Part shown: positions 1 through 64,000 of the stretch, piece after piece | How the letters are laid out: every line of letters starts with the position of its first letter | How positions within the stretch are numbered: position 1 is the stretch's first letter | Origin: an uncultured delta proteobacterium | GTDB lineage: Bacteria > Desulfobacterota > Binatia > UBA9968 | Assembly (NCBI GenBank): GCA_963760795.1 | Contig: CAVXEP010000029.1 | Coordinates: 160,001-224,000, forward strand | DNA length: 64,000 bases | Reading direction: 5' to 3' | Program-made: the position numbers and the translations under genes | The notes under the pieces: model-generated | Database searches by the model: none | What the model was told of the DNA's origin: nothing | The model's input: only the letters and a program-made list of their open reading frames with translations

Positions 1-624
1 ATCACGCCGCAAGTGTTAGTCAACCGCGAAGTTGTTTCGGAGAAAGATTTGAACAGCATCAAAGGACTCTTGGATGCCAAATGGAAGGGCAAGATCGCCA
101 TCAACGATCCCCGCGTCGATGGCGCCGGCAATGGTCGTATCGCGCTATGGACTGGGCAGTTGGGCGAGGAGTTTGTCCGCGCCCTGTTGCGCCACGATTT
201 AACTCTGTCCCGCGATGACCGACAGCTTGCTGACTGGTTGGCGCGCGGCCGCTATCCCATCGCCATCGGCGTTAACGATACCGATATAGCCGAGTTGCAG
301 AAACTCGGCGTCGGCGCCAAGGTCGAACCGTTGGGCGGCAAATCGGCCGAGGCCTGGCGCTTAAGCACGGGCTGGGGCGCGGCGCGCTTGGTCAACAAGG
401 CGCCGCATATCAATGCGGCGACGGTGTTCGTCAATTGGCTATTGTCAAAAGAGGGACAGGCCGCTTGGGCCACCACCGTTTCACGCCCCAGCCGCCGGAA
501 CGATGTGGTACGGGTGCACGGTATGTCGCCGGAGCCGGGCGTTGACTATTTCGATATCGACCGTGAGGAGCGAGTTCCCCTGCGCGACAAGGCGCAGGAG
601 ATTTCGAAGTCCGTGCTGCACTAG
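1..624 (+). CDS. ABC transporter substrate-binding protein, Fe3+/thiamine (AfuA/FbpA-like) class; 5' truncated by the window edge
   Basis: KWKGKIAINDP and APHINAATVFVNWLLSKEGQ motifs; the frame is open from base 1; permease gene follows. Confidence 0.85.
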   Translation: MTPQVLVNREVVSEKDLNSIKGLLDAKWKGKIAINDPRVDGAGNGRIALWTGQLGEEFVRALLRHDLTLSRDDRQLADWLARGRYPIAIGVNDTDIAELQKLGVGAKVEPLGGKSAEAWRLSTGWGAARLVNKAPHINAATVFVNWLLSKEGQAAWATTVSRPSRRNDVVRVHGMSPEPGVDYFDIDREERVPLRDKAQEISKSVLH

Positions 625-658
625 TTCACGGCCACTGGAAAGCTATTTCTTGTGCCAT

Positions 659-687
659 CTCTAGCGCAGCTGACGGCTGCGCTAGAG
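659..687. other. Intercistronic hairpin (mRNA stabiliser or terminator)
   Basis: CTCTAGCGCAGC-TGACG-GCTGCGCTAGAG, a perfect 12-bp stem between the binding-protein and permease genes. Confidence 0.6.
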
Positions 688-770
688 GAACAAACAAGCT
701 ATTCGGCGTTGCCGAAGCGCGCCATACTCTGCGCCGTCATCACAACCCATTAAAAAGTTCGCTGCTATCC

Positions 771-2471
771 GTGTCATTCTATCAAGCAAATTCATTCAGC
801 CTGCAGAGTTTTTTTTACTGGCTGGTCTTAGCGGTGCTTCTCTTGGCGGTTCTTTATCCCGCCGGGGTGATCGTTTTTACTAGCTTTGAAGCGCCGAACG
901 GGAAGCTGGCTGGTGGTCTGAGTTTGCAACCCTGGAGGATGGCATTCGCCGATCCCGCGATCGTGTCGGCCATCTGGAACACACTAAGCGTTACCGTGGC
1001 GCGGCAAGCGATCGCCTTGCCGATCGCAATTGTACTCGCCTGGATCATCGCCAGAACCAACGTTCCCGCCGCCGCTTGCCTGGAATTTCTCATTTGGCTG
1101 GGTTATTTTCTCCCGCCACTGCCCGTCACCATGGGGTGGATTCTCCTCTTGGAGCCCGATTATGGGCTACTCAACCAATGGCTGTCTCGTCTGCCCTTTG
1201 TCGGCGTCGCGCCATTCAATATCTATTCGTTCTGGGGCATCGTCTGGGCCCATTTGACGACATCGACTATCGCCGTGGAGGTGATGCTGCTCACCCCGGC
1301 GTTTCGCAACATGGATTCGAGCTTCGAAGAAGCGTCGTTGGTGTCCGGCGCCGGCGTCATGCGCACCATCGGCAAAATTGTCGTGCCGTTGCTGAAGCCG
1401 ATCGTCGGTGTGGTCCTGCTCCTTGGCATCGTCCATTCGCTGCAAGCTTTTGAGTTGGAATTGATTCTCGGATTTCCCTTTCGCTTTCATGTTTTCAGCA
1501 CGCAGATTCATTTTCTGCTAAACCAGCAGCCGCCCCAATTCGCCGCGGCGACGGCATTGGGCAGCACGATTCTTTTCATCATGGCGCCGCTGATTATGTG
1601 TCAACGCGCGGGCGTTGCCAGACGCAACTACGCGACCGTGACCGGTCGCTACCAGGGGCGCAAACAGAGTTTGGGCAAGTGGCGCTGGGCGATTTTTTTG
1701 CTGGTGTTGACGGTGGCATTGACGATCACGATTATTCCGCTGGTGTTTCTATGTCTGGCTTCCTTCATGGCGCGCTTTGGATATTTCAATATCGCCAACC
1801 CTTGGACGGCGCTTCACTGGACTGGAGTTCTCGACGATTCGGTGTTTTTGCAATCGTTGAAAAACACGTTGCTGCTCGCCGGCGCGACGGCGCTGGTGGC
1901 GGTGGTCTTGTTCACCGCGGTTGCTTATATCGTCATTCGGACCCGATTCATTGGCCGCGCCGTCATCGATATGGTCTCTTGGCTGCCATCGACTTTGCCG
2001 GGAATTATTCTTGGCTTAGGATTGCTGTCAGTATTTCTCGGCACGCCGTTTTTGCGCCCGTTGTACGGCTCGTTGGCGCTATTGATCATTGCCACGGTGA
2101 TTTCCTGCATGACCCTCGGCGTGCAAGTGATCAAAGGCGCGCTGACCCAATTGGCCGTTGAGTTGGAGGAAGCGGCTCAAGTTGCCGGCGGCTCGGCGTG
2201 GCGCAGCTTTCGCGACATCATCGTGCCGATTATCACTCCCAGCGTCCTGCTCGTCGGCACTTTGAGTTTCATCGCCGCGGCGCGAAACGTCAGCACGGTG
2301 GCGTTAATTTCCACCAGCCGCACGCGGCCGTTGTCTTTGCTGCAATTGGATTTTTTGATCGAATCGCGTTACGAAAGCGCCGCGGTGGTGGGAATCATCG
2401 TCGTCCTGTTGACCACCGGGGTTGCCTTAGTATCGCGTGTTTTGGGTTTGCGAACCGGCATTGAAAGCTAG
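771..2471 (+). CDS. ABC transporter permease, fused double-domain FbpB/ThiP type
   Basis: Many TM helices; two EAA loops (FEEASLVSGA, LEEAAQVAGG). Confidence 0.9.
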   Translation: MSFYQANSFSLQSFFYWLVLAVLLLAVLYPAGVIVFTSFEAPNGKLAGGLSLQPWRMAFADPAIVSAIWNTLSVTVARQAIALPIAIVLAWIIARTNVPAAACLEFLIWLGYFLPPLPVTMGWILLLEPDYGLLNQWLSRLPFVGVAPFNIYSFWGIVWAHLTTSTIAVEVMLLTPAFRNMDSSFEEASLVSGAGVMRTIGKIVVPLLKPIVGVVLLLGIVHSLQAFELELILGFPFRFHVFSTQIHFLLNQQPPQFAAATALGSTILFIMAPLIMCQRAGVARRNYATVTGRYQGRKQSLGKWRWAIFLLVLTVALTITIIPLVFLCLASFMARFGYFNIANPWTALHWTGVLDDSVFLQSLKNTLLLAGATALVAVVLFTAVAYIVIRTRFIGRAVIDMVSWLPSTLPGIILGLGLLSVFLGTPFLRPLYGSLALLIIATVISCMTLGVQVIKGALTQLAVELEEAAQVAGGSAWRSFRDIIVPIITPSVLLVGTLSFIAAARNVSTVALISTSRTRPLSLLQLDFLIESRYESAAVVGIIVVLLTTGVALVSRVLGLRTGIES

Positions 2472-2515
2472 AAGTCGAAGAGCCGAATTCAACGCTTGGT
2501 ATTAAGGATGCATTC

Positions 2516-4753
2516 ATGAAACAAGCAAAACATGTCGGCAGTTCGGTCCCGCGCGCGGAAAGTGTCGAAAAGGTGACCGGAAAGGCGGTGTATGCCGTCG
2601 ACGTAACTTTCCCCGAAATGCTCTGGGGAAAGGTGCTGCGCAGTCCCATTGCCCATGGCCGCATTAAGCGCATCGATGCCAATAAAGCCTTGGCCGTACC
2701 GGGAGTAAAAGCGCTGGTTGCCGGGGCTGACGTCACCGGAGTAAGAATCGGCCGGCAACTTTACGATATGCCGATTCTCGCCGACGGTATGGTCCGCTTC
2801 ATCGGCGAGAAAGTCGCGGCGGTGGCGGCTGAGTCACCGGAGATCGCAGAGCAGGCCGTGGAGCTCATCGAAGTCGAATATGAAGAGTTGCCGCCTTTGC
2901 TCGATCCGGTTGGAGCGATGGCGCCTGGGGCCACTCTGCTCCACCCCCAAGTCATGGAATACCGCGGACTGCCTAGCCCGCTTACCGCGCCGAGCAACGC
3001 TTTTGTCCAATTATCTTGGAAAAAGGGCGCAGTCGAAGAAGGCTTTCGCCGCGCCGACCGGATCATTGAAAATACTTTTCAAACGCCGGTCGTGCACCAG
3101 GCCTACATCGAGCCGCATTCCTGCGTTGTCAAAGCCAATGAATCCGGCGGCGCAGAAATCTGGGCTTGCTGCAAAGTACCCTTCGCGTTGCGCGATCAAC
3201 TAGCGACCGCGTTCGCTATCGCCACCGACAAATTTCTCGTTCATCCATGTAACATTGGCGGCGATTTCGGCGGCAAAGGCGACTTCATGGATGTGCCGGT
3301 GGCGTATCTGCTGTCGCTCAAGAGCGGCCGGCCGGTGAAAATAGTGATGGATTATGGCGAGGAATTTGTCGCCGGCAATCCTCGTCATGCCGCCATCGTC
3401 AAAATCAAAACCGGCGTGACCAAAGACGGCCGCATTGTCGCCCACCACATGGATTTCATTTTTGACAGCGGCGCCTACGGCGCGTTCAAACCGATTGGCT
3501 ATCTGTTCGGAGCTCATGAAGCGGCGGGCCCGTATCGAATGGAAAACGTGCTGATCGAAGAAAAAATCGTTTACACTAATAAAGTTCCCTGCGGCCATAT
3601 GCGCGCGCCCGGTGATCCCCAAGGGGTGTTCGCCAACGAATCGCAAATGGACTTGATCGCCAAAGAGTTGCGTATGGACCCGGCACGTTTTCGCAAACAA
3701 AATCTAATGCATGATGGCGACGATTCTCCGGTGGGCAGAAAAATCTCCCATATCAAAGCGCGCGAAACCTTAGTCCGGCTGCTGCGCGAGTCGAAGTATT
3801 ATAGCCGAAAGAAGCCCAATGTCGGACGCGGCTTGGCGCTGATTCAGTGGCTCGCCTTGGGCGGCGAATGTTCGGTATTCATTGGCATCGATGAAGCTGG
3901 AAAAGTTACCATAGCCTCGGCGATGCTAGACCAGGGTGCCGGCGCCGGTACCGTGCTGCGGCAAATTGTCAGCGATGAACTGCAGGTCGAAGAGCATAAC
4001 ATTGCTTTAGTGACATTGGATACGGCAAACGCTCCGACGGACACCGGAGTCGGCGCCAGTCGCGCGACCAGAACTTACGGCAACGCCTGCTACGACGCCG
4101 TGGTTAAAGTTAAACAGGAATTATTGACCGTGGCGTCGGAGCTTCTCTCCGCGCATCCAGGTGATTTAAAAATCACCAACCGCGGGGTTGCGTCGAAGTC
4201 GCGCCATCTTTCATTTGGCGCGATCGTGAAAGCCAAGGGCACGCCGATCAAAGTCGAAGGGCGCTATCAGAATCACGAGATCGGTGCCGAAGCGTCGATG
4301 TGCGCGCAGATGGCAGAAGTCGACGTCGATCCGGCGAGTGGTGAGATCAAGCTCCGTCGTTTCGTTAGCGTGCATCACACCGGCAAGGTGCTCAATCCGC
4401 TCCTGCACGATGGTCAAATCGACGGTAGCATTGTTATGGGTGCGGGCTATGCGCTGACCGAAGAACTGCTGTTTGCCGAGGGCAACGTGGCGACGCTCCA
4501 CTTTGGCGATTACAAGATCCCCACCATTCGCGACATTCCCCAGCTACGCAAGATCGTCGTCGAGACGCCGGTGGGCCGTGGGCCCTACAACAGCATGAGC
4601 ATCGGTGAGATCCCGATCATTACGGTCGCACCGGCGATTGCCAATGCGGTCCATGATGCCGTCGGTGTCAGAATCAAAACCTTGCCCATCACGGCGGAAA
4701 AAATCGTTGCGGAATTACGGAATCAAAAGAAACAATCGAACACTGTCGGATAG
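2516..4753 (+). CDS. Xanthine dehydrogenase/CoxL-family molybdopterin-binding subunit
   Basis: KVTGKAVYAVD, LRSPIAHG, GGDFGGK, MRAPG, GQIDGS, IANAVHDAVG motifs; substrate unknown. Confidence 0.9.
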   Translation: MKQAKHVGSSVPRAESVEKVTGKAVYAVDVTFPEMLWGKVLRSPIAHGRIKRIDANKALAVPGVKALVAGADVTGVRIGRQLYDMPILADGMVRFIGEKVAAVAAESPEIAEQAVELIEVEYEELPPLLDPVGAMAPGATLLHPQVMEYRGLPSPLTAPSNAFVQLSWKKGAVEEGFRRADRIIENTFQTPVVHQAYIEPHSCVVKANESGGAEIWACCKVPFALRDQLATAFAIATDKFLVHPCNIGGDFGGKGDFMDVPVAYLLSLKSGRPVKIVMDYGEEFVAGNPRHAAIVKIKTGVTKDGRIVAHHMDFIFDSGAYGAFKPIGYLFGAHEAAGPYRMENVLIEEKIVYTNKVPCGHMRAPGDPQGVFANESQMDLIAKELRMDPARFRKQNLMHDGDDSPVGRKISHIKARETLVRLLRESKYYSRKKPNVGRGLALIQWLALGGECSVFIGIDEAGKVTIASAMLDQGAGAGTVLRQIVSDELQVEEHNIALVTLDTANAPTDTGVGASRATRTYGNACYDAVVKVKQELLTVASELLSAHPGDLKITNRGVASKSRHLSFGAIVKAKGTPIKVEGRYQNHEIGAEASMCAQMAEVDVDPASGEIKLRRFVSVHHTGKVLNPLLHDGQIDGSIVMGAGYALTEELLFAEGNVATLHFGDYKIPTIRDIPQLRKIVVETPVGRGPYNSMSIGEIPIITVAPAIANAVHDAVGVRIKTLPITAEKIVAELRNQKKQSNTVG

Positions 4754-5063
4754 CCGATAGAATCTTTTTCACCGTCTGCCGCGTAATATCATCCCGGCGC
4801 GCAAAATCTTCGGCGCTGCGATCTTGGCAAAAAACATCACCCTGGGGGAAATCGCTGGCTGTGACCAAAAGTCAGCCAGCGACTGCCGAGAGTGACTTTT
4901 TCCAATCGCCTTGTTCTGGTGTAAAGAAGACGGTTTGCTCCGTCCGAATTAGCCATGGGAGGCGCGACCTGCTGCCGAATTTGACGGGATTGTATTGGTC
5001 CTTGGTCGGGATCGCCTAGCCAATTGCAATTTAAGCAAAGAACGGCTTGGACGGTTCTCAATT

Positions 5064-5924
5064 CTAGGTTGAAGACTCCCAACTGTCATAGCCCAATTCG
5101 TTTGAGATCGCGGCAGCGACTTTCATCACAGCCTTTCCCAGGGCAGAAATGCGTGCGGGCCGTACGCGAACCGAAGGACCGGCGATACTGATAGCGCCGA
5201 CCAGCTCTCCGGCATGATTTCTGACCGGCGATCCGACACAGGTGAGGCCAAGTTCGATTTCCTCATTATCGACTGAGTAACCGAGTTTTTGGGTGCGGCG
5301 CAATTCGGCTAGTAATTTGTCGGCCTTTGTAATCGTATTCGGAGTATAACCGCGCAGACTTTGCGACTTGATGATCTTGCGCACCTCGTCTTCATGCAGA
5401 CAAGATAACATCGCCTTGCCCAACGAAGTGCAATACATCGGAATCCGTCTGCCGACACGGGACGGCATACGCAAGGCGTGCGGGCCTTCGACTTTTTCCA
5501 GATAAAGAACTTGATTTTCATCGGGAATGGCCAGGTGGACAGACTCCTGAGTCTCTTCCATGAGATCGATCAAGTGGGGTTTGGCGATTTCGCGCAGATT
5601 GATTCGTGCCAGTGCTTGGTTGCCCAACTTAAATAGCTTCAAGCCAAGATAATAATAACCGGTGTGCCGATTCTGTTGAATTAGACCGTTGTATTCCATG
5701 GCGATGAGGATACGATGCGCGGTGCTCTTGTGCAGCCGAGTCTTCGCCGCAATTTCACTGACACTCATTTCCGGCCGGTCGAAGGTGAAGCAATCGAGAA
5801 TCTCTGAGGCGCGGTCGATGACCTGGATACGATAGATCTGCGACTTGGTGTTACGTAATTTCGCAGGTTGCGAAAACCTTGTAGCGCTTTGGGATGTGCG
5901 ATTACGCGATCCTGTCGTCTTCAT
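5064..5924 (-). CDS. IclR-family transcriptional regulator
   Basis: N-terminal HTH (SVSEIAAKTRLHKSTAHRIL); CTSLGKAMLS and GYSVDNEE effector-domain motifs. Confidence 0.92.
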   Translation of the reverse strand: MKTTGSRNRTSQSATRFSQPAKLRNTKSQIYRIQVIDRASEILDCFTFDRPEMSVSEIAAKTRLHKSTAHRILIAMEYNGLIQQNRHTGYYYLGLKLFKLGNQALARINLREIAKPHLIDLMEETQESVHLAIPDENQVLYLEKVEGPHALRMPSRVGRRIPMYCTSLGKAMLSCLHEDEVRKIIKSQSLRGYTPNTITKADKLLAELRRTQKLGYSVDNEEIELGLTCVGSPVRNHAGELVGAISIAGPSVRVRPARISALGKAVMKVAAAISNELGYDSWESST

Positions 5925-6281
5925 GGTTTAGAGACAGCTTGAACTCACGTCCGCCGGGACGCGGCTCCTCCGTTCATAACTAAAAAAGCTTTAAATTAGA
6001 ACGCTAGCACGCTTATTCAAGTATACGGTCGAAGTGTGTTACCAGACTCTAACTTGCCTTGACAGCTAAAAAGCCCGTTGGTTAGTGACCGAGATGTTTT
6101 CTTATAAGTCAAAATGCCGGACTTACCTATGGATAACATCATTTCTAGACTCTTATGCGCTTCAAGCAACCTACGAGCGGGAAGATCCGGCGATTCGTGA
6201 GGCGTGTTGCACGGAGTTAAAGAAAAACAGCATTTCACTGCGTGGGAAAGTACTATGAGACCTAGGAGGAACTCAACATGG

Positions 6282-6790
6282 TGTATCTGGCCATTATGTT
6301 TTGCACAGAGTAGGGTTTTCTTTCAACAGGAATTGCCCCGGAGATTTGAGTTTAAGAGCCCAGTGAGGTCTTTCCGCGTTGTACCACAACAGCCACGGGA
6401 TTAGTTGGCGATTGAACTGATCGGGACTGATAAGCAACCCTTCATGGTAGTCAATGAATTCTTCCTGAATTGTCCGATTAAATCGTTCCACGTGGGCATT
6501 CATCTTGGGGGTTCTGGGATAGGTATGCCAGTGGTTTTTGTGCAGCCGTCTTATCTCTTCATCGAAGTGCTTCATGAACTCAGAGCCGTTGTCGGTAAGC
6601 ACGGACTGAAGCGGATAAGGAAAGACCGCAGCCACAATCCCAAAGAATTCTCGGGCCGCCAAAGAAGCATGGCTCTGGGTGGCCCAGGCAAAACCGAAGC
6701 GAGAGTAGCCACACTCCCCGGGAGCGTTGGCCTTATAGCCTTTGGGCTTTCTGCCCTTGGGGCGGTGTTTCTTCTCGACTCTCTGCCCAT
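6282..6790 (-). mobile_element. IS481-family transposase remnant (C-terminal integrase core, internally deleted)
   Basis: LTDNGSEF, YPRTPKMNAHVERFNRTIQEEF and YNAERPH motifs; the first catalytic Asp region and HTH are missing; candidate TGT terminus at 6282. Confidence 0.75.
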
Positions 6791-7183
6791 CGGGCCCAAG
6801 GTCGATATGCCACTGCGCGGCTAGACCGTTATTCAGTTGGATGTCATCGCGATGTTGTGATTCCAGCTGCAAGGTCAATGAGGGCGAAACATTCGCCAGT
6901 ACTTTAAGGCGATTTCGCAGGCGACCTCTCCCCGATCTGAATGTGCTTTCTTTACCCTAGACGCACTGGTGCACATAGTCCCAGTCTAACCGTAGAAATC
7001 GATACGATCCCAGCGTGCAACGTTGCAACTAAGGGACATGCGATGTCGACTTAAATCCCACAACCAAATGGCGATGGACTCTAGTAGAGGGCAAAGCTGA
7101 AGAAAGCGTTCTTCGGCCACCATCAAAGCGCCTTAATCGGCGCGTCGGAGCTCGCACCCCTCGTGACCAGACATCAATTCCGT

Positions 7184-7615
7184 TTACACAGTTAATAACC
7201 GGTCGAAGAACGATCGATAACTGCGCAGCGCTACGCGCAGTTCCTCCGTCGAAACCTTCTCGGAACGCTGCCAGAGAGGTTCGAGGCGGCTCCTTTGATC
7301 GCTGAAGTTTTGTGCTAAGTGTTGCATAATCTCAGCAACCAACTCATCGGCCAACTCGACGGCCCGCTGTGGTTCGTCTACAAAACTGGTTTGGATATTC
7401 TGCCAGCGCGAGCGGAATTCGTTGCCGTCATCTGTGGCGAGCAGAGGGATTAGTGCTTCTTCGTTTATTCCCCTCATATGTGATGGGCTTCCAATTGCCG
7501 TTTCGGCCGTTGCCATTGATCGGGGGGCCTCATTGGAATGCTCGAAGTCTTTCTCGTTGCTTTCCGCCCGCGCCATATCCCTCGAGGATAGTTTCTTGTT
7601 TTCCGATGCTTCCAT
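7184..7615 (-). CDS. Conserved hypothetical protein (FVDxP...STEELR domain)
   Basis: 143-aa ORF; shares a domain with the neighbouring ORF 7630-8247. Confidence 0.75.
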   Translation of the reverse strand: MEASENKKLSSRDMARAESNEKDFEHSNEAPRSMATAETAIGSPSHMRGINEEALIPLLATDDGNEFRSRWQNIQTSFVDEPQRAVELADELVAEIMQHLAQNFSDQRSRLEPLWQRSEKVSTEELRVALRSYRSFFDRLLTV

Positions 7616-7629
7616 TATCAGTACCTCAT

Positions 7630-8247
7630 TCAGTGGTTTGGCTGAACACGCGAGGATTTACCGTTGCGCGTCCGCATTCTTTCGCTATCCGTGCTGCTTA
7701 CATCAGCTTCTTCGGACTGGAGAAGATCGTCAAACAACGCCCGGTAGTGTATGAGCGCCTGCCGTAGCTCTTCGGTGCTCGCGGCCGACCTTTTATTGCG
7801 TTCCGCGATGCGACAGGCGGCTCGAAAATTTTCCACGACTTGGGGATGATTGACCGAGATATCCGCAGCTGACTGCTCGAAATCGGTCACAGGATAGCCG
7901 CACCGGTGCATAACCTCTTGAACCAGACTGTTTGCGTCCGCTAGCGCGCTATCAGGCCGATCCACAAAGCGACTTTGAACCAATAGCCAGTTTTCCTTGT
8001 ACCGCACTCGTTCGCCTTGGGGTAAAGAGACGATGTTGAATTTGCGAACTCGTTCCTCGCGTTTGCTCAGGTCGGCTTCAGCGCTATGTTGACTGTGGTA
8101 CGTGCTAACCGTTTTATCGTACTCAGGTCCGAAACGTTCACGTAACCGCTCGGTTGTTTTACGGCGCGCAAAGTACCAAACCCCGAGGCCAATCAAAATA
8201 ATAAAAGCAAGCGCGATAAGAGCAATAATAATTTGTTGTGCGTCCAT
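7630..8247 (-). CDS. Membrane-anchored conserved hypothetical protein (RFGPEYD...FVDxP...STEELR)
   Basis: N-terminal TM helix; RBS AGGTGAG; sigma54-like promoter upstream. Confidence 0.8.
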   Translation of the reverse strand: MDAQQIIIALIALAFIILIGLGVWYFARRKTTERLRERFGPEYDKTVSTYHSQHSAEADLSKREERVRKFNIVSLPQGERVRYKENWLLVQSRFVDRPDSALADANSLVQEVMHRCGYPVTDFEQSAADISVNHPQVVENFRAACRIAERNKRSAASTEELRQALIHYRALFDDLLQSEEADVSSTDSERMRTRNGKSSRVQPNH

Positions 8248-8290
8248 ATCTCACCTATGTATTAAAAAGTGTATTCGCATTAGATAAACC

Positions 8291-8305
8291 GCAAATATTA
8301 TGCCA
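8291..8305 (-). promoter_or_regulatory. sigma54 -24/-12 element
   Basis: TGGCATAATATTTGC on the minus strand; box pair at 8345-8360 and 8376-8391. Confidence 0.75.
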
Positions 8306-8699
8306 CTGACTTGCAGCACTAATACGAGGATAAAAACACCTGGCGTCACATATTTGCAAACAAACGCTGCCTTTCATCGCGAATCTGGGACATGAATAGA
8401 GATGCTGCTGCTCAATGTCATCTATAAAGATGCCGGCAGCTATTTCTATTTCTTGAGGAGTCATTTCACGACGATTAAGTCGCTACGACGAATTCCTTCG
8501 GATGAACTATCCCCCTTGCATAACCATGAGAGACTATCCTCTGCCTTTTACCATCCCGGGGCGACCAGGTGCTGTTGAAGGATCGCTGTTCTTGCTGTGC
8601 GAGTATTCCCAGGCATCACATCTGCGGCACAGCAATCGCAAATCAATGGGGCAACTCGGATTGTCGGTTAATTCCTTTCAGGTAACTAGGAATAATACT

Positions 8700-9100
8700 T
8701 CCCTCGATTCCGCCGGCTGCTACCACCGAACAAAAGTCCAACAAGTTCGAAGGCATTATTTTTCATTGCGCTCGAGGAGATTCGGCTCTCGATGTGGATC
8801 GAAGAGGAGGTGCAAAAGCGTTTCGGTTCGAAACGACAAGCTAAGGAAGAAATTCTCGCCCGCTACACCAGCTTAATCTATATGGGAAACGGCCAGTACG
8901 GGTTTGCCAGCGCAGCGCAATACTATTTTGGCCGGCCGCTGGCGAGGTTCACCGCCAATGACGCCGACCAGGCGGCGCTACTCGCCTGGCATCGCCAAGC
9001 GCCGCGTTACTACGCGCCCATCCCGATGGATACGCAGCGAGTGCTGCGCCGCCGAAATCAAACCCTACGACTGATGGCCGCCAGCCGTGCAATACGAACC
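8700..9100 (+). pseudogene. Fragment of a GT51 transglycosylase (class A PBP)
   Basis: KEEILARY...IYMGNGQYGFASAAQYYFG motif; both termini missing or frameshifted. Confidence 0.65.
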
Positions 9101-9418
9101 GTCGCGGAAAGGAAAAATAACATTGGGAGCGAAAAGGTTGCTGGTCTCCGATCTATAGAGGCTGTGGAGTACTACGTGAACTTTTTGTCAAAGCACCGCA
9201 AGGGGCATTAACGTTTGCCGAAACCGAAGAGCGGTTTGTTGGCAAGTAGCGACAAGGGATTGTTTGCTTATAGGAATCATCTACGCGAGCTTGCGCATGG
9301 TCATGCGCCGATACCCGCGCCGGCGCAGTCGGTGTGCCGGCCACAACAGGCTTGAATGAAAACCGCAGTGGTACCAAGATCCCGACACTATTGAAATTTT
9401 TCGCTCGACTTAAAAAGT

Positions 9419-9433
9419 TGGTCTCAAAATTGC
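9419..9433 (+). promoter_or_regulatory. Candidate sigma54 -24/-12 element
   Basis: TGGTCTCAAAATTGC, 16 bp before ATG 9450. Confidence 0.5.
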
Positions 9434-9449
9434 CTTCTCTGGACCCATT

Positions 9450-9884
9450 ATGACATTTTTAGAATCTACCCGATTTGATCAGACCGAACAGACCATAAAC
9501 CGGATCTTCCAGCCCGACCCGCTTACCCCGTACGATTATCTTAGGACCTCGCGGCGATCGGTGCACCTGGAACCGGAGAAACATTTGATGCATGCGATTC
9601 TGGAGGAAGCGATCAAGACATACCGCTTGCATGTTTCGACCAAATCCAAGCGCGAGCATAGGCTGTTTCTAGAAGCGGAACTCTGGATTATGGACCGTAA
9701 CGATGATTGGCTGTTTTCATTTGAAAATCTATGCGAGGTCTTGGGTTTAGATCCCGATTTCGTGCGCAGTGGCTTGGCTCGTTGGAAAGAACAGCAGGTC
9801 GGCCCTGCGGTGGTGCGGAAGACGCCACGTTACCGGGATCGAAGCGCGCGCCAGAGATCTGCGATAAAGCCTGCTTCCCCATAG
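9450..9884 (+). CDS. Hypothetical protein (EPEKxLMxAILEEAI...WLFSFENLCEVLGLDP family)
   Basis: Coherent 144-aa ORF with a helical, possibly HTH-like C-terminal motif. Confidence 0.75.
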   Translation: MTFLESTRFDQTEQTINRIFQPDPLTPYDYLRTSRRSVHLEPEKHLMHAILEEAIKTYRLHVSTKSKREHRLFLEAELWIMDRNDDWLFSFENLCEVLGLDPDFVRSGLARWKEQQVGPAVVRKTPRYRDRSARQRSAIKPASP

Positions 9885-9943
9885 GGCGTAGCTAAATAGC
9901 GGCTTGATTCAGCAATCGTCTTTTGATTATCTACATCTTGCAC

Positions 9944-9990
9944 GTCCCAAAATTGGGACAGCGGTAATTCAATCGTCCTGTAAATGAGAC
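9944..9990. promoter_or_regulatory. Tandem 16-bp enhancer-like palindromes
   Basis: GTCCCAAAATTGGGAC (9944-9959) and GTCCTGTAAATGAGAC (9975-9990), 31-bp period. Confidence 0.75.
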
Positions 9991-10031
9991 AGAGCGTTAG
10001 GTAAAGTCGTTATAAATTGCCGTCTCATTTT

Positions 10032-10046
10032 TGGCACGTGGATTGC
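10032..10046 (+). promoter_or_regulatory. sigma54 -24/-12 element of the bEBP gene
   Basis: TGGCACGTGGATTGC, a match to the TGGCACG-N4-TTGC consensus. Confidence 0.85.
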
Positions 10047-10080
10047 CCCTAACGACCCTATAGTTACAGGAGAGAGGGTT

Positions 10081-11440
10081 ATGCAAGGTAATATTCTAGT
10101 TGCCGAAGATGAATTGTTGCCGAGAAAAAATATCTGCCGGGTTCTTGAAGACGAGGGATATCAGGTTCATGAAGCCGCCGACGGGAGCGCGGCTATAGAA
10201 GCAGTCGACAAAAATGATTTAGATTTAATTCTTCTGGATTTAAAGATGCCGGGCGCCGACGGCATGACGGTGCTCAAGCATGTGCGACAAGCATCGCCGC
10301 AGACTCTAGTGCTGATCATGACCGCTTACGCCTCCATCGAAACCTCGGTTGAGGCGCTTCGCCTAGGCGCGCAGGATTATATCCTTAAACCAATCGTGCT
10401 CGATGGCGTGGTGAAGAAAGTGCGCACTTTGATGGAGAATAAGCGGCTTGCTTGGGAAATCCAAACCCTGCGTCGACAACTCAACCGCGACTTCGAGACC
10501 ACCGAATTGATCGGAAATAGCCTCGCCACTGCGGAAATTCTCGAGGTGATCGAGAAAGTGGCGCCGACCAACTCGACCGTTTTGATTAGTGGCGAGAGCG
10601 GTGTCGGAAAAGAGGTGGTGGCTCGCACCATTCATAAGCAAAGCACGCGCAGCGACAAAACTTTTCTGGCGGTTAACTGCAGCGCGATCCCGGAAACCCT
10701 GCTGGAAAGCCAACTCTTTGGTCACGTTAAGGGTGCTTTTACCGGTGCCTCGAATTATCAGGAGGGCTTATTTCAGCGCGCCAACGGCGGAACTATTTTC
10801 TTGGATGAGATCGGCGAGATGCCGCTCATTTTGCAGCCGAAAATTTTGCGCGCCATTGAAGAAAGAGCGGTAACACCCATCGGCGCGGCCAAGCCGCTAC
10901 CAGTCGATGTGCGGATCATTGCCGCGACCAATCGGACGCTAAAGCAAGAAGTCGACGAAGGAAAGTTTCGCGGCGACCTATATTACCGCTTGAACGTCAT
11001 TCACCTTGATGTCCCGCCGCTGCGTGAGCGGCGTGAAGACATCCCGCTGCTGGTCGAACACTTCATCCGGCGCCAGAATAGCGAGCTCAAGAAAAACTAC
11101 CAGGGCGTGGAAAGCAGTGCGTTGAAAGGTCCTCATGTCGCTGCCATGGAAAGGAAACATTCGCGATCTTAATAACGTGCTCGAGCGCGCCATGATTCTC
11201 GGCAATGGAGACTGGATCACGGTCAAAGATCTGCCGCGCTGGGAAGTGCCCGAGGAAGATGCCGACCGCGCCGTCGGCCACGGCCATGATCTCAGGCGAA
11301 CGGTTCGCGCCTTTGAAAAAAGTCATATTGAAAATGTTCTGAAGGAAACCGACGGGGACCGGACCCAGACCGCTGAATTGCTCGGCCTGAGCCGCTCGTC
11401 TTTATATCGCAAACTCGAAGCATTAGGGATTGAATCTTAG
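10081..11440 (+). CDS. NtrC/AtoC-family sigma54-dependent response regulator (REC-AAA+-Fis HTH); +1 frameshift near 11127
   Basis: REC LLDLKMP, Walker A GESGVGKE, GAFTGA, FLDEIGE, FRGDLYYRLNV; continues as PWKGNIRDL and HTH TAELLGLSRSSLYRKL in the +1 frame. Confidence 0.92.
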
Positions 11441-11689
11441 ATCTGAATAGCGGGAATTTTATTTATCCAGGTCGCGTGAGTTGTGCTAGAGACGGTCATC
11501 GCCAGGAAGACCCATTCGGTGACGAGTAAAAAACAACATCATTGCAGAGCTATCCACGGCACTAGTCAGTATGCCCGCTATTAGGATTTTATTAATAGAC
11601 ATGAAGCAGGAAGGATCGAAGACTATTTAAATCTACGATCCTTCAAGCGCCTCGCTTGGGCGGGTTTTTTACTACGCGCCCGACTTGTT

Positions 11690-11893
11690 TTACCTCTCTA
11701 CCTTATCCACCCAATCGGCGACGCGGCGTTCCGCCTCATCTTTGCTCAGGCCGTATCTTTCCTGGACCTTGCCGATCAATTGATCCCGTTTGCCGGCGAT
11801 CCGATCAAGCTCGTCATCGGTGAGTTCGCCCCAATTTTCCTTGATCTTACCCTTCATCTGTTTCCACTGCCCCGAAATCGTGTCCCAATTCAT
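11690..11893 (-). CDS. csbD: CsbD/YjbJ general stress protein
   Basis: MNWDTISGQWKQMKGKIKENWGELTDDEL...GKVQERYG; RBS GGAGG. Confidence 0.93.
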   Translation of the reverse strand: MNWDTISGQWKQMKGKIKENWGELTDDELDRIAGKRDQLIGKVQERYGLSKDEAERRVADWVDKVER

Positions 11894-11936
11894 AAACTAC
11901 CTCCACAAAGAAATTTGCTAACGAATCGCTATAAGA

Positions 11937-11951
11937 GCAAAAGATATGCCC
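11937..11951 (-). promoter_or_regulatory. sigma54 -24/-12 element
   Basis: GGGCATATCTTTTGC; box pair at 11992-12007 and 12023-12038, 31-bp period. Confidence 0.7.
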
Positions 11952-12047
11952 GCAGCCAATGTGACATGACCTATGGAGATGGACATCATTAATCGCAAGT
12001 TTAGGACAGGAGGAAATGCGATGTTTCTGCCTTGGGACAAATGCGCT

Positions 12048-12689
12048 CTATCGGAGCGAGCGGCGAAGAAGCACAAACGTAATGATCCCAGCGGCGCTTA
12101 ACCCGACCAGAAGCCCAATGTCCGTCCAATGACTATACTGTAACGCGGCCAATAGTTGGTCGCCAACCACGACAGTGGTCAGAGTGCCGGGTATGAGTCC
12201 TATGAAAGATCCGATGATGAAGGTGCTGAACCGGATGCCGAGCGCGCCCACGAACATGTTAACGACTGTAAATGGCGCCACTGGCAACATGCGTATCACT
12301 ACGACCGCGAAGATACCGCCACCTTTAAGTTTGGCGGCGATAGTTTCGAAGCGCTGGCGTTGCGTTCCTTGGCTGCGCGGTGGTCCATAGGTGGCGCCAA
12401 ACCAGAAAGCCATGGCTGCGGCGAGAATTAATCCCGTCAGACCGTAGACTGCCGTGCGCCACGGACCGAAAATACCAACGAAGGCCAAGGTTAGCATCGG
12501 TCGTGGAAATAAAATTAACGAGGCGGCTACATAGCTTGCAACAATGATCAAGGGAGCGGCAGGATGTCTTTCTAAAGGTTCACTCCAAAGCCGGAGCTGG
12601 TCTGCGTCCATTTTTTGTAGAGGGCTCCAGTGCCACAAGGCGATTAAGAAAAGTGCCGTCGCCAGAACTACAAAAATATTACGCGACAT
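12048..12689 (-). CDS. TVP38/TMEM64 (DedA/VTT) membrane protein
   Basis: IRMLPVAPFTVVN and FIIGSFIGLIPG motifs. Confidence 0.85.
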   Translation of the reverse strand: MSRNIFVVLATALFLIALWHWSPLQKMDADQLRLWSEPLERHPAAPLIIVASYVAASLILFPRPMLTLAFVGIFGPWRTAVYGLTGLILAAAMAFWFGATYGPPRSQGTQRQRFETIAAKLKGGGIFAVVVIRMLPVAPFTVVNMFVGALGIRFSTFIIGSFIGLIPGTLTTVVVGDQLLAALQYSHWTDIGLLVGLSAAGIITFVLLRRSLR

Positions 12690-12777
12690 AAGGCGTACGC
12701 CACAGCCTTTAAATAATTGTCAGTAGGTACTACTCGATGCAGCGCCGCTTCTACTAAGGATCCGTTCTATAGAACGC

Positions 12778-12822
12778 AGGCGCCGTCCGTCTCTGGTTCG
12801 GGCCAAGAGACGAACGGCGCCT
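12778..12822. terminator. Strong hairpin downstream of ORF 12851-13846
   Basis: AGGCGCCGTCCGTCTC...GAGACGAACGGCGCCT; no clear U-tract. Confidence 0.5.
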
Positions 12823-12850
12823 ACGAAGTTTTCTGTGTAGCAACGATCGT

Positions 12851-13846
12851 TTACTTTAACCCGAGCGCGGTCGTCGTTTTTTCATCCAATTGTCCGGTCA
12901 CCGCGATATTTTTCGCCTTCTGAAAATTGCGCAATGCCTCCTGCGTGCGCGGACCAAAAACTCCATCCGGTTGGCCGGTCTGGTAGCCAAGGTCATTTAA
13001 CTTCGATTGCGCCTGACGCACTTCCTGCGTGCTAGCGGGCTGCGAGTCACGCATTCCTGCATCGTTGCGCGTATCGCTGCGTCTCGCGCTGCGCCCGCCC
13101 TGGTTCGCTTCCAAAGCCCGCTCTGTCGCTTCCGCTTGCCACATATTAGTCGTCACATCGATTTTGGTCGCCTTGCGGGTTGTCTTATCGAAATCGAGTT
13201 GCACTTCGTAACTGTGATCGGCTTTGACGATTTCCCACTCGGCATAATCGGGCTTATCGCTGTTAACCGACGTGATTTTCCACCCCATTTTTTCCAGCTC
13301 GCGACGGTAGACGTCCTTGTCTTGTCCCGGTTTTAACGCTTGCTCGAGCTGTTCTTTGCCTTTAGTCCAATCAGCTCTGCGGTCGCGGTCGCTAAACCGA
13401 GCATCGCCTCGACCCATGGCGGCTACCTTGGTTCCTTTCAGAGCTTTTTTAGTGGCATCCGCTTTCCACATGTTGGTGGTTACGTCGACTTTGCTAGCTT
13501 TATTGCCTTTATCAAAATCGATCTGCACTTCGTAGCTCTGATCGCCTTTTACAATTTCCCACTCGGCGTAATCGGATTTGTCGCTGTTCACGGCTGTGAT
13601 CAGCCAACCCGCTTTCTCGAGCTCCTTGCGATAAAAATCCTTGGATTCACCCAGCTTTAAATTTTGTTGCAACACTTGTTTCTGTTTGTTCCAGTCGGCG
13701 CTGCGGTCGCGGTCGCTATAACGTCCGGCTGGAGTGCTTGGCACACTGTCGCTGCGCTGAGCCCACGCGAGTTGTGGCGACAAAGCGAGAATTCCGGTTA
13801 ACACCGCGGACCCGCTCATCTTCAATTTCCTTACTGAGATTTTCAT
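12851..13846 (-). CDS. Exported protein with two ~95-aa internal repeats (PepSY-like) and a C-terminal peptidoglycan-binding domain
   Basis: Signal peptide (AWA-Q); duplicated R.SDRDR.ADW...EWEIVK...YEVQ.DFDK unit; LNDLGY..G.PDGVFGPRTQEALRNFQ. Confidence 0.85.
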   Translation of the reverse strand: MKISVRKLKMSGSAVLTGILALSPQLAWAQRSDSVPSTPAGRYSDRDRSADWNKQKQVLQQNLKLGESKDFYRKELEKAGWLITAVNSDKSDYAEWEIVKGDQSYEVQIDFDKGNKASKVDVTTNMWKADATKKALKGTKVAAMGRGDARFSDRDRRADWTKGKEQLEQALKPGQDKDVYRRELEKMGWKITSVNSDKPDYAEWEIVKADHSYEVQLDFDKTTRKATKIDVTTNMWQAEATERALEANQGGRSARRSDTRNDAGMRDSQPASTQEVRQAQSKLNDLGYQTGQPDGVFGPRTQEALRNFQKAKNIAVTGQLDEKTTTALGLK

Positions 13847-13909
13847 TTCTTGCTCCTTTCGTTTTGCACTAAATTTTTACTTAGCACACTGTTTTTAAAT
13901 TCGATAAAA

Positions 13910-13924
13910 GCAACCGTCGTGCCA
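13910..13924 (-). promoter_or_regulatory. sigma54 -24/-12 element
   Basis: TGGCACGACGGTTGC, a consensus match. Confidence 0.85.
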
Positions 13925-14190
13925 GCTCTGGTGTGAATAGTCGCGAGGCTGCATGGATATCGAGCGACAAAGTGATTGTCCCGCGATGCAATTGCTTGTA
14001 GATGGTGGACTGAAAACCTGTGTTTGTATTGCAATGGTAGCGCGCAAACGGGACGGTGGTGGGTAAATCTCACCCTGTGGCAGTTTACCGTGCGTTATGC
14101 CCTAGGCTGGGGCGAAGCACAAATAAGGAACTTGCCTTACCCGTGCCTGCGCCCAACTTGGCCGTTCGTCCTTATCTAAATTTATGAGAG

Positions 14191-14460
14191 GTTACGGTTT
14201 GTTCGCTGTCCGGTTACCGCCCCACACAAAACCGATGCCGATGGCGGCAATATGATTGCCGCGGTTGGTGTTGTTGTCGATGTCTTTAAACGACTAAAGA
14301 AATATTCGTAGCGATAGCCGAGATTCAGAAAGGCCTGCTCGTCGAAGAACAATTTCAAGCCGGCGTTCGGGTCGATAACGCCGGTGATATCGCGATCGTT
14401 ATAGAACGCGCCGATGCTGCCACCCAGATAGGGTGCAGCTGCAATTGGCAACGGCATTAA
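14191..14460 (-). pseudogene. C-terminal fragment of an outer-membrane beta-barrel protein
   Basis: PYLGGSIG, AGLKLFF, LNLGYRYEYFF, then after a frameshift IGIGFVWGG; no signal peptide or N-terminus. Confidence 0.5.
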
Positions 14461-15033
14461 GACTGCTCCCACGAGAAAGAGAGCGGCTAAAATAAATTTA
14501 CAGACCGCTAACAGAGGAGCAAAAATACCACCGCGGCATGGCGACAAATCGCAATTATAAAATAAATACTTTTCAACTACGAAGCCAATATTGTCCCGCA
14601 AACGGTGAAAAAGGTGAGACGATGTGTAGGCGTTAAGACAGAACCTGGAATCAGCGTGGCATGTTTCACGAACCCCAAAATATGCTTTTCACGTCCTGAA
14701 ATTGGCACAACAGATTTGATTATGTCTTATTATTGGAACAGAACATCTTTTTTAAGTGATCAAAACGTTTTTCAACTATGCGTGTTTTCGTGCATTTGTA
14801 ATTTTTCATTTCATGATTAACCCGTCGCACTGTCGATCAAACTTCTCGCTATGACAGTTAGAAGACTTCGTCGCAAGCGTAAGGTGCGGCAGCCTTTGAA
14901 TCGCAGGATGGGGCTTCACTGGCTCGGGGTTGGGCCCCGATGCCACCGTGGGGATTGAGGCGTCCCCCGCGATTTACCTCAGTGTGATCATGGTTAAGAA
15001 CTAATAGTTAAATAAATCAGACGGTGAGAGTTA

Positions 15034-15069
15034 GTCCCGTTTTTGCGACGGCGATCCCTACTTTGAGAC
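15034..15069. promoter_or_regulatory. Tandem 16-bp enhancer-like boxes
   Basis: GTCCCGTTTTTGCGAC and ATCCCTACTTTGAGAC, 20-bp period. Confidence 0.6.
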
Positions 15070-15201
15070 GTCGTGCTGAATCTTTATTTCAAAGCGCGAT
15101 TCCAATAACGCGGCTCATTATATCAACCGAAATTCGTTAGCCAAATCTTCAAACGATGCGAATTGTTAATCTTTGTATTTGCAAGCGTTGTGAGTCTTTT
15201 A

Positions 15202-15216
15202 TGGCATGCTGTTTGC
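15202..15216 (+). promoter_or_regulatory. sigma54 -24/-12 element
   Basis: TGGCATGCTGTTTGC. Confidence 0.8.
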
Positions 15217-15261
15217 GGTAATTACGATCAAATTCAAGGACGAACATGCGGAGGATATAAC

Positions 15262-15876
15262 ATGGCGGACAGCTCATTTCTGACCGATGTCAAAACTTTA
15301 CGTGAACGGGCGCGTCGACACATCGAACGGGGCGCTGTGACGGAGGGTTACCAAGCCGACCGAGAGGTGGTTTTGAAACTCTTGAATGAAGCGCTAGCTA
15401 CCGAGCTTGTTTGCGTCTTGCGCTACCGGCGCCACTATTTCATGGCTAACGGTATCCACGCTGGAGCCGTGGCCGACGAATTTATGCAGCACGCCAACGA
15501 AGAGCAGGCTCATGCCGATCAAATTGCCGCTCGTATCGTGCAATTAGGCGGCGCACCCAATCTCTCCCCAGAAGGTATGTTAGCGCGAAGCCACTCCGAA
15601 TATGTTGAGGGTGATTCGCTGACTGATATGATTCGCGAGGACCTGGTTGCTGAACGCGTTGCCATCGATAGCTATAAGGAGATGATTCAGTATCTCGGCA
15701 GTAAAGATCCTACTACACGCCGGATGATCGACGGGATTCTAGCAGTCGAGGAAGAACACGCAGAAGATCTGGCGACACTTTTGGAACGGTATGATCAGCC
15801 GGCCTACGCGGGTTCTGTGTCACTGCAAAAAATGAACGATGACGCCCTTGCGATGCATAAGGAAAAGCAGGATTAA
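15262..15876 (+). CDS. Ferritin-like/bacterioferritin-family diiron protein
   Basis: LNEALATE, EEQAHAD, DLVAERVAI, EEEHAEDL ferroxidase ligands; RBS GGAGG before ATG 15262. Confidence 0.9.
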   Translation: MADSSFLTDVKTLRERARRHIERGAVTEGYQADREVVLKLLNEALATELVCVLRYRRHYFMANGIHAGAVADEFMQHANEEQAHADQIAARIVQLGGAPNLSPEGMLARSHSEYVEGDSLTDMIREDLVAERVAIDSYKEMIQYLGSKDPTTRRMIDGILAVEEEHAEDLATLLERYDQPAYAGSVSLQKMNDDALAMHKEKQD

Positions 15877-15955
15877 AGCGGTCTCGCCGCAATGATTTGC
15901 GAAATCAGGCGATTCGATAGCGCTGGCAGTTACTTCCCGCTAGCGTTATTCCCCC

Positions 15956-15993
15956 GAGACAGATGAGCGGCGATTGCGCTGCTCATCTGTCTC
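15956..15993. terminator. 17-bp stem hairpin
   Basis: GAGACAGATGAGCGGCG-ATTG-CGCTGCTCATCTGTCTC. Confidence 0.55.
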
Positions 15994-16070
15994 CCTCCCT
16001 CTACTGATAAACATTTTAGGTAGCGACCTGCATCATAACAATAGCAAATTTATCGATGAGGTTTTATTAT

Positions 16071-16448
16071 ATGACGAACGAGATTAAGATCATTACGTTA
16101 GGATTGGCTCTCGGGATAGGATTTATCGGTTGCTCGCGTGAAAGTGACAATCAGGCTCGCGAAACCACAACGACGCGCGACAGCACTACAACCACGACAG
16201 TACCGGCAACCCCTAACCCGACGCTGAGCAGTTCGGATCTAGAAAATGTCGTAAAAGCGAAACTTCAAAGCGACGATCAACTGCGTGTGGCGAATATTAA
16301 CGTTAATGCCGACGCCGACAAGAAAGAAATCACTCTGTCCGGCACAGTGACATCGCAAGAACAGCGTAAACGCGTCCTTGATTTGGCTAAAGAAGCGCAC
16401 GCAGGGTTAACCATTAACGACAAGATCGATGTCAAGCCCATGTCGTAA
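16071..16448 (+). CDS. BON-domain (OsmY-like) lipoprotein
   Basis: Lipobox-like FIGC; VKAKL...INVNAD...ITLSGTV. Confidence 0.85.
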   Translation: MTNEIKIITLGLALGIGFIGCSRESDNQARETTTTRDSTTTTTVPATPNPTLSSSDLENVVKAKLQSDDQLRVANINVNADADKKEITLSGTVTSQEQRKRVLDLAKEAHAGLTINDKIDVKPMS

Positions 16449-16541
16449 ATTGGTCGCGTTACTTGAGGTGGCGCAGATGCGCCGCTTCAGACGAAAAACA
16501 CAAAGGATCGTCAAAATCATGAATACTTAAACTGGAGGTTT

Positions 16542-17072
16542 ATGCACATGCCGAACGCAATTCAAATGGTTAAACAGGACCACAAGAAGGTTGCAAACCT
16601 GTTCGACAAATACAAACACACTAAGAAAGAAGAAGCCAAACGGCGGATTGCCGAACAAGCCATGGAACAGTTGGAGGTTCATGCCTTGGTGGAAGAGGAC
16701 ATCTTTTATCCTGCGGTCAAAAAAGCACTAGGAGACGGAGCGTTAATTCACGATGCGCTTAAAGAACATCAGGTGATCAAAGAGTTGATCGAAGAACTCA
16801 AGATTATCGAGGATTACGATGAGGATTTCGAAGAGAAATGGTCTGAACTCGTAGAAAACGTTCAAAATCATGTCAACGAAGAGGAGAGCGACCTCTTGCT
16901 GCAGGCTGAAGAAAGCGAACTTGATCTTGTTAACTGCGGCGCACTGATGACAGAGCGCAAAGAAAAGGCGATCGAGGAAATTGGCGCCAGCTCAATGGCC
17001 CATACTGGAAAATTACGTCCCGGCTCGAGATCGAAAAACTCGACAAAACACTCAGAAAGCCGGCACGCATAG
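16542..17072 (+). CDS. Hemerythrin-like HHE cation-binding protein
   Basis: KQDH, LEVHALVEEDIFYP, EH, HVNEEE motifs. Confidence 0.88.
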   Translation: MHMPNAIQMVKQDHKKVANLFDKYKHTKKEEAKRRIAEQAMEQLEVHALVEEDIFYPAVKKALGDGALIHDALKEHQVIKELIEELKIIEDYDEDFEEKWSELVENVQNHVNEEESDLLLQAEESELDLVNCGALMTERKEKAIEEIGASSMAHTGKLRPGSRSKNSTKHSESRHA

Positions 17073-17433
17073 TTCAGTCCGATCCCCAATCCCACGGGTG
17101 TTCGCCAGCGCGCAGATCATACTTCGCAGTCACGCGGCAGAACGCGCGCTGGCGGCCTGTCGTCAAAAACATAAAATCCTAGTGAAAAAGAAAAGCTCGG
17201 AACTGCGCGGCGATACTCACGGTCGCCGCGCATTCCGAAACCAGGAAGGTCGTTACACTCGGCCCATTAGAGCCAGAACGATGATGATTATAAGGACTAA
17301 TCCAAGGCCACCGCTGGGATAGTAGCCCCAGCCGCTGCTGTAAGGCCAACTGGGCAAAGCTCCTACTAATAGAAGAATTAAGACAATTATTAATACGGTT
17401 CCCATAGCGTTATCCTTTCCATTGTCGTGTAGG

Positions 17434-17580
17434 TTACTTTAGCGCTAACGATTTTCCCACGAGTATCAGGGCGACGCCGCCGATCATCCCGGCGCCGGCA
17501 AGCAGCGGTGGAATCGCAATGGATTCGCATTTCTCCTCTGTGCTTGATCTTGTTGTTCTGCATCCATGAAAACCACCTCC
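17434..17580 (-). pseudogene. Remnant of a small membrane protein (IPPLLAGAGMIGGVALILVG)
   Basis: Hydrophobic C-terminal helix preceded by a frameshifted GGFSW segment. Confidence 0.35.
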
Positions 17581-17772
17581 TTTCGATTTCTCGAACTGGC
17601 GATGGAGCAACACACATGCCAGTGCGATAGCGGAATTCACGACGCCCCATAGTTATTCACAGGGGGATATAGCGCATTGATGTCCCAAAACCGCGAAGGA
17701 GAGAAAGAAGCATTCCAAGCTTTGGGACACGGCGGGTTGTGTTCACACACTGTATGAAGGTGAATTATTATC

Positions 17773-17787
17773 TGGCATATGAGTTGC
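17773..17787 (+). promoter_or_regulatory. sigma54 -24/-12 element
   Basis: TGGCATATGAGTTGC; box pair at 17682-17697 and 17713-17728, 31-bp period. Confidence 0.8.
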
Positions 17788-17849
17788 GTTGAGTCGCGGT
17801 GAATAGTTAAAAGACATCGACAAAAATATTGGAGTCGCTGGAGGTTCTT

Positions 17850-18187
17850 ATGGATTATGCAGAAGGTGTTGCTCAAGGCAGAATGGGTCGTAGGGAAGAT
17901 GAGCGGGACGACATCGGCCGCAAAGTAAGCAATGCGGCTTCTGAAGTGCGCGCCGGGATCACTAATTTCGTCGACGGCAGTTAAGCAAAAAATACCAAGC
18001 TGATGCGGTTCGCAAGATGAGTGATACCGCGTGCGAAGTCACCGATCAGGTCAGGGGATACATCGAGGATCGCGGAATCCGGGGATTGACGGATGATGTT
18101 ACCGATTTGATTCGCCGCTATCCGATGCCTGCTTTGTTATGTGGAGTCCTGATCGGTGTGTTATTGGCGCGTCCACGGGGAGATTAA
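17850..18187 (+). CDS. ElaB/YqjD-like tail-anchored membrane protein (not in the ORF track; two +1 frameshifts)
   Basis: GGAGG RBS; repaired translation ends DVTDLIRRYPMPALLCGVLIGVLLARPRGD; 338-2 = 336 nt. Confidence 0.7.
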
Positions 18188-18189
18188 CC

Positions 18190-18642
18190 ATGGCTGCATT
18201 GAAGCCTACACCCGATCACGCCAGTTGGTCCGACCTGATCGCGGGAATTGTGACAGATGCAACGCAGCTGTTTCACAAAGAGGTCGAACTGGCCCGACTA
18301 GAGATTGGTAATGATTTACGTAACGTCAAAGCGCTGCTAACGGGAATCGTAATTGGTGGGATACTCGCAGTTTTAGGTTTAGGCTTGCTTTGCGTTGGGT
18401 TGGCGTTGGCACTTTTTACCTATACGACATTGCCGCAATGGGCTTGCTTCGCTGTGGTTGGCGGAGCGATGCTGGTGGCCGGCGTCTGCTTTATTGCCGC
18501 GGCTAACCGAAGCAAAAAGAAAGTCGATCTAATTCCTCAGCGGACCGTTGAGGCTGTGAAGGAGGATATCGGATGGATCACATCGACAATCAGGACATCG
18601 AACGCAATCTCAAAGACCGCGAACAAACTCGAAAGGCGCTAA
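18190..18642 (+). CDS. YqjE-like 'phage holin superfamily III' membrane protein
   Basis: LFHKEVELARLE, two TM helices, P.RTVEAVKED.W. Confidence 0.85.
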   Translation: MAALKPTPDHASWSDLIAGIVTDATQLFHKEVELARLEIGNDLRNVKALLTGIVIGGILAVLGLGLLCVGLALALFTYTTLPQWACFAVVGGAMLVAGVCFIAAANRSKKKVDLIPQRTVEAVKEDIGWITSTIRTSNAISKTANKLERR

Positions 18643-19130
18643 CGCAAAAGTTAGAGACGCTGGAGACACGTATGCAGGACAATATCGAGCAAGTTAAAGA
18701 GTCGGTGCGACATAGCACAGATTTAAAATACCAAGTGGGCAAGCGTCCCTGGGTAATGTTTGGTTTATCAATAGTGTTGGGTGGTGTGGCCGGGCGCCTG
18801 TTCATGGGTAATCGTCAATCGTTAAGTGCGCGCTCGCGCTCGGAAATCGAGGATATCCTACACAAAGCGAGCGACGCATCAAGCAAAAGCTTTCAAACCT
18901 TGGCCGACAATGTAAACCTCGACCAGTACGCTAAGCATTTTAGTCTAATTAAGAACGCCTCCATAGGCGCGATGACTTCGCTTGCCGTCGAATTGGCCCG
19001 TCGTGTCGTGCCCGCCATCCTAACCCAAATCGATAAGTACTCTAAAAGCACAAACCTCAACAACACCACCGAGAAGGTTCGAGAAGCGGACGAGCAATTA
19101 CAAGATCGATTCAGAACCTCGGTTCAGTAA
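18573..19130 (+). CDS. DUF3618/YqjK-like protein
   Basis: IE...EQTR..L..KLETLE coiled coil; RPWVMFGLSIVLG TM segment; RBS AGGAGG. Confidence 0.7.
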   Translation: MDHIDNQDIERNLKDREQTRKALTQKLETLETRMQDNIEQVKESVRHSTDLKYQVGKRPWVMFGLSIVLGGVAGRLFMGNRQSLSARSRSEIEDILHKASDASSKSFQTLADNVNLDQYAKHFSLIKNASIGAMTSLAVELARRVVPAILTQIDKYSKSTNLNNTTEKVREADEQLQDRFRTSVQ

Positions 19131-19227
19131 GTTCGTGATCTGGTCAAAGCTTTCGCGTGGGTCTTAGCAGAAAAGCGCACCCAATGGGGAAAGCGTCCAG
19201 AGTTTGCGAACCAGTGCAGTGTCGCAT

Positions 19228-19242
19228 CGGCAAACCCCTTGC
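19228..19242 (+). promoter_or_regulatory. Candidate sigma54 -24/-12 element
   Basis: CGGCAAACCCCTTGC; degenerate box at 19195-19210. Confidence 0.55.
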
Positions 19243-19324
19243 TGCGACAATTATGGCGCACTTCTATAGTGTTCGCAGCGAGGGCTAATTGCGCGCTGAC
19301 CGTTTGTTAAACGCACCTTTTAAC

Positions 19325-21139
19325 ATGGCGCATACGCATGACATAGAAGATCGTAATTCCATGGGGGCCGAGAGCGGCAGATTGCCGGGCATGTGGTTTT
19401 TTCTCGGCGCGGCTCTTTTGGTTGCAATTCTTTATTGGGCCCAGGCGATTTTGATTCCTGTGGCCCTAGCTATCCTCTTAACCTTTTTGCTTGCGCCGAT
19501 AGCAGGGCAGTTAGAGCGCTGGGGAATCTACCGCGGTTTGTCGGTATCTCTAGTCGTTTTGCTGACGGCGCTTTTGCTGGGCGGCATGATTTGGCTTGCC
19601 GCGATGCAAATTCGCAATCTGGCCGATGAGTTGCCGCATTATCGTGCCAACATGCGGCAAAAGATTAGCGATCTGCGCGAGCTGCAGAAAAGCAGCGCGC
19701 TGGATCGTCTTAACGATATGTTCGGGGAGGTGCGCGGCGAATTATCTAAAGACGACAAAACCAGCGTGCCGAAGCCATCTGCCGAAGCCGCCCCCGGCGG
19801 CCCCGCTGGCCAACCGTTCTTTTGGGAATCGTTAAAGCAACCGATTGCCAGCGCCGGTCTGGTCTTGCTGCTGTTGATTTATATGCTCGCGCAGCGCGAA
19901 GAAATGCGTAATCGGCTCATCCGGCTATTTGGCTATGGCAATCTAACGATTACCACCCACGCGCTCGAGGAAATGGGCCAGCGCGTCAGTAGCTATTTAT
20001 TAACCCAATTGGCGATCAATAGCAGTTTTGGAATGATGGTCGCTGTCGCGCTAGCCCTGATCGATCTACCCTACGCATTTCTCTGGGGTTTTCTTGCGAC
20101 TCTGTTGATTTTTGTACCGGTGATCGGTTTCTGGATCGCCGCCGCATTGCCGACAGTGCTCAGTCTGGCGGTGTTCACGAACTGGGGCTGGTCGTTGTTT
20201 GTGCTCGGACTTTTTTTAGTACTCAAGACCGTCATTAACACGATTCTTGAACCGTTGCTTTACGGCAAAAGCGCCGGGGTGTTGCAAGTGCCGCTTTTGA
20301 TCATGCTGGCATTCTGGACCTGGCTCTGGGGACCCATGGGCTTGATTCTGGCCACGCCATTGACTGTCTCGCTGCTGGTTTTTGCCAAGCATGTGCCGCA
20401 GTTGGAATTCCTGAATTTACTAATGAGCGATCAGCCGGCGATGGCATCCCAGATCAGCCTCTATCAGCGCATGCTTGCGCTTGATTATGATGAGGTGTCG
20501 GTAATATGGGAGAATTTCCTGCGTGATGAACCGCCTGAAACGGCTTATGACGCGCTGCTATTACCGGCGCTCAGTTATGCCAAGGCGGATCGCCGGCGCG
20601 GCCGTTTGACGGTGCGACAGGAAAAATTCATTTTCGCCACCGCGCAGGCTTTACAGGAAGAGCTGAACAGCGCTGGAATCAGCCAGAAAGCGAAGTTGCC
20701 GCCGGCTCATAGGACTCGCATCATCGGTTGTCCGGCAGAGGACGATGCTGATGAACGCGCGTTGTTCTTCCTCTGCGACCTGCTCGATCCGCTACGCTTC
20801 GATTGCGAGGTCGTTGCCGATGCGAAGCTTGCCGCTGAAACCATCGCCGGTCTTGGCCCACGCGAGGCCGTGCTGGTGATCGCCGTCCTGCCGCCCGGCG
20901 GCATTGCGCGGAGCCGTTCTCTCTGCAAGCAGCTGCGCGCGAGATTCGCGCACTTGAAGATTCTCGTCTTATGTTGGCAATGTGCCGGCGATCAGTCCCA
21001 AGTTCGACAGAGTATTTTGGCCGCCGGCGCCGATTGGGTGTGCTTTAATTTACTCGAGACACGCGCACAAATCGCCAATCTCGCTGGAGATGCGGTCGCG
21101 CTATCTAGCAGCCTGGATAAAGAAGCCGTTGAGGGTTAA
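19325..21139 (+). CDS. AI-2E (PerM) family transporter with a C-terminal helical cap and Rossmann-like domain
   Basis: LIPVALAILLTFLLAP, LEPLLYG, FWTWLWGPMGLILATPLT; extra ~230-aa soluble C-terminus. Confidence 0.9.
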   Translation: MAHTHDIEDRNSMGAESGRLPGMWFFLGAALLVAILYWAQAILIPVALAILLTFLLAPIAGQLERWGIYRGLSVSLVVLLTALLLGGMIWLAAMQIRNLADELPHYRANMRQKISDLRELQKSSALDRLNDMFGEVRGELSKDDKTSVPKPSAEAAPGGPAGQPFFWESLKQPIASAGLVLLLLIYMLAQREEMRNRLIRLFGYGNLTITTHALEEMGQRVSSYLLTQLAINSSFGMMVAVALALIDLPYAFLWGFLATLLIFVPVIGFWIAAALPTVLSLAVFTNWGWSLFVLGLFLVLKTVINTILEPLLYGKSAGVLQVPLLIMLAFWTWLWGPMGLILATPLTVSLLVFAKHVPQLEFLNLLMSDQPAMASQISLYQRMLALDYDEVSVIWENFLRDEPPETAYDALLLPALSYAKADRRRGRLTVRQEKFIFATAQALQEELNSAGISQKAKLPPAHRTRIIGCPAEDDADERALFFLCDLLDPLRFDCEVVADAKLAAETIAGLGPREAVLVIAVLPPGGIARSRSLCKQLRARFAHLKILVLCWQCAGDQSQVRQSILAAGADWVCFNLLETRAQIANLAGDAVALSSSLDKEAVEG

Positions 21140-21249
21140 CTAAAAGCAACTGACAGTCGAAGGGTCGCCATATGACGTTGTTCCTTAAAACAGCCCGCAT
21201 GAGTCTCACCGATTGAAAGTTTTGCTATCGCAATACGGGGTTGCAAAAC

Positions 21250-21264
21250 TGGTACGAAGTTTGC
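21250..21264 (+). promoter_or_regulatory. sigma54 -24/-12 element
   Basis: TGGTACGAAGTTTGC. Confidence 0.7.
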
Positions 21265-21370
21265 TGACATTAAACTCAGAGGAATGATCCAATCGACGAG
21301 ATAATGGGAAAATTTTACCAATCGCGTCTTCGGGATTTTCTACCGACGACGGCCAAGCGAAAGTAAATAA

Positions 21371-21658
21371 ATGACTACAACGGATCTTGATAAAGCGCTG
21401 GTCGATGCGCGGGCCGTGTTTAAGCGGCCCGAAGATGTTGTCACGGCAAGCGATCTCACGCGGGAGCAAAAGATCGAAATTTTGCGCCGATGGGAATACG
21501 ATGCCAGAGAAATTCAGGTCGCCGAGGAAGAAGGAATGACCGCTCCGCCATCGGCGCCTCAGAGTGCGCCCTTGGATCTGATACTCAAAGCGCTACGTGC
21601 ATTGGGGGCGCCGTCGAGTGTTGAAAACTCTGCACCGACAAAACAGGGTGGTTCTTAA
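21371..21658 (+). CDS. Conserved hypothetical protein (FxxPEDVV...EQKIEILRRWEYDA...EEGM)
   Basis: Coherent 95-aa ORF downstream of the sigma54 element. Confidence 0.75.
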   Translation: MTTTDLDKALVDARAVFKRPEDVVTASDLTREQKIEILRRWEYDAREIQVAEEEGMTAPPSAPQSAPLDLILKALRALGAPSSVENSAPTKQGGS

Positions 21659-22107
21659 AGACCCTGGGTTTCCGGCGTCGGTGCTCCCCGCGCGTTAGAA
21701 TTTTGCGCTCGGTTTGCCTTCATCAGATCCAGAGGCAGAGTTACGCAAAATACCGTGCTGTTGCCAAGTTCATTCGTGTAATCGATCGAACCTTGATCCG
21801 TCGAGACGATTATTCAACCACGGCGAGTTCGATGCCGAGCCCTTAGATTTGCCGTGATCAGCGGTTTAAAGACTTTCAATTCAGAAAAAAATTCCCATCT
21901 TGGTATCGGCATCTTCCGAGAAGAGCTTGTTGTCGCTGCAATAACCGCGCAGCGTGAGTGTGCCCCCTTGAGGCGTCGCTTACGCGGCGTTCTGCAGAGT
22001 AGGTCTTCTGCCCGGCCACTTGGGCGGTCAACGAGGTTCGGTTGGTCGGCTCAAGTCCACGTTGCAGGTTCGGACTTGAACAAAAACCATCTTCTCGATT
22101 AAATCTC

Positions 22108-22260
22108 TCAATCGATCGATTTCGTCGCCAAGCGACTCATAAAGTCGGCAATCCGCTCATAATGCTCTTCGAGTTTCACTCGTTGATCGATGTCGCGCAT
22201 GAGTTCGGCGTGCGCCCGCCCAGAGACTTCGTACGTTCGGCAACTCTTTGCTCTACTCCG
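22108..22260 (-). pseudogene. Sensor-kinase signalling-helix remnant
   Basis: VEQRVAERT..., then frameshifted AHAELMRDIDQRVKLEE. Confidence 0.45.
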
Positions 22261-22674
22261 ATCGAGGCGGCACAATTGGTCGTCGGTACTAGACGCAACG
22301 GGCCGATATCGCCGCCGATCGCTTTGCGCTCCAGACGATTATTCGTGAAACAGTAGGGGAGTTGCGAGCGCGATGCCCGTCGGCGCCAGAACGTGGATGC
22401 GCTCGGATGGAGCAAGGCGTGGGCTAAACCGAATTTACCCGCAAAGAAGTAATTGCTGCAAGCAGACCGAACAGTGCATAATGGTCGAGATTGCGCCGCT
22501 GTCTGCTCATGGAGACAACCTCTATGCCGTTGGTCCACAAAAGGCGGTCGCACAACCGACGTAAGTTAGTCCACCGGCGGGGTTTGTTTTACCAGAGACG
22601 GACAGACTTTAACTTCCAGATTTGAGAGCAAACCCAATGGCATTACGACCGAAAATCGACGTTCTGGGTGTGGT

Positions 22675-22690
22675 GTCCCAAAATTGTGAC
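22675..22690. promoter_or_regulatory. Single near-perfect 16-bp box upstream of the hybrid kinase
   Basis: GTCCCAAAATTGTGAC, one mismatch from the 9944 copy. Confidence 0.6.
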
Positions 22691-22825
22691 AAGAGAATAA
22701 CCGTTTACTTACATTTCTCTAACTCAGATGTTATGCAACGCTATTAAAGCTTACACCCAGCTGCCGAGAAGAACCTAACGAATGAAAAATCAAGGCTCAA
22801 GACCTGATCAGCGCGCCACACTTCG

Positions 22826-25663
22826 ATGAAGCCCCAAACATCGATCAAGCTGCGCTGGCATCTAATAGTGCTGATAGTCGCCACATTGGTGCCGATGCTG
22901 ATTTTCGCAGCTATTCTGATGCAGCGTGAAATCAAACAGCAGCAGGAAAATGTCGACCGTGGCATGCGCCATACCGCCCGGGCGCTTTCCCTTGCCGTGG
23001 ACCGCGAAATCTCAAGCGCGCGGGCAGTGCTGGATACACTTGAAGGCTCGCAGTCTATCGACGAACGCAATTTTCCACGGTTTTATCGGTTGGCTGCGGC
23101 CGCCGCGGCGAAACGTCAAGGTTCGCGTGTCATTCTTTTCGCTCTCGATGGTCAACAGCTTGTCAACACCGCTAGACCTTTAGGCGATTCGCTGCCCAAT
23201 CCTTTTCAGGAAGGACAGCCGGAAGGGAAAAATCCCGTTTATCCCGATCTCCCTATCGGTGGAAATGCTCATCTGAAGCAAATTATCGAAACCGGCCAGC
23301 CCACACTTTCCGATGTGTTTATCACCTTAACCAACCGGCGACCCGAGATCTCGATTGGAGTGCCGGTCAAGCGCAACAACAAGATTCTTTACATTCTAGA
23401 TATAGTTTTCGAGTTGGGAACATTTACTAGATTGCTGCTGGAAGAAGGGATACCCGCAGGCTCGGAAGGAGTGATCATCGACCGCCAGGGAGTTATCGTC
23501 ACTCATACCAAGGCTCCGGAGCGGTTTATTGGCCGGCGCGCGGCGGCGCCGCTACTCGAGCAGATGGCCAAGTTGGATGAGGGAGTCGCGATCACGCAGA
23601 GTCCGACAGACGCATCGACCGCGCTCTATTTTGTTCGATCAAATTCAACCGGGTGGAGCACCGGTATCGGTGTTTCGCAAGCGGCGGCGCACGCGGCGCT
23701 CAATCGCACTTTTTATTTACTGATTGGCGGCGCGGCACTGTTGCTGTTGTTAAGTCTGGCGGCCGCGCTATTTCTAGGCAGACGGCTGACCAGCTCCCTC
23801 GCCCGGCTGGCTCATTCGGCGGAAGCGATTCAGCACGGTGAGCCGATCGCACTCAAACGCTCTACGGTTTATGAGATCGATGAATTACATCGCCAATTGG
23901 TTCAAGCCGGAACCCTGGCGCGACAAAGCTTTCAGGATCGCCGATTGCGCATTGAGGCCGAAGCGCAGCGGGCTGCGGCCGAGGCAGCGCGAAGTGAAAT
24001 CCTCGAACGTGAAGCAAAATTGCAAGAAAGCGAGGAACGCTTGCGTGCCTTTCTCGAAAACAGCGCGACGATTGCGTGGATGGTCGACGAAGAGGGGCGC
24101 TATGTTTATCTGAGCCGTAATTATCTGAAGCATTTCGATCTCGGTGCGCGACAATGGCAGGGCAAGACCGTCTTCGATTTGTGGCCGGCGGCGGTCGCCG
24201 AGAAGCTGCGTCAATCAGATTTGGCGGTGCTTGCCCATGGCGGACTGCAAGAGGAGATTGAGCAGACGAAAAATCCCGATGGCAGCCGCTCATGGTGGTT
24301 CAATTCCCGATTCGTGCTCACAGATCGTTCGGGCAAACGCTATGTTGGTAGTCTGGCGGTCGATATCACCGAGCGCAATCGGCTCCAAGAAGAACTCGAG
24401 CAGCGCGTCGCCGAGCTGAAAGAAGCCGACCGGCGCAAGGATGAATTTTTAGCGGTGCTATCGCATGAGTTAAGAAATCCGCTGGCACCGATTGCCAATG
24501 CCGTGCAGATTCTAAAAACGCTCGATGCCGCGGATCCGAAGCTGCGCTGGTGCCGCGACTTGATCGATCAGCAAATCAATTTGATGGCCCGCTTGATGGA
24601 AGATCTGCTCGACGTCAGCCGAATCACCCGAGGGCGATTACCGTTGCGTAAGCAGTTGGTGGAGCTGGGCCCGGTGGCTGAGGACGCGCTACAAATAAGC
24701 CGGCCGCTCATCGAAGCCCGTGGGCATAAGCTAACGGTCGATCTGCCGGCGGAAAGATTGATGCTTGACGGCGACCCGGCGCGGCTGACGCAAGTGTTTG
24801 CAAATTTATTGAACAACGCCGCCAAGTACATGGAAGGCAGCGGCGAGATTCGCTTTACAGCGAGGCTCGAGAGAGCCCTCACTCTCGTCCCCTTCGACGA
24901 GTTCAGGATAGGTTCTGCCGTCGCGGGCGAGAATGGGCGAACAGAAGCCGCGAGAGTAGAGACGGCGAGAAGCAACGAAGTCATCATTTCGGTCAAAGAC
25001 AACGGCATCGGCCTCGCGCCGGAACAACTGCCGCATATATTCGACATGTTTTTTCAGGTCGATACCGGCAGAGATCGCCACTACGATGGCTTGGGTATTG
25101 GACTGACTCTGGCGCGCAACTTGATCGAGCTGCATGGCGGCACGATTGAGGCGAGGAGCGAGGGGCTCGGAAAGGGCAGCGAGTTTATCATGCATTTGCC
25201 GGTGGCGAGGGTCGATGCCGTTTCAGCGGCAAGCGAGCGGGCGGCGCATCAACCACCGGCAGCATTGCCTGGCAAACGTATCGCCGTGGTGGACGACAAT
25301 AAGCTGCAGGCGCGATCCATGGCGATACTGCTCGAGGTGATGGGTTACCAGGTGAAGACCGCCCATGATGGCGAGAGCGCGATTCGCATGATCGCGGAGT
25401 TTGTCCCGCAAGTGGCACTCATCGACATCGGTTTGCCGGGATTAAACGGTTATGAACTGGCGCGTCGGTTGCTCGCGTTGCCGCAAGTAAACGGCATCAC
25501 GCTGATCGCGCAGACCGGTTGGGGACGGGATGAAGACCGGGAGTTATCGCGCCAAGCCGGTTTCCAGCATCATCTTCTCAAGCCGATCGATCGCCGGCTA
25601 CTGGAGGAGCTCCTGGGCGAGATTCTTGGTTCAACGTCGACTGAGTCGATTATCTCGCAGTAG
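22826..25663 (+). CDS. Membrane hybrid sensor histidine kinase (Cache-like periplasmic domain, PAS, HisKA, HATPase, REC)
   Basis: Two TMs; SHELRNPL H-box; NLLNNAAKY; DNGIG; GLGIGL; REC LIDIGLPG. Confidence 0.92.
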   Translation: MKPQTSIKLRWHLIVLIVATLVPMLIFAAILMQREIKQQQENVDRGMRHTARALSLAVDREISSARAVLDTLEGSQSIDERNFPRFYRLAAAAAAKRQGSRVILFALDGQQLVNTARPLGDSLPNPFQEGQPEGKNPVYPDLPIGGNAHLKQIIETGQPTLSDVFITLTNRRPEISIGVPVKRNNKILYILDIVFELGTFTRLLLEEGIPAGSEGVIIDRQGVIVTHTKAPERFIGRRAAAPLLEQMAKLDEGVAITQSPTDASTALYFVRSNSTGWSTGIGVSQAAAHAALNRTFYLLIGGAALLLLLSLAAALFLGRRLTSSLARLAHSAEAIQHGEPIALKRSTVYEIDELHRQLVQAGTLARQSFQDRRLRIEAEAQRAAAEAARSEILEREAKLQESEERLRAFLENSATIAWMVDEEGRYVYLSRNYLKHFDLGARQWQGKTVFDLWPAAVAEKLRQSDLAVLAHGGLQEEIEQTKNPDGSRSWWFNSRFVLTDRSGKRYVGSLAVDITERNRLQEELEQRVAELKEADRRKDEFLAVLSHELRNPLAPIANAVQILKTLDAADPKLRWCRDLIDQQINLMARLMEDLLDVSRITRGRLPLRKQLVELGPVAEDALQISRPLIEARGHKLTVDLPAERLMLDGDPARLTQVFANLLNNAAKYMEGSGEIRFTARLERALTLVPFDEFRIGSAVAGENGRTEAARVETARSNEVIISVKDNGIGLAPEQLPHIFDMFFQVDTGRDRHYDGLGIGLTLARNLIELHGGTIEARSEGLGKGSEFIMHLPVARVDAVSAASERAAHQPPAALPGKRIAVVDDNKLQARSMAILLEVMGYQVKTAHDGESAIRMIAEFVPQVALIDIGLPGLNGYELARRLLALPQVNGITLIAQTGWGRDEDRELSRQAGFQHHLLKPIDRRLLEELLGEILGSTSTESIISQ

Positions 25664-25733
25664 AGAACATGAAAGGCCAAGCGGCCAAAACGCTTTTTGG
25701 TGCCGCAAGCAAACGATACACTCGGAGTAACCG

Positions 25734-26795
25734 ATGACAATCCCAACTGAGCCGATCGGCAGCATCCCAAGACCTCTTAAGCTGATTGAGGCGATCGCCA
25801 CACGAGGAGTCAATGATCCGTCATTGGAGACGCTCTTTGAAGACGCGAGCCGCGACACCATCGAGCGCTTCGAGGCGACGGGATCGCCCGTCATCGCCGA
25901 CGGCGAGCAAAGAAAATATCACAACTTCTGGACGTACAGCGTGCAGGGATTGCCCAATGCGGCGGAGGACGGCTTTAAGATACCTTTCGTCGCCGGTCAC
26001 ACTCGCCGGATGCTGCGCTTGACCGATGGTCCTTTCCGCTACAAGACCTATGCGGACAGCTACCTGGATTTGGCGCTACGCCATGCCCATGTGCCAGTGA
26101 AGCAGGCGGTCATCTCGCCTTCCGCCCTCAGTCTTATGTATCCGCCCGACGAGATCCCTGGCTATCCGCGCGGGCAGTTCATCGACGACCTGCTCCGCGA
26201 GCACGAGACCGAGGTGCGCGCCTGCTTGCGCAAAGGCGCGCACAAAGTGCAGATCGACTTCACGGAAGGGCGGCTGGCGCTTAAGATCGACCCTTCCGGG
26301 CATCTCTTGCAGAGCTTTATCGATCTGAACAATCTGGCGCTGGCACGCTTCTCCGCCGCAGATCTTCAGCGCATCGGCGTGCACACATGTCCCGGTGGCG
26401 ACCGCGATTCGACCCACAGCGCGGATGTCGATTACGCCGAGCTGCTGCCGCAACTGTTCGAGTTGACGGCGGGCAACTTTTACATCGCGCTGGCCGGGGA
26501 AACGGACCATGTCCGGGTCCTGAAGATCATCCGCGACCACATGAAGGCGGACCAGCGAATTTTTGTTGGCGTTATCGCACCGATCGATGCGCGTGTCGAG
26601 ACAGCCGAACAGGTTCGGGATCGGGTCCTCGAGGCGGCCCAATACATTCCGCTCGAGCAATTGGGCACCACCGATGACTGCGGTTTTGCACCGTTCTGCG
26701 ATGACACTTCGACGACCCGCGACACGGCCTTTGCAAAGATCCGGGCGCGCGTAGAGGGCACGGCGCTTGCAGCGGAAATTCTCGGAGGTCATTAA
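25734..26795 (+). CDS. Cobalamin-independent methionine synthase core-domain (MetE C-half) family protein
   Basis: IGSIPRP, DGEQRK, GVHTCPG and DDCGF motifs; 353 aa, a single barrel. Confidence 0.85.
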   Translation: MTIPTEPIGSIPRPLKLIEAIATRGVNDPSLETLFEDASRDTIERFEATGSPVIADGEQRKYHNFWTYSVQGLPNAAEDGFKIPFVAGHTRRMLRLTDGPFRYKTYADSYLDLALRHAHVPVKQAVISPSALSLMYPPDEIPGYPRGQFIDDLLREHETEVRACLRKGAHKVQIDFTEGRLALKIDPSGHLLQSFIDLNNLALARFSAADLQRIGVHTCPGGDRDSTHSADVDYAELLPQLFELTAGNFYIALAGETDHVRVLKIIRDHMKADQRIFVGVIAPIDARVETAEQVRDRVLEAAQYIPLEQLGTTDDCGFAPFCDDTSTTRDTAFAKIRARVEGTALAAEILGGH

Positions 26796-28825
26796 TGGCG
26801 GCGACAGACCACGAGGATGCGCGGCTTCGTTCCGTTGCCCTGCAAAACGCCCGGAGCATCGTACTTGCGCGCCGGCGCGCAGAGGAAGTGTTGCGCAAGC
26901 AGTCAGAGTGGCTGCGCGTCACGCTTTCCAGCATTGGCGATGGGGTGATCAGCACCGACGCCGAAGGCCGTGTGAGCTTTATGAATGGCGTGGCCGAGGC
27001 CTTAACGGGTTGGACGCGCAATGAAGCGATGGGGCAAGCGCTTGATGCGGTGTTCCGCATTGTCAACGAGTCAACCCGCGAAGGCGTGGAAAATCCGGCT
27101 ATGCGGGTACTGCGCGAAGGCGCCATTGTCGGGCTGGCGAACCATACTCTCCTCATTGCCAAAGATGGCACGGAACGACCGATCGACGACAGTGCCGCGC
27201 CGATCTGCAATGAGAAGGGGAGCATCGCTGGATGTGTACTGGTCTTTCGCGATGTTACCGAGAGGCGCAGGGCGGAAGACGCCCTGCACCGTAGCGAACG
27301 CGAACTCAGCGAGTTCTTCGAAAACGCCAACGTCGGCCTGCACTGGGTCGGCCCAGACGGGATCATCTTGCGGGCGAACCAGGCCGAACTCGATTTGCTC
27401 GGTTACAGCCGCGAGGAATACGTCGGCCGCCATATCGCCGAGTTTCATGTCGATAAACCCGAGATCGACAAGATGCTCGACTGCTTACTGCGCGCTGAGA
27501 ACCTGCATGAATACCCGGCGCGAATGCGCTGTAAAGACGGATCGATCCGGGACGTGCTGGTAAACTCCAGCGGGTTTTTCGAGAACGGCGAATTCATTCA
27601 CAGCCGTTGCTTCACCCACGATATCACCGAGCGCAAACGGGCCGAACAAAAACTCACCGACGCCAACCGCCGCAAGGACGAATTTTTAGCGACGTTATCG
27701 CACGAGCTGAGAAACCCGCTGGCGCCGATTCGCAACGCCGTGCAAATCTTAAAGACCATCAGCCCCGCCACGCCGACGCTCGAGTGGTGCCGGGATTTGA
27801 TCGATAACCAGGTCGCCCAGATGGCGCGGCTGATGGAAGATCTGCTCGACCTCACCCTTATCTCGCGTAATTCGTTGGAGCTGCGCAAACAGCCGGCGGA
27901 TTTGGGCGCGGTGATCGAAGGTGCGATCGAAACCAGCCGGCCGCTGATCGAAGCGGGCCGGCACCAGCTCACGGTCAATCTGCCGGCGCAAAAAATGATG
28001 CTAGATGGCGATCCGGCCCGCCTTATTCAAGTGTTCGCCAATTTATTGAATAACGCGGCAAAGTACACGGAACCTGACGGCGAGATCCACGTAAACGCGG
28101 AGCTCGTCCGCCGAGCGGAGCAGGACGGTTTACAGGACGTGGTTGTCTCGATCAAAGATAGCGGTATCGGCATTGCGCCTGACCTGCTGCTGCATCTTTT
28201 CGAAATGTTTTTTCAGGCCGATCGCAGCAAAGAACGCCATTACGGCGGTTTGGGAATCGGCCTTACGCTGGCGCTTCATATCGTTAAGCTGCACGGCGGG
28301 GGTATTGAAGTTAACAGTGAAGGACTCGGCAAGGGCAGCGAATTTGCCGTGCGCTTGCCGTTAGCTAAAGAATCCGGCGAGCAGGACCAGGGCAGCGTCG
28401 GCGCCGGCAATGAGGCAAATCCGCGTGCGCGGCGTTTGTCCAGGTCGGTATTAGTTGTGGATGACAACAATAATCAGGTCGAGAGCATCGCCATGCTGCT
28501 GAAGATTCTTGATTGCGAAGTGCGCGCGGCTAATGACGGTGTAAGCGCCCTGGAAGCACTGAAAGAGTTCATTCCTGAATTTGCCCTGATCGATATTGGT
28601 TTGCCGGGTATAGATGGTTTTGAGCTGGCGCGGCGTATCCGCAAATTCGACGAATATAAAAATATCGTGCTTATCGCGCAAACCGGCTGGGGAAGGGAAG
28701 AGGATCGTATAGAATCGCGCCAAGCAGGTTTTGATTATCACCTGGTAAAACCACTGGATTTCCAGTTGCTCGAAAGGATATTGACGGGAGCGGAGCCGCC
28801 GACCTTGAGTCAAGCTCGGGTTTAA
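26795..28825 (+). CDS. Cytoplasmic PAS-PAS hybrid histidine kinase with REC
   Basis: TAATG overlap with the upstream gene; two PAS/PAC domains; SHELRNPL; REC LIDIGLPG. Confidence 0.92.
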   Translation: MAATDHEDARLRSVALQNARSIVLARRRAEEVLRKQSEWLRVTLSSIGDGVISTDAEGRVSFMNGVAEALTGWTRNEAMGQALDAVFRIVNESTREGVENPAMRVLREGAIVGLANHTLLIAKDGTERPIDDSAAPICNEKGSIAGCVLVFRDVTERRRAEDALHRSERELSEFFENANVGLHWVGPDGIILRANQAELDLLGYSREEYVGRHIAEFHVDKPEIDKMLDCLLRAENLHEYPARMRCKDGSIRDVLVNSSGFFENGEFIHSRCFTHDITERKRAEQKLTDANRRKDEFLATLSHELRNPLAPIRNAVQILKTISPATPTLEWCRDLIDNQVAQMARLMEDLLDLTLISRNSLELRKQPADLGAVIEGAIETSRPLIEAGRHQLTVNLPAQKMMLDGDPARLIQVFANLLNNAAKYTEPDGEIHVNAELVRRAEQDGLQDVVVSIKDSGIGIAPDLLLHLFEMFFQADRSKERHYGGLGIGLTLALHIVKLHGGGIEVNSEGLGKGSEFAVRLPLAKESGEQDQGSVGAGNEANPRARRLSRSVLVVDDNNNQVESIAMLLKILDCEVRAANDGVSALEALKEFIPEFALIDIGLPGIDGFELARRIRKFDEYKNIVLIAQTGWGREEDRIESRQAGFDYHLVKPLDFQLLERILTGAEPPTLSQARV

Positions 28826-28944
28826 GATCGCGATCCAATCGACAAAACTCGTTGGCAATTTGTACCAAAGATGCGCGACGCGAAACGAGCCGGTCGTGTC
28901 GCTAAATTGCCGAGCGGACCGACATCTGTTTTTAAAGAATCCAG

Positions 28945-29739
28945 TTAGGGGTTTGCGCCGGAGCTTTTTTCGCGCTGTGAAAGCGGACTCTGCGCGTGAC
29001 GATGACCCCGTTCATATCCGGCGCGAAACTCGCGCGCATCCCACATATCCGGAAAGTGCATTTTCAAATAATTCTCGGCTTCGATGTAACCCTTGCCTCG
29101 ATTGGGCAGGTCTAACGCAGCTTCGAAACCTTTGCGATAAGTCGACTCGATCTGCACGAAATTTTCGGACGAGTCGTAGGACTCCGCTTCCGCATCGCGC
29201 AGGCCGATCCACCATTTCTCCCGGGCGGCATCGATACTTTCCGCCCCGGCATCAATCAGAATTTTTCGCCCGATTTCGAGTTGATCCTCGTCGTCGGTGC
29301 GAAAGATCAGAATCGTTCGACCTTGGCGTAGCGCATCCTCGTAAAAGTACAGTTCATCGCGCGGCAGTCCTTCGGTTAAGGAATATTCCAGGGCGCCGCC
29401 TGCGGCGGCGCCTCCGGCCGCACCGACGGTGCCGGTGATTGCCGCAGTTATGAAACCGATCGCCAGCACCGGCCCGACCCCAGGGAATAGCAGCGAGGAT
29501 AGGACCATGCCAAGCGGCAAACCGCCCGATAAACCGAGTGCGCCGCCGACTACTCCACCGATGACCTTGCCCATTCCGGGCTGCTCGCCGTCAGTCGTAG
29601 GAACGGTGTTTTGCTCGCCATTTTTCTTATCTGGCGTTAGTAGACTTAATTGATCTTTGGACAGGCCTGACCTGAGAAGCTCGTTTAGGGCCTTTTCAGC
29701 AGCTCTGGGCGAGGAAAATATTCCGCTGGCGGTTTTCAT
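28945..29739 (-). CDS. YflT/general-stress-protein-like protein with glycine-zipper TM segment
   Basis: GIFSS...AEKALNEL...G; GGVVGGALG; YEDALRQG. Confidence 0.75.
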   Translation of the reverse strand: MKTASGIFSSPRAAEKALNELLRSGLSKDQLSLLTPDKKNGEQNTVPTTDGEQPGMGKVIGGVVGGALGLSGGLPLGMVLSSLLFPGVGPVLAIGFITAAITGTVGAAGGAAAGGALEYSLTEGLPRDELYFYEDALRQGRTILIFRTDDEDQLEIGRKILIDAGAESIDAAREKWWIGLRDAEAESYDSSENFVQIESTYRKGFEAALDLPNRGKGYIEAENYLKMHFPDMWDAREFRAGYERGHRHAQSPLSQREKSSGANP

Positions 29740-29768
29740 AGAGTGGTCTCCTTCTGCTTAGAGTAAAA

Positions 29769-29783
29769 GCAATGAGGGTGCCA
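29769..29783 (-). promoter_or_regulatory. sigma54 -24/-12 element
   Basis: TGGCACCCTCATTGC. Confidence 0.8.
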
Positions 29784-30020
29784 AACCGGGTGTTGCAGGA
29801 ATGGTGGCTTCGATGAAATCAGCTAAGAATTTTTCCCAGGAGTCTGAATACTCGCGCTTAATAGAATTCAAAGCTCGCCGGTAGTCACTGGCGCGATCAG
29901 CTATCAATAAATAAATTCCCGAGGCCGGGTTTTCTGCTACAGTCGGCGCCCGCGCAGAACTGTCGCATTCGTCTCGAGGCGGTTAGAATCCCAATTCTAA
30001 GACATCAGCGGCGTATCAAC

Positions 30021-30035
30021 CGGAACAGCGATTGC
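30021..30035 (+). promoter_or_regulatory. sigma54 -24/-12 element
   Basis: CGGAACAGCGATTGC; box ATCCCAATTCTAAGAC at 29988-30003. Confidence 0.65.
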
Positions 30036-30067
30036 ACCAACTCTTCATAAATTATGGAGGTGCAATC

Positions 30068-30259
30068 ATGGCGCGATACGGCAAAAGCGCGGGGCAGAAA
30101 GTTAAGCGGGCGATGCATGAGCGTAAAAAAGGCACTTTGAAGAGCGGGCGTTCCGGCAAAACGGTGAAAAGCCGAAAGCAGGCGATCGCCATCGGCTTGT
30201 CCGAAGCACGTCGTGCCGGCGGCAAGGTACCGGCAAAAAGACCGCGAAAAAAGAAATAG
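30068..30259 (+). CDS. Small basic protein (DUF6496-like)
   Basis: KV...MHE.K.GTLKSGRSG..VKSRKQAIAIGLSEAR; RBS GGAGG. Confidence 0.85.
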   Translation: MARYGKSAGQKVKRAMHERKKGTLKSGRSGKTVKSRKQAIAIGLSEARRAGGKVPAKRPRKKK

Positions 30260-30423
30260 CTATTAATAATTCAATTCGGAAAAATTTCGCGTCAGATCGG
30301 TTTAGCTGTCGAGATATCGCTGATATTAAAGGCTATCTCTTGGTGGATGTTGGCTGGGCCGAAGTTAAACCTTCGCCTGGCGACGGAGAGTCTCTATGTT
30401 CCGCCGTTTTAAGTGTCGGCGTG

Positions 30424-30669
30424 TCACGCTCGCCCGAGTGGATTTATTATGGGGTTGTCGAGTGTTGGAATGTCAGGCGCAACCAGCGGCCCTGAAATGA
30501 TCTCTAATGATAATCCCCGTCCCTTTGCAAACTCCGGCTCTTCTCCTGAGATATATTGAGCTTGAGTCTCTCCGAAGACCCATACAGCGCCGTCCTCTTG
30601 AAGCAACACGACCTGCGGTTGTGGATCGGCGGCAAACTTAACCCAGTAATAACCATGCGGTCTCGGCAT
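30424..30669 (-). CDS. Hypothetical protein (GYYWV motif)
   Basis: 81-aa ORF with protein-like composition. Confidence 0.5.
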   Translation of the reverse strand: MPRPHGYYWVKFAADPQPQVVLLQEDGAVWVFGETQAQYISGEEPEFAKGRGLSLEIISGPLVAPDIPTLDNPIINPLGRA

Positions 30670-30857
30670 GATTAAAGTTTAGCGCAGCCACGAACGAGAA
30701 CAACCCCTTGTGAAAAATAAAAGGACTCGAGCTAGAACCTAGCGCGGCAAAGCCGTAACCAGTAAGAAGGAGGGAAATTCCCCGAGGAAACACGAGGTTC
30801 GCAAAGTTCTGAGTATGTTCCAATTACCAATTCTAAATTAGCATTTTTCGCACTGCC

Positions 30858-30872
30858 GCGATGAGGGTGCCG
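30858..30872 (-). promoter_or_regulatory. Candidate sigma54 element
   Basis: CGGCACCCTCATCGC, nearly identical to the 29769 element. Confidence 0.5.
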
Positions 30873-31167
30873 AAAGTTTTCCCACGCAGTGTTCTACACG
30901 TTGACGCCGCCGCCTTTAGCTGAACCTGGATTCCCATGTTCGATCAATGATGAAGGTTTACCCTATCTGACAAAACTGCGGTTCACTCTCGGGTTCCAAT
31001 ATTACCAGTATAAGAAACATCTGCTTCCGGCTCACTTTGTTCTGAATATAGATCACCGCTCGATGAGATAATTCCCAGGGGCGAGACATCTTCAGCGCGT
31101 TGGCGCGCCGGGGTGTTATTTGCCCACGCATTTTACTACTTGCTAGGCTGATCAGAGAAAAGCGGCG

Positions 31168-31182
31168 CGGCACGATTATTGA
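31168..31182 (+). promoter_or_regulatory. Variant sigma54 element (GA at -12) upstream of katE
   Basis: CGGCACGATTATTGA; degenerate box at 31072-31087. Confidence 0.45.
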
Positions 31183-31288
31183 TCATAACACAGTGGTTGG
31201 CGCGCAAGGACTAAGCCCTGCGTCCAGGGTGGGCGATGCCGTCCGCGTAGAATTGATTAACCGCAACATAAAATGAGGGATATTTATA

Positions 31289-33421
31289 ATGGCAAAAGAA
31301 CGTGGCAGCCGTAAAACTCAATCGAATCGCGAGCAAAGCGCGCAATATGGCGACCAAACTGTAACCGTCGGCGCCGGCGGCGAAACCCACCAGACCGCCG
31401 ATGACGGTGCCCCTGTATTGACCACTCAACAGGGCACTCCGGTGTCGGACGACCAAAACTCGCTGAAGATCGGCGCCCGCGGGCCGACGGTGCTGGAAGA
31501 TTTTCATTTTCGCGAGAAAATTTTTCACTTCGATCACGAGAGAATTCCCGAGCGAGTGGTCCATGCCCGCGGTTTCGGCGCCCATGGGTATTTCGAAAAC
31601 TACGAATCCCTTGCCGACGTGACCAAGGCGGATCTTTTCCAGCGCGCCGGTGAGAAGACTCCCGCTTTCGTGCGTTTCTCCACCGTCGCCGGCAACAAGG
31701 GCTCAGCGGACTTAGCGCGCGACGTGCGCGGTTTTGCCGTCAAGCTCTACACCCAACAAGGCAACTGGGATATCGTCGGCAACAACATTCCAGTGTTTTT
31801 CATTCAGGATGCCCTCAAGTTTCCCGATTTCGTACATTCTGTCAAAGAGGAACCGGATCGCGGCTTCCCCCAGGCGGCGTCAGCGCATGACAACTTTTGG
31901 GACTTTGTTTCGCTATCGCCGGAGAGCACCCACATGCTTTTGTGGGTTATGTCGGACCGGGCGATTCCGCGTTCGCTGCGTTTCATGGAAGGCTTTGGCG
32001 TTCATACTTTTCGCCTGGTGGACGCCGAGGGTAATTCGACCTTCGTGAAGTTTCATTGGAAGCCGAAGCTCGGCATGCAATCGGTGGTGTGGAACGAAGC
32101 GGTGAAGATCAACGGCGCCGATGCGGACTTTCACCGGCGCGACATGTGGAACTCGATTAAGGCGGGGGACTATCCCGAGTGGGAGTTGGGTTTGCAGCTT
32201 TTCGATGAAGAGTTTGCCGAGAAATTTGATTTCGATGTGCTCGACGCGACGAAACTTATTCCGGAAGAACAAGTGCCGATCCGGCGCGTCGGCCGGCTCG
32301 TGCTCGATCGCTGCGTCGATAACTTTTTCGCCGAGACCGAGCAGGTGGCCTTTTGCACGCAAAATATCGTGCCGGGTATCGACTTTAGCAACGATCCGCT
32401 GCTCCAAGGGCGCAATTTTTCTTATCTCGATACCCAACTCAAACGCTTGGGCGGCCCCAACTTCACACATATTCCAATCAATGCGCCGAAATGTCCGTTT
32501 GCCCATTTTCAGCAGGACGGCCATATGGCCATGAGCAATCCCAAGGGGCGGGTCAACTACGAGCCCAATTCCTGGGAGGGTGACGGCGGTCCGCGCGAGT
32601 CGCCGGAAAAAGGTTTTCGCTCGTATCCGGCTGCGGAGGAAGGCGAGAAACTGCGCATTCGCTCAGAGACGTTCGCCGACCATTTCAGCCAAGCGCGGCA
32701 GTTTTATATCAGCCAGACCGAAACCGAGCAGAGTCATATCGTCGACGCCTTTGTCTTTGAGTTGAGCAAGGTCGAAAAGCTCGCCATCCGCGAGCGTATG
32801 GTGGCGCAGCTGCTCAACGTCCATGCGGATCTCGCGAAGAAAGTTGCCGAGGGTCTCGGTCTCAAAAAAATGCCCAAGGCGGCGGACGCGGCGAAGCCGA
32901 CGCGGCAGGACCTCAAAAAATCCCCGGCGTTGAGTATTCTTCTTAACGGCCCGAAGAGCTTCAAAGGGCGCAAGCTTGGCGTGCTGGTCACCGATGGCGT
33001 CGATAGCGCGATCTTGGACGCGCTCGAAAGTGCTCTTGAAGCGAAGGGCGCTATGATCGAGATTATTGCCCCGAAAGTGGGCGGCGTCGAAGCCAGCGAC
33101 GGTTCCTGGATCGAAGCAGCGCAGAAACTCGAAGGCGGCCCCTCTGTGCTTTATGACGCAGTAGCGCTACTACCTTCGGAAAGCGGCGCGCAAATGCTGG
33201 CGAAGAATCCGGCGGCGCGCGATTTTATCGCCGATGCCTTCGCTCATCGGAAATTCATCGCCTATGTAGATGCGGCTAGCAGTCTGTTGGCGCAAGCGGG
33301 AGTGGCGGAAAGTCGCGACAACGGGTTCATCATGCTCAAAGAGCCGGCCGACGCAGGCGCTTTCATCGAAGCGTGCGGCGAATTGCGATTTTGGCCGCGT
33401 GAAGCGATGCTGAAATCGTAA
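31289..33421 (+). CDS. katE: Large-subunit monofunctional catalase (HPII, clade 2)
   Basis: [29 protein letters not shown]; C-terminal DJ-1-like domain. Confidence 0.95.
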
Positions 33422-33863
33422 GAAGCGCGAGCGAATAACAGAGGACACTTTGGTCGGGGGCGGCGAGGGTTGCACCCGAAACCCATCGGCGATGATGTTC
33501 TGTAAGTGGGTTCTTTAATTTGCCATTGCGTTCGTCAATGATGCGCTTCTTGATCGCCGCGCGAATGAGCGACCGAGCCGGTCGGCATGATTAAGACAGT
33601 ATCTGGAAGAAATATGTCGGCGAGGATTTCACCATCGTTTTTGTTCCACGCGATGGCTACGATTTCAGCAATTTGAGCGGCTGCTTTTTGCTTGTCGGTA
33701 GGGTTTTACGCCGTCCTGACGATTGGTGTTTGCGGCGGTGTGAGCAGGTAACGGGGTGACCGAATTAACCAGCAAAAGCGCCAAGACGTAGGCATGATAT
33801 TTCCCGCGCCGAAAAAATCCGTCTCGACGACGAGCTTCAATAACGGGCGACGAAAGCACGGGC

Positions 33864-34100
33864 TTAAACAAGTTGGTTGAAGTGCCTGCGCCCGATCACG
33901 AAGGCGCTCTTGATCATAGAGCGTAGAATCTCGCTTGCTTCCTGGTTGTTCTCCGCGTTGCTCAACATCTCCAGCGTGTTTTGCAATACGCCTCCAAGCA
34001 AAGCTAACTCAAACGTTGCGGCCTGATCTTCAATCGGCGTATCGAGCATTTGCTGAATTTGTGTAACTACTTCCTGGTTAGGTGTTTCAGGCTGTTCCAT
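33864..34100 (-). CDS. Small helical hypothetical protein
   Basis: RBS GGAGG before ATG 34100; sigma54 element directly upstream. Confidence 0.65.
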   Translation of the reverse strand: MEQPETPNQEVVTQIQQMLDTPIEDQAATFELALLGGVLQNTLEMLSNAENNQEASEILRSMIKSAFVIGRRHFNQLV

Positions 34101-34135
34101 AGTTTCATCCTCCATCGAGTACACCGTTCCAAAAT

Positions 34136-34150
34136 GCAAGGCCTATGCCG
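34136..34150 (-). promoter_or_regulatory. sigma54 -24/-12 element
   Basis: CGGCATAGGCCTTGC. Confidence 0.7.
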
Positions 34151-34519
34151 TTAATCATGAATGAAGCGCAACCGAGCAGCCATAAAATACTTAGCGAAAT
34201 CCCCGCGTCAGTGATCGAGTCGGTTTGTCCCGGATGAGTACTGTATGATTTTCTCCGACGCGCTAGGGGTTTCCCGCTCACTTATCGAATAGCATTCGAT
34301 TAAGAGCTCAGAGAGAAAAGCGCTTCAAAGAATTCGATTCGAGTGCGCGACGGTGGCAACCTTAGGGAAGCGCGCAATAATAAGAGGGAACAGAGCCGAT
34401 AGCCCGGCAACGATTGCGTATACTCGCAGCGTCACGCGTTTGCGGTGGCGTAAGCGGAGTGCCTAATAAGCAGTGATCTGGAGGCGTTGTCCTCGTTCGA
34501 GAGTACCGCCATTCATGGT

Positions 34520-36181
34520 TCATTTTTTCCTGCCGCGTCCGCTTTGTTGCTCGAAGCCTGGCAGGATCGCCTTGAAAAAAGCGTTTTGAACCAGGCCGAT
34601 AATAGTCTCCCAGGTGCTGGTCTCCGGATTGGCAAGTTTGCCTGATACCGGGATTGTGGTTGCGACTTGGTCGCGAGGCGTGTTTTGCAAAATCCATGAA
34701 AAGCCACCGATGATACCTTCGTAAAGCTGGCGGAATATTCCCTTTTCTTTATCTTGCCGGCGATCGTACACATTCATCTCATAAAATAATGGTTTAACGT
34801 ATCCTTCGACGCTGCCGTTTCTGACTGTAAGTTCGGAGAAAAATGAAAACTGTCCAGCGACAACGTCGAAGTTGCCGTAGGAGCGCCAAAAATTGTTCAT
34901 CAATTTCATATCGGTGTTTTCGATCGCAACGTTGAGGTCGAAATCCGGTCCTTTGGGGTTAGGACGCCCGGTGAACTCAATCTTAGTGGCGCCGCTGCCC
35001 ATTAATTTGCCCCGGACCAATCCGCTGGTCAGCCCTTGCTTGGATTGATTGCTTAAGTTGGCGATCTGTAAATCGAGATCGCTCAAGAACAAACGATACT
35101 GCGGATCGCGCGCCGCGTTGATAAAGCCCAACTTACCTTGAACCTGAACCTTGTCGATGTTCACAACTAATTCCGCAGTGTCGCTGTATTTTTTGGCGGC
35201 GCTATCTACTTCCTTGCCGGTTGTTGTTGCCACCGATTCGGCCTTTTTATGAATGTAATCCATGTCCGCGCTTCGCACGCGCAGCTCGGCGATGTCAATG
35301 CGCTGGCTGTCGGTGCCGTATTCGACGTTGCCGAATGCGGATAAGCTGCCCTGCCGCACGGTCATACTGTAGCGCTCGACGATCGGTTTGAAGTATGCGA
35401 GATCGACATTTTCCAAGGCAATGGTTTCAGTTTTCAATGTCGCATGAGGCTCGGCAAGTAGATCGGCGTGACCGTCGGCGCGAAGCGTGCCTTTTTCAAA
35501 GACCGCTGCTTGGATCTGTATTGGCGAGGGATACACGTTAGGATCGGATTTTACATTGCGAATATTTTCCGCGAGCAGTTCAATCCGTGTTAACTCGAGA
35601 GGACGAAATGGTCCTTCGTCGACATAGGTGAGCGAACCGTCGCGAATCATAAAGCGGTTGATTTTTAACGGATAGATTTCTTCGAGTGCTTGCTGCCAAC
35701 CGCGTTCCTTCATCGGTATTTTATCGTCGAACTCAGTTTTTGCCTGCTTGCGGTTGATGTAAAGTTTTGGATTGTCGATGGCAAAATCAGCCACCAGCCG
35801 TCCACGTAGCAGGCCGCGCCAATCGATGCTGGCGCTCAGATTGGCGATCTGCGCCACCGGCGGCTCGGGATTGTCGTTCTGAATGATAACGGAGTTTTCG
35901 AGCTCGAGGGAAAGACCGATGGGATGAAAGTCGAGTTTGCCGATGCGCACCGTGTATCCTGCGAGCGCGCGGTTCAGGTTAGCCTCCATGCGCCGGCGTA
36001 ACGGCTCATCGATAAAAAACGCGGCGATCACAACGAGCACCAGTAAGCCGACCAACGCGCTGCCGGACCAGAACACCGCCTTGCGTGTCTTTGAACCGAA
36101 GAGCGTGTGCGCCAAACCGGCGCGCCACTGGCGTGCCCGGGTGCCCGAGCGGTATGCCTGAAGCTGTTCCGTTACACTCAT
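34520..36181 (-). CDS. DUF748/AsmA-like beta-taco protein
   Basis: N-terminal TM; repeated beta motifs; GYVKPLF, NTPRDQVAT, NAFFKAILPG. Confidence 0.8.
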   Translation of the reverse strand: MSVTEQLQAYRSGTRARQWRAGLAHTLFGSKTRKAVFWSGSALVGLLVLVVIAAFFIDEPLRRRMEANLNRALAGYTVRIGKLDFHPIGLSLELENSVIIQNDNPEPPVAQIANLSASIDWRGLLRGRLVADFAIDNPKLYINRKQAKTEFDDKIPMKERGWQQALEEIYPLKINRFMIRDGSLTYVDEGPFRPLELTRIELLAENIRNVKSDPNVYPSPIQIQAAVFEKGTLRADGHADLLAEPHATLKTETIALENVDLAYFKPIVERYSMTVRQGSLSAFGNVEYGTDSQRIDIAELRVRSADMDYIHKKAESVATTTGKEVDSAAKKYSDTAELVVNIDKVQVQGKLGFINAARDPQYRLFLSDLDLQIANLSNQSKQGLTSGLVRGKLMGSGATKIEFTGRPNPKGPDFDLNVAIENTDMKLMNNFWRSYGNFDVVAGQFSFFSELTVRNGSVEGYVKPLFYEMNVYDRRQDKEKGIFRQLYEGIIGGFSWILQNTPRDQVATTIPVSGKLANPETSTWETIIGLVQNAFFKAILPGFEQQSGRGRKK

Positions 36182-36266
36182 AAATTCTCTGCTGCTGCTG
36201 GTCCCTCTACCCGCACTAACTAAATGTCAGAGCTCGCACATTGGCGAGCACACGGGGCAGCTATTT

Positions 36267-37850
36267 TCACCCAGTGCTGGCGCCCCAGCCGCCAAATAAC
36301 CGGCTTAGACTCGTCAGGCTTTTGGATATAAAAGAATCTGCAACGCAATCACTGGGTTTAGCCTGTGCCTCGCGAGCGATTTCCGCGTCGAAGGGCAAGC
36401 CGTTGGGAAAAAGCGTCAGCAGCCAAAGGTGCTCCTCTGAAAGGCTGCGCGCCGGGTGATGGCGCAGGCGAGTCTTGCCGCTGTCGGCTAAGCCATTCAA
36501 ATAGTCCACCAACCCGTCGACAGCGCCGAGCCGATCGCCAGCCTGCGCGTCGAGCCCGGTATGCTCGGCAAGCAAGTTTACGCGGGCAGCGCGGATCGAG
36601 TGGCTAAGCCTGCTGCCCGGCACGTCATCCCAGGAAACATTGAGTTCGGTGTCATAGCCCATGCTACGGTTATTCATGTTCGCCGAACCGATGCTGAGAA
36701 AGCGGTCGTCGATCAAGAGCAGCTTCGAATGAATATAGGTAGGCAAATCAGTGCCGTCAGCGGCAATCGAGACCGGATAGTATATGCCGAACGAGTGACC
36801 GGTTTCGGCTGCGACTTCTTTTAAGCGGCGAATGATCCGGCTCTGCGCGATAGCGATGGAGAGTTGTTCTAAAAACGCCTCGGCATCTTTGGCGATTACT
36901 AAAACGATCTCAAGGCGCCCTCGCCGGTGCTGACGCATGCGCTCGATCAAAGCATCGGAAAGCGCTTCCGAACTGCAATATTGGTTTTCGATGTAAATCA
37001 GACTTTCGGCGGCATCGATAGCATCGAGAAAGAGTTGGCGGATTTCAAGGATCGGTTTGTCGCCGCGGCTCTGGGGAACCTCGGTCCGGCTGATCGCCAC
37101 TCGTTGGGCGGCAAGCGCAACGCTCGGGTCGAAAACTAGTTGCCGTGGTTCGCGGTCAGCCGCGGCCAAATCAAGGCAGTCGCCACAAACAATTTGCCAA
37201 CGTTGCTTGAAGAGTTCCGCGAGCTGCTGGGCGACGGGTCCGACGTGATAGGACTGCAAGTCATGGAAGGTGCGATAGCTAGAGCCGTCGCTGTTGACTC
37301 GCAGCGGATTATCTGGCCGATGATCGCGCTCATCCCAGCGGCTGGCGCAAAGATCGATGCCGCCAACAAAACTGAGAGTACCGTCGATGACGACGAACTT
37401 CTGATGATGCGAGGCATCGAACGATTCGCCGCGATCATAGCAGAACTTGAGTCGCTCATTGGTACTCCAATTGAAATGCCAGTCTTGAAACCATTCCCGG
37501 TCGAGGCTGTACAGCATGCTGTAGTCCCAGGCGAGCATGTATATGCGTAGCGCGGGTTTGCGCTCGCAGAGCTCGTTAAGAAATTCCAAGAGGTGAATTT
37601 TCCCCTGCGCGTGTTCCGCCTCGGCGCCGCGTAAGAGTGCCGTGCCACTGTCGAACTGCCAGCCCGAAATGAGAATGTAACGCTCGGCTGTTTGGGCGGC
37701 ACGATAGAACGCGCGGTAGTAGTCGCCGCCGTCGATGAGCAGTCCTGTCTGGCTCACCGACCCCGTCCGCCAGCAGTTTCGCCCCGACTTCAATAGCGTG
37801 TGCCTGGCCGGCGATCGCAGTAACCGTCGCAGTCGTTTGGGTGTGTTCAT
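36267..37850 (-). CDS. Phospholipase D / cardiolipin-synthase-like protein
   Basis: Two HKD motifs: HQKFVVID and HSKLLLID, plus GSANMNNRS. Confidence 0.9.
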   Translation of the reverse strand: MNTPKRLRRLLRSPARHTLLKSGRNCWRTGSVSQTGLLIDGGDYYRAFYRAAQTAERYILISGWQFDSGTALLRGAEAEHAQGKIHLLEFLNELCERKPALRIYMLAWDYSMLYSLDREWFQDWHFNWSTNERLKFCYDRGESFDASHHQKFVVIDGTLSFVGGIDLCASRWDERDHRPDNPLRVNSDGSSYRTFHDLQSYHVGPVAQQLAELFKQRWQIVCGDCLDLAAADREPRQLVFDPSVALAAQRVAISRTEVPQSRGDKPILEIRQLFLDAIDAAESLIYIENQYCSSEALSDALIERMRQHRRGRLEIVLVIAKDAEAFLEQLSIAIAQSRIIRRLKEVAAETGHSFGIYYPVSIAADGTDLPTYIHSKLLLIDDRFLSIGSANMNNRSMGYDTELNVSWDDVPGSRLSHSIRAARVNLLAEHTGLDAQAGDRLGAVDGLVDYLNGLADSGKTRLRHHPARSLSEEHLWLLTLFPNGLPFDAEIAREAQAKPSDCVADSFISKSLTSLSRLFGGWGASTG

Positions 37851-37891
37851 AAGTCCCGTGAAAACATCAACATAATATTAGAAAATACTGA

Positions 37892-38084
37892 GCAAAGGCC
37901 GCGCCAGGTTAAGCGGCCGTCTATTTACTGCCTTTTGTCTTAGATGCGCGACGAAATTTCGCCGGCTGTCGCGAAACTGAGACGGGTCGATTGTTGCGGG
38001 TAAGTCGCGTAAGAGGAGTCTACTCTGGGCTCTTACCTTGTCGAAGCGTCGATCATTATCCAGCAGAAGTGGCATAAGGCTTGC
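37892..38084. promoter_or_regulatory. Divergent sigma54 promoters flanking a shared tandem box pair
   Basis: Minus TGGCGCGGCCTTTGC (37892-37906); boxes at 37937-37952 and 37968-37983; plus TGGCATAAGGCTTGC (38070-38084). Confidence 0.75.
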
Positions 38085-38138
38085 TGTTTCGAATGTTTAT
38101 GTAGGCAGCATATCCGGCGACTCCTGGCAGTAGAAACA

Positions 38139-38375
38139 ATGGCCGGACGGCGGATAGGAGTGAGGGCGGTGCTAGCGCTTTTGGGGGCCATCACCGGTGT
38201 GGTGATGATTTTTGTTGGTAAGCCCGGCTGGGGATTATTGCTGGCGGTATGCGCCGTGGTACTTGGCGCGGTCGGACTTATTTTACCGGCCTCGCCGCCG
38301 GTAAGGGGCGGAGTGATTAGAGTCTTCGCCATTGCAATAGCCATTATTGGTATCGGATTGTCGGTACTTGGGTGA
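38139..38375 (+). CDS. Small membrane protein (three hydrophobic segments)
   Basis: Very hydrophobic 78-aa ORF after the sigma54 element; C-terminus may be frameshifted. Confidence 0.6.
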   Translation: MAGRRIGVRAVLALLGAITGVVMIFVGKPGWGLLLAVCAVVLGAVGLILPASPPVRGGVIRVFAIAIAIIGIGLSVLG

Positions 38376-38418
38376 TTGGCAGTGCGCGTTTTCTAAAATA
38401 TTCGGCAGGAGGAAATTT

Positions 38419-38493
38419 ATGAATTCGATTATCTATGTGGTTGGTTTAGTTGTCGTCATCATCGCGGTATTGAGTTTTTTCGGATTGCGCTAG
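38419..38493 (+). CDS. 24-aa single-TM microprotein MNSIIYVVGLVVVIIAVLSFFGLR (not in the ORF track)
   Basis: Strong RBS AGGAGG with ATG 6 nt later; clean TM helix. Confidence 0.75.
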   Translation: MNSIIYVVGLVVVIIAVLSFFGLR

Positions 38494-38579
38494 GTCTCGT
38501 GGCAGCCAATCTCAGGCCGGAATAAAAATCCGGCGCGCGGTGTTTTGATTGTCTCATTCGCTGACAAAGGAAATGGCTG

Positions 38580-38738
38580 ATGCCGACGACGAAAAAATCT
38601 GGTGGCAAGCGGCCGAGCACTCAAAAGAAACCAAAGAAACGTCGCCGGCCGAAAACTGACTACGATCTTCCGGCGCGCGAAACCAATGAGCAATCAGACA
38701 AGTGGCGTCTCGACGCCGCGCCAACCGGCGCGCGTTGA
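38580..38738 (+). CDS. 52-aa Lys/Arg-rich microprotein (not in the ORF track)
   Basis: MPTTKKSGGKRPSTQKKPKKRRRPK...; RBS AAAGGA. Confidence 0.55.
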   Translation: MPTTKKSGGKRPSTQKKPKKRRRPKTDYDLPARETNEQSDKWRLDAAPTGAR

Positions 38739-38934
38739 ATTGCGCTCGCTTCCAACGACTCGGGAACGGAGGCCTTCGTCAATTCCAAATGTGAAAGTTT
38801 CGCTGAGGATTTTCCCGTGTTGATCGACTCGGGATCGGATTAGCCGTTGGCGGTCACAGTGCCGAGTTCAAGATTTGTTGCGCCCGTAAAATCAGCGTCC
38901 CGAACTTAATATAATTATCCGTGCAGTGTTGCAC

Positions 38935-38949
38935 AGGCAGGACGGTTGC
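38935..38949 (+). promoter_or_regulatory. Candidate sigma54 element
   Basis: AGGCAGGACGGTTGC. Confidence 0.55.
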
Positions 38950-39108
38950 TCACTTCGTTTTGAACGGCTTGCATGCGCTCAAAATTTACCCGTGACATAT
39001 CGTGCGCTGATTTACACCTATTCATGACGCAATTTACCGATTGGCAAGCGAACTCCAGTCGCCGGCCTGCAGGCCACCGAGCGCGCCGCGCCGCGAGTTT
39101 TACGACGT

Positions 39109-41127
39109 GTGCCGTTTAGCGGCGAAGGATCGGCGGCACCGGAGGTTTTAGCCGAGCGCGAATGGCTGATCACCAACGGTTTGGGTGGATACGCCTCAGG
39201 CACGTTGCTCGGCGCCATTACCCGGCGTTATCACGGCTTATTGATCGCTGCACTGCCGGCGCCGCTCGGCCGCGTGATGATGCTGAACCAACTAACGGAA
39301 TATCTTGAGTTGCCCGATCGCAGGCAAATCGAGTTGTCATCCGGGTTAGGTTTCAACGAAAGCAGCGAAAGCCCCGGCTTTGCGTCGCTGGCGGAATTTC
39401 GCCTGGAAGATGGTGTGCCGGTGTGGCGTTATCAGATCGGTGGCATCGTCATCGAAAAGAAAATCTTCATGGTGCACGGGCTAAATACCACACTGATCAG
39501 CTACGATTTACTCGAGGGCGATGAGCGCGTGCGGGTCAAGCTTTGTCCCCATGTGCAATTTCGCCCCCATGAAAACTTAGTGGATAAAGCATTGGAAGAC
39601 TATACCTTGAGGGCGACGTGTGGTGGATTTGAAATCTGTACCGCCGCGGCTCATCCGCCGTTGCGTTTGCTCGTGCACGGTCGCGATTGGGGTTTTAGCG
39701 GCGGCCACGCCAAGATCGATAAAGTGTTTTTTCGCGCCGAACAGCAGCGCGGTTATGAGGCGTTCGGCGAGCTATGCAGTTTCGGTTGGTTTGAAGCCGA
39801 AGTTTGCCTTAATGAGCCGATGACTGTGATTGCCTCGACGGAATCCTGGGAATCGATTACCGAAATGACGCCGCAAGAGAGTTACGCCGAGGAATTTTCC
39901 CGGCGGCAGCGGCTGGCATCAAGGGCCGGAATCGAAGATGGCACATCGATTAAAGCGGAGTTGGTGCTGGCTGCCGATCAGTTTGTCATCGCGCCCGTCG
40001 ATCCCAACAAAGAAAAAGACGCCGTCGGCGCACACACGATTATCGCCGGCTATCATTGGTTTACCGATTGGGGCCGTGACACGATGATCAGCTTGGAAGG
40101 GCTGACGCTGCTGACCGGCCGCCAACGCGAGGCGCGCGGCATACTCGACGTATTTTCCGAACATATTCGCGACGGGCTGATTCCAAACTTTTTTCCTGAG
40201 GGAGAGCAGGAAGGGGTCTATCATACCGCGGACGCGACGTTGTGGTTTTTTCACGCTCTGCAGCGTTATCTCGAAATGACCGACGATCGCGAATTTTTGC
40301 GCCAACTGCTGCCGAAATTGTCCGACATCGTGACCAAGCATCTGCAGGGTACGCGCTTCGGTATCGGCGTCGATCCGGAGGATGGCCTGCTGCGACAAGG
40401 GCAAGAAGGCTACCAGCTCAGCTGGATGGACGCCAAGGTAGAGGATTGGGTGGTGACACCGCGGCGCGGCAAAGCGGTGGAGATCAACGCCCTGTGGTAT
40501 AACGCGTTACGTCTGCTCGAAGGATGGCTGCGCGAAGAAGGTGATGGTGAGAACGCGCGCGAGATCGCTGGACACGCGCTCAAAGCCCAGGATTCTTTCA
40601 ACCGCCGCTATTGGTATGACGAAGGTGGTTATCTCTACGACGTTATCGATTGTGACAACGAAAGTGAAAAAAACGATCCCGCATGTCGGCCCAATCAAAT
40701 CATGGCTATCTCGCTAGACCATCCGGTCCTCGATAGCGAGCGCTGGCGTCCGGTGCTCAATGTCGTTCGTCAGCGCCTCGTCACACCCTACGGTCTGCGC
40801 TCGCTGGCGCCGAACCATCCGGACTACCAAGCGCGTTATTTCGGCGATCTGCGCGCGCGCGATGCCGCTTATCACCAAGGTACCGTTTGGGCTTGGTTGA
40901 TTGGGCCGTTCGTCGATGCGTGGTTGAAAGCCTACCCTGACGATCGCGCCGGCGCGCGCGGATTTCTAACAGCATTTGCCGATCACTTGGGCGAGGCTTG
41001 CATCGGCACGATCAGCGAGATCTTTGACGCCGAGCCACCGTTTACGCCACGCGGCTGCGTCTCTCAGGCTTGGAGCGTTGCCGAAGTGCTGCGCTGCGCG
41101 ATCAAGACCGGCGCTTTGGGCCGCTGA
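39109..41127 (+). CDS. Amylo-alpha-1,6-glucosidase / glycogen debranching enzyme (GDE N- and C-domains); true start may be ATG 39024 with a +1 error
   Basis: REWLITNGLGGYASGT, AGYHWFTDWGRDTMISL, WMDAK, YHQGTVW, QAWSVAE. Confidence 0.92.
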   Translation: MPFSGEGSAAPEVLAEREWLITNGLGGYASGTLLGAITRRYHGLLIAALPAPLGRVMMLNQLTEYLELPDRRQIELSSGLGFNESSESPGFASLAEFRLEDGVPVWRYQIGGIVIEKKIFMVHGLNTTLISYDLLEGDERVRVKLCPHVQFRPHENLVDKALEDYTLRATCGGFEICTAAAHPPLRLLVHGRDWGFSGGHAKIDKVFFRAEQQRGYEAFGELCSFGWFEAEVCLNEPMTVIASTESWESITEMTPQESYAEEFSRRQRLASRAGIEDGTSIKAELVLAADQFVIAPVDPNKEKDAVGAHTIIAGYHWFTDWGRDTMISLEGLTLLTGRQREARGILDVFSEHIRDGLIPNFFPEGEQEGVYHTADATLWFFHALQRYLEMTDDREFLRQLLPKLSDIVTKHLQGTRFGIGVDPEDGLLRQGQEGYQLSWMDAKVEDWVVTPRRGKAVEINALWYNALRLLEGWLREEGDGENAREIAGHALKAQDSFNRRYWYDEGGYLYDVIDCDNESEKNDPACRPNQIMAISLDHPVLDSERWRPVLNVVRQRLVTPYGLRSLAPNHPDYQARYFGDLRARDAAYHQGTVWAWLIGPFVDAWLKAYPDDRAGARGFLTAFADHLGEACIGTISEIFDAEPPFTPRGCVSQAWSVAEVLRCAIKTGALGR

Positions 41128-41201
41128 GTGACGAATAATTCAATAATTAAAATTGATTAATTGGAATATAATCCTACCAGGAAAGATTCGTGGCTGAAAC
41201 T

Positions 41202-41251
41202 GCAAGCAACTAGTGCAAGGGGAGATGCCTCCCCTCGCACTAGTTGCTTGC
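41202..41251. terminator. Long hairpin between convergent genes
   Basis: GCAAGCAACTAGTGCAAGGGGAG-ATGC-CTCCCCTCGCACTAGTTGCTTGC. Confidence 0.65.
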
Positions 41252-41281
41252 GAACGCAACATCGACAATTATCGTTAATAC

Positions 41282-42097
41282 TTACTGGCTGGAACCGCTT
41301 TTATTAGCACCGCGATCCTTGGGGTTGCCCTCGTTTGGATCGATCGTCGTGCTTTTAGAGGGAGGAACCGACGTTCCACTCCCTACCGAGCCTGCGCCGG
41401 AGCTACCGCCGCTGCCGGAGCTACCAGGCTTGGCAGCGCCACGGTCTTTGGGATTGCCCTCGTTTGGATCGATTGTGGTGCTCTTCGAAGGCGGCACCGA
41501 GGTTCCACTCCCTACCGAACCTGCGCCGGAGCTACCGCTGCCGGAACTACCTGAACTGGAACTGCCGGTCGCTGAACCGCCGCTACGAGGGTTGCCCTGA
41601 TTTTTTTCGAGCACGTTGCTGTCGCGATTCGGAGCGCCGCTCGATGCGCCGCTAGCGCTCCCTGAACTGGAACCACCCAAACTGGAGCCGCTGGCGGAGG
41701 AGAGGGTCACCCCCAACGCACTGGCGGTGCCGCTGTCGAGTTGTCCGCTGGTTTGGATATTCTGCGCGCGTTGGAAGGATCGTAATGCTTGCTGAGTCCG
41801 AGCGCCCATTACCCCATCGATCGGTCCAGGATCATGTCCCTTATTCTTTAAGGCCTCCTGAACACTCTTCACGTCGGCTGCTGACCATTGACCGCTCGCG
41901 GAAGAAGGTTTCATCGAATCCATGCTGCTGCGTCCGGTTGAAGATTCTGCTCCCTTGGGCCGTTGCTGATCCTGCTGCGTTGCCGAACCTGATGATCCTG
42001 ATGTTCCCGGCGAAGTCTGCGACCAACCTGTCATTGGGCAAATTGTTAGAGTGCCCAAAACCATCCCCGAAATAATCGCACTATTCTTTTTTCTCAT
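41282..42097 (-). CDS. Exported peptidoglycan-binding protein with Ser/Gly-rich disordered regions and a duplicated C-terminal peptide
   Basis: Signal peptide; VQEALKNKGHDPGPIDGVMGARTQQALRSFQ. Confidence 0.85.
   Translation of the reverse strand: MRKKNSAIISGMVLGTLTICPMTGWSQTSPGTSGSSGSATQQDQQRPKGAESSTGRSSMDSMKPSSASGQWSAADVKSVQEALKNKGHDPGPIDGVMGARTQQALRSFQRAQNIQTSGQLDSGTASALGVTLSSASGSSLGGSSSGSASGASSGAPNRDSNVLEKNQGNPRSGGSATGSSSSGSSGSGSSGAGSVGSGTSVPPSKSTTIDPNEGNPKDRGAAKPGSSGSGGSSGAGSVGSGTSVPPSKSTTIDPNEGNPKDRGANKSGSSQ
41305..41552. repeat. Two-copy intragenic tandem repeat, 129-bp period
   Basis: TTGCCCTCGTTTGGATCGAT at 41325 and 41454; identical peptide SSGAGSVGSGTSVPPSKSTTIDPNEGNPKDRGA. Confidence 0.9.
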
Positions 42098-42157
42098 GCA
42101 CGTTTCCCCTTTCAATCAAAAATTATTCTAGCGTTGCGCTCTACAATAAGAGTAACC

Positions 42158-42172
42158 GCAAGGAGCATGCCA
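42158..42172 (-). promoter_or_regulatory. sigma54 -24/-12 element
   Basis: TGGCATGCTCCTTGC; boxes at 42224-42239 and 42256-42271, 32-bp period. Confidence 0.8.
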
Positions 42173-42467
42173 CGGGAATTTGTGGCTGGAACCGTTCATA
42201 CTCGGCGTTTCTTGCAATCAAGCGTCTTAATATTGCGAAAGCCCAAGCGATGGTTGTCCCAATTGAAAGACCGTGCGAAAGGGCTCCGGATTGGCAGTCG
42301 TTACCACCATGAGAGCAGATTCTCGTTTTACCGTGAGCTGAGGACAACAAGGGATGCGCTGGGGCTAATCGGAAAACCAAATCCAAGAGATAACGCGTGA
42401 CGTCTTGAATCTGAGACAACGCGCCGCGATGGATAGTCGCTGCTGGGCGCAAACCGCCGCAAATGTT

Positions 42468-42482
42468 TGGTTCTGCTTTTGC
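42468..42482 (+). promoter_or_regulatory. sigma54 -24/-12 element
   Basis: TGGTTCTGCTTTTGC; box GTCTTGAATCTGAGAC at 42402-42417. Confidence 0.65.
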
Positions 42483-42661
42483 TTTATCCACGGTCGGATT
42501 GCGAATTCCCTGATGAGAAAAAATTATTACCCCAGGTACCGCGGATACTAAAGATGGCGAAGCGACGATGAATTCGATCGCCGCCGCTGGCCGCTACACC
42601 AGGATGAGAGGGATCGTCTCTCTAAAATTACCAACGTGCGCAACAACGGAGGATAGTTAAA

Positions 42662-42950
42662 ATGGAAGCATACGGCACCTCAACGTATACCGGGCAACCG
42701 GCCAAAACTGAAGACCAATTTACCAAGGCGGTTGAAGATTACACAGCGGAGATTCCCTCCTCAGCCTATCTCGGCATTGCTCTCGGAGCGATGGGGCTGT
42801 CGCTCGTTTGTCAAGCGATGGGACAAGGCAAATGGGGCAACTTCATCGCCCAGTGGGTGCCGACTTGGTTGATCATCGGTGTCTACAACAAATTAGTAAA
42901 GCTCGAAGGGCACGATCAACAGCGATCGGGCCACGGGGTATTCGCACTGA
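42662..42950 (+). CDS. Conserved small membrane protein (NFIAQWVPTWLIIGVYNKLVK); probable +1 error near 42920
   Basis: RBS GGAGG; hydrophobic hairpin; the repaired stop at 42950 removes the overlap with the next gene. Confidence 0.7.
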
Positions 42951-42998
42951 GTTTTTGGCGCGGCGGCTGCATCTGCCCTATCGAAAGGCAGGACATTT

Positions 42999-43457
42999 AT
43001 GATACCGGCTACTACTTCTCGGGTTAATGAACATACCCCCGATCACATTAACGAACGCATCGCCCGCAAGACACAAGCAAACCTCGAATTTTACGGCTCG
43101 GCGGGCGGCGCATCGATTGCTCGCCGCCTAGCCGAGCTTGACCGTGAATGGGACATCGAACGCATGCTCGAAGCTAACGCGGCCTCGGCTGTGCTGTTAG
43201 GAATGTATTTGAGTATTACGCGTAGCCGCGGGTGGCTGCTGCTGCCAATGGCCGTCGGCGGATTCTTACTGCAGCATGCTGTCCAGGGATGGTGTCCACC
43301 CCTCATCTGGTTGCGCAGAATGGGTTTTCGAACCGCAAGCGAGATTGACCACGAGCGCTACGGCTTAAAAGTGCTGCGTGGCGACTTCGCGGATCTGGTA
43401 TCGGCCAGCCGTGAGTTGAGCGATGTACGCAACGTGCTGCACGTCGTTAAACAATAA
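42999..43457 (+). CDS. DUF2892/YgaP-like membrane protein
   Basis: LDREWDIER.LE.NA, LLQHAVQGWCPP. Confidence 0.75.
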   Translation: MIPATTSRVNEHTPDHINERIARKTQANLEFYGSAGGASIARRLAELDREWDIERMLEANAASAVLLGMYLSITRSRGWLLLPMAVGGFLLQHAVQGWCPPLIWLRRMGFRTASEIDHERYGLKVLRGDFADLVSASRELSDVRNVLHVVKQ

Positions 43458-43460
43458 AAG

Positions 43461-44664
43461 ATGGCGCGAAATTACTCTGCAACATTGACGACCGGCAGCG
43501 CTGATCCTGTCGCGGCGGCCGAGGCAGCGCGGTTGCGCTATGTCGGTGACTGGCAACCCGGTTTCTCCCGCAAGCTTACTAAAAAGAGATTTGTCTATTT
43601 AAATTTGCAAGGTCAGCCGCTGCGGGATCGGGTAGATCTCAGCCGGATTAAAGCGCTGGCTATCCCGCCGGCTTGGACGGGCGTTTGGATCTGTTCAAAA
43701 ACCAACGGTCATTTGCAGGCAACCGGACGCGATGCCCGGGGCCGTAAGCAGTATCGTTATCACGCGCGTTGGCGCGAGGTGCGTGACGAAAATAAATATC
43801 AACGCATGATCGCATTTGCCCAGGCTTTACCGGCAATTCGCGCCAGTGTTCACAGGGATTTGACGCTGTTCGGATTGCCGCGCGCTAAAGTGCTCGCGAC
43901 CATCGTCAAACTGCTTGAATCCACTCACATTCGCGTCGGCAACGAAGAGTACGCGCGGAGCAACCAATCATTCGGATTGGCGACGCTGCGCAACCGCCAT
44001 GTAAAAGTAAACGGACGGAACATTCGATTTCAATTTCGCGGTAAGAGCCGCGTCGCACATGCCATCGATTTGCAGGATAAACGCTTGGCGCGGATCATCA
44101 AACGTTGCCAAGATTTACCAGGCTACGAACTGTTCCAATATGTCGACGAGGCGGGCGCGACGGTTGCCATTGAAGCGGGCGATGTCAATGAATATCTGCG
44201 CGAGATTGCCGGCGCAGAATTTAGCACCAAGGATTTTCGCACCTGGGCCGGTACCCTGGTGGCAGCCCATGCGCTGCGCGCCTGCGCCGACTGTGAGTCG
44301 AAGGCGCAAATCAAACGAAACATTGTCCAGGCGGTCGAAAAGGTTGCACGGGTTTTGGGAAATACTAAAGCCGTCTGCCGCAAATGTTACATCCATCCGG
44401 CGGTTATCGAGGCATATTCGTCTGGCGCGCTCGGCCGCGATTCGCGCCCGCGTGCGCGGCGTTGCTGCTCGATCAGATTTGGCCCCCGAAGAAGCGGCGC
44501 TCGTCGCACTTTTAGAGCAGCAGGTGCGAGCATCCAGCGCAAAAGCAAAACCGCTCGCGCAAGCAAAACGTCAGCGCCAAAATCAAACGCCTTTCAAAGA
44601 TATTTGTCGGTCGTGCGCTGCGCCATGGGCGCTGAAACTACGCAGCGCGTCCGCAGGACGCTAA
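43461..44664 (+). CDS. Bacterial DNA topoisomerase IB; +1 frameshift in the C-terminal tail (~44440)
   Basis: IPPAW, GRDARGRKQYRY, RVGNEEY, FRGK, KDFRTW, LGNT, catalytic Tyr in CYIHP. Confidence 0.92.
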
Positions 44665-44787
44665 AATCCAAGCTTGTGTTTGGTCTGTTGCAAAACCGGC
44701 ACGCATTCAATCGCTAGGAATCCTAATTCTAGGACGTGACGGCTATCGGCAAGAAATCTATTCCCGACAAAAAGTAACAATTATGAG

Positions 44788-44802
44788 TGGCACGTTAGTT
44801 GC
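44788..44802 (+). promoter_or_regulatory. sigma54 -24/-12 element
   Basis: TGGCACGTTAGTTGC, a consensus match; box ATCCTAATTCTAGGAC at 44720-44735. Confidence 0.85.
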
Positions 44803-44836
44803 GCTAAGCAGATTGCGATGGAAACAAGGAGGTAAA

Positions 44837-45224
44837 ATGAAAAGCATATCAATATTATTGTTTGCCGCATTACTCGCCGTCGGTTGTTCAAAAGAACGTG
44901 CCGACGAAAAAGTGGCTCAAACCCCCGCTCCGGATAATTCTGGGACGAATGTGCGAGACCGCAATGACCAAACCAAGACTGCCGGGAGATCAGTCGGAAA
45001 GCGAAGCCGATCGAACCATAAGCCAAAATATCCGGCAGTCGCTCACTTCGGACGATTCGCTTTCCACCAACGGCAAGAACGTTAAAGTGATTACGATCGA
45101 CGGCAAGGTGACGTTGCGCGGGCCGGTGAAGAGCGATCAAGAAAAAGCCGCCATCGCCGCTAAAGCCCAGCAAGTGGCCGGCGTCAAGAATGTCGATAAC
45201 CAATTAGAAATCGCAAGCAATTAA
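44837..45224 (+). CDS. BON-domain lipoprotein; +1 frameshift at ~44985
   Basis: Lipobox AVGC; DN+G.NVRDR...DQSE..ADR.I...NVKVITIDGKVTLRGPV; 388-1 = 387 nt. Confidence 0.85.
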
Positions 45225-45251
45225 CTTAACCAGTAACACCTAGGAGGATTT

Positions 45252-45811
45252 ATGGCAAAATCTGTATTTTGTTTAGTCGATAGCGAAACCCAGGCCGAAG
45301 CTATCGTAGATAATCTCAAGGCGGCAAATTTTTCCCACAACGATATTTCGGTGTTGTTTCCGGATAAATCCGGCACGCAGCGATTTTGCCCACGAACAAA
45401 ACACCAAAGCGCCCGAAGGCGCAGCAACGGGCGCCGGTACCGGCGGAGCGGTGGGCGGCGTTTTGGGTTGGTTGGTCGGCATCGGAACTCTGGCGATTCC
45501 TGGTGTCGGTCCATTCATCGCGGCCGGGCCAATCATGGCGGCATTGGCGGGCGCGGGTGTGGGTGCGGCGGTCGGCGGATTGACTGGCGCTCTGATCGGC
45601 ATGGGCATTCCGGAACTACGAAGCCAAGCAGTATGAAGGAAAAATTAAAGGCGGCAACATTCTCATTTCGGTTCATTCAGAGAACAGCGATGAGACAAAG
45701 CGCGCCAAAGAGATCTTCGAGCGATCCGGCGCTCATGACATTTCCTACACCGAAGAGGAAGGTGTCGCAAAAGAAGACAAAGCCCGACCTGCAGCAGGGT
45801 TTAGAAACTAA
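45252..45811 (+). CDS. General stress protein 17M/YflT-like glycine-zipper protein; two +1 frameshifts
   Basis: Repaired: DISVLFPDK..RDFAHE..TKAPEGA...IPGVGPFIAAGP...GIPEYEAK.YEGK; 560-2 = 558 nt. Confidence 0.8.
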
Positions 45812-45835
45812 CTGCGCGGAAGGATGGACAAGTCG

Positions 45836-45946
45836 ATGAAGTTATTACGCAACCAGACAGGAAAAGTCGGCTGGATCTTATTGTGGGCATTAGGAGTTCC
45901 AGTGCCAATTTTGGTTCTGCTATTTCTCATGCGCGGGTGCACGTAG
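45836..45946 (+). CDS. 36-aa TM microprotein MKLLRNQTGKVGWILLWALGVPVPILVLLFLMRGCT (not in the ORF track)
   Basis: Purine-rich RBS (GGAAGGA/TGGA); TM helix with a GxPxP kink; hairpin follows. Confidence 0.7.
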   Translation: MKLLRNQTGKVGWILLWALGVPVPILVLLFLMRGCT

Positions 45947-45996
45947 TCGGTCCTTTTCAACAGCGCTGATAGTTCGATTCCAGTAACAAGTTAATA

Positions 45997-46032
45997 CTGG
46001 CCGGCAGCCGGGGAAAGCAGGCTGCCGGCCAG
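45997..46032. terminator. 13-bp stem hairpin
   Basis: CTGGCCGGCAGCC...GGCTGCCGGCCAG. Confidence 0.55.
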
Positions 46033-46196
46033 CACAGTGATTCAGCAGAATTCCATCAATCCGAAGTCGAAAATGAGCGAGCAAGACATAATCCAGGGCG
46101 AAGTACGTTGTGAGGGGCGCGACCTTCGCTAACGGGCGGTTGCACTCTCAATAATCCGCGGCTACGCAGCTGGTTGTTAAAATAAATATAACATGT

Positions 46197-48078
46197 ATGA
46201 ACAAAACCCGTGTGCGTGCCGTTGCGGCTATCGGACGCACTGCCAAATTCCCTTTATCGGTCCTGCCTGGGCTCGTTCTAGTTATCGCTTCGCTGTATTG
46301 GGCCCAAACGTTTCTCATTCCCCTGGCTCTTTCCTTGTTATTGACGTTTCTCTTGACTCCGCTGGTAGCGGGTTTGGAAAAATTCGGCTTGAGGCGCGTG
46401 CCCTCCGTTATAATTGTAGTGCTTTTTGTTTTTTCGTTGCTTGGCGCCATCGCTTGGATCGTTGCCGTGCAATTTACCAGCGTGGCCAATCAGCTGCCCC
46501 GATATCAAAGCTAATATCCGGCAGAAAATTGTCGACATCCGCGGTGCCGGTAAAGGCGGAGCATTGGAGAAGGTAAAGGAAACCGCAAAGGAAGTTACCG
46601 AGGAGTTGAAGCAAGAACCGAGCGCGCTCCAGAAGCCCCGCGAAGTGGTGGTTCAGGGCGATGAAGCTACGACTTTTTGGCCGTTCTCACCGGTGGCAGC
46701 TCCTATGTTAGAGCGCATGGCCGGCGCGGGATTTGTCATCGTCTTGACTGTCTTTATGCTGATTCGGCGTGAGAATCTGCGCAACCGTTTGATCCACCTA
46801 CTGGGCTATGGCCGCTTAACCGTCACGACCAGAGCGATGGAAGAAGCCGGGCAGCGCATCAGCCGTTATCTGATCGTTCAGTCGCTGCTCAATGGTTCGT
46901 TCGGCATAGCCGTTGGCGGCGCGCTATTTTTTTTCGGTCTGCCCTACGCTATTCTCTGGGGATTTTTAGCGGCGTTGCTGCGCTTTATTCCCTACATCGG
47001 TTCATGGGCGGCGGCGATTCTGCCTACAGCTCTGGCGTCTAGCCGTGTTTCAAGGTTGGCTTTGGCCGTTGCTGGTTTTCGCAACGATCGTCGGCTTGGA
47101 AATTGTCATTGCCACGATTCTCGAACCTTTGCTGTACGGCGAAAGCGCCGGTGTGTCCGAGGTGGGCATGCTCGTGTCTGTGGCGTTTTGGACCTGGCTC
47201 TGGGGTCCGGTTGGACTGCTACTCGCCATGCCGCTAACGGTCTGTGTGGTCGTAATCGCCAAATATATGCCGCCGATGGAATTTATCGGCGTGTTGTTGA
47301 GCGATGGGTCGTTTCTCGAGCCGGCTATAGGTTACTATCAACGTTTGCTCGCCGCGGATCGCGCTGAAGCGAAGGCAATCGTCGCAGCGTATGCCGAGAA
47401 ACATTCCCCGGCGCAGGTTTATGACGACCTGATGGTGCCGGCGCTTGGTCACGCCAAACGGGATTTGTTGCAGGGCAATGTAACGGAAGCTGAACTACAG
47501 TTTGTTTGGCAGACGACACGCGAAATCCTCGCCGAGCCGATATTCGATAATCCAGGTCGAAACAGCGGCGGCTAATGGCAATTCATCGGTCAATCCCAAA
47601 CCCGAGCTTTCTCTGACTAAACTGCGAATAATCGGTTGTCCAGCCAGAGACGAGTCTGACGAGCTTGGCTTGGTCATGCTCAGCCAATTGCTCGATCGCA
47701 AGCGATTCGATGTGGAGATTGTCGGCGCAGCGACAGCTGACCTCGGAGATTTTAGCGCGAACTGCCGAGACCAACGCGCCGCTGCTCTGCATTGCCTCGC
47801 TATCGCCGGACGGGTTGCCGCACACTCGAGCGCTGTGCAAGCGGGTGCGGCGGCGGTTTCCCGAAATCAAAATACTCATTGGGCGGTTGGGTAACGGCAC
47901 GACTAACACCGATGATCTAATGGCGGCCGGAGCCGATAAAATCAGCACAACTATGATTGAATTCCGCGATCAGGTGGCGCAGATGAGTCAAGTTATTGTG
48001 CCTGAAGTTTACGATGGCGAAAACTCTCACCGCGAAGTCGAAACAACAAATCATCCCGATCGTGAGACATTCATGTGA
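46197..48078 (+). CDS. Second AI-2E family transporter with the same C-terminal module; four successive +1 frameshifts
   Basis: Fragments 46197, 46426, 47045, 47502 and 47665 are collinear with the paralog at 19325; 1882-4 = 1878 nt. Confidence 0.8.
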
Positions 48079-48151
48079 TTCTGTTTCTCACCGTTGCAAC
48101 GCCGCATTGAGCCGGTCGAAAACAGGTTAGCAATAACCCGCGAGCGCAGGG

Positions 48152-48166
48152 TGGCATGCGCGTTGC
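48152..48166 (+). promoter_or_regulatory. sigma54 -24/-12 element
   Basis: TGGCATGCGCGTTGC; boxes at 48053-48068 and 48085-48100, 32-bp period. Confidence 0.8.
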
Positions 48167-48184
48167 GATTTATTTGGCGCAATC

Positions 48185-50122
48185 ATGAAACATCAACTCG
48201 TGAGCGGTGCCACGGCACGATCTCCACGTCGATACTCGGACATACGAAGACTGCCCATCGGTGCGGAAGTGACGGCAGCCGATGGCGTTCATTTTCGCGT
48301 GTGGGCGCCTAGCTGTGAACGCATCGAAGTTGTTTTTGAAGCGGTCAACGGAATGCCGGCAATAGCGGCGCTGGAGCTCGAGGCGGAGGATGGGGGTTAT
48401 TTCTCGGGCGCGGCGAGTGCAGCGCAAGCCGGCATGCTTTATCGCTTTCGTCTCAATGGCAGCGATCAACTCATTCCCGATCCGGTATCTCGATTCCAAC
48501 CTGAAGGGCCCCATGGTCCATCGCAGATAATCGATCCGAGCCGATTCGCTTGGAGCGACACCACTTGGCTAGGCGCGGAGCTTCTCGGCCAGGTGCTCTA
48601 TGAGCTCCATATCGGCACTTTCACGCGCGAAGGAACCTGGCGCGCGGCGCAGGACGAGCTCAAAGAACTAAAAAACTTGGGCATCACGGTGATCGAAGTA
48701 ATGCCGGTCAATGAATTTGCCGGGCGATTCGGTTGGGGTTACGATGGCGTCGATCTATTTGCGCCGACTCACCTGTACGGCGAGCCCGATGATTTTCGCC
48801 ACTTTGTCGATCATGCACATGCTTTGGGCATCGGGGTCATTCTCGATGTAGTTTACAATCATCTGGGGCCCGACGGTTGTTACGTCAAGTTGTTTTCCGA
48901 TCACTATTTCAGCGCCAAGCATACGACCGACTGGGGCGAGGCGATCAATTTCGACGGCGACCAGTGCCGGCCGGTGCGCGAATTCTTTCGCTGCAATGCG
49001 GGCTACTGGATCGAAGAGTATCATCTCGACGGCCTGCGGCTCGACGCGACGCAAAATATTTATGACGATTCCACGCCGCATATTATCGCCGAAATAGCCG
49101 CGGAGGTCAGAAAAGTTGCGGCACCGCGCGCGACCATCATTATCGCCGAGAATGAATCGCAAGATGTTAAATTGGTGCGCCCGGCAAGCGCCGGCGGCTA
49201 CGGTTTGGACGGCATGTGGAATGACGATTTCCATCACAGCGCGCGGGTTGCCCTCACCGGCGAACGCGAGGCGTATTATACCGATTACCTGGGCACGCCG
49301 CAGGAGCTGATCTCAGCGCTCAAGTGGGGATTTTTATATCAAGGCCAATGGTATCAATGGCAAAAGCAACGGCGCGGCACGCCGACTCGCGGCTTGAAGC
49401 CGAGCACGTTCGTGACCTTCCTGGAAAACCACGATCAGATCTGCAACTCGGGTTTTGGCGAGCGAATCCAATTTGCCTCTCATCCGGGTTGCTACCGGGC
49501 GTTGACCGCGTTGTTGCTGCTGGGACCGGGGACGCCGCTCTTATTCATGGGCCAGGAGTTCTGCGCTTCATCCCCCTTCGTCTTTTTTGCCGATCACAAG
49601 CCTGAGCTAGCCAAATTGGTCTACCAGGGCCGGCTCGAGTTCGTTAGTCAATTTACCAGTCTTGCGACCCCCGAGTCCCAGGCAAGAATCCCCGATCCCG
49701 CCGCTTGGCAGACCTTCGAAGCTTGCAAGTTGAAACTCGCCGAGCGCGAGGAGCACAAACCAATCTACCAGCTGCATCGCGATTTATTAAAACTGCGGCA
49801 CGACGATGCGGTGTTTCGCGCTCAAGGCGCGCACGGCTTTGACGGCGCGGTATTGGCGCAGAAAATTTTTATCCTGCGCTTTTTCGGCTCAGAGGAAGAA
49901 GGGGACCGCCTCCTTGTCATCAACCTCGGTATCGATTACGTTTATGACCCGGCTCCGGAACCGCTCCTGGCGCCGCCGGAGAAATCGCAATGGCAAATCG
50001 TCTGGTCGAGCGAAAGTCCGGTATACGGCGGCCGGGGGACAACGCCGTTCGGTACACAAAATTGGAAAATCCCGGGGTACGCGGCGATCGTTCTGGCGTC
50101 AATAAGCGTTGACATGATTTAA
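48185..50122 (+). CDS. treZ: Malto-oligosyltrehalose trehalohydrolase (GH13)
   Basis: FRVWAP, DPVSRFQPEGPHG, WGYDGV, DVVYNHLGP, GLRLDA, WNDDFHH, NHDQ. Confidence 0.9.
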   Translation: MKHQLVSGATARSPRRYSDIRRLPIGAEVTAADGVHFRVWAPSCERIEVVFEAVNGMPAIAALELEAEDGGYFSGAASAAQAGMLYRFRLNGSDQLIPDPVSRFQPEGPHGPSQIIDPSRFAWSDTTWLGAELLGQVLYELHIGTFTREGTWRAAQDELKELKNLGITVIEVMPVNEFAGRFGWGYDGVDLFAPTHLYGEPDDFRHFVDHAHALGIGVILDVVYNHLGPDGCYVKLFSDHYFSAKHTTDWGEAINFDGDQCRPVREFFRCNAGYWIEEYHLDGLRLDATQNIYDDSTPHIIAEIAAEVRKVAAPRATIIIAENESQDVKLVRPASAGGYGLDGMWNDDFHHSARVALTGEREAYYTDYLGTPQELISALKWGFLYQGQWYQWQKQRRGTPTRGLKPSTFVTFLENHDQICNSGFGERIQFASHPGCYRALTALLLLGPGTPLLFMGQEFCASSPFVFFADHKPELAKLVYQGRLEFVSQFTSLATPESQARIPDPAAWQTFEACKLKLAEREEHKPIYQLHRDLLKLRHDDAVFRAQGAHGFDGAVLAQKIFILRFFGSEEEGDRLLVINLGIDYVYDPAPEPLLAPPEKSQWQIVWSSESPVYGGRGTTPFGTQNWKIPGYAAIVLASISVDMI

Positions 50123-50160
50123 CGATTTGAAACCTGCCTAGAACTGTTTTGGAGGGACCT

Positions 50161-52378
50161 ATGCGAGTGTGGCCGGGGAAACCTTATCCGTTAGGGGCGA
50201 CATGGGATGGCAAAGGGGTCAACTTTGCATTGTTTTCAGAATCGGCGAGCAAAGTTGAACTCTGTCTATTCGATGGCAGTCGATGCCAGTCAAGAAGCTC
50301 AGCGCTTGGAATTAACCGAACGCACCGATCAGGTCTGGCATGCCTATCTCCCGGAAGCGTTGCCGGGGCAGCTCTACGGCTATCGCGTGCACGGTCCTTA
50401 CGAGCCAAGCCAAGGCCATCGCTTCAATCCGCACAAGATCGTCCTCGATCCCTATGCTAAATCCATCGGCCGGGAGCTGCGCTGGGCGGACGAAGTTTTC
50501 GCTTACCGCATGGGCGACCCGGAAGCCGACCTCACGTTCGACGAGCGGGACAGCGCGCCTTATGCTCCCTTGGCGGTGGTCATCGATCCGGCTTTTACCT
50601 GGGGCGATGACAAGCCGCCGCACACGCCCTGGCATAAGACGATTATTTACGAGTTGCACGTCAAGGGTTTTACCAAACTGCATCCAGGAGTCGGCGAACC
50701 GCTGCGCGGCAGTTATGCCGGGTTGGCCTCGGAGGTGGTGGTCAATCACCTACTCAATCTAGGGGTCACCGCCGTGGAGCTGATGCCGGTGCATCAATTT
50801 ATCAACGATCGCCATCTGGTCGACCGCGGCAAAGTTAATTATTGGGGCTACAACTCGCTGGCCTATTTGGCGCCCGAGTGCCGCTATAGCGCCACCAGTA
50901 TTCCCCAGGACGCGGTGCAGCAGTTTAAAATGATGGTGGCGGCGTTTCATGCCGCAGGCATCGAGGTCATTCTCGACGTGGTCTACAACCACACCGCGGA
51001 GGGCAATCAGCTTGGCCCGACGCTGTCGCTGCGCGGCATCGACAACGCAGCCTATTACAAACTCACACCCGAGGATCAGCGTTTTTACATGGACTATACC
51101 GGCTGCGGCAATTCCCTCAATGTGCGCCATCCGCGGGTCTTGCAGCTGATCATGGACAGCCTGCGCTATTGGGTTGCCGACATGCATGTGGACGGCTTCC
51201 GTTTCGACCTCGCCAGCACCTTGGCGCGGGAACTTTATGAAGTAGATCGCCTTGGCGCGTTTTTCGACATTATTCATCAAGACCCGACTCTGTCACAGGT
51301 CAAATTGATCGCCGAACCTTGGGATGTCGGGCCAGGCGGCTATCAAGTGGGTAATTTCCCGGTGCTATGGAGTGAATGGAATGGCAAATACCGCGACGGC
51401 GTCCGGCGCTTTTGGAAAGGCGACGGCGGCACCCTGTCGGAATTTGCCACGCGCCTGAGCGGCAGCAGCGATCTTTATCAAAGTGACGGCCGTAAGCCAT
51501 ACGCCAGCATCAACTTCATCACCTGCCACGACGGTTTCAACTTGCAAGATCTGGTGAGCTACAACGAGAAGCACAATGAGGCCAATGGCGAAAATAATCA
51601 GGACGGCGCCAACGACAACAACAGTTGGAACTGCGGTGTGGAGGGCCCCACCGACGATCCCGCTGTGAACGCGCTGCGCTGGAAGCAAAAGCGCAACCTG
51701 ATCGCCACGCTCTTATTTTCTCAGGGTGTGCCGATGCTTTTAGCCGGCGATGAGCTGAGCCACACGCAGCAAGGCAACAACAACACCTATTGCCAGGACA
51801 ACGAGCTTACCTGGCTCGATTGGGAACTGACAGATGAGGAGCAGGATTTTCTCGAATTCGTCAAACAGATGATTTCCATCCGCCGCAGCCAACCGGTCTT
51901 TCAACGGAGCAAATTTTTTCAGGGGCGGCCAATCTTCGGCGGCGATGAGAGCGACATCACCTGGTTCGAGCCTTCGGGCAAGCCGATGGGCGAAGCGGCA
52001 TGGAGCGCCGGATTTAACCAGTGCTTCGGCGTGCGCATGCCGGGCGATTTGATCGGTGAAGTCGATGATCGCGGGCAGGAGATCAAAGGCGATTCGATCT
52101 TGATTCTGATGAACGCTTTCCACGAACCGATTCCCTTCAAGATTCCGGCGCGCGTCAAGGGGCAGCGCTGGCAACGCTTGATCGACACGGCGCTCCCCGG
52201 CACCGCGCGTAATTGGTTTGCCAGCGGCAAAGCTTACGATCTCAAAGGCCGATCGATGGTCGTGTTCCGCACGGTGGCGGGCGATTTGGCGGTCGACCCG
52301 CCAAGGCGCCGCGCCGCGGCCGCACACTCGCGAGCGCGGCGCCAACCCTTAAAGACGGCATCGGGCAAGCGGAAATAG
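50161..52378 (+). CDS. glgX: Glycogen debranching isoamylase (GH13); +1 frameshift at ~50276
   Basis: [50 protein letters not shown]. Confidence 0.93.
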
Positions 52379-52794
52379 ATAGTTCGACAACGGGGAGAGA
52401 CCCACTCGAAGGGACATAAAAGCCGCGGCGAGCGGGGACCAAGCAGGACGAGCGTCGATTAATAAATTATCTTTCCGGCGCCGCGCGAACAGCAACGCTT
52501 TTAACTCCCGTTTGCTGAAGCCGCCGGTATGCGGCAGGTTAGGTGGCCCAGCGACTATCGCGATGTAGGATCGGCTATGCCCATCGCGAGCCCTCGATGA
52601 CTACTCACAAAACGTTCAATCCCACCGCGAAGTAATTCGCCCCCGTCTTCTCTTAATCGGCACGCGAGCCACGCCGCATACCTGAAAAATCTCAGCAGTC
52701 CTCGAGGACGGTGTTCCGTTTCATCTCCGGGAAATTTTATCAGCCTTTGGGTCACATCCAAGACACTTCGTCATTCTGACGGGGTATGCATGGT

Positions 52795-52809
52795 TGGTAC
52801 GTTCGTTGC
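52795..52809 (+). promoter_or_regulatory. sigma54 -24/-12 element
   Basis: TGGTACGTTCGTTGC. Confidence 0.75.
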
Positions 52810-52884
52810 TTTATTTAGCGCAAAAGAGACTGCGAAGGGTGCGAGTAACTCCTTTTTCGACTAACTAATTTTGCGAGGTGAACC

Positions 52885-53682
52885 ATGCAATTAAAAGAAT
52901 TTATCAATTACCACGTCGAAACGATTGGCCCGGAAGACACGTTGCAACAGGCCGCGGAGAAAATGCGCGATTTCGATGTCGGGTCGATTCCGGTTTGCGA
53001 CGACAACCGACTGCTCGGCATGGTGACGGATCGTGACATTACGATCCGAGCTGCCGCCAACGGCGACGATCCAACAATCACCACTGTGAGCGAAGTCATG
53101 ACCCCCGACGTCGTTTGTTGTTACGAGCATCAGACGGTAGAAGAAGCCGCGGCACTGATGCAACAGCATCAAATACGTCGGCTGTTTGTGCTGAATGAAA
53201 ACGACGAATTGATCGGCATCACCTCTTTGGGTGAGCTTGCGACGGCGACCGGAAACCGGCAGCTGGCGGGTGAAACTCTCGAGCGGGTGTCCGACTCCGC
53301 CGAGGTTCCGCCGGATCGAGAGCAGGATTTGTCGGACGCGGAGGAAGAAACAAGCATGGGTGACGGCGCGCTGGCGGCTGAGACCCGGGTCACCGGATTA
53401 TTCGATGATTCGGATCAAGCCAGGGAAGCGGTGGAAGAATTAAAAGACGCCGGTTTTGCCGATTATCGGATTGCCGTCGCCATGCAGGACAGGGCGGATC
53501 AGGACAGCTTTATCGCCGAAACCAAAGTGCTCACCGCGGCTGTGCAAGAAATTCCCAGTCTTCCGGAACTCGACTCCGGACAGGTGCTCCTTCTGATCGA
53601 CGCCGCCGATCAGGCTGCGCTGGCGTTAGAAATTATCAACCGCAATCAAGGTGTCACCGGCGGCGTGCGCATGCCGACGTAA
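52885..53682 (+). CDS. CBS-pair protein with a C-terminal YflT-like domain
   Basis: GMVTDRDITIR, IRRL.V; C-terminal GLFDD..QA.EAVEELK.AGF. Confidence 0.85.
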   Translation: MQLKEFINYHVETIGPEDTLQQAAEKMRDFDVGSIPVCDDNRLLGMVTDRDITIRAAANGDDPTITTVSEVMTPDVVCCYEHQTVEEAAALMQQHQIRRLFVLNENDELIGITSLGELATATGNRQLAGETLERVSDSAEVPPDREQDLSDAEEETSMGDGALAAETRVTGLFDDSDQAREAVEELKDAGFADYRIAVAMQDRADQDSFIAETKVLTAAVQEIPSLPELDSGQVLLLIDAADQAALALEIINRNQGVTGGVRMPT

Positions 53683-53812
53683 TCGTCTTGAGTTGGCGCG
53701 GCGAGACACCGGAGCGAGGTTCACCAAGGTTTGCGCCGGCTTGAGATTTTTTAGGCTGAAAGTGGGATTGCGCAGACGGAAATATCAAGACGGTTAGGGC
53801 GAGGCAACGAAA

Positions 53813-54754
53813 GTGTCGTTCTGGACTCTAATAAGAGAAGCATTTAGCCAATGGTGGAATGAAGATCGGCCGTTCGAATTGGCGGCCGCACTGGCTTACT
53901 ACACGCTCTTTTCGCTCGCCCCAATGCTGGTGATTGCGGTATCAGTCGCGGGTTTCTTTTTCGGCCGCGAAGCGGCACAAAATCAAATCGTCGAAACGCT
54001 TTCCGGTTTTGTCGGTAAGGATGCCGGCATCGTCATTCAGACCATGATCGAAAACGCGAGCAAGCAGCAGACCACCGACAGTATTTTCGCCATGCTCGTG
54101 GGAGTGGCTCTGCTGTTATTCGGCGCCGGCGGCGTGGTCGGCCAACTCCAAAGCTCATTGAATATGATCTGGGGGGTGGAACCAAGACCAGACCGAGGCA
54201 TCCTGGGTTTTATCAAAGAGCGCTTTATCTCATACGGCATGGTGCTCGGGGTCGGCTTTCTCTTGCTGGTATCTCTGGTCGTGAGCGCGGCGCTTTCGGC
54301 CTTCGATAAGTTTCTCGGGGGTGCGGCACCCGGCGCTAGCTTGCTGCTCCAGGTCATCCATTTTCTCGTTTCCCTTGGACTGATCGCATTTATGTTTGCC
54401 GCGATTTATCGTTTCATGCCGGACGGTCGTATCGCGTGGAGGGACGTAGCGGTCGGCGGTATTCTCACCGCTCTCCTATTTAACGTCGGCAAGTTTTTTA
54501 TTGGGCTTTACCTCGGGCAAAGCTCGGTAACCTCGGTTTATGGCGCCGCAGGATCGCTGGTCACCTTGCTCTTGTGGATCTATTACTCTTCGCTGATTTT
54601 TTTCTTTGGCGCCGAATTGACTCAGGTGTACGCGACCAGATTCGGATCTGGATTAATACCTTCACCCAACGCGCAGCCGGCCGCGCCTGAAATACAGCGC
54701 GGGAAGCGGGTGCGGCGTGCCGATAACCGGCGCGCCGTCAGACCCACGCAATAA
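53813..54754 (+). CDS. YihY/BrkB family membrane protein
   Basis: AAALAYYTLFSLAP, YGAAGSLV.LLLWIYYS...GAE. Confidence 0.9.
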   Translation: MSFWTLIREAFSQWWNEDRPFELAAALAYYTLFSLAPMLVIAVSVAGFFFGREAAQNQIVETLSGFVGKDAGIVIQTMIENASKQQTTDSIFAMLVGVALLLFGAGGVVGQLQSSLNMIWGVEPRPDRGILGFIKERFISYGMVLGVGFLLLVSLVVSAALSAFDKFLGGAAPGASLLLQVIHFLVSLGLIAFMFAAIYRFMPDGRIAWRDVAVGGILTALLFNVGKFFIGLYLGQSSVTSVYGAAGSLVTLLLWIYYSSLIFFFGAELTQVYATRFGSGLIPSPNAQPAAPEIQRGKRVRRADNRRAVRPTQ

Positions 54755-54790
54755 ATATATTGAAAAAACTAATTCGAAGGAGGAATTTTT

Positions 54791-55361
54791 ATGCCGAACG
54801 CAACGCAAATACTACGTCAGGACCACAAGAAGGTGAAGTCTTTGTTCGATAAGTTCGAGCAGGGCAAGGCTGGCGATGCCAAAAGACGCTTGGCCAAGCA
54901 GGCAATGAACGAGTTGAAGGTTCACGCACAGGTGGAAGAAGAGATTTTCTATCCCGCCGTGAAAAATGCGATTGAAGCCAGTGAGTTAGTCGATGAGGCG
55001 AAAAAAGAACACCAGGCGGCAAAGTCGCTAATCAGCCAGCTCGAAAAAATCAGGGGCCAAGACAACGGAGAGGCCGACTTTGACGCTAAATTCGCCGAGC
55101 TCATGCAAGCCATCAAGCACCATGTCGAGGAAGAAGAAGGCGAGATGTTTCCGCAAGTTGAAGACAGCGGGCTGGATCTCTCAGCCTTAGGCGCGCGGAT
55201 GATGAAGCGTAAGCAAGAAATTCACCAAGGGTGTGGGCTCGCAGAGCACAAAGTCCAGAACCCGCTCGAAGTCCCCAAGCAAATCTAAATCGACTCGTAA
55301 GACCAAGTCGCGGTCAAAAACAGCGCGCGGCTCCGGCAGGAAACGCGCGCGGGCGCGCTGA
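54791..55361 (+). CDS. Hemerythrin-like HHE protein with a basic Ser/Lys/Arg tail (+1 frameshift at ~55221; the ORF track ends it at 55288)
   Basis: RQDH, HAQVEEEIFYP, EH, HHVEEEE; +1 frame reads TKGVGSQSTKSRTRSKSPSKSKSTRKTKSRSKTARGSGRKRARAR. Confidence 0.8.
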
Positions 55362-55647
55362 GCGAAACTCAAGAGAGTGCGATTGACATCGTACTCTCTT
55401 CAGCCTCCGGTGTAGGTTTATTTGGTGCCCCGAGGCCAGCACGACCATCCTCAACACGGTCAAGCGATGCTTCTAAGCGGCACCCAAGTTAGCGTTCAAC
55501 GCCGATAATTGATTGGTACCAAGGTGTACACGCACCACATAACGGTTCGTGCTTAGCGGATAACCAAACGCGCAGCCTTGCCACAGAGCAGCTCGTAAAC
55601 TATTCGGAAGTCTCTTCACCGGTGAGCACGTTTCCAATTTGATTGTC

Positions 55648-56139
55648 CTATGTATGTTTCTTCCCCGGTCGATTCGACCCTCTAGCTTTAGGCGCGGTTT
55701 TTTTGCAGTCCGGGCATAAGCCTTCAAGATAAACCGAGAAATCCACGATCTCGAATCCGGTTCGACGGGCATCAGGAAACGGCAGCCGGCTGAGACTTGG
55801 ATCGTCAAAATCGACTACCTTATCGCACCGGACACATACCAGGTGGTGGTGGTGATCGATATTACTGTCGAATCGAGCCATCGCGGCAACATGACTGGTT
55901 TTTCTGGAAACTCCGAGATCGACAAAAGTCTCCAAGGTGCGGTACACCGTAGTACGTGACACCCCGCGGATTCTGTCTTTGACGTCTTCATAGACCTGAT
56001 CGATGGTAGGGTGATCGTGGCGGTCCAATAACGCCTCGAAAATCGCCCGGCGTTGCACCGTCATGGGTATCCCCCGCTCACGACATTTGGCCTCGAGACT
56101 GCCGATCTTTCCTTGCCTATCTAATTTGACCTTGCTCAT
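55648..56139 (-). CDS. Fur/PerR-family regulator
   Basis: TVQRRAI, HPT, SRTTVYRTL, HHHLVCxxC, GLCPDC; RBS GGAGG before ATG 56139. Confidence 0.92.
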   Translation of the reverse strand: MSKVKLDRQGKIGSLEAKCRERGIPMTVQRRAIFEALLDRHDHPTIDQVYEDVKDRIRGVSRTTVYRTLETFVDLGVSRKTSHVAAMARFDSNIDHHHHLVCVRCDKVVDFDDPSLSRLPFPDARRTGFEIVDFSVYLEGLCPDCKKTAPKARGSNRPGKKHT

Positions 56140-56439
56140 GTTCCTCCCTTGGAACCGAGGGCTCTCCCTGTCCAACGAATCACAAGGAACAATTTATACT
56201 ATCTAGGCGGGCGGCGGAATCGGCGCAAACCCAGTCCCATTTCAATGTCGTCAATTGTCGGCCGGATCGGACATGTAATATTGGCGCGCCGGAATATCGC
56301 TTGGCATAGCACTAATTACCATTGCTAGGCGAAGAACATCCCGGTTCAGCGGCGGCAGTGCGCCTTCCGCTGAACCGGTGGTTAGCTGGCAGTTTTCTTG
56401 CCGACCTGTCAGAAGCCCTCGAAGAAGATCCTGTAGCGA

Positions 56440-58680
<2,241 letters not shown>

Positions 58681-59228
58681 TTACAGATAGCGAGGTCCTT
58701 ATCATCTTACCGTTGATTTTGCGCCGCCCGGGGGCCGCATCGCGGTCCAGCGGCACGGCAGTCGCGCATACGCCACACTAGACGCTAACGTTCTATGAAT
58801 ATGAACTGACGCTTACAACCGACAGCAAATGAAGTCAATACTTATGGCGACTCATTCGCGTGGGATCTCTTATTGGTCACGCGTAAATGTTCTTAGTTAA
58901 GTTAAAGATAGGTTAAAGCGATCAAGAAAGAAGTTCCATAATAGTTGATAATTAGCTCTTGCAACCGAACCTACAAAGCAGCCGAACATGAAACTCGTCC
59001 AACTTCACGAAAATATTTCAGCCCCTAACGCAGCGTTTGATGTCGTAGTACGTTGAAAGAGTCTTTGCCTGGATGACGAGTAGCAACGCGCTGGTCAGAT
59101 ATACGAGGCGAGTATCTCGCAGAGATTTACAATATTTCCCCGTTGTTCAGGGTCAGATAAAAAGGTTTCATTCGTAATCGGTTCGTCCTCGCTCATGTTT
59201 CCTCGCGCTGTCAAGCATATGATGCCAC

Positions 59229-59750
59229 CTAGCCCTTCTTCGGTCGGAGCGAGTTGGCAGCGTTGAGTTTCGCGCGTTGCAACCGTGAAGATGCACTCAA
59301 TCGAGGTAGTTTTTCAAGGGTGTTCGTTAGGGAATCATATCGGCCATCGAGACGGCGAAAATCGACCGCGACAGAATTGGACCCCCAGCGAATCTGAAAA
59401 ACCCGTACGTTCATTCGCTCAAGAAGAGCGCCAAGACTACGCAATAATTGAGATAACGTATGCGATGCCTCAGTTTGAAAAGAATTTGGTCGTCTTCGCA
59501 GTTGCGCCTGCGTCTCGAGTCGAAAAATATCCGGCAGCCTAAAACGTACGGGGCTGGAACCTACTGGTTGGCTGGAGGCCTGCGCGGTAAAATCACTGCG
59601 ACTGCACTCATGGGGAAACCACCCACCATTTTGAGTCAGAGGCTCACAGGTGACGGTATAATTCGGACCGTCCGTTTTCAGCTCGAAAGTACGGATGTTG
59701 GCGGCCTCGAGCCACTGCCCAATAACTCGTAATGATTCAGAGTGAGCCAT
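59229..59750 (-). CDS. Hypothetical protein with an internal duplicated LRxxGxxL motif
   Basis: SESLRVIGQWLE and SQLLRSLGALLE; RBS GGAG. Confidence 0.65.
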   Translation of the reverse strand: MAHSESLRVIGQWLEAANIRTFELKTDGPNYTVTCEPLTQNGGWFPHECSRSDFTAQASSQPVGSSPVRFRLPDIFRLETQAQLRRRPNSFQTEASHTLSQLLRSLGALLERMNVRVFQIRWGSNSVAVDFRRLDGRYDSLTNTLEKLPRLSASSRLQRAKLNAANSLRPKKG

Positions 59751-59890
59751 ACGATGCGATGCTCCGTGTAGTCAATGTGAAGATTTCCCTTGAAATACAG
59801 TGATCCGGTGGAGGTCTTTTTGAACGCGATAGCGTAATACCAATCGTAGGGCGGGCGTGGAGGCTCGTATTCCTGCTGGTTCCTTACACC

Positions 59891-60100
59891 CTAATGCTTT
59901 CGGCTCCCAGGTGTGTTAACGCTTTCGTCCTTCTCCCCAACAGGATCTTCCGAGAGGCTTCTCTTTTCGCACAATGAACACAACTGCGTCTCGCCCATGC
60001 AAATACAGCAAGCGAGGTCTTCTTTAATGCGGCCATCGAGTCTTATACATGGATGTCCGCACTTTGTTCCGACATCAACGCCAGGCGTATTTTTATCCAT
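59891..60100 (-). CDS. Cys-rich microprotein, possible Zn finger
   Basis: CGHPC...CCIC...CSLC; RBS AGGA. Confidence 0.5.
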   Translation of the reverse strand: MDKNTPGVDVGTKCGHPCIRLDGRIKEDLACCICMGETQLCSLCEKRSLSEDPVGEKDESVNTPGSRKH

Positions 60101-60170
60101 AAATTTTTCCTAAAAATGACATTCAACCAATTATCTCAATACATCTTAGAGACGCTGCCGTCAGTCCTGC

Positions 60171-60566
60171 TCAATCGAGCAGATCCTTAGGCACATTGCC
60201 ACCGTTGGCGGCGATTTGCGCGAGCACGGTCTTGTGCAGCCAGATATTCATCTTCGCCGAATCCGCCATGAGATCCGGCGGGCAGCCCAGCTCCGTAGCC
60301 AGCTCCTTGCGCGCCGCAAAGCTGCTATCGATCTCGAGCAGCTTCAGCAGGTCGACGATGGAAGTGCGCCAGTTCAGCTTCTGCGGGTTAGCTGCCGCGC
60401 GCTGCTCCAGCTGCGCGACGACATCGACGACCGCGACCGGCCTGGGCGGCGGCGGTGCTGCCTGACCAGCAGTCGGGCTTGCCGCCGAGGTGGGAGGCGG
60501 CGTAGCAGGGTTAACGTCCTTGCTGCCGATGCCCAGTTTCTCGAGTATATTGCTGAAGAATCCCAT
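60171..60566 (-). CDS. DUF3597 family protein
   Basis: LNWRTSIVDLLKLL.IDSS..ARKELA.EL, DSA.MNIWLHK.V, ANGG.VP. Confidence 0.9.
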   Translation of the reverse strand: MGFFSNILEKLGIGSKDVNPATPPPTSAASPTAGQAAPPPPRPVAVVDVVAQLEQRAAANPQKLNWRTSIVDLLKLLEIDSSFAARKELATELGCPPDLMADSAKMNIWLHKTVLAQIAANGGNVPKDLLD

Positions 60567-60809
60567 GGCGATCTCCTTTGTTATTTGTCTTGTTTAGAAC
60601 GTATCTATGTGATTGTAATTGGTTAGTTTGCCCGCTTGTATTTATAAGCCTTAAGCGTCGGCGCAGAGCCTACTAGAGATGTTACATTTAGCCATTTCAG
60701 TTCCAGGTGCCCGCACTGATTATTTACCGCGGTATTTTCGACTGAAGGCAGCATTACCCATGTTGCGAATCAGCAATGGCGATTTTTATAAAAAGCATTC
60801 CACTTGAAA

Positions 60810-61982
60810 CTATGGCTTAAGGACAACTTTGATACATTTGTCCTCTTTTTCGTTAAAAATCTTATAGCCGCGCGGTGCATCCTCGAGTTTCATCCTGTGT
60901 GTAATTATAAATGAAGGATCGATCTCGCCGTTTAGAATTTTTTCGAATAGCATTGGCATATATTTTTGCACGTGCGTTTGCCCCATTTTAAAGGTTAATC
61001 CTTTATTCATCGCTGCCCCGAACGGAAGTTTGTCGGCAAATCCTACATATACACCTGGTATGGAGATGGTTCCCCCTTTACGGCAGCTCATAATTGCCTG
61101 CCGCAAAACATGCGGTCGGTCGGTAGCAAGCATGGTAGCCGTTTTTACGCGGTCGAGAACACCATCTATAGTTCCACCCGCGTGGGCTTCAAGTCCGACG
61201 GCATCCATACAGCGGTCGGGGCCACGATCACTAGTCATAAGCATCAGAGTCTCGTAAACATCGGCCTTGCTGAAATCGATAATTTCGGCTTTGCTTTGAG
61301 ATTGAGCCATGGCGAGTCGTTCCGGCACATCGTCGATCATTATTACTCTACCCGCGCCAAGCATCGAAGCACATCGGACTGCGAGTTGGCCGACGGGCCC
61401 GCCGCCCCAGATTGCCACCGTATCACCGTTTTCTATCGCGCAATTCTCGGCTGCCATATAAGCAGTCGGGAGAATATCCGACAGAAACAAAACTTTCTCG
61501 TCTTCAATGCCACTGGGGATTTTGAACGGTCCGACATCAGCAAACGGTACGCGAAGGTATTCCGCTTGGCCGCCGGCAAAACCGCCGAGCATGTGCGAGA
61601 ATCCGAACAGTCCCGCCGGCGAATGTCCCATCGCTTCGCGAGCTATCGGCGCGTTGGGATTCGATTTGTCGCACAATGAATACATTTTCTTGATGCAGAA
61701 TTCACATCCTCCGCAGGCAATAACGAATGGCACCACCACTTTATCGCCTACGTTTAAGGTATTTATTCCCCTGCCCACCTCCACGACCTCGCCCATGTTT
61801 TCGTGACCTAGAATGTCGCCTTTCTCCATCGTTGGTTGAAAACCGTTGTGAAGATGCAAGTCAGATCCACAGATAGCCGTGGACGTGATTTTAATTATCG
61901 CGTCGCGCGGATCCTGAATTTTAGGGTCCGGTACATTTTCTACACGCACGTCTTTCGTTCCATGCCAACATAATGCTTTCAT
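60810..61982 (-). CDS. Zn-dependent medium-chain dehydrogenase (FDH-like/YbdR family)
   Basis: ICGSDLH, GHE, CxxCxxC...[18 protein letters not shown]. Confidence 0.9.
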
Positions 61983-62111
61983 TTATTTCCTCCGGAATTA
62001 CGGCAATTGCCACATTCTCCAAATAGAACCTGAACCTGATCGACTCGACACCGTTCACGGCCGCCAGAAGCGATAAGACCAAGTAAACTGTCCTTTGGCC
62101 GCGGTGCCGAT

Positions 62112-64000
62112 CTAAACGGGAGGAGGGTCCATTTCACGCTCAAAATGGCGGTGCTTGGCAATCGCTTCGACAAACTTTGCTAATGCCTCATCAGCCTGCT
62201 CATCGGGAAATACCAGCATGCCGGGATCAGGGTCACCGTTCGCTAAGGTTAACGGTACGCCGGCATTTTCTACCAGGTCACGGCCGGCTCCGATAACTAA
62301 AATGGGTTTGCAGTGACGATATTGTTCTTTGACGAATTCGGCCGCCTGTCCCAAGTTGCCTAATATCTTGATAGCTTCGCGCCCACTGGGCACGACCAGC
62401 GCGTCATAGAGTACCGCGGGAACCGCTTCCATGGTTGTATCGACTTCGATCCGTTCTCCGCCGTCGGCACTTGCGACGCTGCCTAGGCGGGCTCCGACGA
62501 AACGGGGCACTGCGCCCTGTGCGGTGAGACCCTCGTGCAATGCTCTGACATCGGCACCGGCGACTCCGTCAGCCACCAAGATGGCGATTCGCCGTGTGCG
62601 TACACTGCCGTCGCCCGGTCGGGCGAACAACGAGAGAGCTGGAGAGGCTTTAACCTCGGGCACCGTCGGTTTTTCCAGCGCCTTAGGCTGTGCTGGCGGC
62701 AGTGCCATGCCGAGTCCTTCAGCTACACTGGCGGCAAGATCCGCAGCGACGTTTGCCAGCATGGCGACGACTCGCTCGCGGATCGCCGGGACCTGGGCTC
62801 GTGACAGCTCAAAACGAAATGCCCGGATGATATGGGCCTTCTCGACGGCAGTTTGACTGTTCCAGAACAGTGTCGCCTGGGAATAATGATCGGCGAAGCG
62901 CTCCGGCTTGCCGCGCACCTGGTCGCCGTTCAAAGGCTCTGGAAACGAGCTAAAACCAGCCCCGCCGGCTTGAAAGGGACAACCGCCCGCGAGCGAATTC
63001 GGTTCGTAGGCGACCCGACCCCGGTTGATCGCCTGACGATGCATGCCGTCGCGCTGGTTATTGTGCGGCGGCGCCACCGGTGCGTTGATCGGAATCTCGT
63101 GAAAGTTAGGTCCGCCGAGCCGCGATATCTGGGTGTCTACGTAGGAGTGAATGCGCCCCGCCAGTAGTGGGTCGTTGGAAAAGTCCAATCCCGGCACGAT
63201 GTGCGCCGCACAGAACGCTACCTGCTCGGTTTCCGCGAAAAAATTGTCTGGGTTACGGTTAAGAGTCATTTTACCGACGGGCATGACGGGCACCAGTTCC
63301 TCGGGAACGAGTTTGGTCGCGTCCAACACGTCGAAGCTGAACTTATCCGCCTGCTTTTCAGTGAAGATTTGCATGCCGAATTCGTATTCGGGATAGGCGC
63401 CCGATTCGATCGCTTCCCAGAGATCGCGTCGGTGGAAGTCGACATCGGCCCCGGCGATTTTGACCGCCTCGTCCCAATCGAGCGAATGAGTGCCGGCGAC
63501 GGGTCGCCAGTGAAATTTTACAAACTGAGACTCGCCGTCAGCGTTGACCAATCGAAAAGTATGCACGCCGAAGCCTTGCATCATGCGGTAGCTGCGCGGA
63601 ATGGCTCGATCGGACATCACCCACAGCATCATATGCGTCGATTCCGGCATGAGCGAAATAAAATCCCAGAAAGTATCGTGCGCCGTCGAGGCTTGCGGGA
63701 TCGCAAAGTGCGGCTCAGGCTTGGCGGCATGAACCAGGTCGGGGAATTTCATCGCATCCTGAATGAAAAAAACCGGAATATTGTTGCCGACCAAATCAAA
63801 ATTGCCCTGGTCGGTATAGAACTTCACCGCGAATCCGCGCACGTCGCGCGCTGTATCGGCAGAGCCCCGTTCGCCAATAACGGTCGAGAAGCGCACGAAC
63901 ACGGGCGTGCGCTTGCCGGCTTCGGCAAAGAGTGACGCCGCCGTATATTTTTTGAGCGATTCGTAGCATTGGAAATAGCCGTGCGCGGCCGAACCGCGGG
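62112..64000 (-). CDS. katE: Second large-subunit catalase (HPII); 5' end beyond the window
   Basis: Frame open to the edge (RGSAAHGYF); [14 protein letters not shown]; C-terminal DJ-1-like domain. Confidence 0.95.

Follow-up and report, generated by a model that had tools for sequence, protein, structure and literature searches.

The island described here raises the question of whether the genes of a general stress response can be wired to RpoN through an activator that the island itself encodes, as the initial annotation proposed. General stress responses are the textbook case of control by alternative sigma factors of the sigma-70 family, and little is understood of how the many phyla without those factors organise the same protective genes. 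Between them, the RpoS, SigB and EcfG regulons include CsbD, BON/OsmY-like proteins, Dps/ferritin, KatE-type catalase and trehalose/glycogen enzymes, together with YflT/YtxH/DUF948-type and GlsB-type proteins and, in some, Ku-LigD. Pfam and NCBIfam searches of the island, at 7.2-55.6 kb of the window (the whole 64,000-nucleotide stretch analysed), identify CsbD, BON, ferritin/Dps-like proteins, hemerythrins, KatE, a YqjE-like protein, a cardiolipin-synthase-like PLD protein, topoisomerase IB, GDE, TreZ (above its NCBIfam cut-off) and GlgX. The earlier ElaB/YqjDEK gene call is retained for the YqjE-like protein, while ElaB/YqjD was not reproduced by Pfam.

Sigma-54 promoters of the island

The initial annotation had placed GG-N10-GC elements before nearly every island operon, and at all 22 of its sites the element described is present on the strand given. 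While these coordinates stand, the bare motif is not enriched over background (785 window matches versus 756.4 expected, with 785 reached in 12 of 100 shuffles) and is uninformative on its own. By comparison with shuffled sequence, the full sigma-54 consensus TGGYAY-N5-TTGC is enriched, with 13 window matches versus 0.47 expected and none of 100 shuffles reaching 13; all 13 fall within 8291-52809. Across the whole genome, 110 strict matches are found; reversing the genome without complementing it gives 32, and a first-order Markov model gives about 30. Of the 110, the 45-kb island contains 13 and the region C29:168-330 kb contains 26.

Together with three near-strict sites, the 13 strict matches form a set of 16 strong sites, whose GG and GC doublets are exactly 10 nt apart and which all end 19-107 nt 5′ of a start codon on their own strand or run into an ORF call that is too long. 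The ORF map, which is our own selection rather than the output of a gene caller, suggests about 25 transcription units, 16 of which begin at canonical sigma-54 promoters and three at conserved variants. The 22 annotated sites comprise 15 strong ones (12 strict and three near-strict, with 1-1.5 mismatches), three weaker variants kept in a relative and four weak sites; one strict site, at 17607-17621 on the minus strand, had been overlooked. The ABC/XDH/IclR genes indeed lack such promoters, as no site within 1.5 mismatches occurs at 1-8 kb. The observation of clustered sigma-54-type elements is confirmed.

The same promoters are present in the orthologous island of G003, a relative with a syntenic island at 70-84% DNA identity. 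At 16 orthologous sites, 154 of 160 positions of the -24/-12 cores are identical, compared with 60/80 in the spacer and 173/480 and 200/480 (about 40%) in the two flanks; apart from the cores, no block within the 75 nt around each site is strongly conserved.

In the left part of the island, strict promoters precede two membrane-like ORFs (8291-8305, minus strand; ORFs at 8247-7184), where the site is conserved in G003 and a dyad lies at 8375, and a PG-binding protein and DedA/VTT gene pair (13910-13924, minus; genes at 13846-12048). Another lies before the ferritin/Dps-like, BON and hemerythrin genes assigned by Pfam (15202-15216, plus; to 17072). The overlooked 17607-17621 site diverges from the strict promoter at 17773-17787 (plus), which precedes small ORFs, the YqjE-like protein and hyp185 and whose unit probably extends to an AI-2E transporter (to 21139). 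The csbD gene (11893-11690) follows a near-strict promoter, GGGCAT-N5-TTGC, at 11937-11951 (minus), with a dyad-like site near 12022. These last five promoters, from 11937 to 17773, all have G003 counterparts.

Further right, comparison with G003 covers the strict promoters at 21250-21264 (plus, TGGTAC, before small ORFs), 29769-29783 (minus, before hyp264, which has weak YflT similarity), 38070-38084 (plus, before small ORFs and possibly also driving the glycogen debranching enzyme at 39109-41127) and 44788-44802 (plus, before BON, hyp195 and an AI-2E transporter that is fragmented in the window and intact, at 623 aa, in G003), as well as the near-strict CGGCAT-N5-TTGC at 34136-34150 (minus, before small ORFs). 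The 15-mer is identical in G003 at two promoters on the minus strand: the near-strict TGGCGC-N5-TTGC at 37892-37906, before a PLD/cardiolipin-synthase-like gene and DUF748 (37850-34520), and the strict site at 42158-42172, before a PG-binding protein (42115-41282). Two variants on the plus strand are also kept, namely CGGAAC-N5-TTGC at 30021-30035 before DUF6496, a conserved block in otherwise divergent DNA, and the GA variant GGCAC-N5-TTGA at 31168-31182 before katE (31289-33421; Pfam catalase). Strict plus-strand promoters at 48152-48166, ending 19 nt before the ATG, and 52795-52809 (TGGTAC) precede treZ and glgX (48185-52378) and the CBS-YflT, BrkB/YihY and hemerythrin genes (to 55288), respectively. 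The four weak sites are doubtful as promoters: those at 19228-19242 (plus, two mismatches, abutted by GTGCAGTGTCGCA), 38935-38949 (plus, abutted by GTGCAGTGTTGCA) and 30858 (minus) cannot be aligned with G003, and 42468 (plus) has two mismatches and an insertion in the counterpart region of the relative. Beyond the window, on the same contig, the same architecture precedes Ku-LigD, GlsB-type protein, CBS-pair and M48-peptidase genes, and on contig C5 it precedes a csbD.

The island activator and its predicted binding sites

Sigma-54 polymerase opens no promoter unaided and requires an upstream-bound ATPase activator. The island encodes such a protein at 10081-11440 (plus strand), a response regulator with Pfam matches to REC (PF00072), AAA+ (PF00158, 3.2e-70) and HTH_8 (PF02954) and a GAFTGA motif visible in the translation. 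Its best NCBIfam match is AtoC (467 versus a cut-off of 714), and assignment as a GlrR equivalog was rejected (354.7 bits versus 763 for NF011695); with both scores below their cut-offs, it is an equivalog of neither. The gene is preceded by a strict promoter at 10032-10046 (plus), conserved in G003, which suggests autoregulation. Between this promoter and the variant TGGTCT...TTGC at 9419-9433 (plus) lies hyp144 (9450-9884, plus), a 144-aa protein matching no Pfam family and found in the atlas within Binatota-dominated hypothetical clusters. An orthologous ORF occurs in G003, where TGGTAT-N5-TTGC takes the place of the variant; in 9 of the 13 orthologue loci that were scanned, tblastn places a match (32-73% identity) immediately 5′ of the activator, and the hyp144 orthologues in the 64%-identity loci are preceded by strict sites.

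Three dyads precede the activator gene (9943-9960, 9974-9991 and 10021-10038, the first two 31 bp apart). Orthologues of 93-97% identity retain them and those of 64-76% have related dyads; over the 64-97% range, dyads stand in tandem before the activator gene. GGGACA/TGTCCC ranks first among hexamers in the -180 to -20 regions of the promoters (10 versus 0.62 expected). Scored with a matrix trained on other genomes only, dyads of at least 10 bits lie upstream of 11 of the 16 island promoters, versus 5/79 other sigma-54 sites and 3/400 stretches of random DNA, and 9 of these 11 stand 77-103 bp from the -24 T. All 13 window dyads of at least 12 bits are intergenic and lie within 8.3-44.7 kb; the perfect GTCNC-N6-GNGAC occurs only 4 times, versus 1.05 expected. 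Dyads are found upstream of the ferritin operon (14692-14709 and 14723-14740, 31 bp apart, and 15033-15050), within the divergent pair 17607/17773 (17681-17698 and 17712-17729, common to both) and between the divergent promoters ending at 37906 (minus) and starting at 38070 (plus), which have 37967-37984 in common (G003 counterpart at 40735). A near-perfect dyad at 22674-22691 lies upstream of a kinase operon but has no adjacent sigma-54 promoter, and the matching part of G003 shows no dyad. This operon (22826-28825, plus) encodes two hybrid histidine kinases (dCache-PAS and PAS-PAS; Pfam, NCBIfam) flanking a methionine-synthase-like gene. No Hpt domain was found in the island, so the two kinases stay candidate inputs to the activator.

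Altogether, the proposed link between the stress gene set and RpoN is supported by consensus enrichment, by the position and orientation of the sites and by their footprint, and the proposal that the linking activator is encoded in the island is supported by the tandem dyads before its gene and those upstream of most island promoters. These observations point to a conserved island of stress- or dormancy-type genes on sigma-54 promoters, most of which are probably fired by the island response regulator. In the corresponding model, the regulator, as the most likely activator for most island promoters, would bind TGTCCC-N6-GGGACA-type dyads (TGTC-N10-GACA) some 80-100 bp ahead of the -24 element and amplify itself through the three dyads before its own gene, and its phosphorylation by a kinase, the presumed input, would switch on the whole set at once. 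To judge from the gene families, the output would be a general stress or dormancy response.

The sigma-54 promoters could be real without the island forming one regulon, several of the approximately 26 activators of the genome (strong domain matches) driving subsets while the island activator controls only itself and a few neighbours. Five of the 16 strong promoters do lack a dyad of at least 10 bits, a different palindrome lies upstream of the 52795 promoter, and two additional activators of the REC type lie in the cluster extension, as does a giant HAMP kinase. Moreover, among 29 other genomes of the class, csbD carries a sense sigma-54 site in 13 and an antisense one in 1 (BON genes, 9/29 and 0/29), yet the island dyad is absent from these csbD promoters (best score 6.4 bits, 13 loci), and the pair of activator and site is therefore lineage-specific. 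Such a division of labour is nevertheless unlikely, given the common distance of the dyad in 11 of 16 island promoters, its rarity at other sigma-54 sites and the concentration of dyad-plus-promoter pairs in one contig region (C29:169-325 kb contains 14 of the genome's 18). Of 15 loci around orthologues of the activator with 64-97% identity, 14 have at least one strict site, the range being 0-10; among 65 other fetched loci, 59 have none and six have 1-3.

Gene integrity, expression and other sigma factors

Alignment with the intact 452-aa G003 orthologue shows that the activator gene is broken in this assembly by one extra G near 11127-11128, which splits it into 10081-11172 and 11135-11440 and leaves the HTH in another frame. 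The regulon may consequently be silent here or run by another activator. Decay of the whole system, with an activator pseudogene, other broken genes and promoters persisting as unused relics, would also fit the second AI-2E transporter and the class A PBP, fragmented here and intact in G003, and the integrase fragment at the left boundary. We consider it improbable on several grounds. Three runs agree on single-base indels relative to the window at 17978, 18000 and 21710, which points to assembly errors at these positions, and the activator frameshift may be another; the activator orthologues of 94-97% identity have intact open frames of 457-474 aa; the promoter cores are kept; and near-identical RNA contigs exist.

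These RNA contigs, of which the longest pieces are considered here, come from two rhizosphere RNA runs of one study, in which 5′ ends and strand are not readable. They cover the activator, csbD, the PG-binding/DedA pair, ferritin and the 17.1-21.0 kb operons, and all the pieces listed lie downstream of predicted promoters. One contig (12502-13485) connects the PG-binding and DedA/VTT genes, those of the ferritin operon run from 15323, and two end at 17573 and 17554, near the 17607 minus-strand promoter. In the 17773 unit, one contig begins at 17816 with an adapter abutting and another covers 19048-19363. The kinase genes and several intergenic stretches have no RNA cover, though DNA runs cover them. 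The RNA cover gives a weak hint that the island operons are expressed.

The genome encodes one rpoN, intact, with a 494-codon open frame, a Sigma54_DBD match of 212 bits and the RpoN box. A search for alternative stress sigma factors returned no RpoS or SigB/F/G match over the curated cut-off: the best matches to TIGR02394 (cut-off 378.7) are RpoD (293.8), an RpoD-like protein (241-263) and RpoH (190), and the SigBFG model reaches 121 versus 234. ECF-type factors, for their part, are present (8-9 by Sigma70_r2), as is a second RpoD-like sigma factor of 509 aa, which could also serve stress genes. Stress genes driven mainly by one of these sigma-70-family factors, with the sigma-54 sites as a conditional boost, nonetheless appear quite unlikely, since nothing around the sites is strongly conserved other than the -24/-12 cores and no RpoS, SigB or RpoH-independent stress sigma in the genome passes its curated cut-off. 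That the motif cluster reflects chance or a non-transcriptional repeat, as the background level of the bare element might suggest, is hardly credible in view of the shuffled controls, the consistent orientation and gene distance, the conserved footprint, and spacers and flanks that differ between copies, so that the motif is not a repeat.

Known systems and significance

The island matches the RpoS (Gammaproteobacteria), SigB (Bacillota) and EcfG (Alphaproteobacteria) regulons in its output families. Those systems free up a sigma-70-family factor by proteolysis or partner switching, whereas the island has -24/-12 promoters that need an ATP-driven activator. In Myxococcus xanthus, an organism of the 'delta-proteobacterial' type, Nla-type activators place many starvation and sporulation operons under sigma-54 control; likened here by description only, they differ from the island in activators, binding sites and developmental context. 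A parallel in binding sites is GlrR/QseF (YfhA) of Enterobacteriaceae, a REC-AAA+-HTH protein for which three TGTC-N10-GACA sites are reported, about 100 bp ahead of the sigma-54 promoter of glmY (PMC3045617). The island dyad has the outer half-sites and spacing of the GlrR sites reported there, and occurs three times before the activator gene; GlrR, however, drives one or two small-RNA genes, compared with at least 11 operons of stress proteins in the island. In Borrelia burgdorferi, the Rrp2-RpoN-RpoS pathway as reported in PMC4014564 sets a response-regulator activator and sigma-54 atop an adaptive programme, but there sigma-54 drives rpoS and RpoS drives the effectors, whereas the island has sigma-54 promoters directly before effector genes. 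In the main text of the comparative genomics of sigma-54 regulons by Francke et al. 2011 (PMC3162934), a term search returned no trehalose, glycogen, catalase or osmotic, so the themes described in that text do not include the island gene set. No report of such an architecture was found in the literature searched.

On the sequence evidence, it seems that the lineage of this uncultured soil bacterium runs its stress programme via a switch unlike those of model bacteria. A wider proposal, which we put forward tentatively, concerns the Binatia, a class of soil and sediment bacteria, as yet uncultured, that would lack RpoS, SigB and any known EcfG system. They may hold a stress/dormancy programme directly under sigma-54, and within this genus a single autoregulated two-component activator would drive 14 or more operons by a GlrR-like enhancer code, a fourth general-stress architecture. 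If true, the programme would be all-or-none and ATP-gated, without leaky basal expression. The operons concerned cover protectants, catalase, iron storage, trehalose/glycogen turnover, membrane remodelling and Ku-LigD repair.

Without its activator, a sigma-54 promoter stays silent. Stress or dormancy control of this type would therefore behave unlike an RpoS-type programme: it would be tightly shut in the off state, and a phosphorylation signal would induce it like a switch. The island provides a defined set of promoters together with candidates for the enhancer code and the activator, all testable in a surrogate host though the organism is uncultured. It also supplies a sequence signature by which stress regulons can be recognised in metagenomes of this class.

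Predicted sigma-54 promoters of the proposed stress-protection island

The cluster of sigma-54-type promoter elements proposed for the island (window ~7.2-55.6 kb) by the initial annotation is real: the extended consensus TGGYAY-N5-TTGC occurs 13 times in the window, where 100 dinucleotide-preserving shuffles predict 0.47 and never reach 13, and the promoter cores are kept in G003, a relative with a syntenic island. All 13 strict matches lie inside 8291-52809. The extended consensus was adopted because the bare GG-N10-GC element, dropped as a statistic, is not enriched in the window (785 matches vs 756.4 expected). At each of the 22 sites initially listed (21 plus a GA variant at 31168), the element is present on the strand described; 12 of them are strict, three are near-strict (11937-, 34136- and 37892-, 1-1.5 positions off consensus), the other seven are weaker, and one strict match, 17607-17621 (-), had been missed. 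The ABC/XDH/IclR genes do indeed lack such elements, as 1-8 kb contains no site at ≤1.5 mismatches. From the end of the strong sites to the same-strand start codon, the distance is 19-107 nt. The genome as a whole has 110 strict matches, compared with 32 in the reversed, not complemented, genome and ~30 under a first-order Markov model; the 45-kb island accounts for 13 of the 110 and C29:168-330 kb, a part of the window's contig that represents 2.5% of the genome, for 26.

Some individual elements deserve description. In the treZ promoter region (48152-48187), the GC ends just 19 nt from the conserved ATG, so that the predicted leader would be ~7 nt, with no space for a ribosome-binding site. 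The identical 15-mer TGGTACGTTCGTTGC is found at four places in the genome (window 52795-52809, C29:459399, C22:111085 and C12:216053), and G003 has a similar promoter ahead of a CBS-YflT paralogue, which suggests promoter-and-gene duplications. The sequence GTGCAGTGTYGCA (TGCA-N4-TGCA) has just two copies in the genome, both in the island (19214-19226 and 38921-38933, +), each 1 or 2 bases upstream of a weak listed GG-N10-GC site and in DNA that does not align with G003.

The genome is a metagenome-assembled genome of 6.58 Mb (35 contigs of 56-58% G+C, 88.9% complete). According to Pfam and NCBIfam profiles, the island encodes a response-regulator sigma-54 activator, CsbD, a DedA/VTT protein, two peptidoglycan-binding proteins, a ferritin/Dps-like protein, two BON proteins, two hemerythrins, a YqjE-like protein (PF07332), two AI-2E transporters (one fragmented), two hybrid histidine kinases with a methionine-synthase-like gene between them, DUF6496, a KatE-type catalase, DUF748, a PLD/cardiolipin-synthase-like protein, an archaeal-type glycogen debranching enzyme (above cut-off), topoisomerase IB, a GlgX-type isoamylase, TreZ (599 bits vs a cut-off of 539), a CBS-YflT protein and BrkB/YihY, together with numerous small ORFs that have no family. 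ElaB/YqjD, initially counted among these genes, was not reproduced by Pfam, and Rfam and tRNA scans of the window gave no matches. The left flank comprises ABC transporter parts, a molybdenum hydroxylase, IclR and an integrase-core (rve) fragment (6294-6878, -) located at the left limit of G003 synteny (~7.2 kb). Island G+C, about 0.48-0.57 per 2 kb, is below the contigs' 0.556-0.581. Just outside the syntenic island lie a Fur-family regulator with KatG (55648-58638, -), with TGGGAC-N5-TTGC 50 nt ahead of the Fur gene, and a second KatE-type catalase (62112-64000, -), whose operon may be served by CGGCAC-N5-TTGC at C29:225519.

The G003 island shares 69-84% DNA identity with window 7.2-55.6 kb, its activator is 94% identical, and its sigma-54 sites stand at orthologous places. 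Over 16 pairs of sites, identity is 154/160 at the ten core positions specified and 60/80 in the 5-nt spacers, compared with 173/480 and 200/480 in the 30-nt flanks. G003 retains some of the weaker sites too: 9419+ as TGGTAT-N5-TTGC, 30021+ as CGGAAY-N5-TTGC and the katE site at 31168 as GGCAY-N5-TTGA. Those at 19228+, 30858- and 38935+ sit in DNA that cannot be aligned with G003, and 42468+ is doubtful as a sigma-54 site. Activator-orthologue loci from other MAGs (64-97% identity) contain 0-10 strict sites each, with at least one in 14/15, whereas of 65 other loci fetched alongside, 59 have none and six have 1-3. Two further relatives were rejected as second syntenic islands, one (G019) as its contig stops just past the activator gene and the other (G017) as only the activator and a few pieces are common to both. 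Ignavibacteria homologues of the activator (47-49% identity) were not retained as the same system, having neither sigma-54 sites nearby nor dyads upstream.

The island activator and its candidate binding sites

The genome has a single rpoN, an open frame of 494 codons that carries both region I and the RpoN box, and the sigma-54 interaction domain has 26 strong matches. The 12 sigma-70-family matches comprise RpoD, a second RpoD-like protein (509 aa, below every equivalog cut-off), RpoH (above its subfamily cut-off) and ECF-type factors; the RpoS and SigB/F/G models all score under cut-off.

The island activator (10081-11440, +) combines a receiver, a GAFTGA-bearing AAA+ domain and HTH_8. It falls under the cut-off of every NCBIfam equivalog: AtoC scores highest (467 bits vs 714), and the GlrR model gives 355 bits against a cut-off of 763. 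In the assembly, an extra G near 11127-11128 breaks its frame, which is intact in orthologues at 94-97% identity. Other single-base indels relative to the window, at 17978, 18000 and 21710, are concordant in three sequencing runs, and genes broken here and intact in G003 include the activator, the second AI-2E transporter and a class A PBP (a fragment here). Because of these run-confirmed indels and intact counterparts, an assembly error is a plausible origin of the activator frameshift. Overall, the indels and broken genes seen against short-read contigs or G003 (11127, 17978, 18000, 21710, 45.9-48.1 kb and 8792-9211) indicate errors in the assembly, recent decay or a combination of the two.

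An unbiased hexamer count over positions -180 to -20 of the 16 island promoters (13 strict, 3 near-strict) ranks GGGACA/TGTCCC first, with 10 occurrences vs 0.62 expected (8 vs 0.62 in the G003 equivalent), some copies being counted twice since two divergent promoter pairs have upstream DNA in common. These hexamers pair into dyads, TGTCCC-N6-GGGACA, candidate binding sites of the island activator. Three of them (9943, 9974 and 10021, the first two 31 bp apart) precede the activator's own promoter, an arrangement kept in orthologues at 93-97% identity, with related dyads at 64-76%. As the perfect pattern GTCNC-N6-GNGAC proved too strict a test (4 vs 1.05 expected), a position matrix built solely from sites of other genomes was used. 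At ≥10 bits, the matrix finds dyads upstream of 11/16 island promoters, compared with 5/79 other strict sigma-54 matches in the genome and 3/400 random segments, and in nine of the 11 the dyad lies 77-103 bp from the -24 T. All 13 window matches at ≥12 bits are intergenic and inside 8.3-44.7 kb; genome-wide, 23/57 matches at ≥13 bits fall in C29:150-350 kb, and 14/18 dyad-plus-promoter pairs on C29:169-325 kb. Mononucleotide block shuffles were unsuitable as a genome-wide background for the dyad, yielding 392 matches vs 115 in the real genome.

The dyad pairs 9943/9974 and 14692/14723 have an equal centre-to-centre spacing of 31 bp, about three helical turns. The latter pair precedes the ferritin promoter by ~480-510 bp and, at ~90-140 bp, a divergent OMP-like ORF for which no sigma-54 promoter can be recognised.

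Control by a single activator is argued against by several observations: five of the 16 strong promoters have no dyad, perfect dyads number only four, the kinase operon has a near-perfect dyad without a sigma-54 promoter, and a search of the island for an Hpt domain found none. Between the two hybrid kinases is sandwiched the Meth_synt_2 gene (25734-26795, +), which is likewise adjacent to the second kinase in G003 and in a relative (L037); a role as sensory or metabolic accessory to these kinases is possible. A 144-aa protein with its own sigma-54-type promoter (hyp144, 9450-9884, +), encoded immediately ahead of the activator gene, is a possible partner or modulator of that regulator. It has an orthologous ORF in G003, is detected by tblastn at 9/13 orthologue loci scanned (32-73% identity), belongs to no Pfam family and falls, in the protein atlas, in hypothetical clusters commonest in Candidatus Binatota. 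Its AlphaFold2 model (mean pLDDT 55.8, pTM 0.28) was too poor for a fold search.

RNA coverage in public runs

Parts of the window are found in 20 public runs, six of which are recorded as RNA. Four runs, two of rhizosphere RNA (both from one study) and two of soil DNA, were compared with 8001-28000 at 90% likeness. Statements on habitat concern these four only; the soil, rhizosphere and mine-drainage labels attached to runs with small shares carry no weight in them. Among the longest pieces listed, RNA contigs cover the activator (10088-10874 and 10279-11128, one stopping at 11128, at the frame break), csbD (11329-11850), the PG-binding/DedA pair in a single piece (12502-13485), ferritin (15323-15956) and 17124-17573, 17816-19056 (a sequencing adapter abuts 17816), 19048-19363 and 20606-21022. 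DNA contigs span predicted promoters (9780-10614, 15129-16010 and 17766-19180). Every listed RNA piece lies downstream of predicted promoters, a weak hint at promoter-bounded units, given that contigs show neither ends nor strand. The stretches 8668-10001, 14004-15337 and 22008-26676 are free of RNA cover among the longest pieces listed, which is not counted as silence. The runs provide evidence that near relatives transcribe the covered genes in soil.

Extent of the proposed wiring and comparison with known systems

The sigma-54 and dyad architecture runs on for ~100 kb past the window (C29:224001-330000, loci L114-L119). There, genes for a GlsB/Transgly_assoc protein, DUF6766, a multihaem cytochrome, Ku with LigD, a CBS-pair protein, a metallophosphoesterase and two M48 peptidases have sigma-54 sites ahead of them, and at several of these sites dyads are present as well. 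The stretch also encodes two further activators of the receiver type and a kinase of 2109 aa with >10 HAMP domains. A csbD gene on contig C5 is preceded by dyads and, ~90 bp on, by TGGTAT-N5-GTGC.

Across the class, one csbD locus per genome was scanned in 29 other genomes (two loci truncated) for a sigma-54 site at ≤1.5 mismatches in the 400 nt upstream. A sense site was found in 13/29 and an antisense site in 1/29, the sense sites mostly 51-89 nt from the domain start; for BON, the figures are 9/29 and 0/29. The island dyad occurs at 0/13 of these csbD promoters (best score 6.4 bits).

The island's output genes are similar to those of the RpoS, SigB and EcfG regulons, but the logic of their control follows NtrC-family two-component activators. 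The island dyad matches the GlrR/QseF site in outer half-sites and in spacing; three copies of that site (TGTC-N10-GACA) activate the glmY sigma-54 promoter (PMC3045617), and GlrR-glmY is the nearest binding-site analogue. In Borrelia, Rrp2 and sigma-54 are reported to be used only for making RpoS (PMC4014564). Trehalose, glycogen, catalase and osmotic functions go unmentioned in the main text of a 2011 survey of sigma-54 functions (PMC3162934), as do sigma factors, RpoN and two-component systems in that of the Binatota genome paper; in the literature, supplements aside, no description was found of a sigma-54-driven general stress island or of Binatia/Binatota sigma factors.

Altogether, the initial proposal that a stress gene set is wired to RpoN through an activator encoded in the island is the best-supported reading. 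From the csbD and BON sense sites and the dyad's absence at csbD, sigma-54 wiring is predicted to be broad in the class and the activator-site pair to be limited to the genus or near kin. As a mechanism this is ordinary sigma-54 biology, and what is new lies in its content and scale.

Follow-up and report, generated by a model that had tools for sequence, protein, structure and literature searches.

Regulator-binding sites that recur across a gene cluster can reveal which protein controls it. Such a candidate has been noticed in a 64,000-nucleotide stretch of contig DNA (the window) from an uncultured soil Binatia bacterium: a preliminary description listed copies of a 16-bp palindrome, GTCYCA-N4-TGRGAC, often in pairs, and assigned them to the sigma-54 activator encoded at 10081. 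Are these boxes real, and which protein do they serve?

A degenerate palindrome concentrated in non-coding DNA

The described sequences are present at all 23 listed positions. The recurrence is real, but the consensus as first written is too strict, with a single exact match in the window, at 9944. When up to 2 mismatches are allowed, there are 17 matches, 13 of them among the 23 listed copies, versus 5.27±2.14 in 100 shuffles, none of which reached 17. A palindrome-mode search, the check proposed earlier, recovers the motif de novo above shuffles: 29 non-coding segments of the island (10.2 kb) yield GTCCCAAATTTGGGAC at 13.05 bits, compared with 10.94±0.16 bits for dinucleotide shuffles (n=12). 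The palindromic motif is thereby confirmed as real and above chance, and its consensus is a degenerate 16-bp dyad, (y)GTCCCAA-N2-TTGGGAC(r).

Boxes were scored with a weight matrix derived de novo from island non-coding DNA; since window sites served to train it, scores inside the window are in part circular. By this matrix, 17 of the 23 copies first listed reach 9 bits or more and six lie at the level of common background (48085, 0.7 bits; 31072, 3.1; 12023, 4.7; 7022, 6.7; 8345, 7.7; 17713, 8.3). Equal frequency in coding DNA, named in the preliminary description as grounds for giving up the motif, is not what is seen. Matches of at least 13 bits are concentrated in non-coding DNA, at 1.37/kb in island non-coding versus 0.065/kb in island coding DNA, and outside the island they occur at 0.042/kb (non-coding) and 0.014/kb (coding). 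Island non-coding DNA is thus enriched ~30-fold over other non-coding DNA and ~20-fold over island coding DNA. Likewise, island non-coding DNA contains 6 copies of TTGGGACA (0.59/kb), versus 0.03/kb in non-coding DNA of the rest of the genome.

The reported pair spacings of 31, 32 and 20 bp are correct, and pairing at 31-33 bp recurs in DNA outside the training set: a scan of G000:C29:208-330 kb (G000 being this genome; threshold 8 bits, spacings 10-60) gives 11 of 13 pairs at 31, 32 or 33 bp. The range first proposed, 8345 to 48100, ends too early. The boxes continue, and 20 pairs run from window position 8345 to G000:C29:324,570, ~100 kb past the window end, for a regulon span of ~157 kb. 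The original list was also incomplete, having overlooked the pair 14693/14724 (31 bp) and the partner, at 44687 (33 bp), of the supposedly single box 44720. Conversely, the second box assigned to 48053, at 48085, is no better than background. Beyond the window, the promoter regions at G000:C29:225519 (minus strand) and 234364 (plus strand) have visibly similar spacers, suggesting that some promoter modules have been duplicated.

The regulator gene and its own promoter

The best pair lies 41 bp upstream of the -24/-12 promoter of the regulator gene itself:

9944..9990, no strand assigned: best pair of boxes, spaced 31 bp, ahead of the promoter of the regulator gene
9944-9959: box GTCCCAAAATTGGGAC, the only perfect palindrome, 22.2 bits
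9975-9990: box GTCCTGTAAATGAGAC, 14.0 bits
10022-10037: third box, GTCTCATTTTTGGCAC, with the -24 element serving as its right arm, 16.5 bits
10032-10047, plus strand: sigma-54 promoter of the regulator, TGGCACGTGGATTGCC
10081..11440, plus strand: NtrC-family response regulator with REC, sigma-54 AAA+ (with GAFTGA) and Fis-type HTH_8 domains (Pfam)

The third box, which had been missed, overlaps the -24 element; it is kept in four close relatives and recognisable, with more mismatches, in a relative of 76% identity. It may act as an autoregulatory brake.

Also overlooked earlier was a frameshift that splits the regulator gene in the assembly (10081-11172 / 11135-11440). Alignment traces it to one extra A at 11125-11128, which is absent from the contigs of all four public runs, where the gene is intact; an intact orthologue has 452 residues. 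The product scores 400 bits against the NtrC equivalog model, below its cut-off of 558.6, and thus is not NtrC itself; against the GlrR model it scores 343 bits (cut-off 763). The genome contains one rpoN and 26 bEBP genes, and it has no other HTH of the type found in the 10081 regulator (Fis-type, LGLSRSSLYRK).

Boxes and sigma-54 promoters

A correctly oriented GG/GC promoter (at most 2 mismatches) lies within 130 bp of 14 of the 20 island pairs, versus 147 of 4000 random non-coding positions (3.7%) and 68 of 720 positions within island non-coding DNA (9.4%). For 6 of the 20 pairs, no canonical promoter was found. The other sites in the window are:

8290..8391, minus strand: promoter 8290-8305, boxes 8345-8360 (weak, 7.7 bits) and 8376-8391 (16.8 bits), gap 39; genes behind it 7630-8247 and 7184-7615, function uncharacterised
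11936..12038, minus strand: promoter 11936-11951, boxes 11992-12007 (16.6 bits) and 12023-12038 (4.7 bits, weak, with a perfect TTGGGAC arm), gap 40; behind it a CsbD/YjbJ-like stress protein, 11690-11893 (PRK10428 at 97 bits, below the cut-off of 113)
14693..14739, no strand assigned: box pair 14693/14724 (16.9, 13.9 bits), no canonical -24/-12 promoter found beside it
15034..15217, plus strand: boxes 15034-15049 and 15054-15069 (17.4, 12.4 bits; atypical 20-bp offset), promoter-like 15202-15217, gap 132; behind it Dps-like ferritin, BON and hemerythrin genes
17606..17788, divergent: promoters 17606-17621 (minus) and 17773-17788 (plus), common boxes 17682-17697 and 17713-17728 (14.0, 8.3 bits; gaps 60 and 44); on the plus side small ORFs and a holin-X-family membrane protein
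19195..19210, no strand assigned: weak single box (9.4 bits; such scores occur about every 7 kb) before an AI-2E transporter gene, with a poor promoter-like site 17 bp away at 19228; doubtful member
22675..22690, no strand assigned: strong single box (18.2 bits) between gene 22176-22553 (minus) and a hybrid histidine kinase operon at 22826 (plus); no canonical promoter found at the box
29988..30036, plus strand: single box 29988-30003 (17.0 bits), 17 bp upstream of promoter-like 30021-30036, before a small ORF
37891..38085, divergent: promoters 37891-37906 (minus) and 38070-38085 (plus), common boxes 37937-37952 and 37968-37983 (10.6, 16.9 bits; gaps 30 and 86), pair conserved in the related genome G003; on the minus side a PLD-type phospholipase/cardiolipin-synthase-like gene and a DUF748 gene
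38859..38950, plus strand: boxes 38859 and 38897 (11.8, 12.9 bits; 38 bp apart), weak promoter-like 38935, ahead of glycogen-debranching enzyme gene 39109; doubtful member
42157..42271, minus strand: promoter 42157-42172, boxes 42224-42239 and 42256-42271 (15.4, 10.3 bits; 32 bp apart), gap 51, before a peptidoglycan-binding-domain protein gene; pair conserved in G003
42402..42483, plus strand: single box 42402-42417 (16.2 bits), promoter-like 42468-42483, gap 50; genes behind it 42662, 42999 and topoisomerase IB gene 43461
44687..44803, plus strand: boxes 44687-44702 and 44720-44735 (11.2, 16.4 bits), promoter 44788-44803, gap 52, ahead of a small secreted-looking ORF
48053..48167, plus strand: box 48053-48068 (11.6 bits), promoter 48152-48167; behind it trehalose/glycogen genes 48185 and 50207

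Hybrid kinases are also encoded in the island. Perfect sigma-54 promoters lacking a box are found in the window at 13924 and 29783 (both minus strand) and on the contig at 251979 (minus) and 311720 (plus), so that other activators must also act in the region.

The two distance classes proposed earlier exist as clusters of box-to-promoter gaps at 39-44 and 50-52 bp, but gaps of 30, 55-60, 71 and 83-94 bp occur as well. Gaps show a moderate periodicity of ~10.5-11 bp (R 0.42-0.43, n=26; p about 0.01, uncorrected for the ten periods tried). Gap arithmetic, with GG assumed at -25/-24, puts the centres of the proximal boxes between about -65 and -95, and those of the distal ones between about -96 and -127. 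The boxes are indeed closer than classical enhancers if these are represented by E. coli glnAp2, with sites at -140/-108 (PMC5159524), but such proximity is not unusual in general. According to the available text of the two reports, the majority of Desulfovibrio vulgaris EBP sites are <100 nt from the promoter (PMC4641369) and most NtrC-like regulators act <100 bp away (the NmpR paper, PMC11841059); sites within 100 bp are thus usual in Desulfovibrio and Myxococcus.

Could the boxes be mainly negative, with either a distinct repressor or the regulator in its unphosphorylated state stiffening or occluding promoter-proximal DNA while activation comes from solution or elsewhere? The conserved third box, which overlaps the -24 element at the regulator gene, would fit, as would boxes 19195, 29988 and 37937, only 17-30 bp from -24. 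By analogy with the low-affinity sites of NtrC, where repression is described at high concentration (PMC5159524), a ring on a box at that distance may be too close to reach the promoter. In a clade of paralogues, a TTYGCA pair lies downstream of a promoter-like site, ~62 and 32 bp ahead of the start codon. However, most pairs are helically phased and 39-60 bp upstream of -24, the geometry of the activating NmpR sites S1/S2, and a dedicated repressor operator at ~20 promoters is unneeded because a sigma-54 promoter stays silent unless an activator is present. A mainly negative role is therefore very doubtful.

Conservation and co-variation with the recognition helix

Upstream of five orthologues of the regulator (97, 94, 94, 91 and 76% identity), the conserved blocks are the arms of the boxes and the -24/-12 element. 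In seven orthologous pair regions of G000 and G003, the box arms are identical at 151 of 168 positions (90%, a value inflated because the G003 sites were picked by the same matrix) and the inner N4 at 39 of 56 (70%), compared with 54 of 108 (50%) for the DNA between boxes and 870 of 1540 (56%) for the flanks. These seven are among 11 G000 pairs in the compared stretch; the other four G003 intervals have single matches only, of 9.4-19.3 bits.

Arms kept while inter-box DNA and flanks are unrelated argue against a recurrence without binding function, left over from promoter-module duplication or due to composition or chance. The similar spacers at 225519 and 234364 and the six background-level copies would be expected from such a history, but the information content exceeds that of shuffles, the 31-33 bp spacing is fixed in independent DNA and the boxes avoid coding DNA. 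This explanation, already disfavoured, is extremely improbable.

Box type also varies with the regulator. Relatives with the SRSSLYRK helix (LGLSRSSLYRK) have GTCC-type boxes upstream in 11 of 11 cases and TTYGCA-type in 0 of 11, whereas paralogues with the helix LGLSLSTLYRK have TTYGCA-N4-TGCRAA boxes in 13 of 13 and GTCC-type in 0 of 13. Upstream box and recognition helix thus match in 24/24 loci; as the compared regulators are kin, this corresponds to about one or two evolutionary events. The pair stays with the regulator gene despite differing neighbours (sucA at locus L019 and in genome G017, stress genes in G000). On the other side, the autoregulatory pair is the only one in 80 kb around the 64%-identical orthologue of G017.

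An alternative is that another protein, one of the other 25 sigma-54 activators or a non-bEBP regulator, owns the boxes and 10081 is merely a target. Besides the 26 bEBP genes of the genome, the 157-kb region has two more response-regulator bEBPs (G000:C29:322362 and 328689). Four relatives contain an excess of pair-pattern matches over controls (N15+N16: G002 8/0, G011 9/0, G016 3/0, G024 6/1), and no SRSS-type regulator was found in these fragmented assemblies; G011 and G016 encode a receiver-less bEBP with the intermediate helix SLSSLYRK. However, the C-terminal HTH of both other island bEBPs (AGKYRADFYDLLKKHG) is unrelated and recurs in near-identical form elsewhere in the genome. The tracking of each regulator's own helix by its box type, and the constancy of the pair amid different neighbours, also speak against another owner, which we regard as unlikely.

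Comparison with known systems

The closest studied analogue is NmpR of Myxococcus xanthus (PMC11841059, in the text available). Like the 10081 regulator, NmpR is an NtrC-like response regulator of a soil bacterium, with sites upstream of sigma-54 promoters and autoregulation, as predicted here, and its targets also include CBS-domain, stress and respiratory genes. It has two dyad-symmetric sites per promoter separated by 14-15 bp, versus 15-17 bp here (31-33 bp start to start). The NmpR consensus, GCGCA-N5-TGCGC, differs from GTCCCA-N4-TGGGAC, and its 7 promoters and 23 genes compare with ~20 pairs over ~157 kb of general-stress content (Dps, trehalose, HSP20). For NmpR, EMSA and reporters showed binding and activation; here both are predicted from sequence.

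NtrC at E. coli glnAp2 has the same domain architecture and loops to the sigma-54 holoenzyme; two strong dimer sites 32 bp apart (-140, -108) nucleate the hexamer, and weaker sites lie nearer the promoter (PMC5159524, available text). The boxes here sit closer to the promoter, by one to four helical turns, and have a different consensus, and the regulon concerns stress survival rather than nitrogen assimilation. GlrR/QseF, also a response-regulator activator with several sites per sigma-54 promoter, recognises TGTCN10GACA at glmY/glmZ, with GTC/GAC outer arms 10 bases apart as here (PMC3045617, available text). However, only 25 of the 62 half-sites here have its flanking T/A, the inner CCA/TGG bases are specific to the present motif, and GlrR promoters require IHF, whereas IHF-like sites are not enriched in the spacers here (1 vs 1.3±1.2). 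Finally, the EBP regulons of Desulfovibrio vulgaris Hildenborough were rebuilt, like this one, by comparative genomics from palindromic sites anchored on autoregulated EBP genes (PMC4641369). That lineage and its motifs are different, and in the available text no regulon was seen with GTCCCA-N4-TGGGAC or this stress-gene content.

Proposed mechanism

The analysis shows the motif, its pairing, its position in front of sigma-54 promoters, its evolutionary conservation and how it co-varies with the helix. All of this would be accounted for if the boxes are enhancers, or upstream activator sequences, for a single response regulator of the NtrC family, the 10081 product, which we consider probable. 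The original assignment to this regulator draws its support from computation: the pair at its own promoter, conservation among orthologues, the unique HTH and helix/box co-variation. A regulator dimer would bind each 16-bp dyad through the Fis-type HTH, and two dyads 31-33 bp apart, or three helical turns, would place both dimers on the same face of the DNA. Once a kinase had phosphorylated the receiver domain, the dimers would nucleate an AAA+ ring, which may reach the sigma-54 holoenzyme at a -24/-12 promoter 30-95 bp downstream by a short DNA loop and, on contact, open the promoter. The regulator would activate its own promoter and, over ~157 kb, ~20 or more promoters of stress and dormancy functions. 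The predicted products include Dps, BON, hemerythrin, CsbD-like, HSP20 and CBS proteins, M48 peptidases, trehalose/glycogen enzymes, a PLD-type lipid enzyme and topoisomerase IB, among others.

Such a system would be of ordinary design, new in its organism and in its target sequence. Most likely, a single NtrC-type activator switches on a large stress-survival gene cluster through these boxes in this uncultured bacterium.

Distribution of the palindromic box

A 16-bp palindrome of the GTCCCA-N4-TGGGAC type (the box) recurs in the non-coding DNA of a stress-gene region of ~157 kb (the island) on contig C29 of the Binatia genome G000, where box pairs occur from window position 8345 onward, the window being C29:160001-224000. 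The preliminary description ended the feature at 48100; high-scoring boxes run on along the contig to ~C29:324,600. All of the box sequences and spacings listed in that description are present in the window. Its consensus, GTCYCA-N4-TGRGAC, holds as a degenerate pattern, with 17 matches at up to 2 mismatches compared with 5.27±2.14 in shuffles; the only exact match is at 9944.

A palindromic motif search that took nothing from the proposed motif recovers GTCCCAAATTTGGGAC at 13.05 bits, compared with 10.94±0.16 in 12 dinucleotide shuffles. The input was 29 non-coding segments (10.2 kb) of window 6900-48200, defined with a crude coding mask (ORFs of at least 90 aa), and the best palindromic 16-mer was sought by hard EM, the number of sites being fixed. 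It was substituted for soft EM with a zero-order background, which ended on AT-rich DNA and was dropped. Enhancers for NtrC-family activators of σ54 (bEBPs) are dyad-symmetric sites of ~15-17 bp, and GTCCCAAATTTGGGAC is such a site. Strict dyad analysis with exact words (4-mer, N0-14, 4-mer) finds the σ54 promoter GCAA-N6-TGCC (10 vs 0.92) together with TGTCCCAA (6 vs 0.29) and recovers nothing further, because the palindrome is degenerate. A literature search for the box-arm sequences returned primer lists only.

The motif TTGGGACA is ~20 times commoner in the non-coding DNA of the island than elsewhere.

Density of matches of at least 13 bits to a matrix trained on the window sites
Island non-coding: 1.37/kb
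Island coding: 0.065/kb
Other non-coding: 0.042/kb
Other coding: 0.014/kb

Six of the 23 copies originally listed (48085, 31072, 12023, 7022, 8345, and 17713) do not stand out, having scores typical of sequences that occur every 0.2-4 kb; in some of these weak copies one arm is still perfect and lies at exactly the distance expected of a pair. Genome-wide, it is the pairs of boxes that separate signal from control. Single boxes do not, with counts of 157 vs 187 for a reversed-pattern control at 2 mismatches.

Box pairs and σ54 promoters

Two boxes usually lie 31-33 bp apart, start to start. Along C29:208-330 kb, which is almost entirely outside the window and contributed nothing to the training, 11 of 13 pairs are spaced by 31, 32, or 33 bp when spacings of 10-60 bp are allowed at a threshold of 8 bits. 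This bears out the tandem arrangement proposed for the window, where 6 of 10 pairs have this spacing at the same threshold. Everywhere else in the genome, only four pairs are spaced by 31 bp, and spacings of 32 or 33 bp do not occur. The boxes thus have the fixed, helically in-phase spacing, with at least two sites per promoter, that characterizes bEBP enhancers.

They also have the expected position, upstream of σ54 promoters with -24/-12 (GG...GC) elements, in a genome with an rpoN gene. Of 33 pairs that pass the pair rule genome-wide, 20 lie in C29:166-330 kb. A correctly oriented GG...GC promoter (at most 2 mismatches to TGGCAC-N5-TTGCW, within 130 bp) is found for 14 of these 20, compared with 1 of the 13 pairs elsewhere, 147 of 4000 random non-coding positions (3.7%), and 68 of 720 island non-coding positions (9.4%). 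Six island pairs lack a canonical -24/-12 promoter. Conversely, boxes are missing at some perfect σ54 promoters. Four consensus or near-consensus σ54 promoters of the window have no convincing GTCC box upstream and are presumably served by other activators:

13909-13924 (-), σ54 promoter without box
29768-29783 (-), σ54 promoter without box
21250-21265 (+), σ54 promoter without box
52795-52810 (+), σ54 promoter without box

Two boxed promoters, at C29:225519 (-) and C29:234364 (+), have 50-bp spacers that are clearly alike; therefore, at least one promoter module has been duplicated inside the region. Outside the island, a second CsbD-like gene on contig C5 is preceded by a weak GG...GC site (TGGTATCATATGTGCT) and, 39 bp further upstream, by a pair at 92665-92711, which is a possible outlying member of the regulon.

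The distance between box and promoter was taken by an objective rule, which took the nearest box of at least 9 bits whose gap to a downstream GG/GC promoter was 15-135 bp. In the island this gave 26 cases, with gaps of 17, 17, 22, 26, 30, 40, 40, 41, 50, 50, 50, 51, 52, 55, 57, 60, 60, 70, 71, 75, 83, 86, 91, 94, 95, and 132 bp. They are moderately phased, with a Rayleigh R of 0.42-0.43 at periods of 10.5-11 bp (p ~0.008-0.011, uncorrected for the ten periods tried), and 26 cases outside the island give R of 0.21-0.24. A curated list of 19 gaps gives R of 0.52 at 10.5 bp, its members having been chosen by the authors. Given this gap list and its phasing, the two distance classes of the preliminary description exist, but are simply the two fullest of several in-phase classes. 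The 19 box-promoter spacers show no enrichment of IHF-like sites.

The regulator and its predicted operator

The preliminary description assigned the boxes to a regulator encoded within the island. The features of this locus are:

10081-11440 (+), NtrC-family response regulator gene, split into 10081-11172 and 11135-11440
11252-11437, region encoding the helix-turn-helix (HTH)
11125-11128, TTGAAAGG, with an extra A
10022-10037, third box of the regulator promoter

The protein has the domains of an NtrC-family response regulator: a receiver (Response_reg, 5e-29), a σ54 AAA+ domain (Sigma54_activat, 3e-70), and a C-terminal Fis-type HTH (HTH_8, 4e-15) by Pfam, with the GAFTGA loop and the receiver motif DLKMPG legible in an intact orthologue. 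It falls below the NCBIfam curated cut-offs of all the named equivalogs.

NCBIfam scores of the regulator against curated cut-offs
AtoC: score 465, cut-off 714
NtrC: score 400, cut-off 558.6
ZraR: score 387, cut-off 760
NtrX: score 383, cut-off 600
GlrR: score 343, cut-off 763

The genome encodes 26 bEBPs and one RpoN. Several observations tie the boxes to this particular bEBP. The best pair of all precedes the -24 element of its own gene by 41 bp. The box arms, the -24/-12 element, and the ribosome-binding region stand out as conserved blocks upstream of its orthologues (97, 94, 94, 91, and 76% identity), and in the 76% relative hardly anything else upstream can be aligned. When its last 62 residues are used in tblastn, G000 contains a single HTH of this type; the next best, in a paralogue on contig C3, is 51% identical.

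Helix and box also change together. Loci were gathered from relatives with 59-92% identity to the intact orthologue of the relative G019, and the 260 nt before each gene were scanned with at most 2 mismatches. Those with the helix S-R-S-S-L-Y-R-K, as in the island regulator (n=11, from three clades), have a GTCCYR-N4-YRGGAC box in 11 of 11 cases and TTYGCA-N4-TGCRAA in 0 of 11, and paralogues with the helix S-L-S-T-L-Y-R-K (n=13) have the reverse pattern; because the genomes are kin, this co-variation amounts to one or two independent changes rather than 24. Together, autoregulatory position, conservation, and co-variation give the assignment good, though indirect, computational support, and the boxes are probably the operator of the 10081 regulator.

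The right arm of the third box coincides with the -24 element (TGGCAC). This box is kept in four close relatives, is recognizable with more mismatches in the 76% relative, and is absent in the 64% clade. Through this box, the regulator could hold back its own expression.

The split of the gene is attributed to an error in the assembly or to an indel that is private. Orthologues in G019 and in a second relative, G003, are open over 452 aa, and alignment with both locates the extra A. Public-run contigs from four studies (one RNA library and three runs taken as DNA) have one base fewer at 11125 or 11128 in 4 of 4 runs. Since the extra A is missing from the orthologues and from all four contigs, it is probably an assembly error of G000 (6.58 Mb, 35 contigs, 57% G+C, 88.9% complete), and by these comparisons the gene is intact in the population. 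Pairs or triplets of ORFs that overlap in different frames also occur at 8502-9211, 16542-17322, 18139-19130, 42662-43457, and 46193-47575, including a transglycosylase fragment and an AI-2E transporter fragment; these, too, may be single-base assembly errors.

One rhizosphere metatranscriptome library yields a 1411-nt contig that spans the regulator gene (window 10010-11421) and differs at 16 letters, and 8 of 20 runs containing the stretch are recorded as RNA. These contigs indicate presence in such libraries and not transcription, because they show no transcription start and such libraries can contain DNA.

The predicted regulon in relatives

A 100-kb stretch of G003, syntenic with C29:166-255 kb, has a detectable pair for 7 of 11 G000 pairs, with single matches only in the other four intervals. 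In the seven alignments, identity is 90% in the box arms (a value biased upward, because the G003 sites were picked with the same matrix), 70% in the inner four bases, 50% between the boxes, and 56% in the flanks. A pair-pattern profile of 41 genomes (forward vs control, N15 and N16 summed) is clear in G000 (14/2), G003 (18/2), and G019 (13/4), and two other families are at background. The unpublished G004 was among the genomes profiled and carries no weight in the conclusions. Within the genus, G002, G011, G016, and G024 show an excess of the pattern, yet the SRSS-type regulator was not found in their fragmented assemblies. Two of these relatives, with GTCC-like pairs, contain a 315-residue frame (L052 in G011:C100 and L053 in G016:C562) for a bEBP that lacks a receiver and has a GSFTGA loop as well as the helix SLSSLYRK.

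The paralogous clade, with boxes of the TTYGCA-N4-TGCRAA type and the helix SLSTLYRK, comprises G000:C3:49771-50811 (-) and 12 further loci (L010-L014, L041, L043-L045, and L047-L049); the four members measured have 59-61% identity. At several loci, including that of G000, the boxes are paired ~62 and ~32 bp before the start codon. In G000 a promoter-like TGGCCTGTGATTTGCT lies upstream of them, and they follow immediately on a histidine kinase gene.

In more distant orthologues the pair has another neighbour. An 80-kb stretch of G017, whose regulator is 64% identical, contains only the autoregulatory pair when scanned with the G000-trained matrix. There, and in the 76% relative, this pair lies between the regulator promoter and a divergent σ54 promoter 79-80 bp away:

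L019:2300-2580, 76% relative, pair between divergent promoters
L032:10440-10700 (G017:C40), 64% relative, pair between divergent promoters

In both, the divergent promoter faces the gene for 2-oxoglutarate dehydrogenase E1 (sucA), followed in G017 by the E2 gene (sucB). A tblastn search with the G017 protein finds no sucA match in the 89%-complete G000 assembly. The pair lies at the 2-oxoglutarate dehydrogenase locus in relatives, and no sucA was found in G000; the operator may therefore have stayed the same while a large stress regulon expanded around it in one lineage.

Comparison with known systems

The pairing of dyads in tandem is a textbook mechanism of NtrC-type activators. The NtrC sites of glnAp2, at -140 and -108, are tandem dimer sites three turns apart (PMC5159524). 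The preliminary description considered the boxes closer to the promoter than classical enhancers; their distance is nothing special. In D. vulgaris the nearest EBP site is within 100 nt for most promoters (PMC4641369), and action from no more than 100 bp from the σ54 site is described as the rule for the majority of NtrC-like regulators (PMC11841059). The latter paper describes Myxococcus NmpR, which is autoregulated, drives CBS, USP, and oxidase genes, and uses two GCGCA-N5-TGCGC sites 14-15 bp apart (PMC11841059); the boxes, of the type GTCCCA-N4-TGGGAC, do not match this consensus. The GlrR/QseF operator, TGTCN10GACA (PMC3045617), shares with the boxes the outer arms GTC...GAC at equal separation, nearly invariant here. 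Of the 62 half-sites examined here, only 25 have its flanking T/A.

Gene content and biological meaning

Window genes include those for a Dps-like ferritin, BON, hemerythrin, CsbD/YjbJ-like, and holin-X-family membrane proteins, an AI-2E transporter, two hybrid histidine kinases (22826 and 26795), catalase, DUF748, a PLD-type enzyme, a glycogen-debranching enzyme, topoisomerase IB, and trehalose/glycogen enzymes. The boxed region has at its left edge an integrase-core (rve) fragment, 6294-6878 (-), whose neighbour is an IclR regulator gene (5064-5924). Beyond the window, C29:224001-335000 (L021-L026) looks like a dormancy and oxygen-stress neighbourhood, with two HSP20s, another hemerythrin, two aa3-type oxidase clusters, alternative complex III, Ku and LigD, BON, FtsH, KaiC/KaiB with a hybrid kinase, a CBS protein, HtrA-type proteases, NDH-2, superoxide dismutase, M48 peptidases, and two more response-regulator bEBPs. 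Boxes were found for only part of the island genes named.

Binatia are widespread and uncultured. Literature searches for Binatota/Binatia with σ54, RpoN, or NtrC found nothing on gene regulation, and a search for a general-stress regulon under σ54 with such genes gave no relevant paper. No RpoS equivalog scores above cut-off in the 89%-complete assembly. A joint reading, which we offer tentatively and hold to be less likely than not, is that one σ54/NtrC-type regulator would be the master switch of a general-stress/dormancy programme in this Binatia lineage, acting at ~20 or more promoters over ~157 kb in the role that σS, σB, or EcfG has elsewhere; that its regulon would have grown out of a small ancestral circuit as the pair spread in this lineage specifically; and that the short, helically phased, apparently IHF-free distance would be a design rule.

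The tandem-dyad mechanism is already known; what is added is this organism's predicted operator, regulator, and promoter set. The system would be another case of classical "general stress" genes under σ54 instead of a stress σ factor, and the regulator's tie to 2-oxoglutarate dehydrogenase in relatives would make it a natural example of regulon expansion with the operator unchanged. The gains are an operator sequence, a candidate master regulator, and specific candidate promoters of a stress-survival programme, which may account for persistence in soil.

Follow-up and report, generated by a model that had tools for sequence, protein, structure and literature searches.

The window, i.e., the whole 64,000-nucleotide stretch of DNA that was analyzed, contains a gene encoding a single-barrel MetE-like protein, which lies between two hybrid kinase genes. 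The upstream kinase (22826..25663) has the domain order dCache-PAS-HisKA-HATPase-REC, whereas the downstream one has the order PAS-PAS-HisKA-HATPase-REC. Both this arrangement and the overlap of the MetE-like gene with the downstream kinase gene had been described in the original prediction and were confirmed by the ORFs, the sequence and Pfam. The features considered below are the following (positions in the window, strand, feature and its basis):

25734..26795, forward strand: MetE-fold single-barrel protein of 353 aa, the proposed co-sensor (ORF and translation, Pfam, AF2, Foldseek, orthologues)
26382..26390, forward strand: codons of His217-Thr218-Cys219, the H-x-C zinc-ligand motif within GVHTC (sequence, alignment to 1ypx and 12 paralogues)
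26478..26501, forward strand: strand FYIALAGE, with Ala252 in the position of the Glu zinc ligand (alignments to 1ypx and the paralogues)
26679..26681, forward strand: codon of Cys316 within DDCGF, the third zinc ligand (sequence, orthologue and paralogue alignments)
26784..26797, forward strand: coupling junction GGAGG + TAATG (sequence)
26795..28825, forward strand: hybrid histidine kinase of 676 aa (ORF, Pfam, AF2 model)
26804..26887, forward strand: conserved N-terminal docking motif, kinase residues 4–31, consisting of an acidic stretch and RLRSVALQNARSIVLARRRAEE (motif model, conservation)

At the junction, the final A of the stop codon TAA (26793–26795) is the first base of the ATG start codon (26795–26797), and the GGAGG sequence (26784–26788) is located within the last codons of the MetE-like gene. 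A Pfam scan of 30 further ORFs in the window revealed no methionine or folate family, as had been predicted for the neighborhood; the window is rich in catalase genes and also contains one gene each for a ferritin-like protein and a hemerythrin. It should be noted that contigs from soil and rhizosphere RNA libraries (for example, X15 records 1, 5 and 7; X16 records 10, 14 and 15; X18 records 26 and 31) matched stretches of both genes near-identically, with 1–5 differences each, and that one 250-base RNA-library contig from a roughly 85% relative spanned the junction (26664–26904). These matches were not counted as support, since contigs cannot prove a single transcript and the libraries may contain DNA; stretches with no matching contig are likewise uninformative.

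The kinship of the 353-aa protein with MetE is genuine but distant. The Pfam family PF01717 (Meth_synt_2) matched residues 226–319 only, with a score barely above the cut-off (24 bits vs. 21), and the protein scored below all NCBIfam methionine synthase cut-offs, the best score being 58.8 bits vs. 313 for PRK06520, followed by PRK04326 (52.7 vs. 406), PRK06233 (46.5 vs. 576) and PRK09121 (37.9 vs. 392); none of the more distant relatives reached an NCBIfam cut-off either. The AF2 model of the protein had a pLDDT of 92.5, and the top PDB match found with Foldseek was MesD (3rpd, E-value = 5 × 10−17, TM = 0.76), with further MetE-barrel matches to 1ypx (E-value = 3 × 10−14) and T. maritima MetE (1xpg, E-value = 2.8 × 10−14). 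In databases, the protein is named a cobalamin-independent methionine synthase II family protein, and matches in the ESM Atlas were limited to clusters named after methionine synthase. The same genome encodes MetH (1079.6 bits) and about 15 other single-barrel paralogues; therefore, the MetE-like gene is not needed as a methionine synthase.

The zinc ligands which the original prediction had recognized in GVHTC and DDCGF, namely, His217, Cys219 and Cys316, showed no variation among the 20 orthologues compared, which represent many phyla, and the absence of the Glu ligand from the FYIAL strand was likewise borne out. According to the HMMER alignment to 1ypx and the alignment with 12 paralogues from the same genome, the position of this ligand is occupied by Ala252 in the MetE-like protein, whereas it was Glu in all 12 paralogues. 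Thus, the Glu (E665) or Asp that serves as the fourth zinc ligand in the MetE family is missing; Ala252 was itself invariant in 20/20 orthologues, as was Glu256, four residues further on. The same invariance (20/20) was found for S10 (IGS), E58 (DGE) and D175 (QID). For E. coli MetE, the available part of PMC7857596 gives S433, E484 and D599 as the residues that hold homocysteine, and H641, C643 and C726 as zinc ligands; by sequence alignment only, these correspond to S10, E58, D175, H217, C219 and C316, respectively. The protein also has clade-specific residues surrounding the pocket, e.g., the YHNFW loop following the DGE motif. The retained homocysteine-binding and zinc residues would suit the binding of a ligand, without indicating which one.

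The pairing of the MetE-like gene with a kinase gene is not a local chance. A motif model was built from 73 downstream ORFs. Across 80 related loci, which represent no fewer than 10 phyla, it matched immediately after the stop codon of the MetE-like gene in 77, the three others being two contig ends and one rearranged locus. The stop and start codons overlapped in 63 of the 80 loci, and an SD-like purine run was present upstream in 49 of 76, so that the linkage expected from the original prediction proved to be conserved. Orthologues of the MetE-like protein in these loci, which are distributed among many phyla, were 75–88% identical; the carriers of the pair are soil bacteria of many phyla, including a cultured one at the Singulisphaera locus L064. 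In a sample of 552 genomes, the coupled gene and the helix motif occurred in the same three genomes and in none of the other 549. Among 301 genomes of the window's phylum, both were found in one and the same genome (G000), and among 251 genomes of the phylum of genome G301, both were found, adjacent to each other, in the same two; at most 23–28 candidates per genome were scored in these searches. The genome of the window contained a single motif (E-value = 2 × 10−17, the next match having an E-value of 0.0011), and each of five large genomes contained one MetE-like gene with an adjoining motif (5/5).

Clustering of the 825 neighboring ORFs of the 80 loci revealed no recurring gene except the pair, a cluster present in eight loci being an ORF antisense to the MetE-like gene. 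A conserved regulon around the pair was consequently rejected, and the predicted feeding of a stress regulon is not supported as a general statement, since no neighbor but the kinase recurs. In addition, 25 proteins were found in which a MetE-like part was joined to PAS or kinase domains, 23 of them single-member clusters and the other two comprising three and two sequences; the read-through loci L038 and L059, as well as L017, appear frameshifted. Such fusions were discounted as Rosetta-stone evidence because the genes overlap by 1–4 bases, so that a single indel joins them.

The downstream kinase matched HisKA (52.8 bits), HATPase_c (87.9 bits) and Response_reg (71.7 bits) in Pfam. Its AF2 model (pLDDT 88.3) consists of a helix (residues 4–46), two PAS domains (50–153 and 181–276), and the DHp (278–357), CA (366–523) and REC (551–663) domains; thus, the N-terminal segment singled out in the original prediction as unusual is modeled as a single long helix, and it is conserved far beyond chance. 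The first ~30 residues of the partner kinases have in common an acidic stretch followed by LLRSVALQNA.SILLARQRAE. In 60 kinases, E7 and R26 of the motif were invariant, and L11, V14, A15, N18, A19, I22, A25, R28, A29 and E30 were conserved in at least 90%; the same level (at least 90%) was reached by H303, E304, L305, R306, P308 and L309 of the phospho-acceptor box. Identity to the kinase of the window was 70% in the motif and 40% in the remainder. HATPase_c was detected in 57 and REC in 47 of the 60 downstream proteins, and their phospho-acceptor domains belonged to four classes, namely, HisKA (55), HisKA_3 (2), HWE_HK (1) and HisKA_2 (1). The content of PAS and GAF domains differed among the partners; a PAS domain followed the helix in 53/60, being of at least two kinds and located at a varying distance from it. 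The N-terminal helix is the sole part common to these otherwise differing kinases.

According to the complex model, the MetE-like protein probably binds this first helix of the downstream kinase, which lends support to the docking proposed in the original prediction. The helix was placed on the barrel in three runs with ipSAE values of 0.69, 0.74 and 0.69, the best control having 0.02; the partners had a pLDDT of 78 or more, and the three runs reproduced the same contacts to at least 95%. Among solved complexes, 58 of 80 attained the mark applied, compared with 2 of 110 mismatched pairs; this calibration holds only roughly because the authors' own unpaired alignments were used. On the kinase side, the modeled interface comprises residues 4, 7–8, 10–19, 21–26 and 29, and on the MetE-like side, it comprises loops and helices at residues 133–154 and 182–204, which come after the strand ending at Ser128 and the strand bearing Asp175, respectively. 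The zinc ligands are located outside this interface, and a role of the invariant kinase Glu7 as the missing zinc ligand, supplied in trans, was found to be unsupported, though conceivable, since helix residues 4 and 7–8 belong to the modeled interface and no zinc ligand does. Clade-specific changes that distinguish the coupled proteins from four uncoupled relatives were not enriched in the interface (10/23 vs. 99/330, Fisher p = 0.24).

Comparative analysis revealed a mean amino acid identity of 78% among MetE-like proteins (300 random pairs) at a fourfold-site identity of 0.42, which is near saturation. Since identity remains so high despite saturated fourfold-degenerate sites, the protein is old and strongly constrained, whereas kinase identity in most of the same loci was only 30–50%. 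Relatives that are not coupled to a kinase were found on Streptomyces plasmids, on Trichlorobacter lovleyi pGLOV01 and in genome G145. This sister clade, the members of which are likewise named cobalamin-independent methionine synthase II family proteins, is 57–64% identical to the coupled protein over the full length and has the Ser, Glu, Asp and Glu256 positions in common with it; however, a kinase was present downstream in none of the four loci inspected, the H-x-C and Cys ligands, invariant in the coupled clade, were present in three of the four members, and the position of the Glu ligand was occupied by Q, E, Q or A instead of an invariant A. The uncoupled relatives were also far less conserved (56–73% among themselves). 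The 60% relative in G145 had no kinase neighbor, and the helix motif was not found in its genome; a search of 81 genomes of the class of G145 for further members of the sister clade returned G145 alone. Some more distant relatives (e.g., P0126, P0133 and that of Streptomyces sp. NBC_01471) lack H-x-C and Cys.

With moderate confidence, the pair is interpreted as a self-contained module in which an enzyme-derived co-sensor docks on the N-terminal helix of the kinase. The two genes would be translated together via their overlapping stop and start codons, and the MetE-fold protein, holding a zinc site (His217, Cys219 and Cys316) along with Ser10, Glu58 and Asp175 after the loss of the Glu ligand, would grip one face of the amphipathic helix. 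The occupancy or chemical state of the pocket would then alter the contact between barrel and helix, and the signal would travel down the helix, which is continuous into the first PAS domain, and change autophosphorylation. We infer that the enzyme-like protein is the input of the module, and the candidate signal is most likely either a thiol amino acid resembling homocysteine or the state of the zinc-thiolate with respect to oxidation or alkylation. An enzyme-derived sensor docked on the kinase, as put forward in the original prediction, is therefore supported with respect to linkage, loss of Glu, the helix and modeled docking, whereas its link to a stress regulon is not. Several points speak against a co-sensor: the pocket is so well preserved that the protein may remain a working enzyme; conservation this extreme along the entire protein is not typical of small-molecule sensors and is unexplained by this reading; the modeled interface leaves out the zinc ligands; and it shows no enrichment in clade-specific changes. 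A broader and distinctly tentative proposal is that the pair represents a new class of cytoplasmic two-component receptors, in which a MetE barrel acts as a receptor for a small molecule or for an electrophile or oxidant and reports via a portable helix of ~30 residues. In such a receptor, the open, Glu-less zinc site would capture a thiol amino acid (homocysteine) or would become oxidized or alkylated, and the N-terminal "plug" helix would have been grafted by evolution onto at least four kinase classes in more than 10 phyla.

In two other explanations, the protein would still be active. It could be an enzyme that makes, removes or modifies a molecule sensed by the PAS domain of the kinase, docking serving only to co-locate the two, as is conceivable by analogy with the heme oxygenase gene located next to a bacteriophytochrome gene. 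The invariance of every catalytic-type residue apart from the Glu ligand, the frequency of a PAS domain after the helix (53/60) and the predicted docking are consistent with this possibility, which is nevertheless rather unlikely: that PAS domain varies in kind and distance, the kinases carry differing numbers of PAS and GAF domains, with only the helix conserved, and no further pathway gene recurs nearby. Even less probable is a reversed direction of signaling, in which the kinase would sense by its PAS and GAF domains and the helix would toggle the enzyme, making the MetE-like protein a second output. The kinases have sensory domains as many and diverse as inputs should be, the enzyme-like pocket is intact, and the model places the helix on loops beside the Asp175 strand; however, a regulated enzyme that lacks conserved pathway partners would be odd, and, as complete hybrid kinases, 47 of the 60 partners already possess a receiver domain of their own.

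Alternatively, the protein could have lost zinc and substrate binding and serve, independently of any ligand, as a structural subunit, inhibitor or scaffold of the kinase. The Glu ligand is gone in all members, and H-x-C and Cys have disappeared completely from some of the more distant relatives, in line with such a pseudoenzyme; its probability is nonetheless low, as six pocket residues invariant in 20/20 orthologues in the presence of saturated synonymous sites would be difficult to account for if the pocket were no longer functional. That the protein is an ordinary metabolic enzyme, sharing only a transcript with the kinase and making no physical contact with it, agrees with its database name, its fold and most of its active-site residues, but is very improbable in view of the strict co-occurrence of helix motif and gene (3/3 genomes vs. 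0/549), the junction kept in 63/80 loci, the complex model, which passes its controls, the scores far under every NCBIfam methionine synthase cut-off, and the presence of MetH in the genome.

Core methionine synthases (MesD, 3rpd, and the Listeria YxjG-like 1ypx) have the same barrel fold as the MetE-like protein and, like it, are devoid of the folate-binding N-terminal barrel; they also share the H-x-C and Cys ligands and the homocysteine-holding Ser, Glu and Asp. In contrast to them, the MetE-like protein is obligately paired with a kinase, and it is only ~18–21% identical to MesD and 1ypx, has Ala in place of the Glu/Asp ligand and carries the YHNFW loop. The term "histidine kinase" does not occur in the available portion of the text of PMC7857596, the supplementary tables of which could contain members of the clade; no paper on the pair of MetE-like protein and kinase was found in the literature searched. 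Likewise, the search yielded no trigger enzyme with a MetE fold, nor any that uses this helix. These results point to the proposed enzyme-turned-sensor module as being undescribed.

Two groups of known systems are comparable in concept. In the H-NOX/HnoK and NosP/NahK systems, the neighbor of a kinase gene encodes a small soluble protein that binds a ligand and probably controls the kinase by direct contact. An adjacency conserved across lineages, as in H-NOX/HnoK, is also seen here (77/80 loci); however, the MetE-like protein is a TIM barrel without a heme motif, and the docking element is a defined N-terminal helix found in four kinase classes. The match of the kinase to NCBIfam near_NosP_CTERM was weak (118.7 bits vs. 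a cut-off of 400) and reflects the kinase core only. Trigger enzymes and co-sensing proteins, which inform regulators of their own activity, are cases in which an enzyme fold has been adopted as regulatory input, and the proposed role of the MetE-like protein would be of this type.

If the co-sensor reading is true, thousands of entries named 5-methyltetrahydropteroyltriglutamate--homocysteine methyltransferase or methionine synthase II would be half of a signaling module. Under the broader, tentative proposal, the pair would be a widespread soil-bacterial sensor of methyl-cycle or thiol stress, overlooked on account of its annotation as a methionine synthase. Should homocysteine or a thiol-reactive compound prove to be the ligand, no earlier two-component sensor dedicated to it would be known from the literature searched. 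The short, defined and portable docking helix could be used to study and engineer communication between accessory sensors and histidine kinases, and the uncoupled sister clade offers a natural comparison for the recruitment of an enzyme fold as a receptor. An identity of 78% across phyla at saturated synonymous sites calls for an explanation. As for the extent of the family, at least 8000 candidate clusters passed an E-value of 0.001 in a database search with the MetE-like protein, and relatives were encoded in at least 559 stretches from a collection of the genomes of 185,579 species.

The MetE-like gene is flanked by two hybrid kinase genes, as the original prediction had described, and the TAATG reported at its stop codon was found exactly at 26793-26797. 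The three genes are as follows:

22826-25663: upstream hybrid kinase gene with dCache and PAS domains (Pfam)
25734..26795, + strand: MetE-like gene, ORF of 353 aa
26795..28825, + strand: hybrid kinase gene, PAS-PAS-HisKA-HATPase_c-REC (Pfam), ORF of 676 aa

The second and third ORFs overlap by one base (TAA 26793-26795, ATG 26795-26797), with GGAGG at 26784-26788 ahead of the kinase ATG. In an AlphaFold2 model, the N-terminus of the downstream kinase formed a single helix (residues 4-46) continuing into the first PAS domain. The upstream kinase (22826-25663), compared with the downstream kinase over residues 276-663, had 55% identity in the closest locus, L009; the order kinase, MetE-like gene, kinase was common to the window and L009, and the kinase core seems to have been duplicated locally, in this lineage alone.

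Close relatives of the MetE-like protein are very numerous: in a database search, all 8000 scored candidates passed, and the best 120 clusters were 80-99% identical to it. Separately, a genome scan (one genome per species) revealed at least 559 stretches encoding a relative. The best 80 of the at least 559 loci (75-88% identity) were used for the pairing analysis and belonged to Acidobacteriota (23), Pseudomonadota (18), Planctomycetota (14), Gemmatimonadota (6), Verrucomicrobiota (5), Eisenbacteria (4) and other phyla. In nearly all of them, a window-type kinase gene began at the MetE-like stop, with similarity setting in at kinase residues 1-7. Stop and start overlapped in 63 of the 80 loci (47 TAATG/TGATG with ATG, 6 with GTG or TTG, 4 ATGA, and 6 GTGA/TTGA), while the other 17 comprised 13 loci without overlap, two contig ends and two read-through cases. 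The linkage to kinases proposed earlier was borne out by this neighbourhood survey: a helix-motif profile built from the first ~40 residues of 73 downstream ORFs matched immediately past the MetE-like stop in 77 of the 80 loci, the exceptions being two contig ends and one rearranged locus (L072). No further neighbour recurred across the 80 loci; thus, the unit consists of two genes. At L072, the kinase with the motif is encoded on the other strand, ~3.3 kb upstream, and the junction sequence is briefly reiterated in tandem after the MetE-like stop, around 7060-7100; this represents either a rearrangement or an assembly artefact.

The gene and the motif were also surveyed for co-occurrence at the genome level. 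The motif occurred once in the window's own genome, G000 (E = 2e-17; next match 0.0011), and five large genomes each carried a single MetE-like gene, next to which the motif was located. Among 301 genomes sampled from the window's phylum, a close MetE-like relative was present in two, namely, G000 and G145 (60% identity); the motif was found in G000 only, and the gene of G145 had no adjoining kinase. In the phylum of genome G301 (251 genomes), gene and motif were found in the same two genomes, adjacent to each other. Overall, with the caveat that at most 23-28 candidates were scored per genome, the motif was detected in 3/3 carriers of the coupled gene versus 0/549 other genomes, in agreement with the predicted association. 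A second full motif was observed in one of the five large genomes, G305 (G305:C3:2410112-2410240, + strand, E = 1.2e-11), in a kinase-sized frame of 848 aa far from the lone MetE-like gene of that genome; a single MetE-like sensor may serve two kinases there.

The partner kinases were compared in an alignment of the window's kinase and 59 complete proteins encoded downstream of MetE-like genes, none exceeding 1000 aa, six longer proteins and incomplete or frameshifted ones being excluded. Pfam domains in these 60 kinases were HATPase_c (57), HisKA (55), HisKA_3 (2), HWE_HK (1) and HisKA_2 (1), accompanied by PAS (53), REC (47) and GAF (15). Outside the kinase core, conserved columns were confined to the first 30 residues, where E7 and R26 were invariant and L11, V14, A15, N18, A19, I22, A25, R28, A29 and E30 were at least 90% conserved, spaced as on one helix face. 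Mean identity to the window's kinase was 70% over residues 7-30 versus 40% over residues 45-676.

Sequence and model comparisons assign the MetE-like protein to the MetE catalytic-domain family, as a distant member. It scored 24 bits against Pfam Meth_synt_2 (cut-off 21) and at most 58.8 bits in NCBIfam (cut-off 313), and the closest PDB sequences were 1ypx (E = 4.5e-9) and 3rpd. For its AlphaFold2 model (pLDDT 92.5, pTM 0.91; alignment of 31 sequences), Foldseek returned MesD 3rpd (E = 5e-17, TM 0.76), MetE barrels and 1ypx, with uroporphyrinogen decarboxylases ranked behind the MetE-type structures. The protein is dispensable as the methionine synthase of the cell, since MetH (1079.6 bits including neighbours in frame, the gene being split over frames) and ~15 other single-barrel Meth_synt_2 paralogues (17 matches) are present in G000. 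The paralogues, located on contigs C1, C2, C7, C18, C19, C20, C22, C30 and C33, form an unusually big family for a single genome. The MetH gene (G000:C13:100918-104470, - strand) is broken across several frames with one in-frame TAG, owing either to an assembly error in the genome bin or to gene decay.

In E. coli MetE, according to passages of PMC7857596, zinc is ligated by H641, C643, E665 and C726, and homocysteine is bound by S433, E484 and D599. Equivalent positions, obtained from a HMMER alignment to 1ypx and a MAFFT alignment with 12 own-genome single-barrel paralogues, were H217, C219, A252 and C316 for zinc and S10, E58 and D175 for homocysteine. The observation that the Glu-ligand strand reads FYIALA was correct, as all 12 paralogues carry Glu where A252 stands. 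All seven residues were invariant in 20 orthologues of many phyla, as was E256, a Glu four residues past Ala252.

The mean amino acid identity of the MetE-like proteins was 78% (300 random pairs, 78 sequences) and that of fourfold-degenerate sites in the same pairs was 0.42, i.e., near saturation, so that the protein likeness reflects strong purifying selection rather than recent spread; GC3 in 11 of the genes was 0.7-0.88. Phyla were intermixed in a quick tree (25 label changes, where 9 would be the minimum and shuffled labels averaged 44), and the gene was patchily distributed (~1% of genomes per phylum), a pattern that suits old transfers.

Complex prediction was performed with the MetE-like protein (alignment of 20) and kinase residues 1-45 (alignment of 60). 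The ipSAE values were 0.69, 0.74 and 0.69 versus 0.02, 0.00 and 0.00 in three controls, with partner pLDDT of at least 78 and at least 95% of contacts shared between runs; in the calibration of the tool, 58 of 80 solved complexes scored at or above the mark, as did 2 of 110 mismatched pairs, counts that apply only roughly here, own alignments having been used. The predicted interface comprised helix residues 4, 7-8, 10-19, 21-26 and 29 and barrel residues 81-82, 133-138, 146-154 and 182-204, the latter in loops and helices that come after two strands, one with Ser128 at its end and one bearing Asp175 (model secondary structure), from which we infer that it lies on the catalytic face. No zinc ligand was part of the predicted interface, nor were clade-specific substitutions enriched in it (p 0.24). 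Some of these substitutions nevertheless fit the predicted interface: in the uncoupled relatives, L201 was replaced by Q, E, Q or N, and the residue at F81 was V, A, I or A.

The uncoupled relatives (57-64% identity) include sister-clade loci on plasmids, namely, L091 (S. globisporus SGLP1), L092 (T. lovleyi pGLOV01) and L093. A downstream kinase was absent from all three inspected relatives on Streptomyces and Trichlorobacter plasmids, and the position of A252 was occupied by Q, E, Q and A in four uncoupled relatives. The L093 member has lost Cys219 and Cys316. Plasmid neighbours of this clade were unrelated (among them a carboxymuconolactone decarboxylase family gene, a 2-oxoacid:ferredoxin oxidoreductase and cobO).

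The findings are best explained by an obligate sensor made of two proteins, with the enzyme-derived barrel docked on the kinase N-terminal helix, so the docking idea of the original prediction gains computational support. The barrel would be synthesised in step with the kinase, dock on its N-terminal helix and bind a ligand. The kept zinc-thiolate and homocysteine pocket, together with the lost Glu, suggests thiol, zinc or redox as a candidate signal. Among the rival explanations, one takes the protein for a pseudoenzyme without a ligand. Two others retain an enzyme, one feeding the PAS domain of the kinase and one under kinase control. Co-transcription and nothing more is the remaining rival.

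Accessory sensors beside kinases and trigger enzymes are known in general; the MetE fold, the kinase helix and the degree of conservation seen in the pair are not known from them. Full-text literature searches found no paper on a histidine kinase partnered by a MetE-like protein and no named homocysteine-sensing kinase, and passages of PMC7857596 make no mention of kinases.

The suggested link of the pair to a stress regulon is a local one: the window is rich in stress genes, including two large catalases, a catalase-peroxidase, a ferritin-like gene and a hemerythrin gene, but they are not conserved beside the pair across the 80 loci. The window cluster may be a stress island. Both long catalases have a DJ-1-like C-terminal domain. 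These and other window features are as follows:

15163-15876, 16542-17072, 31289-33421, 52885-53682, 56440-58638, 62112-63998: oxidative and general stress genes (ferritin-like, hemerythrin, two long catalases, CBS/YflT-like protein, catalase-peroxidase)
39109-41127, 48185-52378: glycogen debranching enzyme and two alpha-amylase/isoamylase-family genes
43461-44717: bacterial topoisomerase IB gene, near the glycogen/amylase-family genes
6294-6878, - strand: short ORF in which an integrase core domain (rve_3) is represented by its end only

The last of these is probably a transposase remnant.
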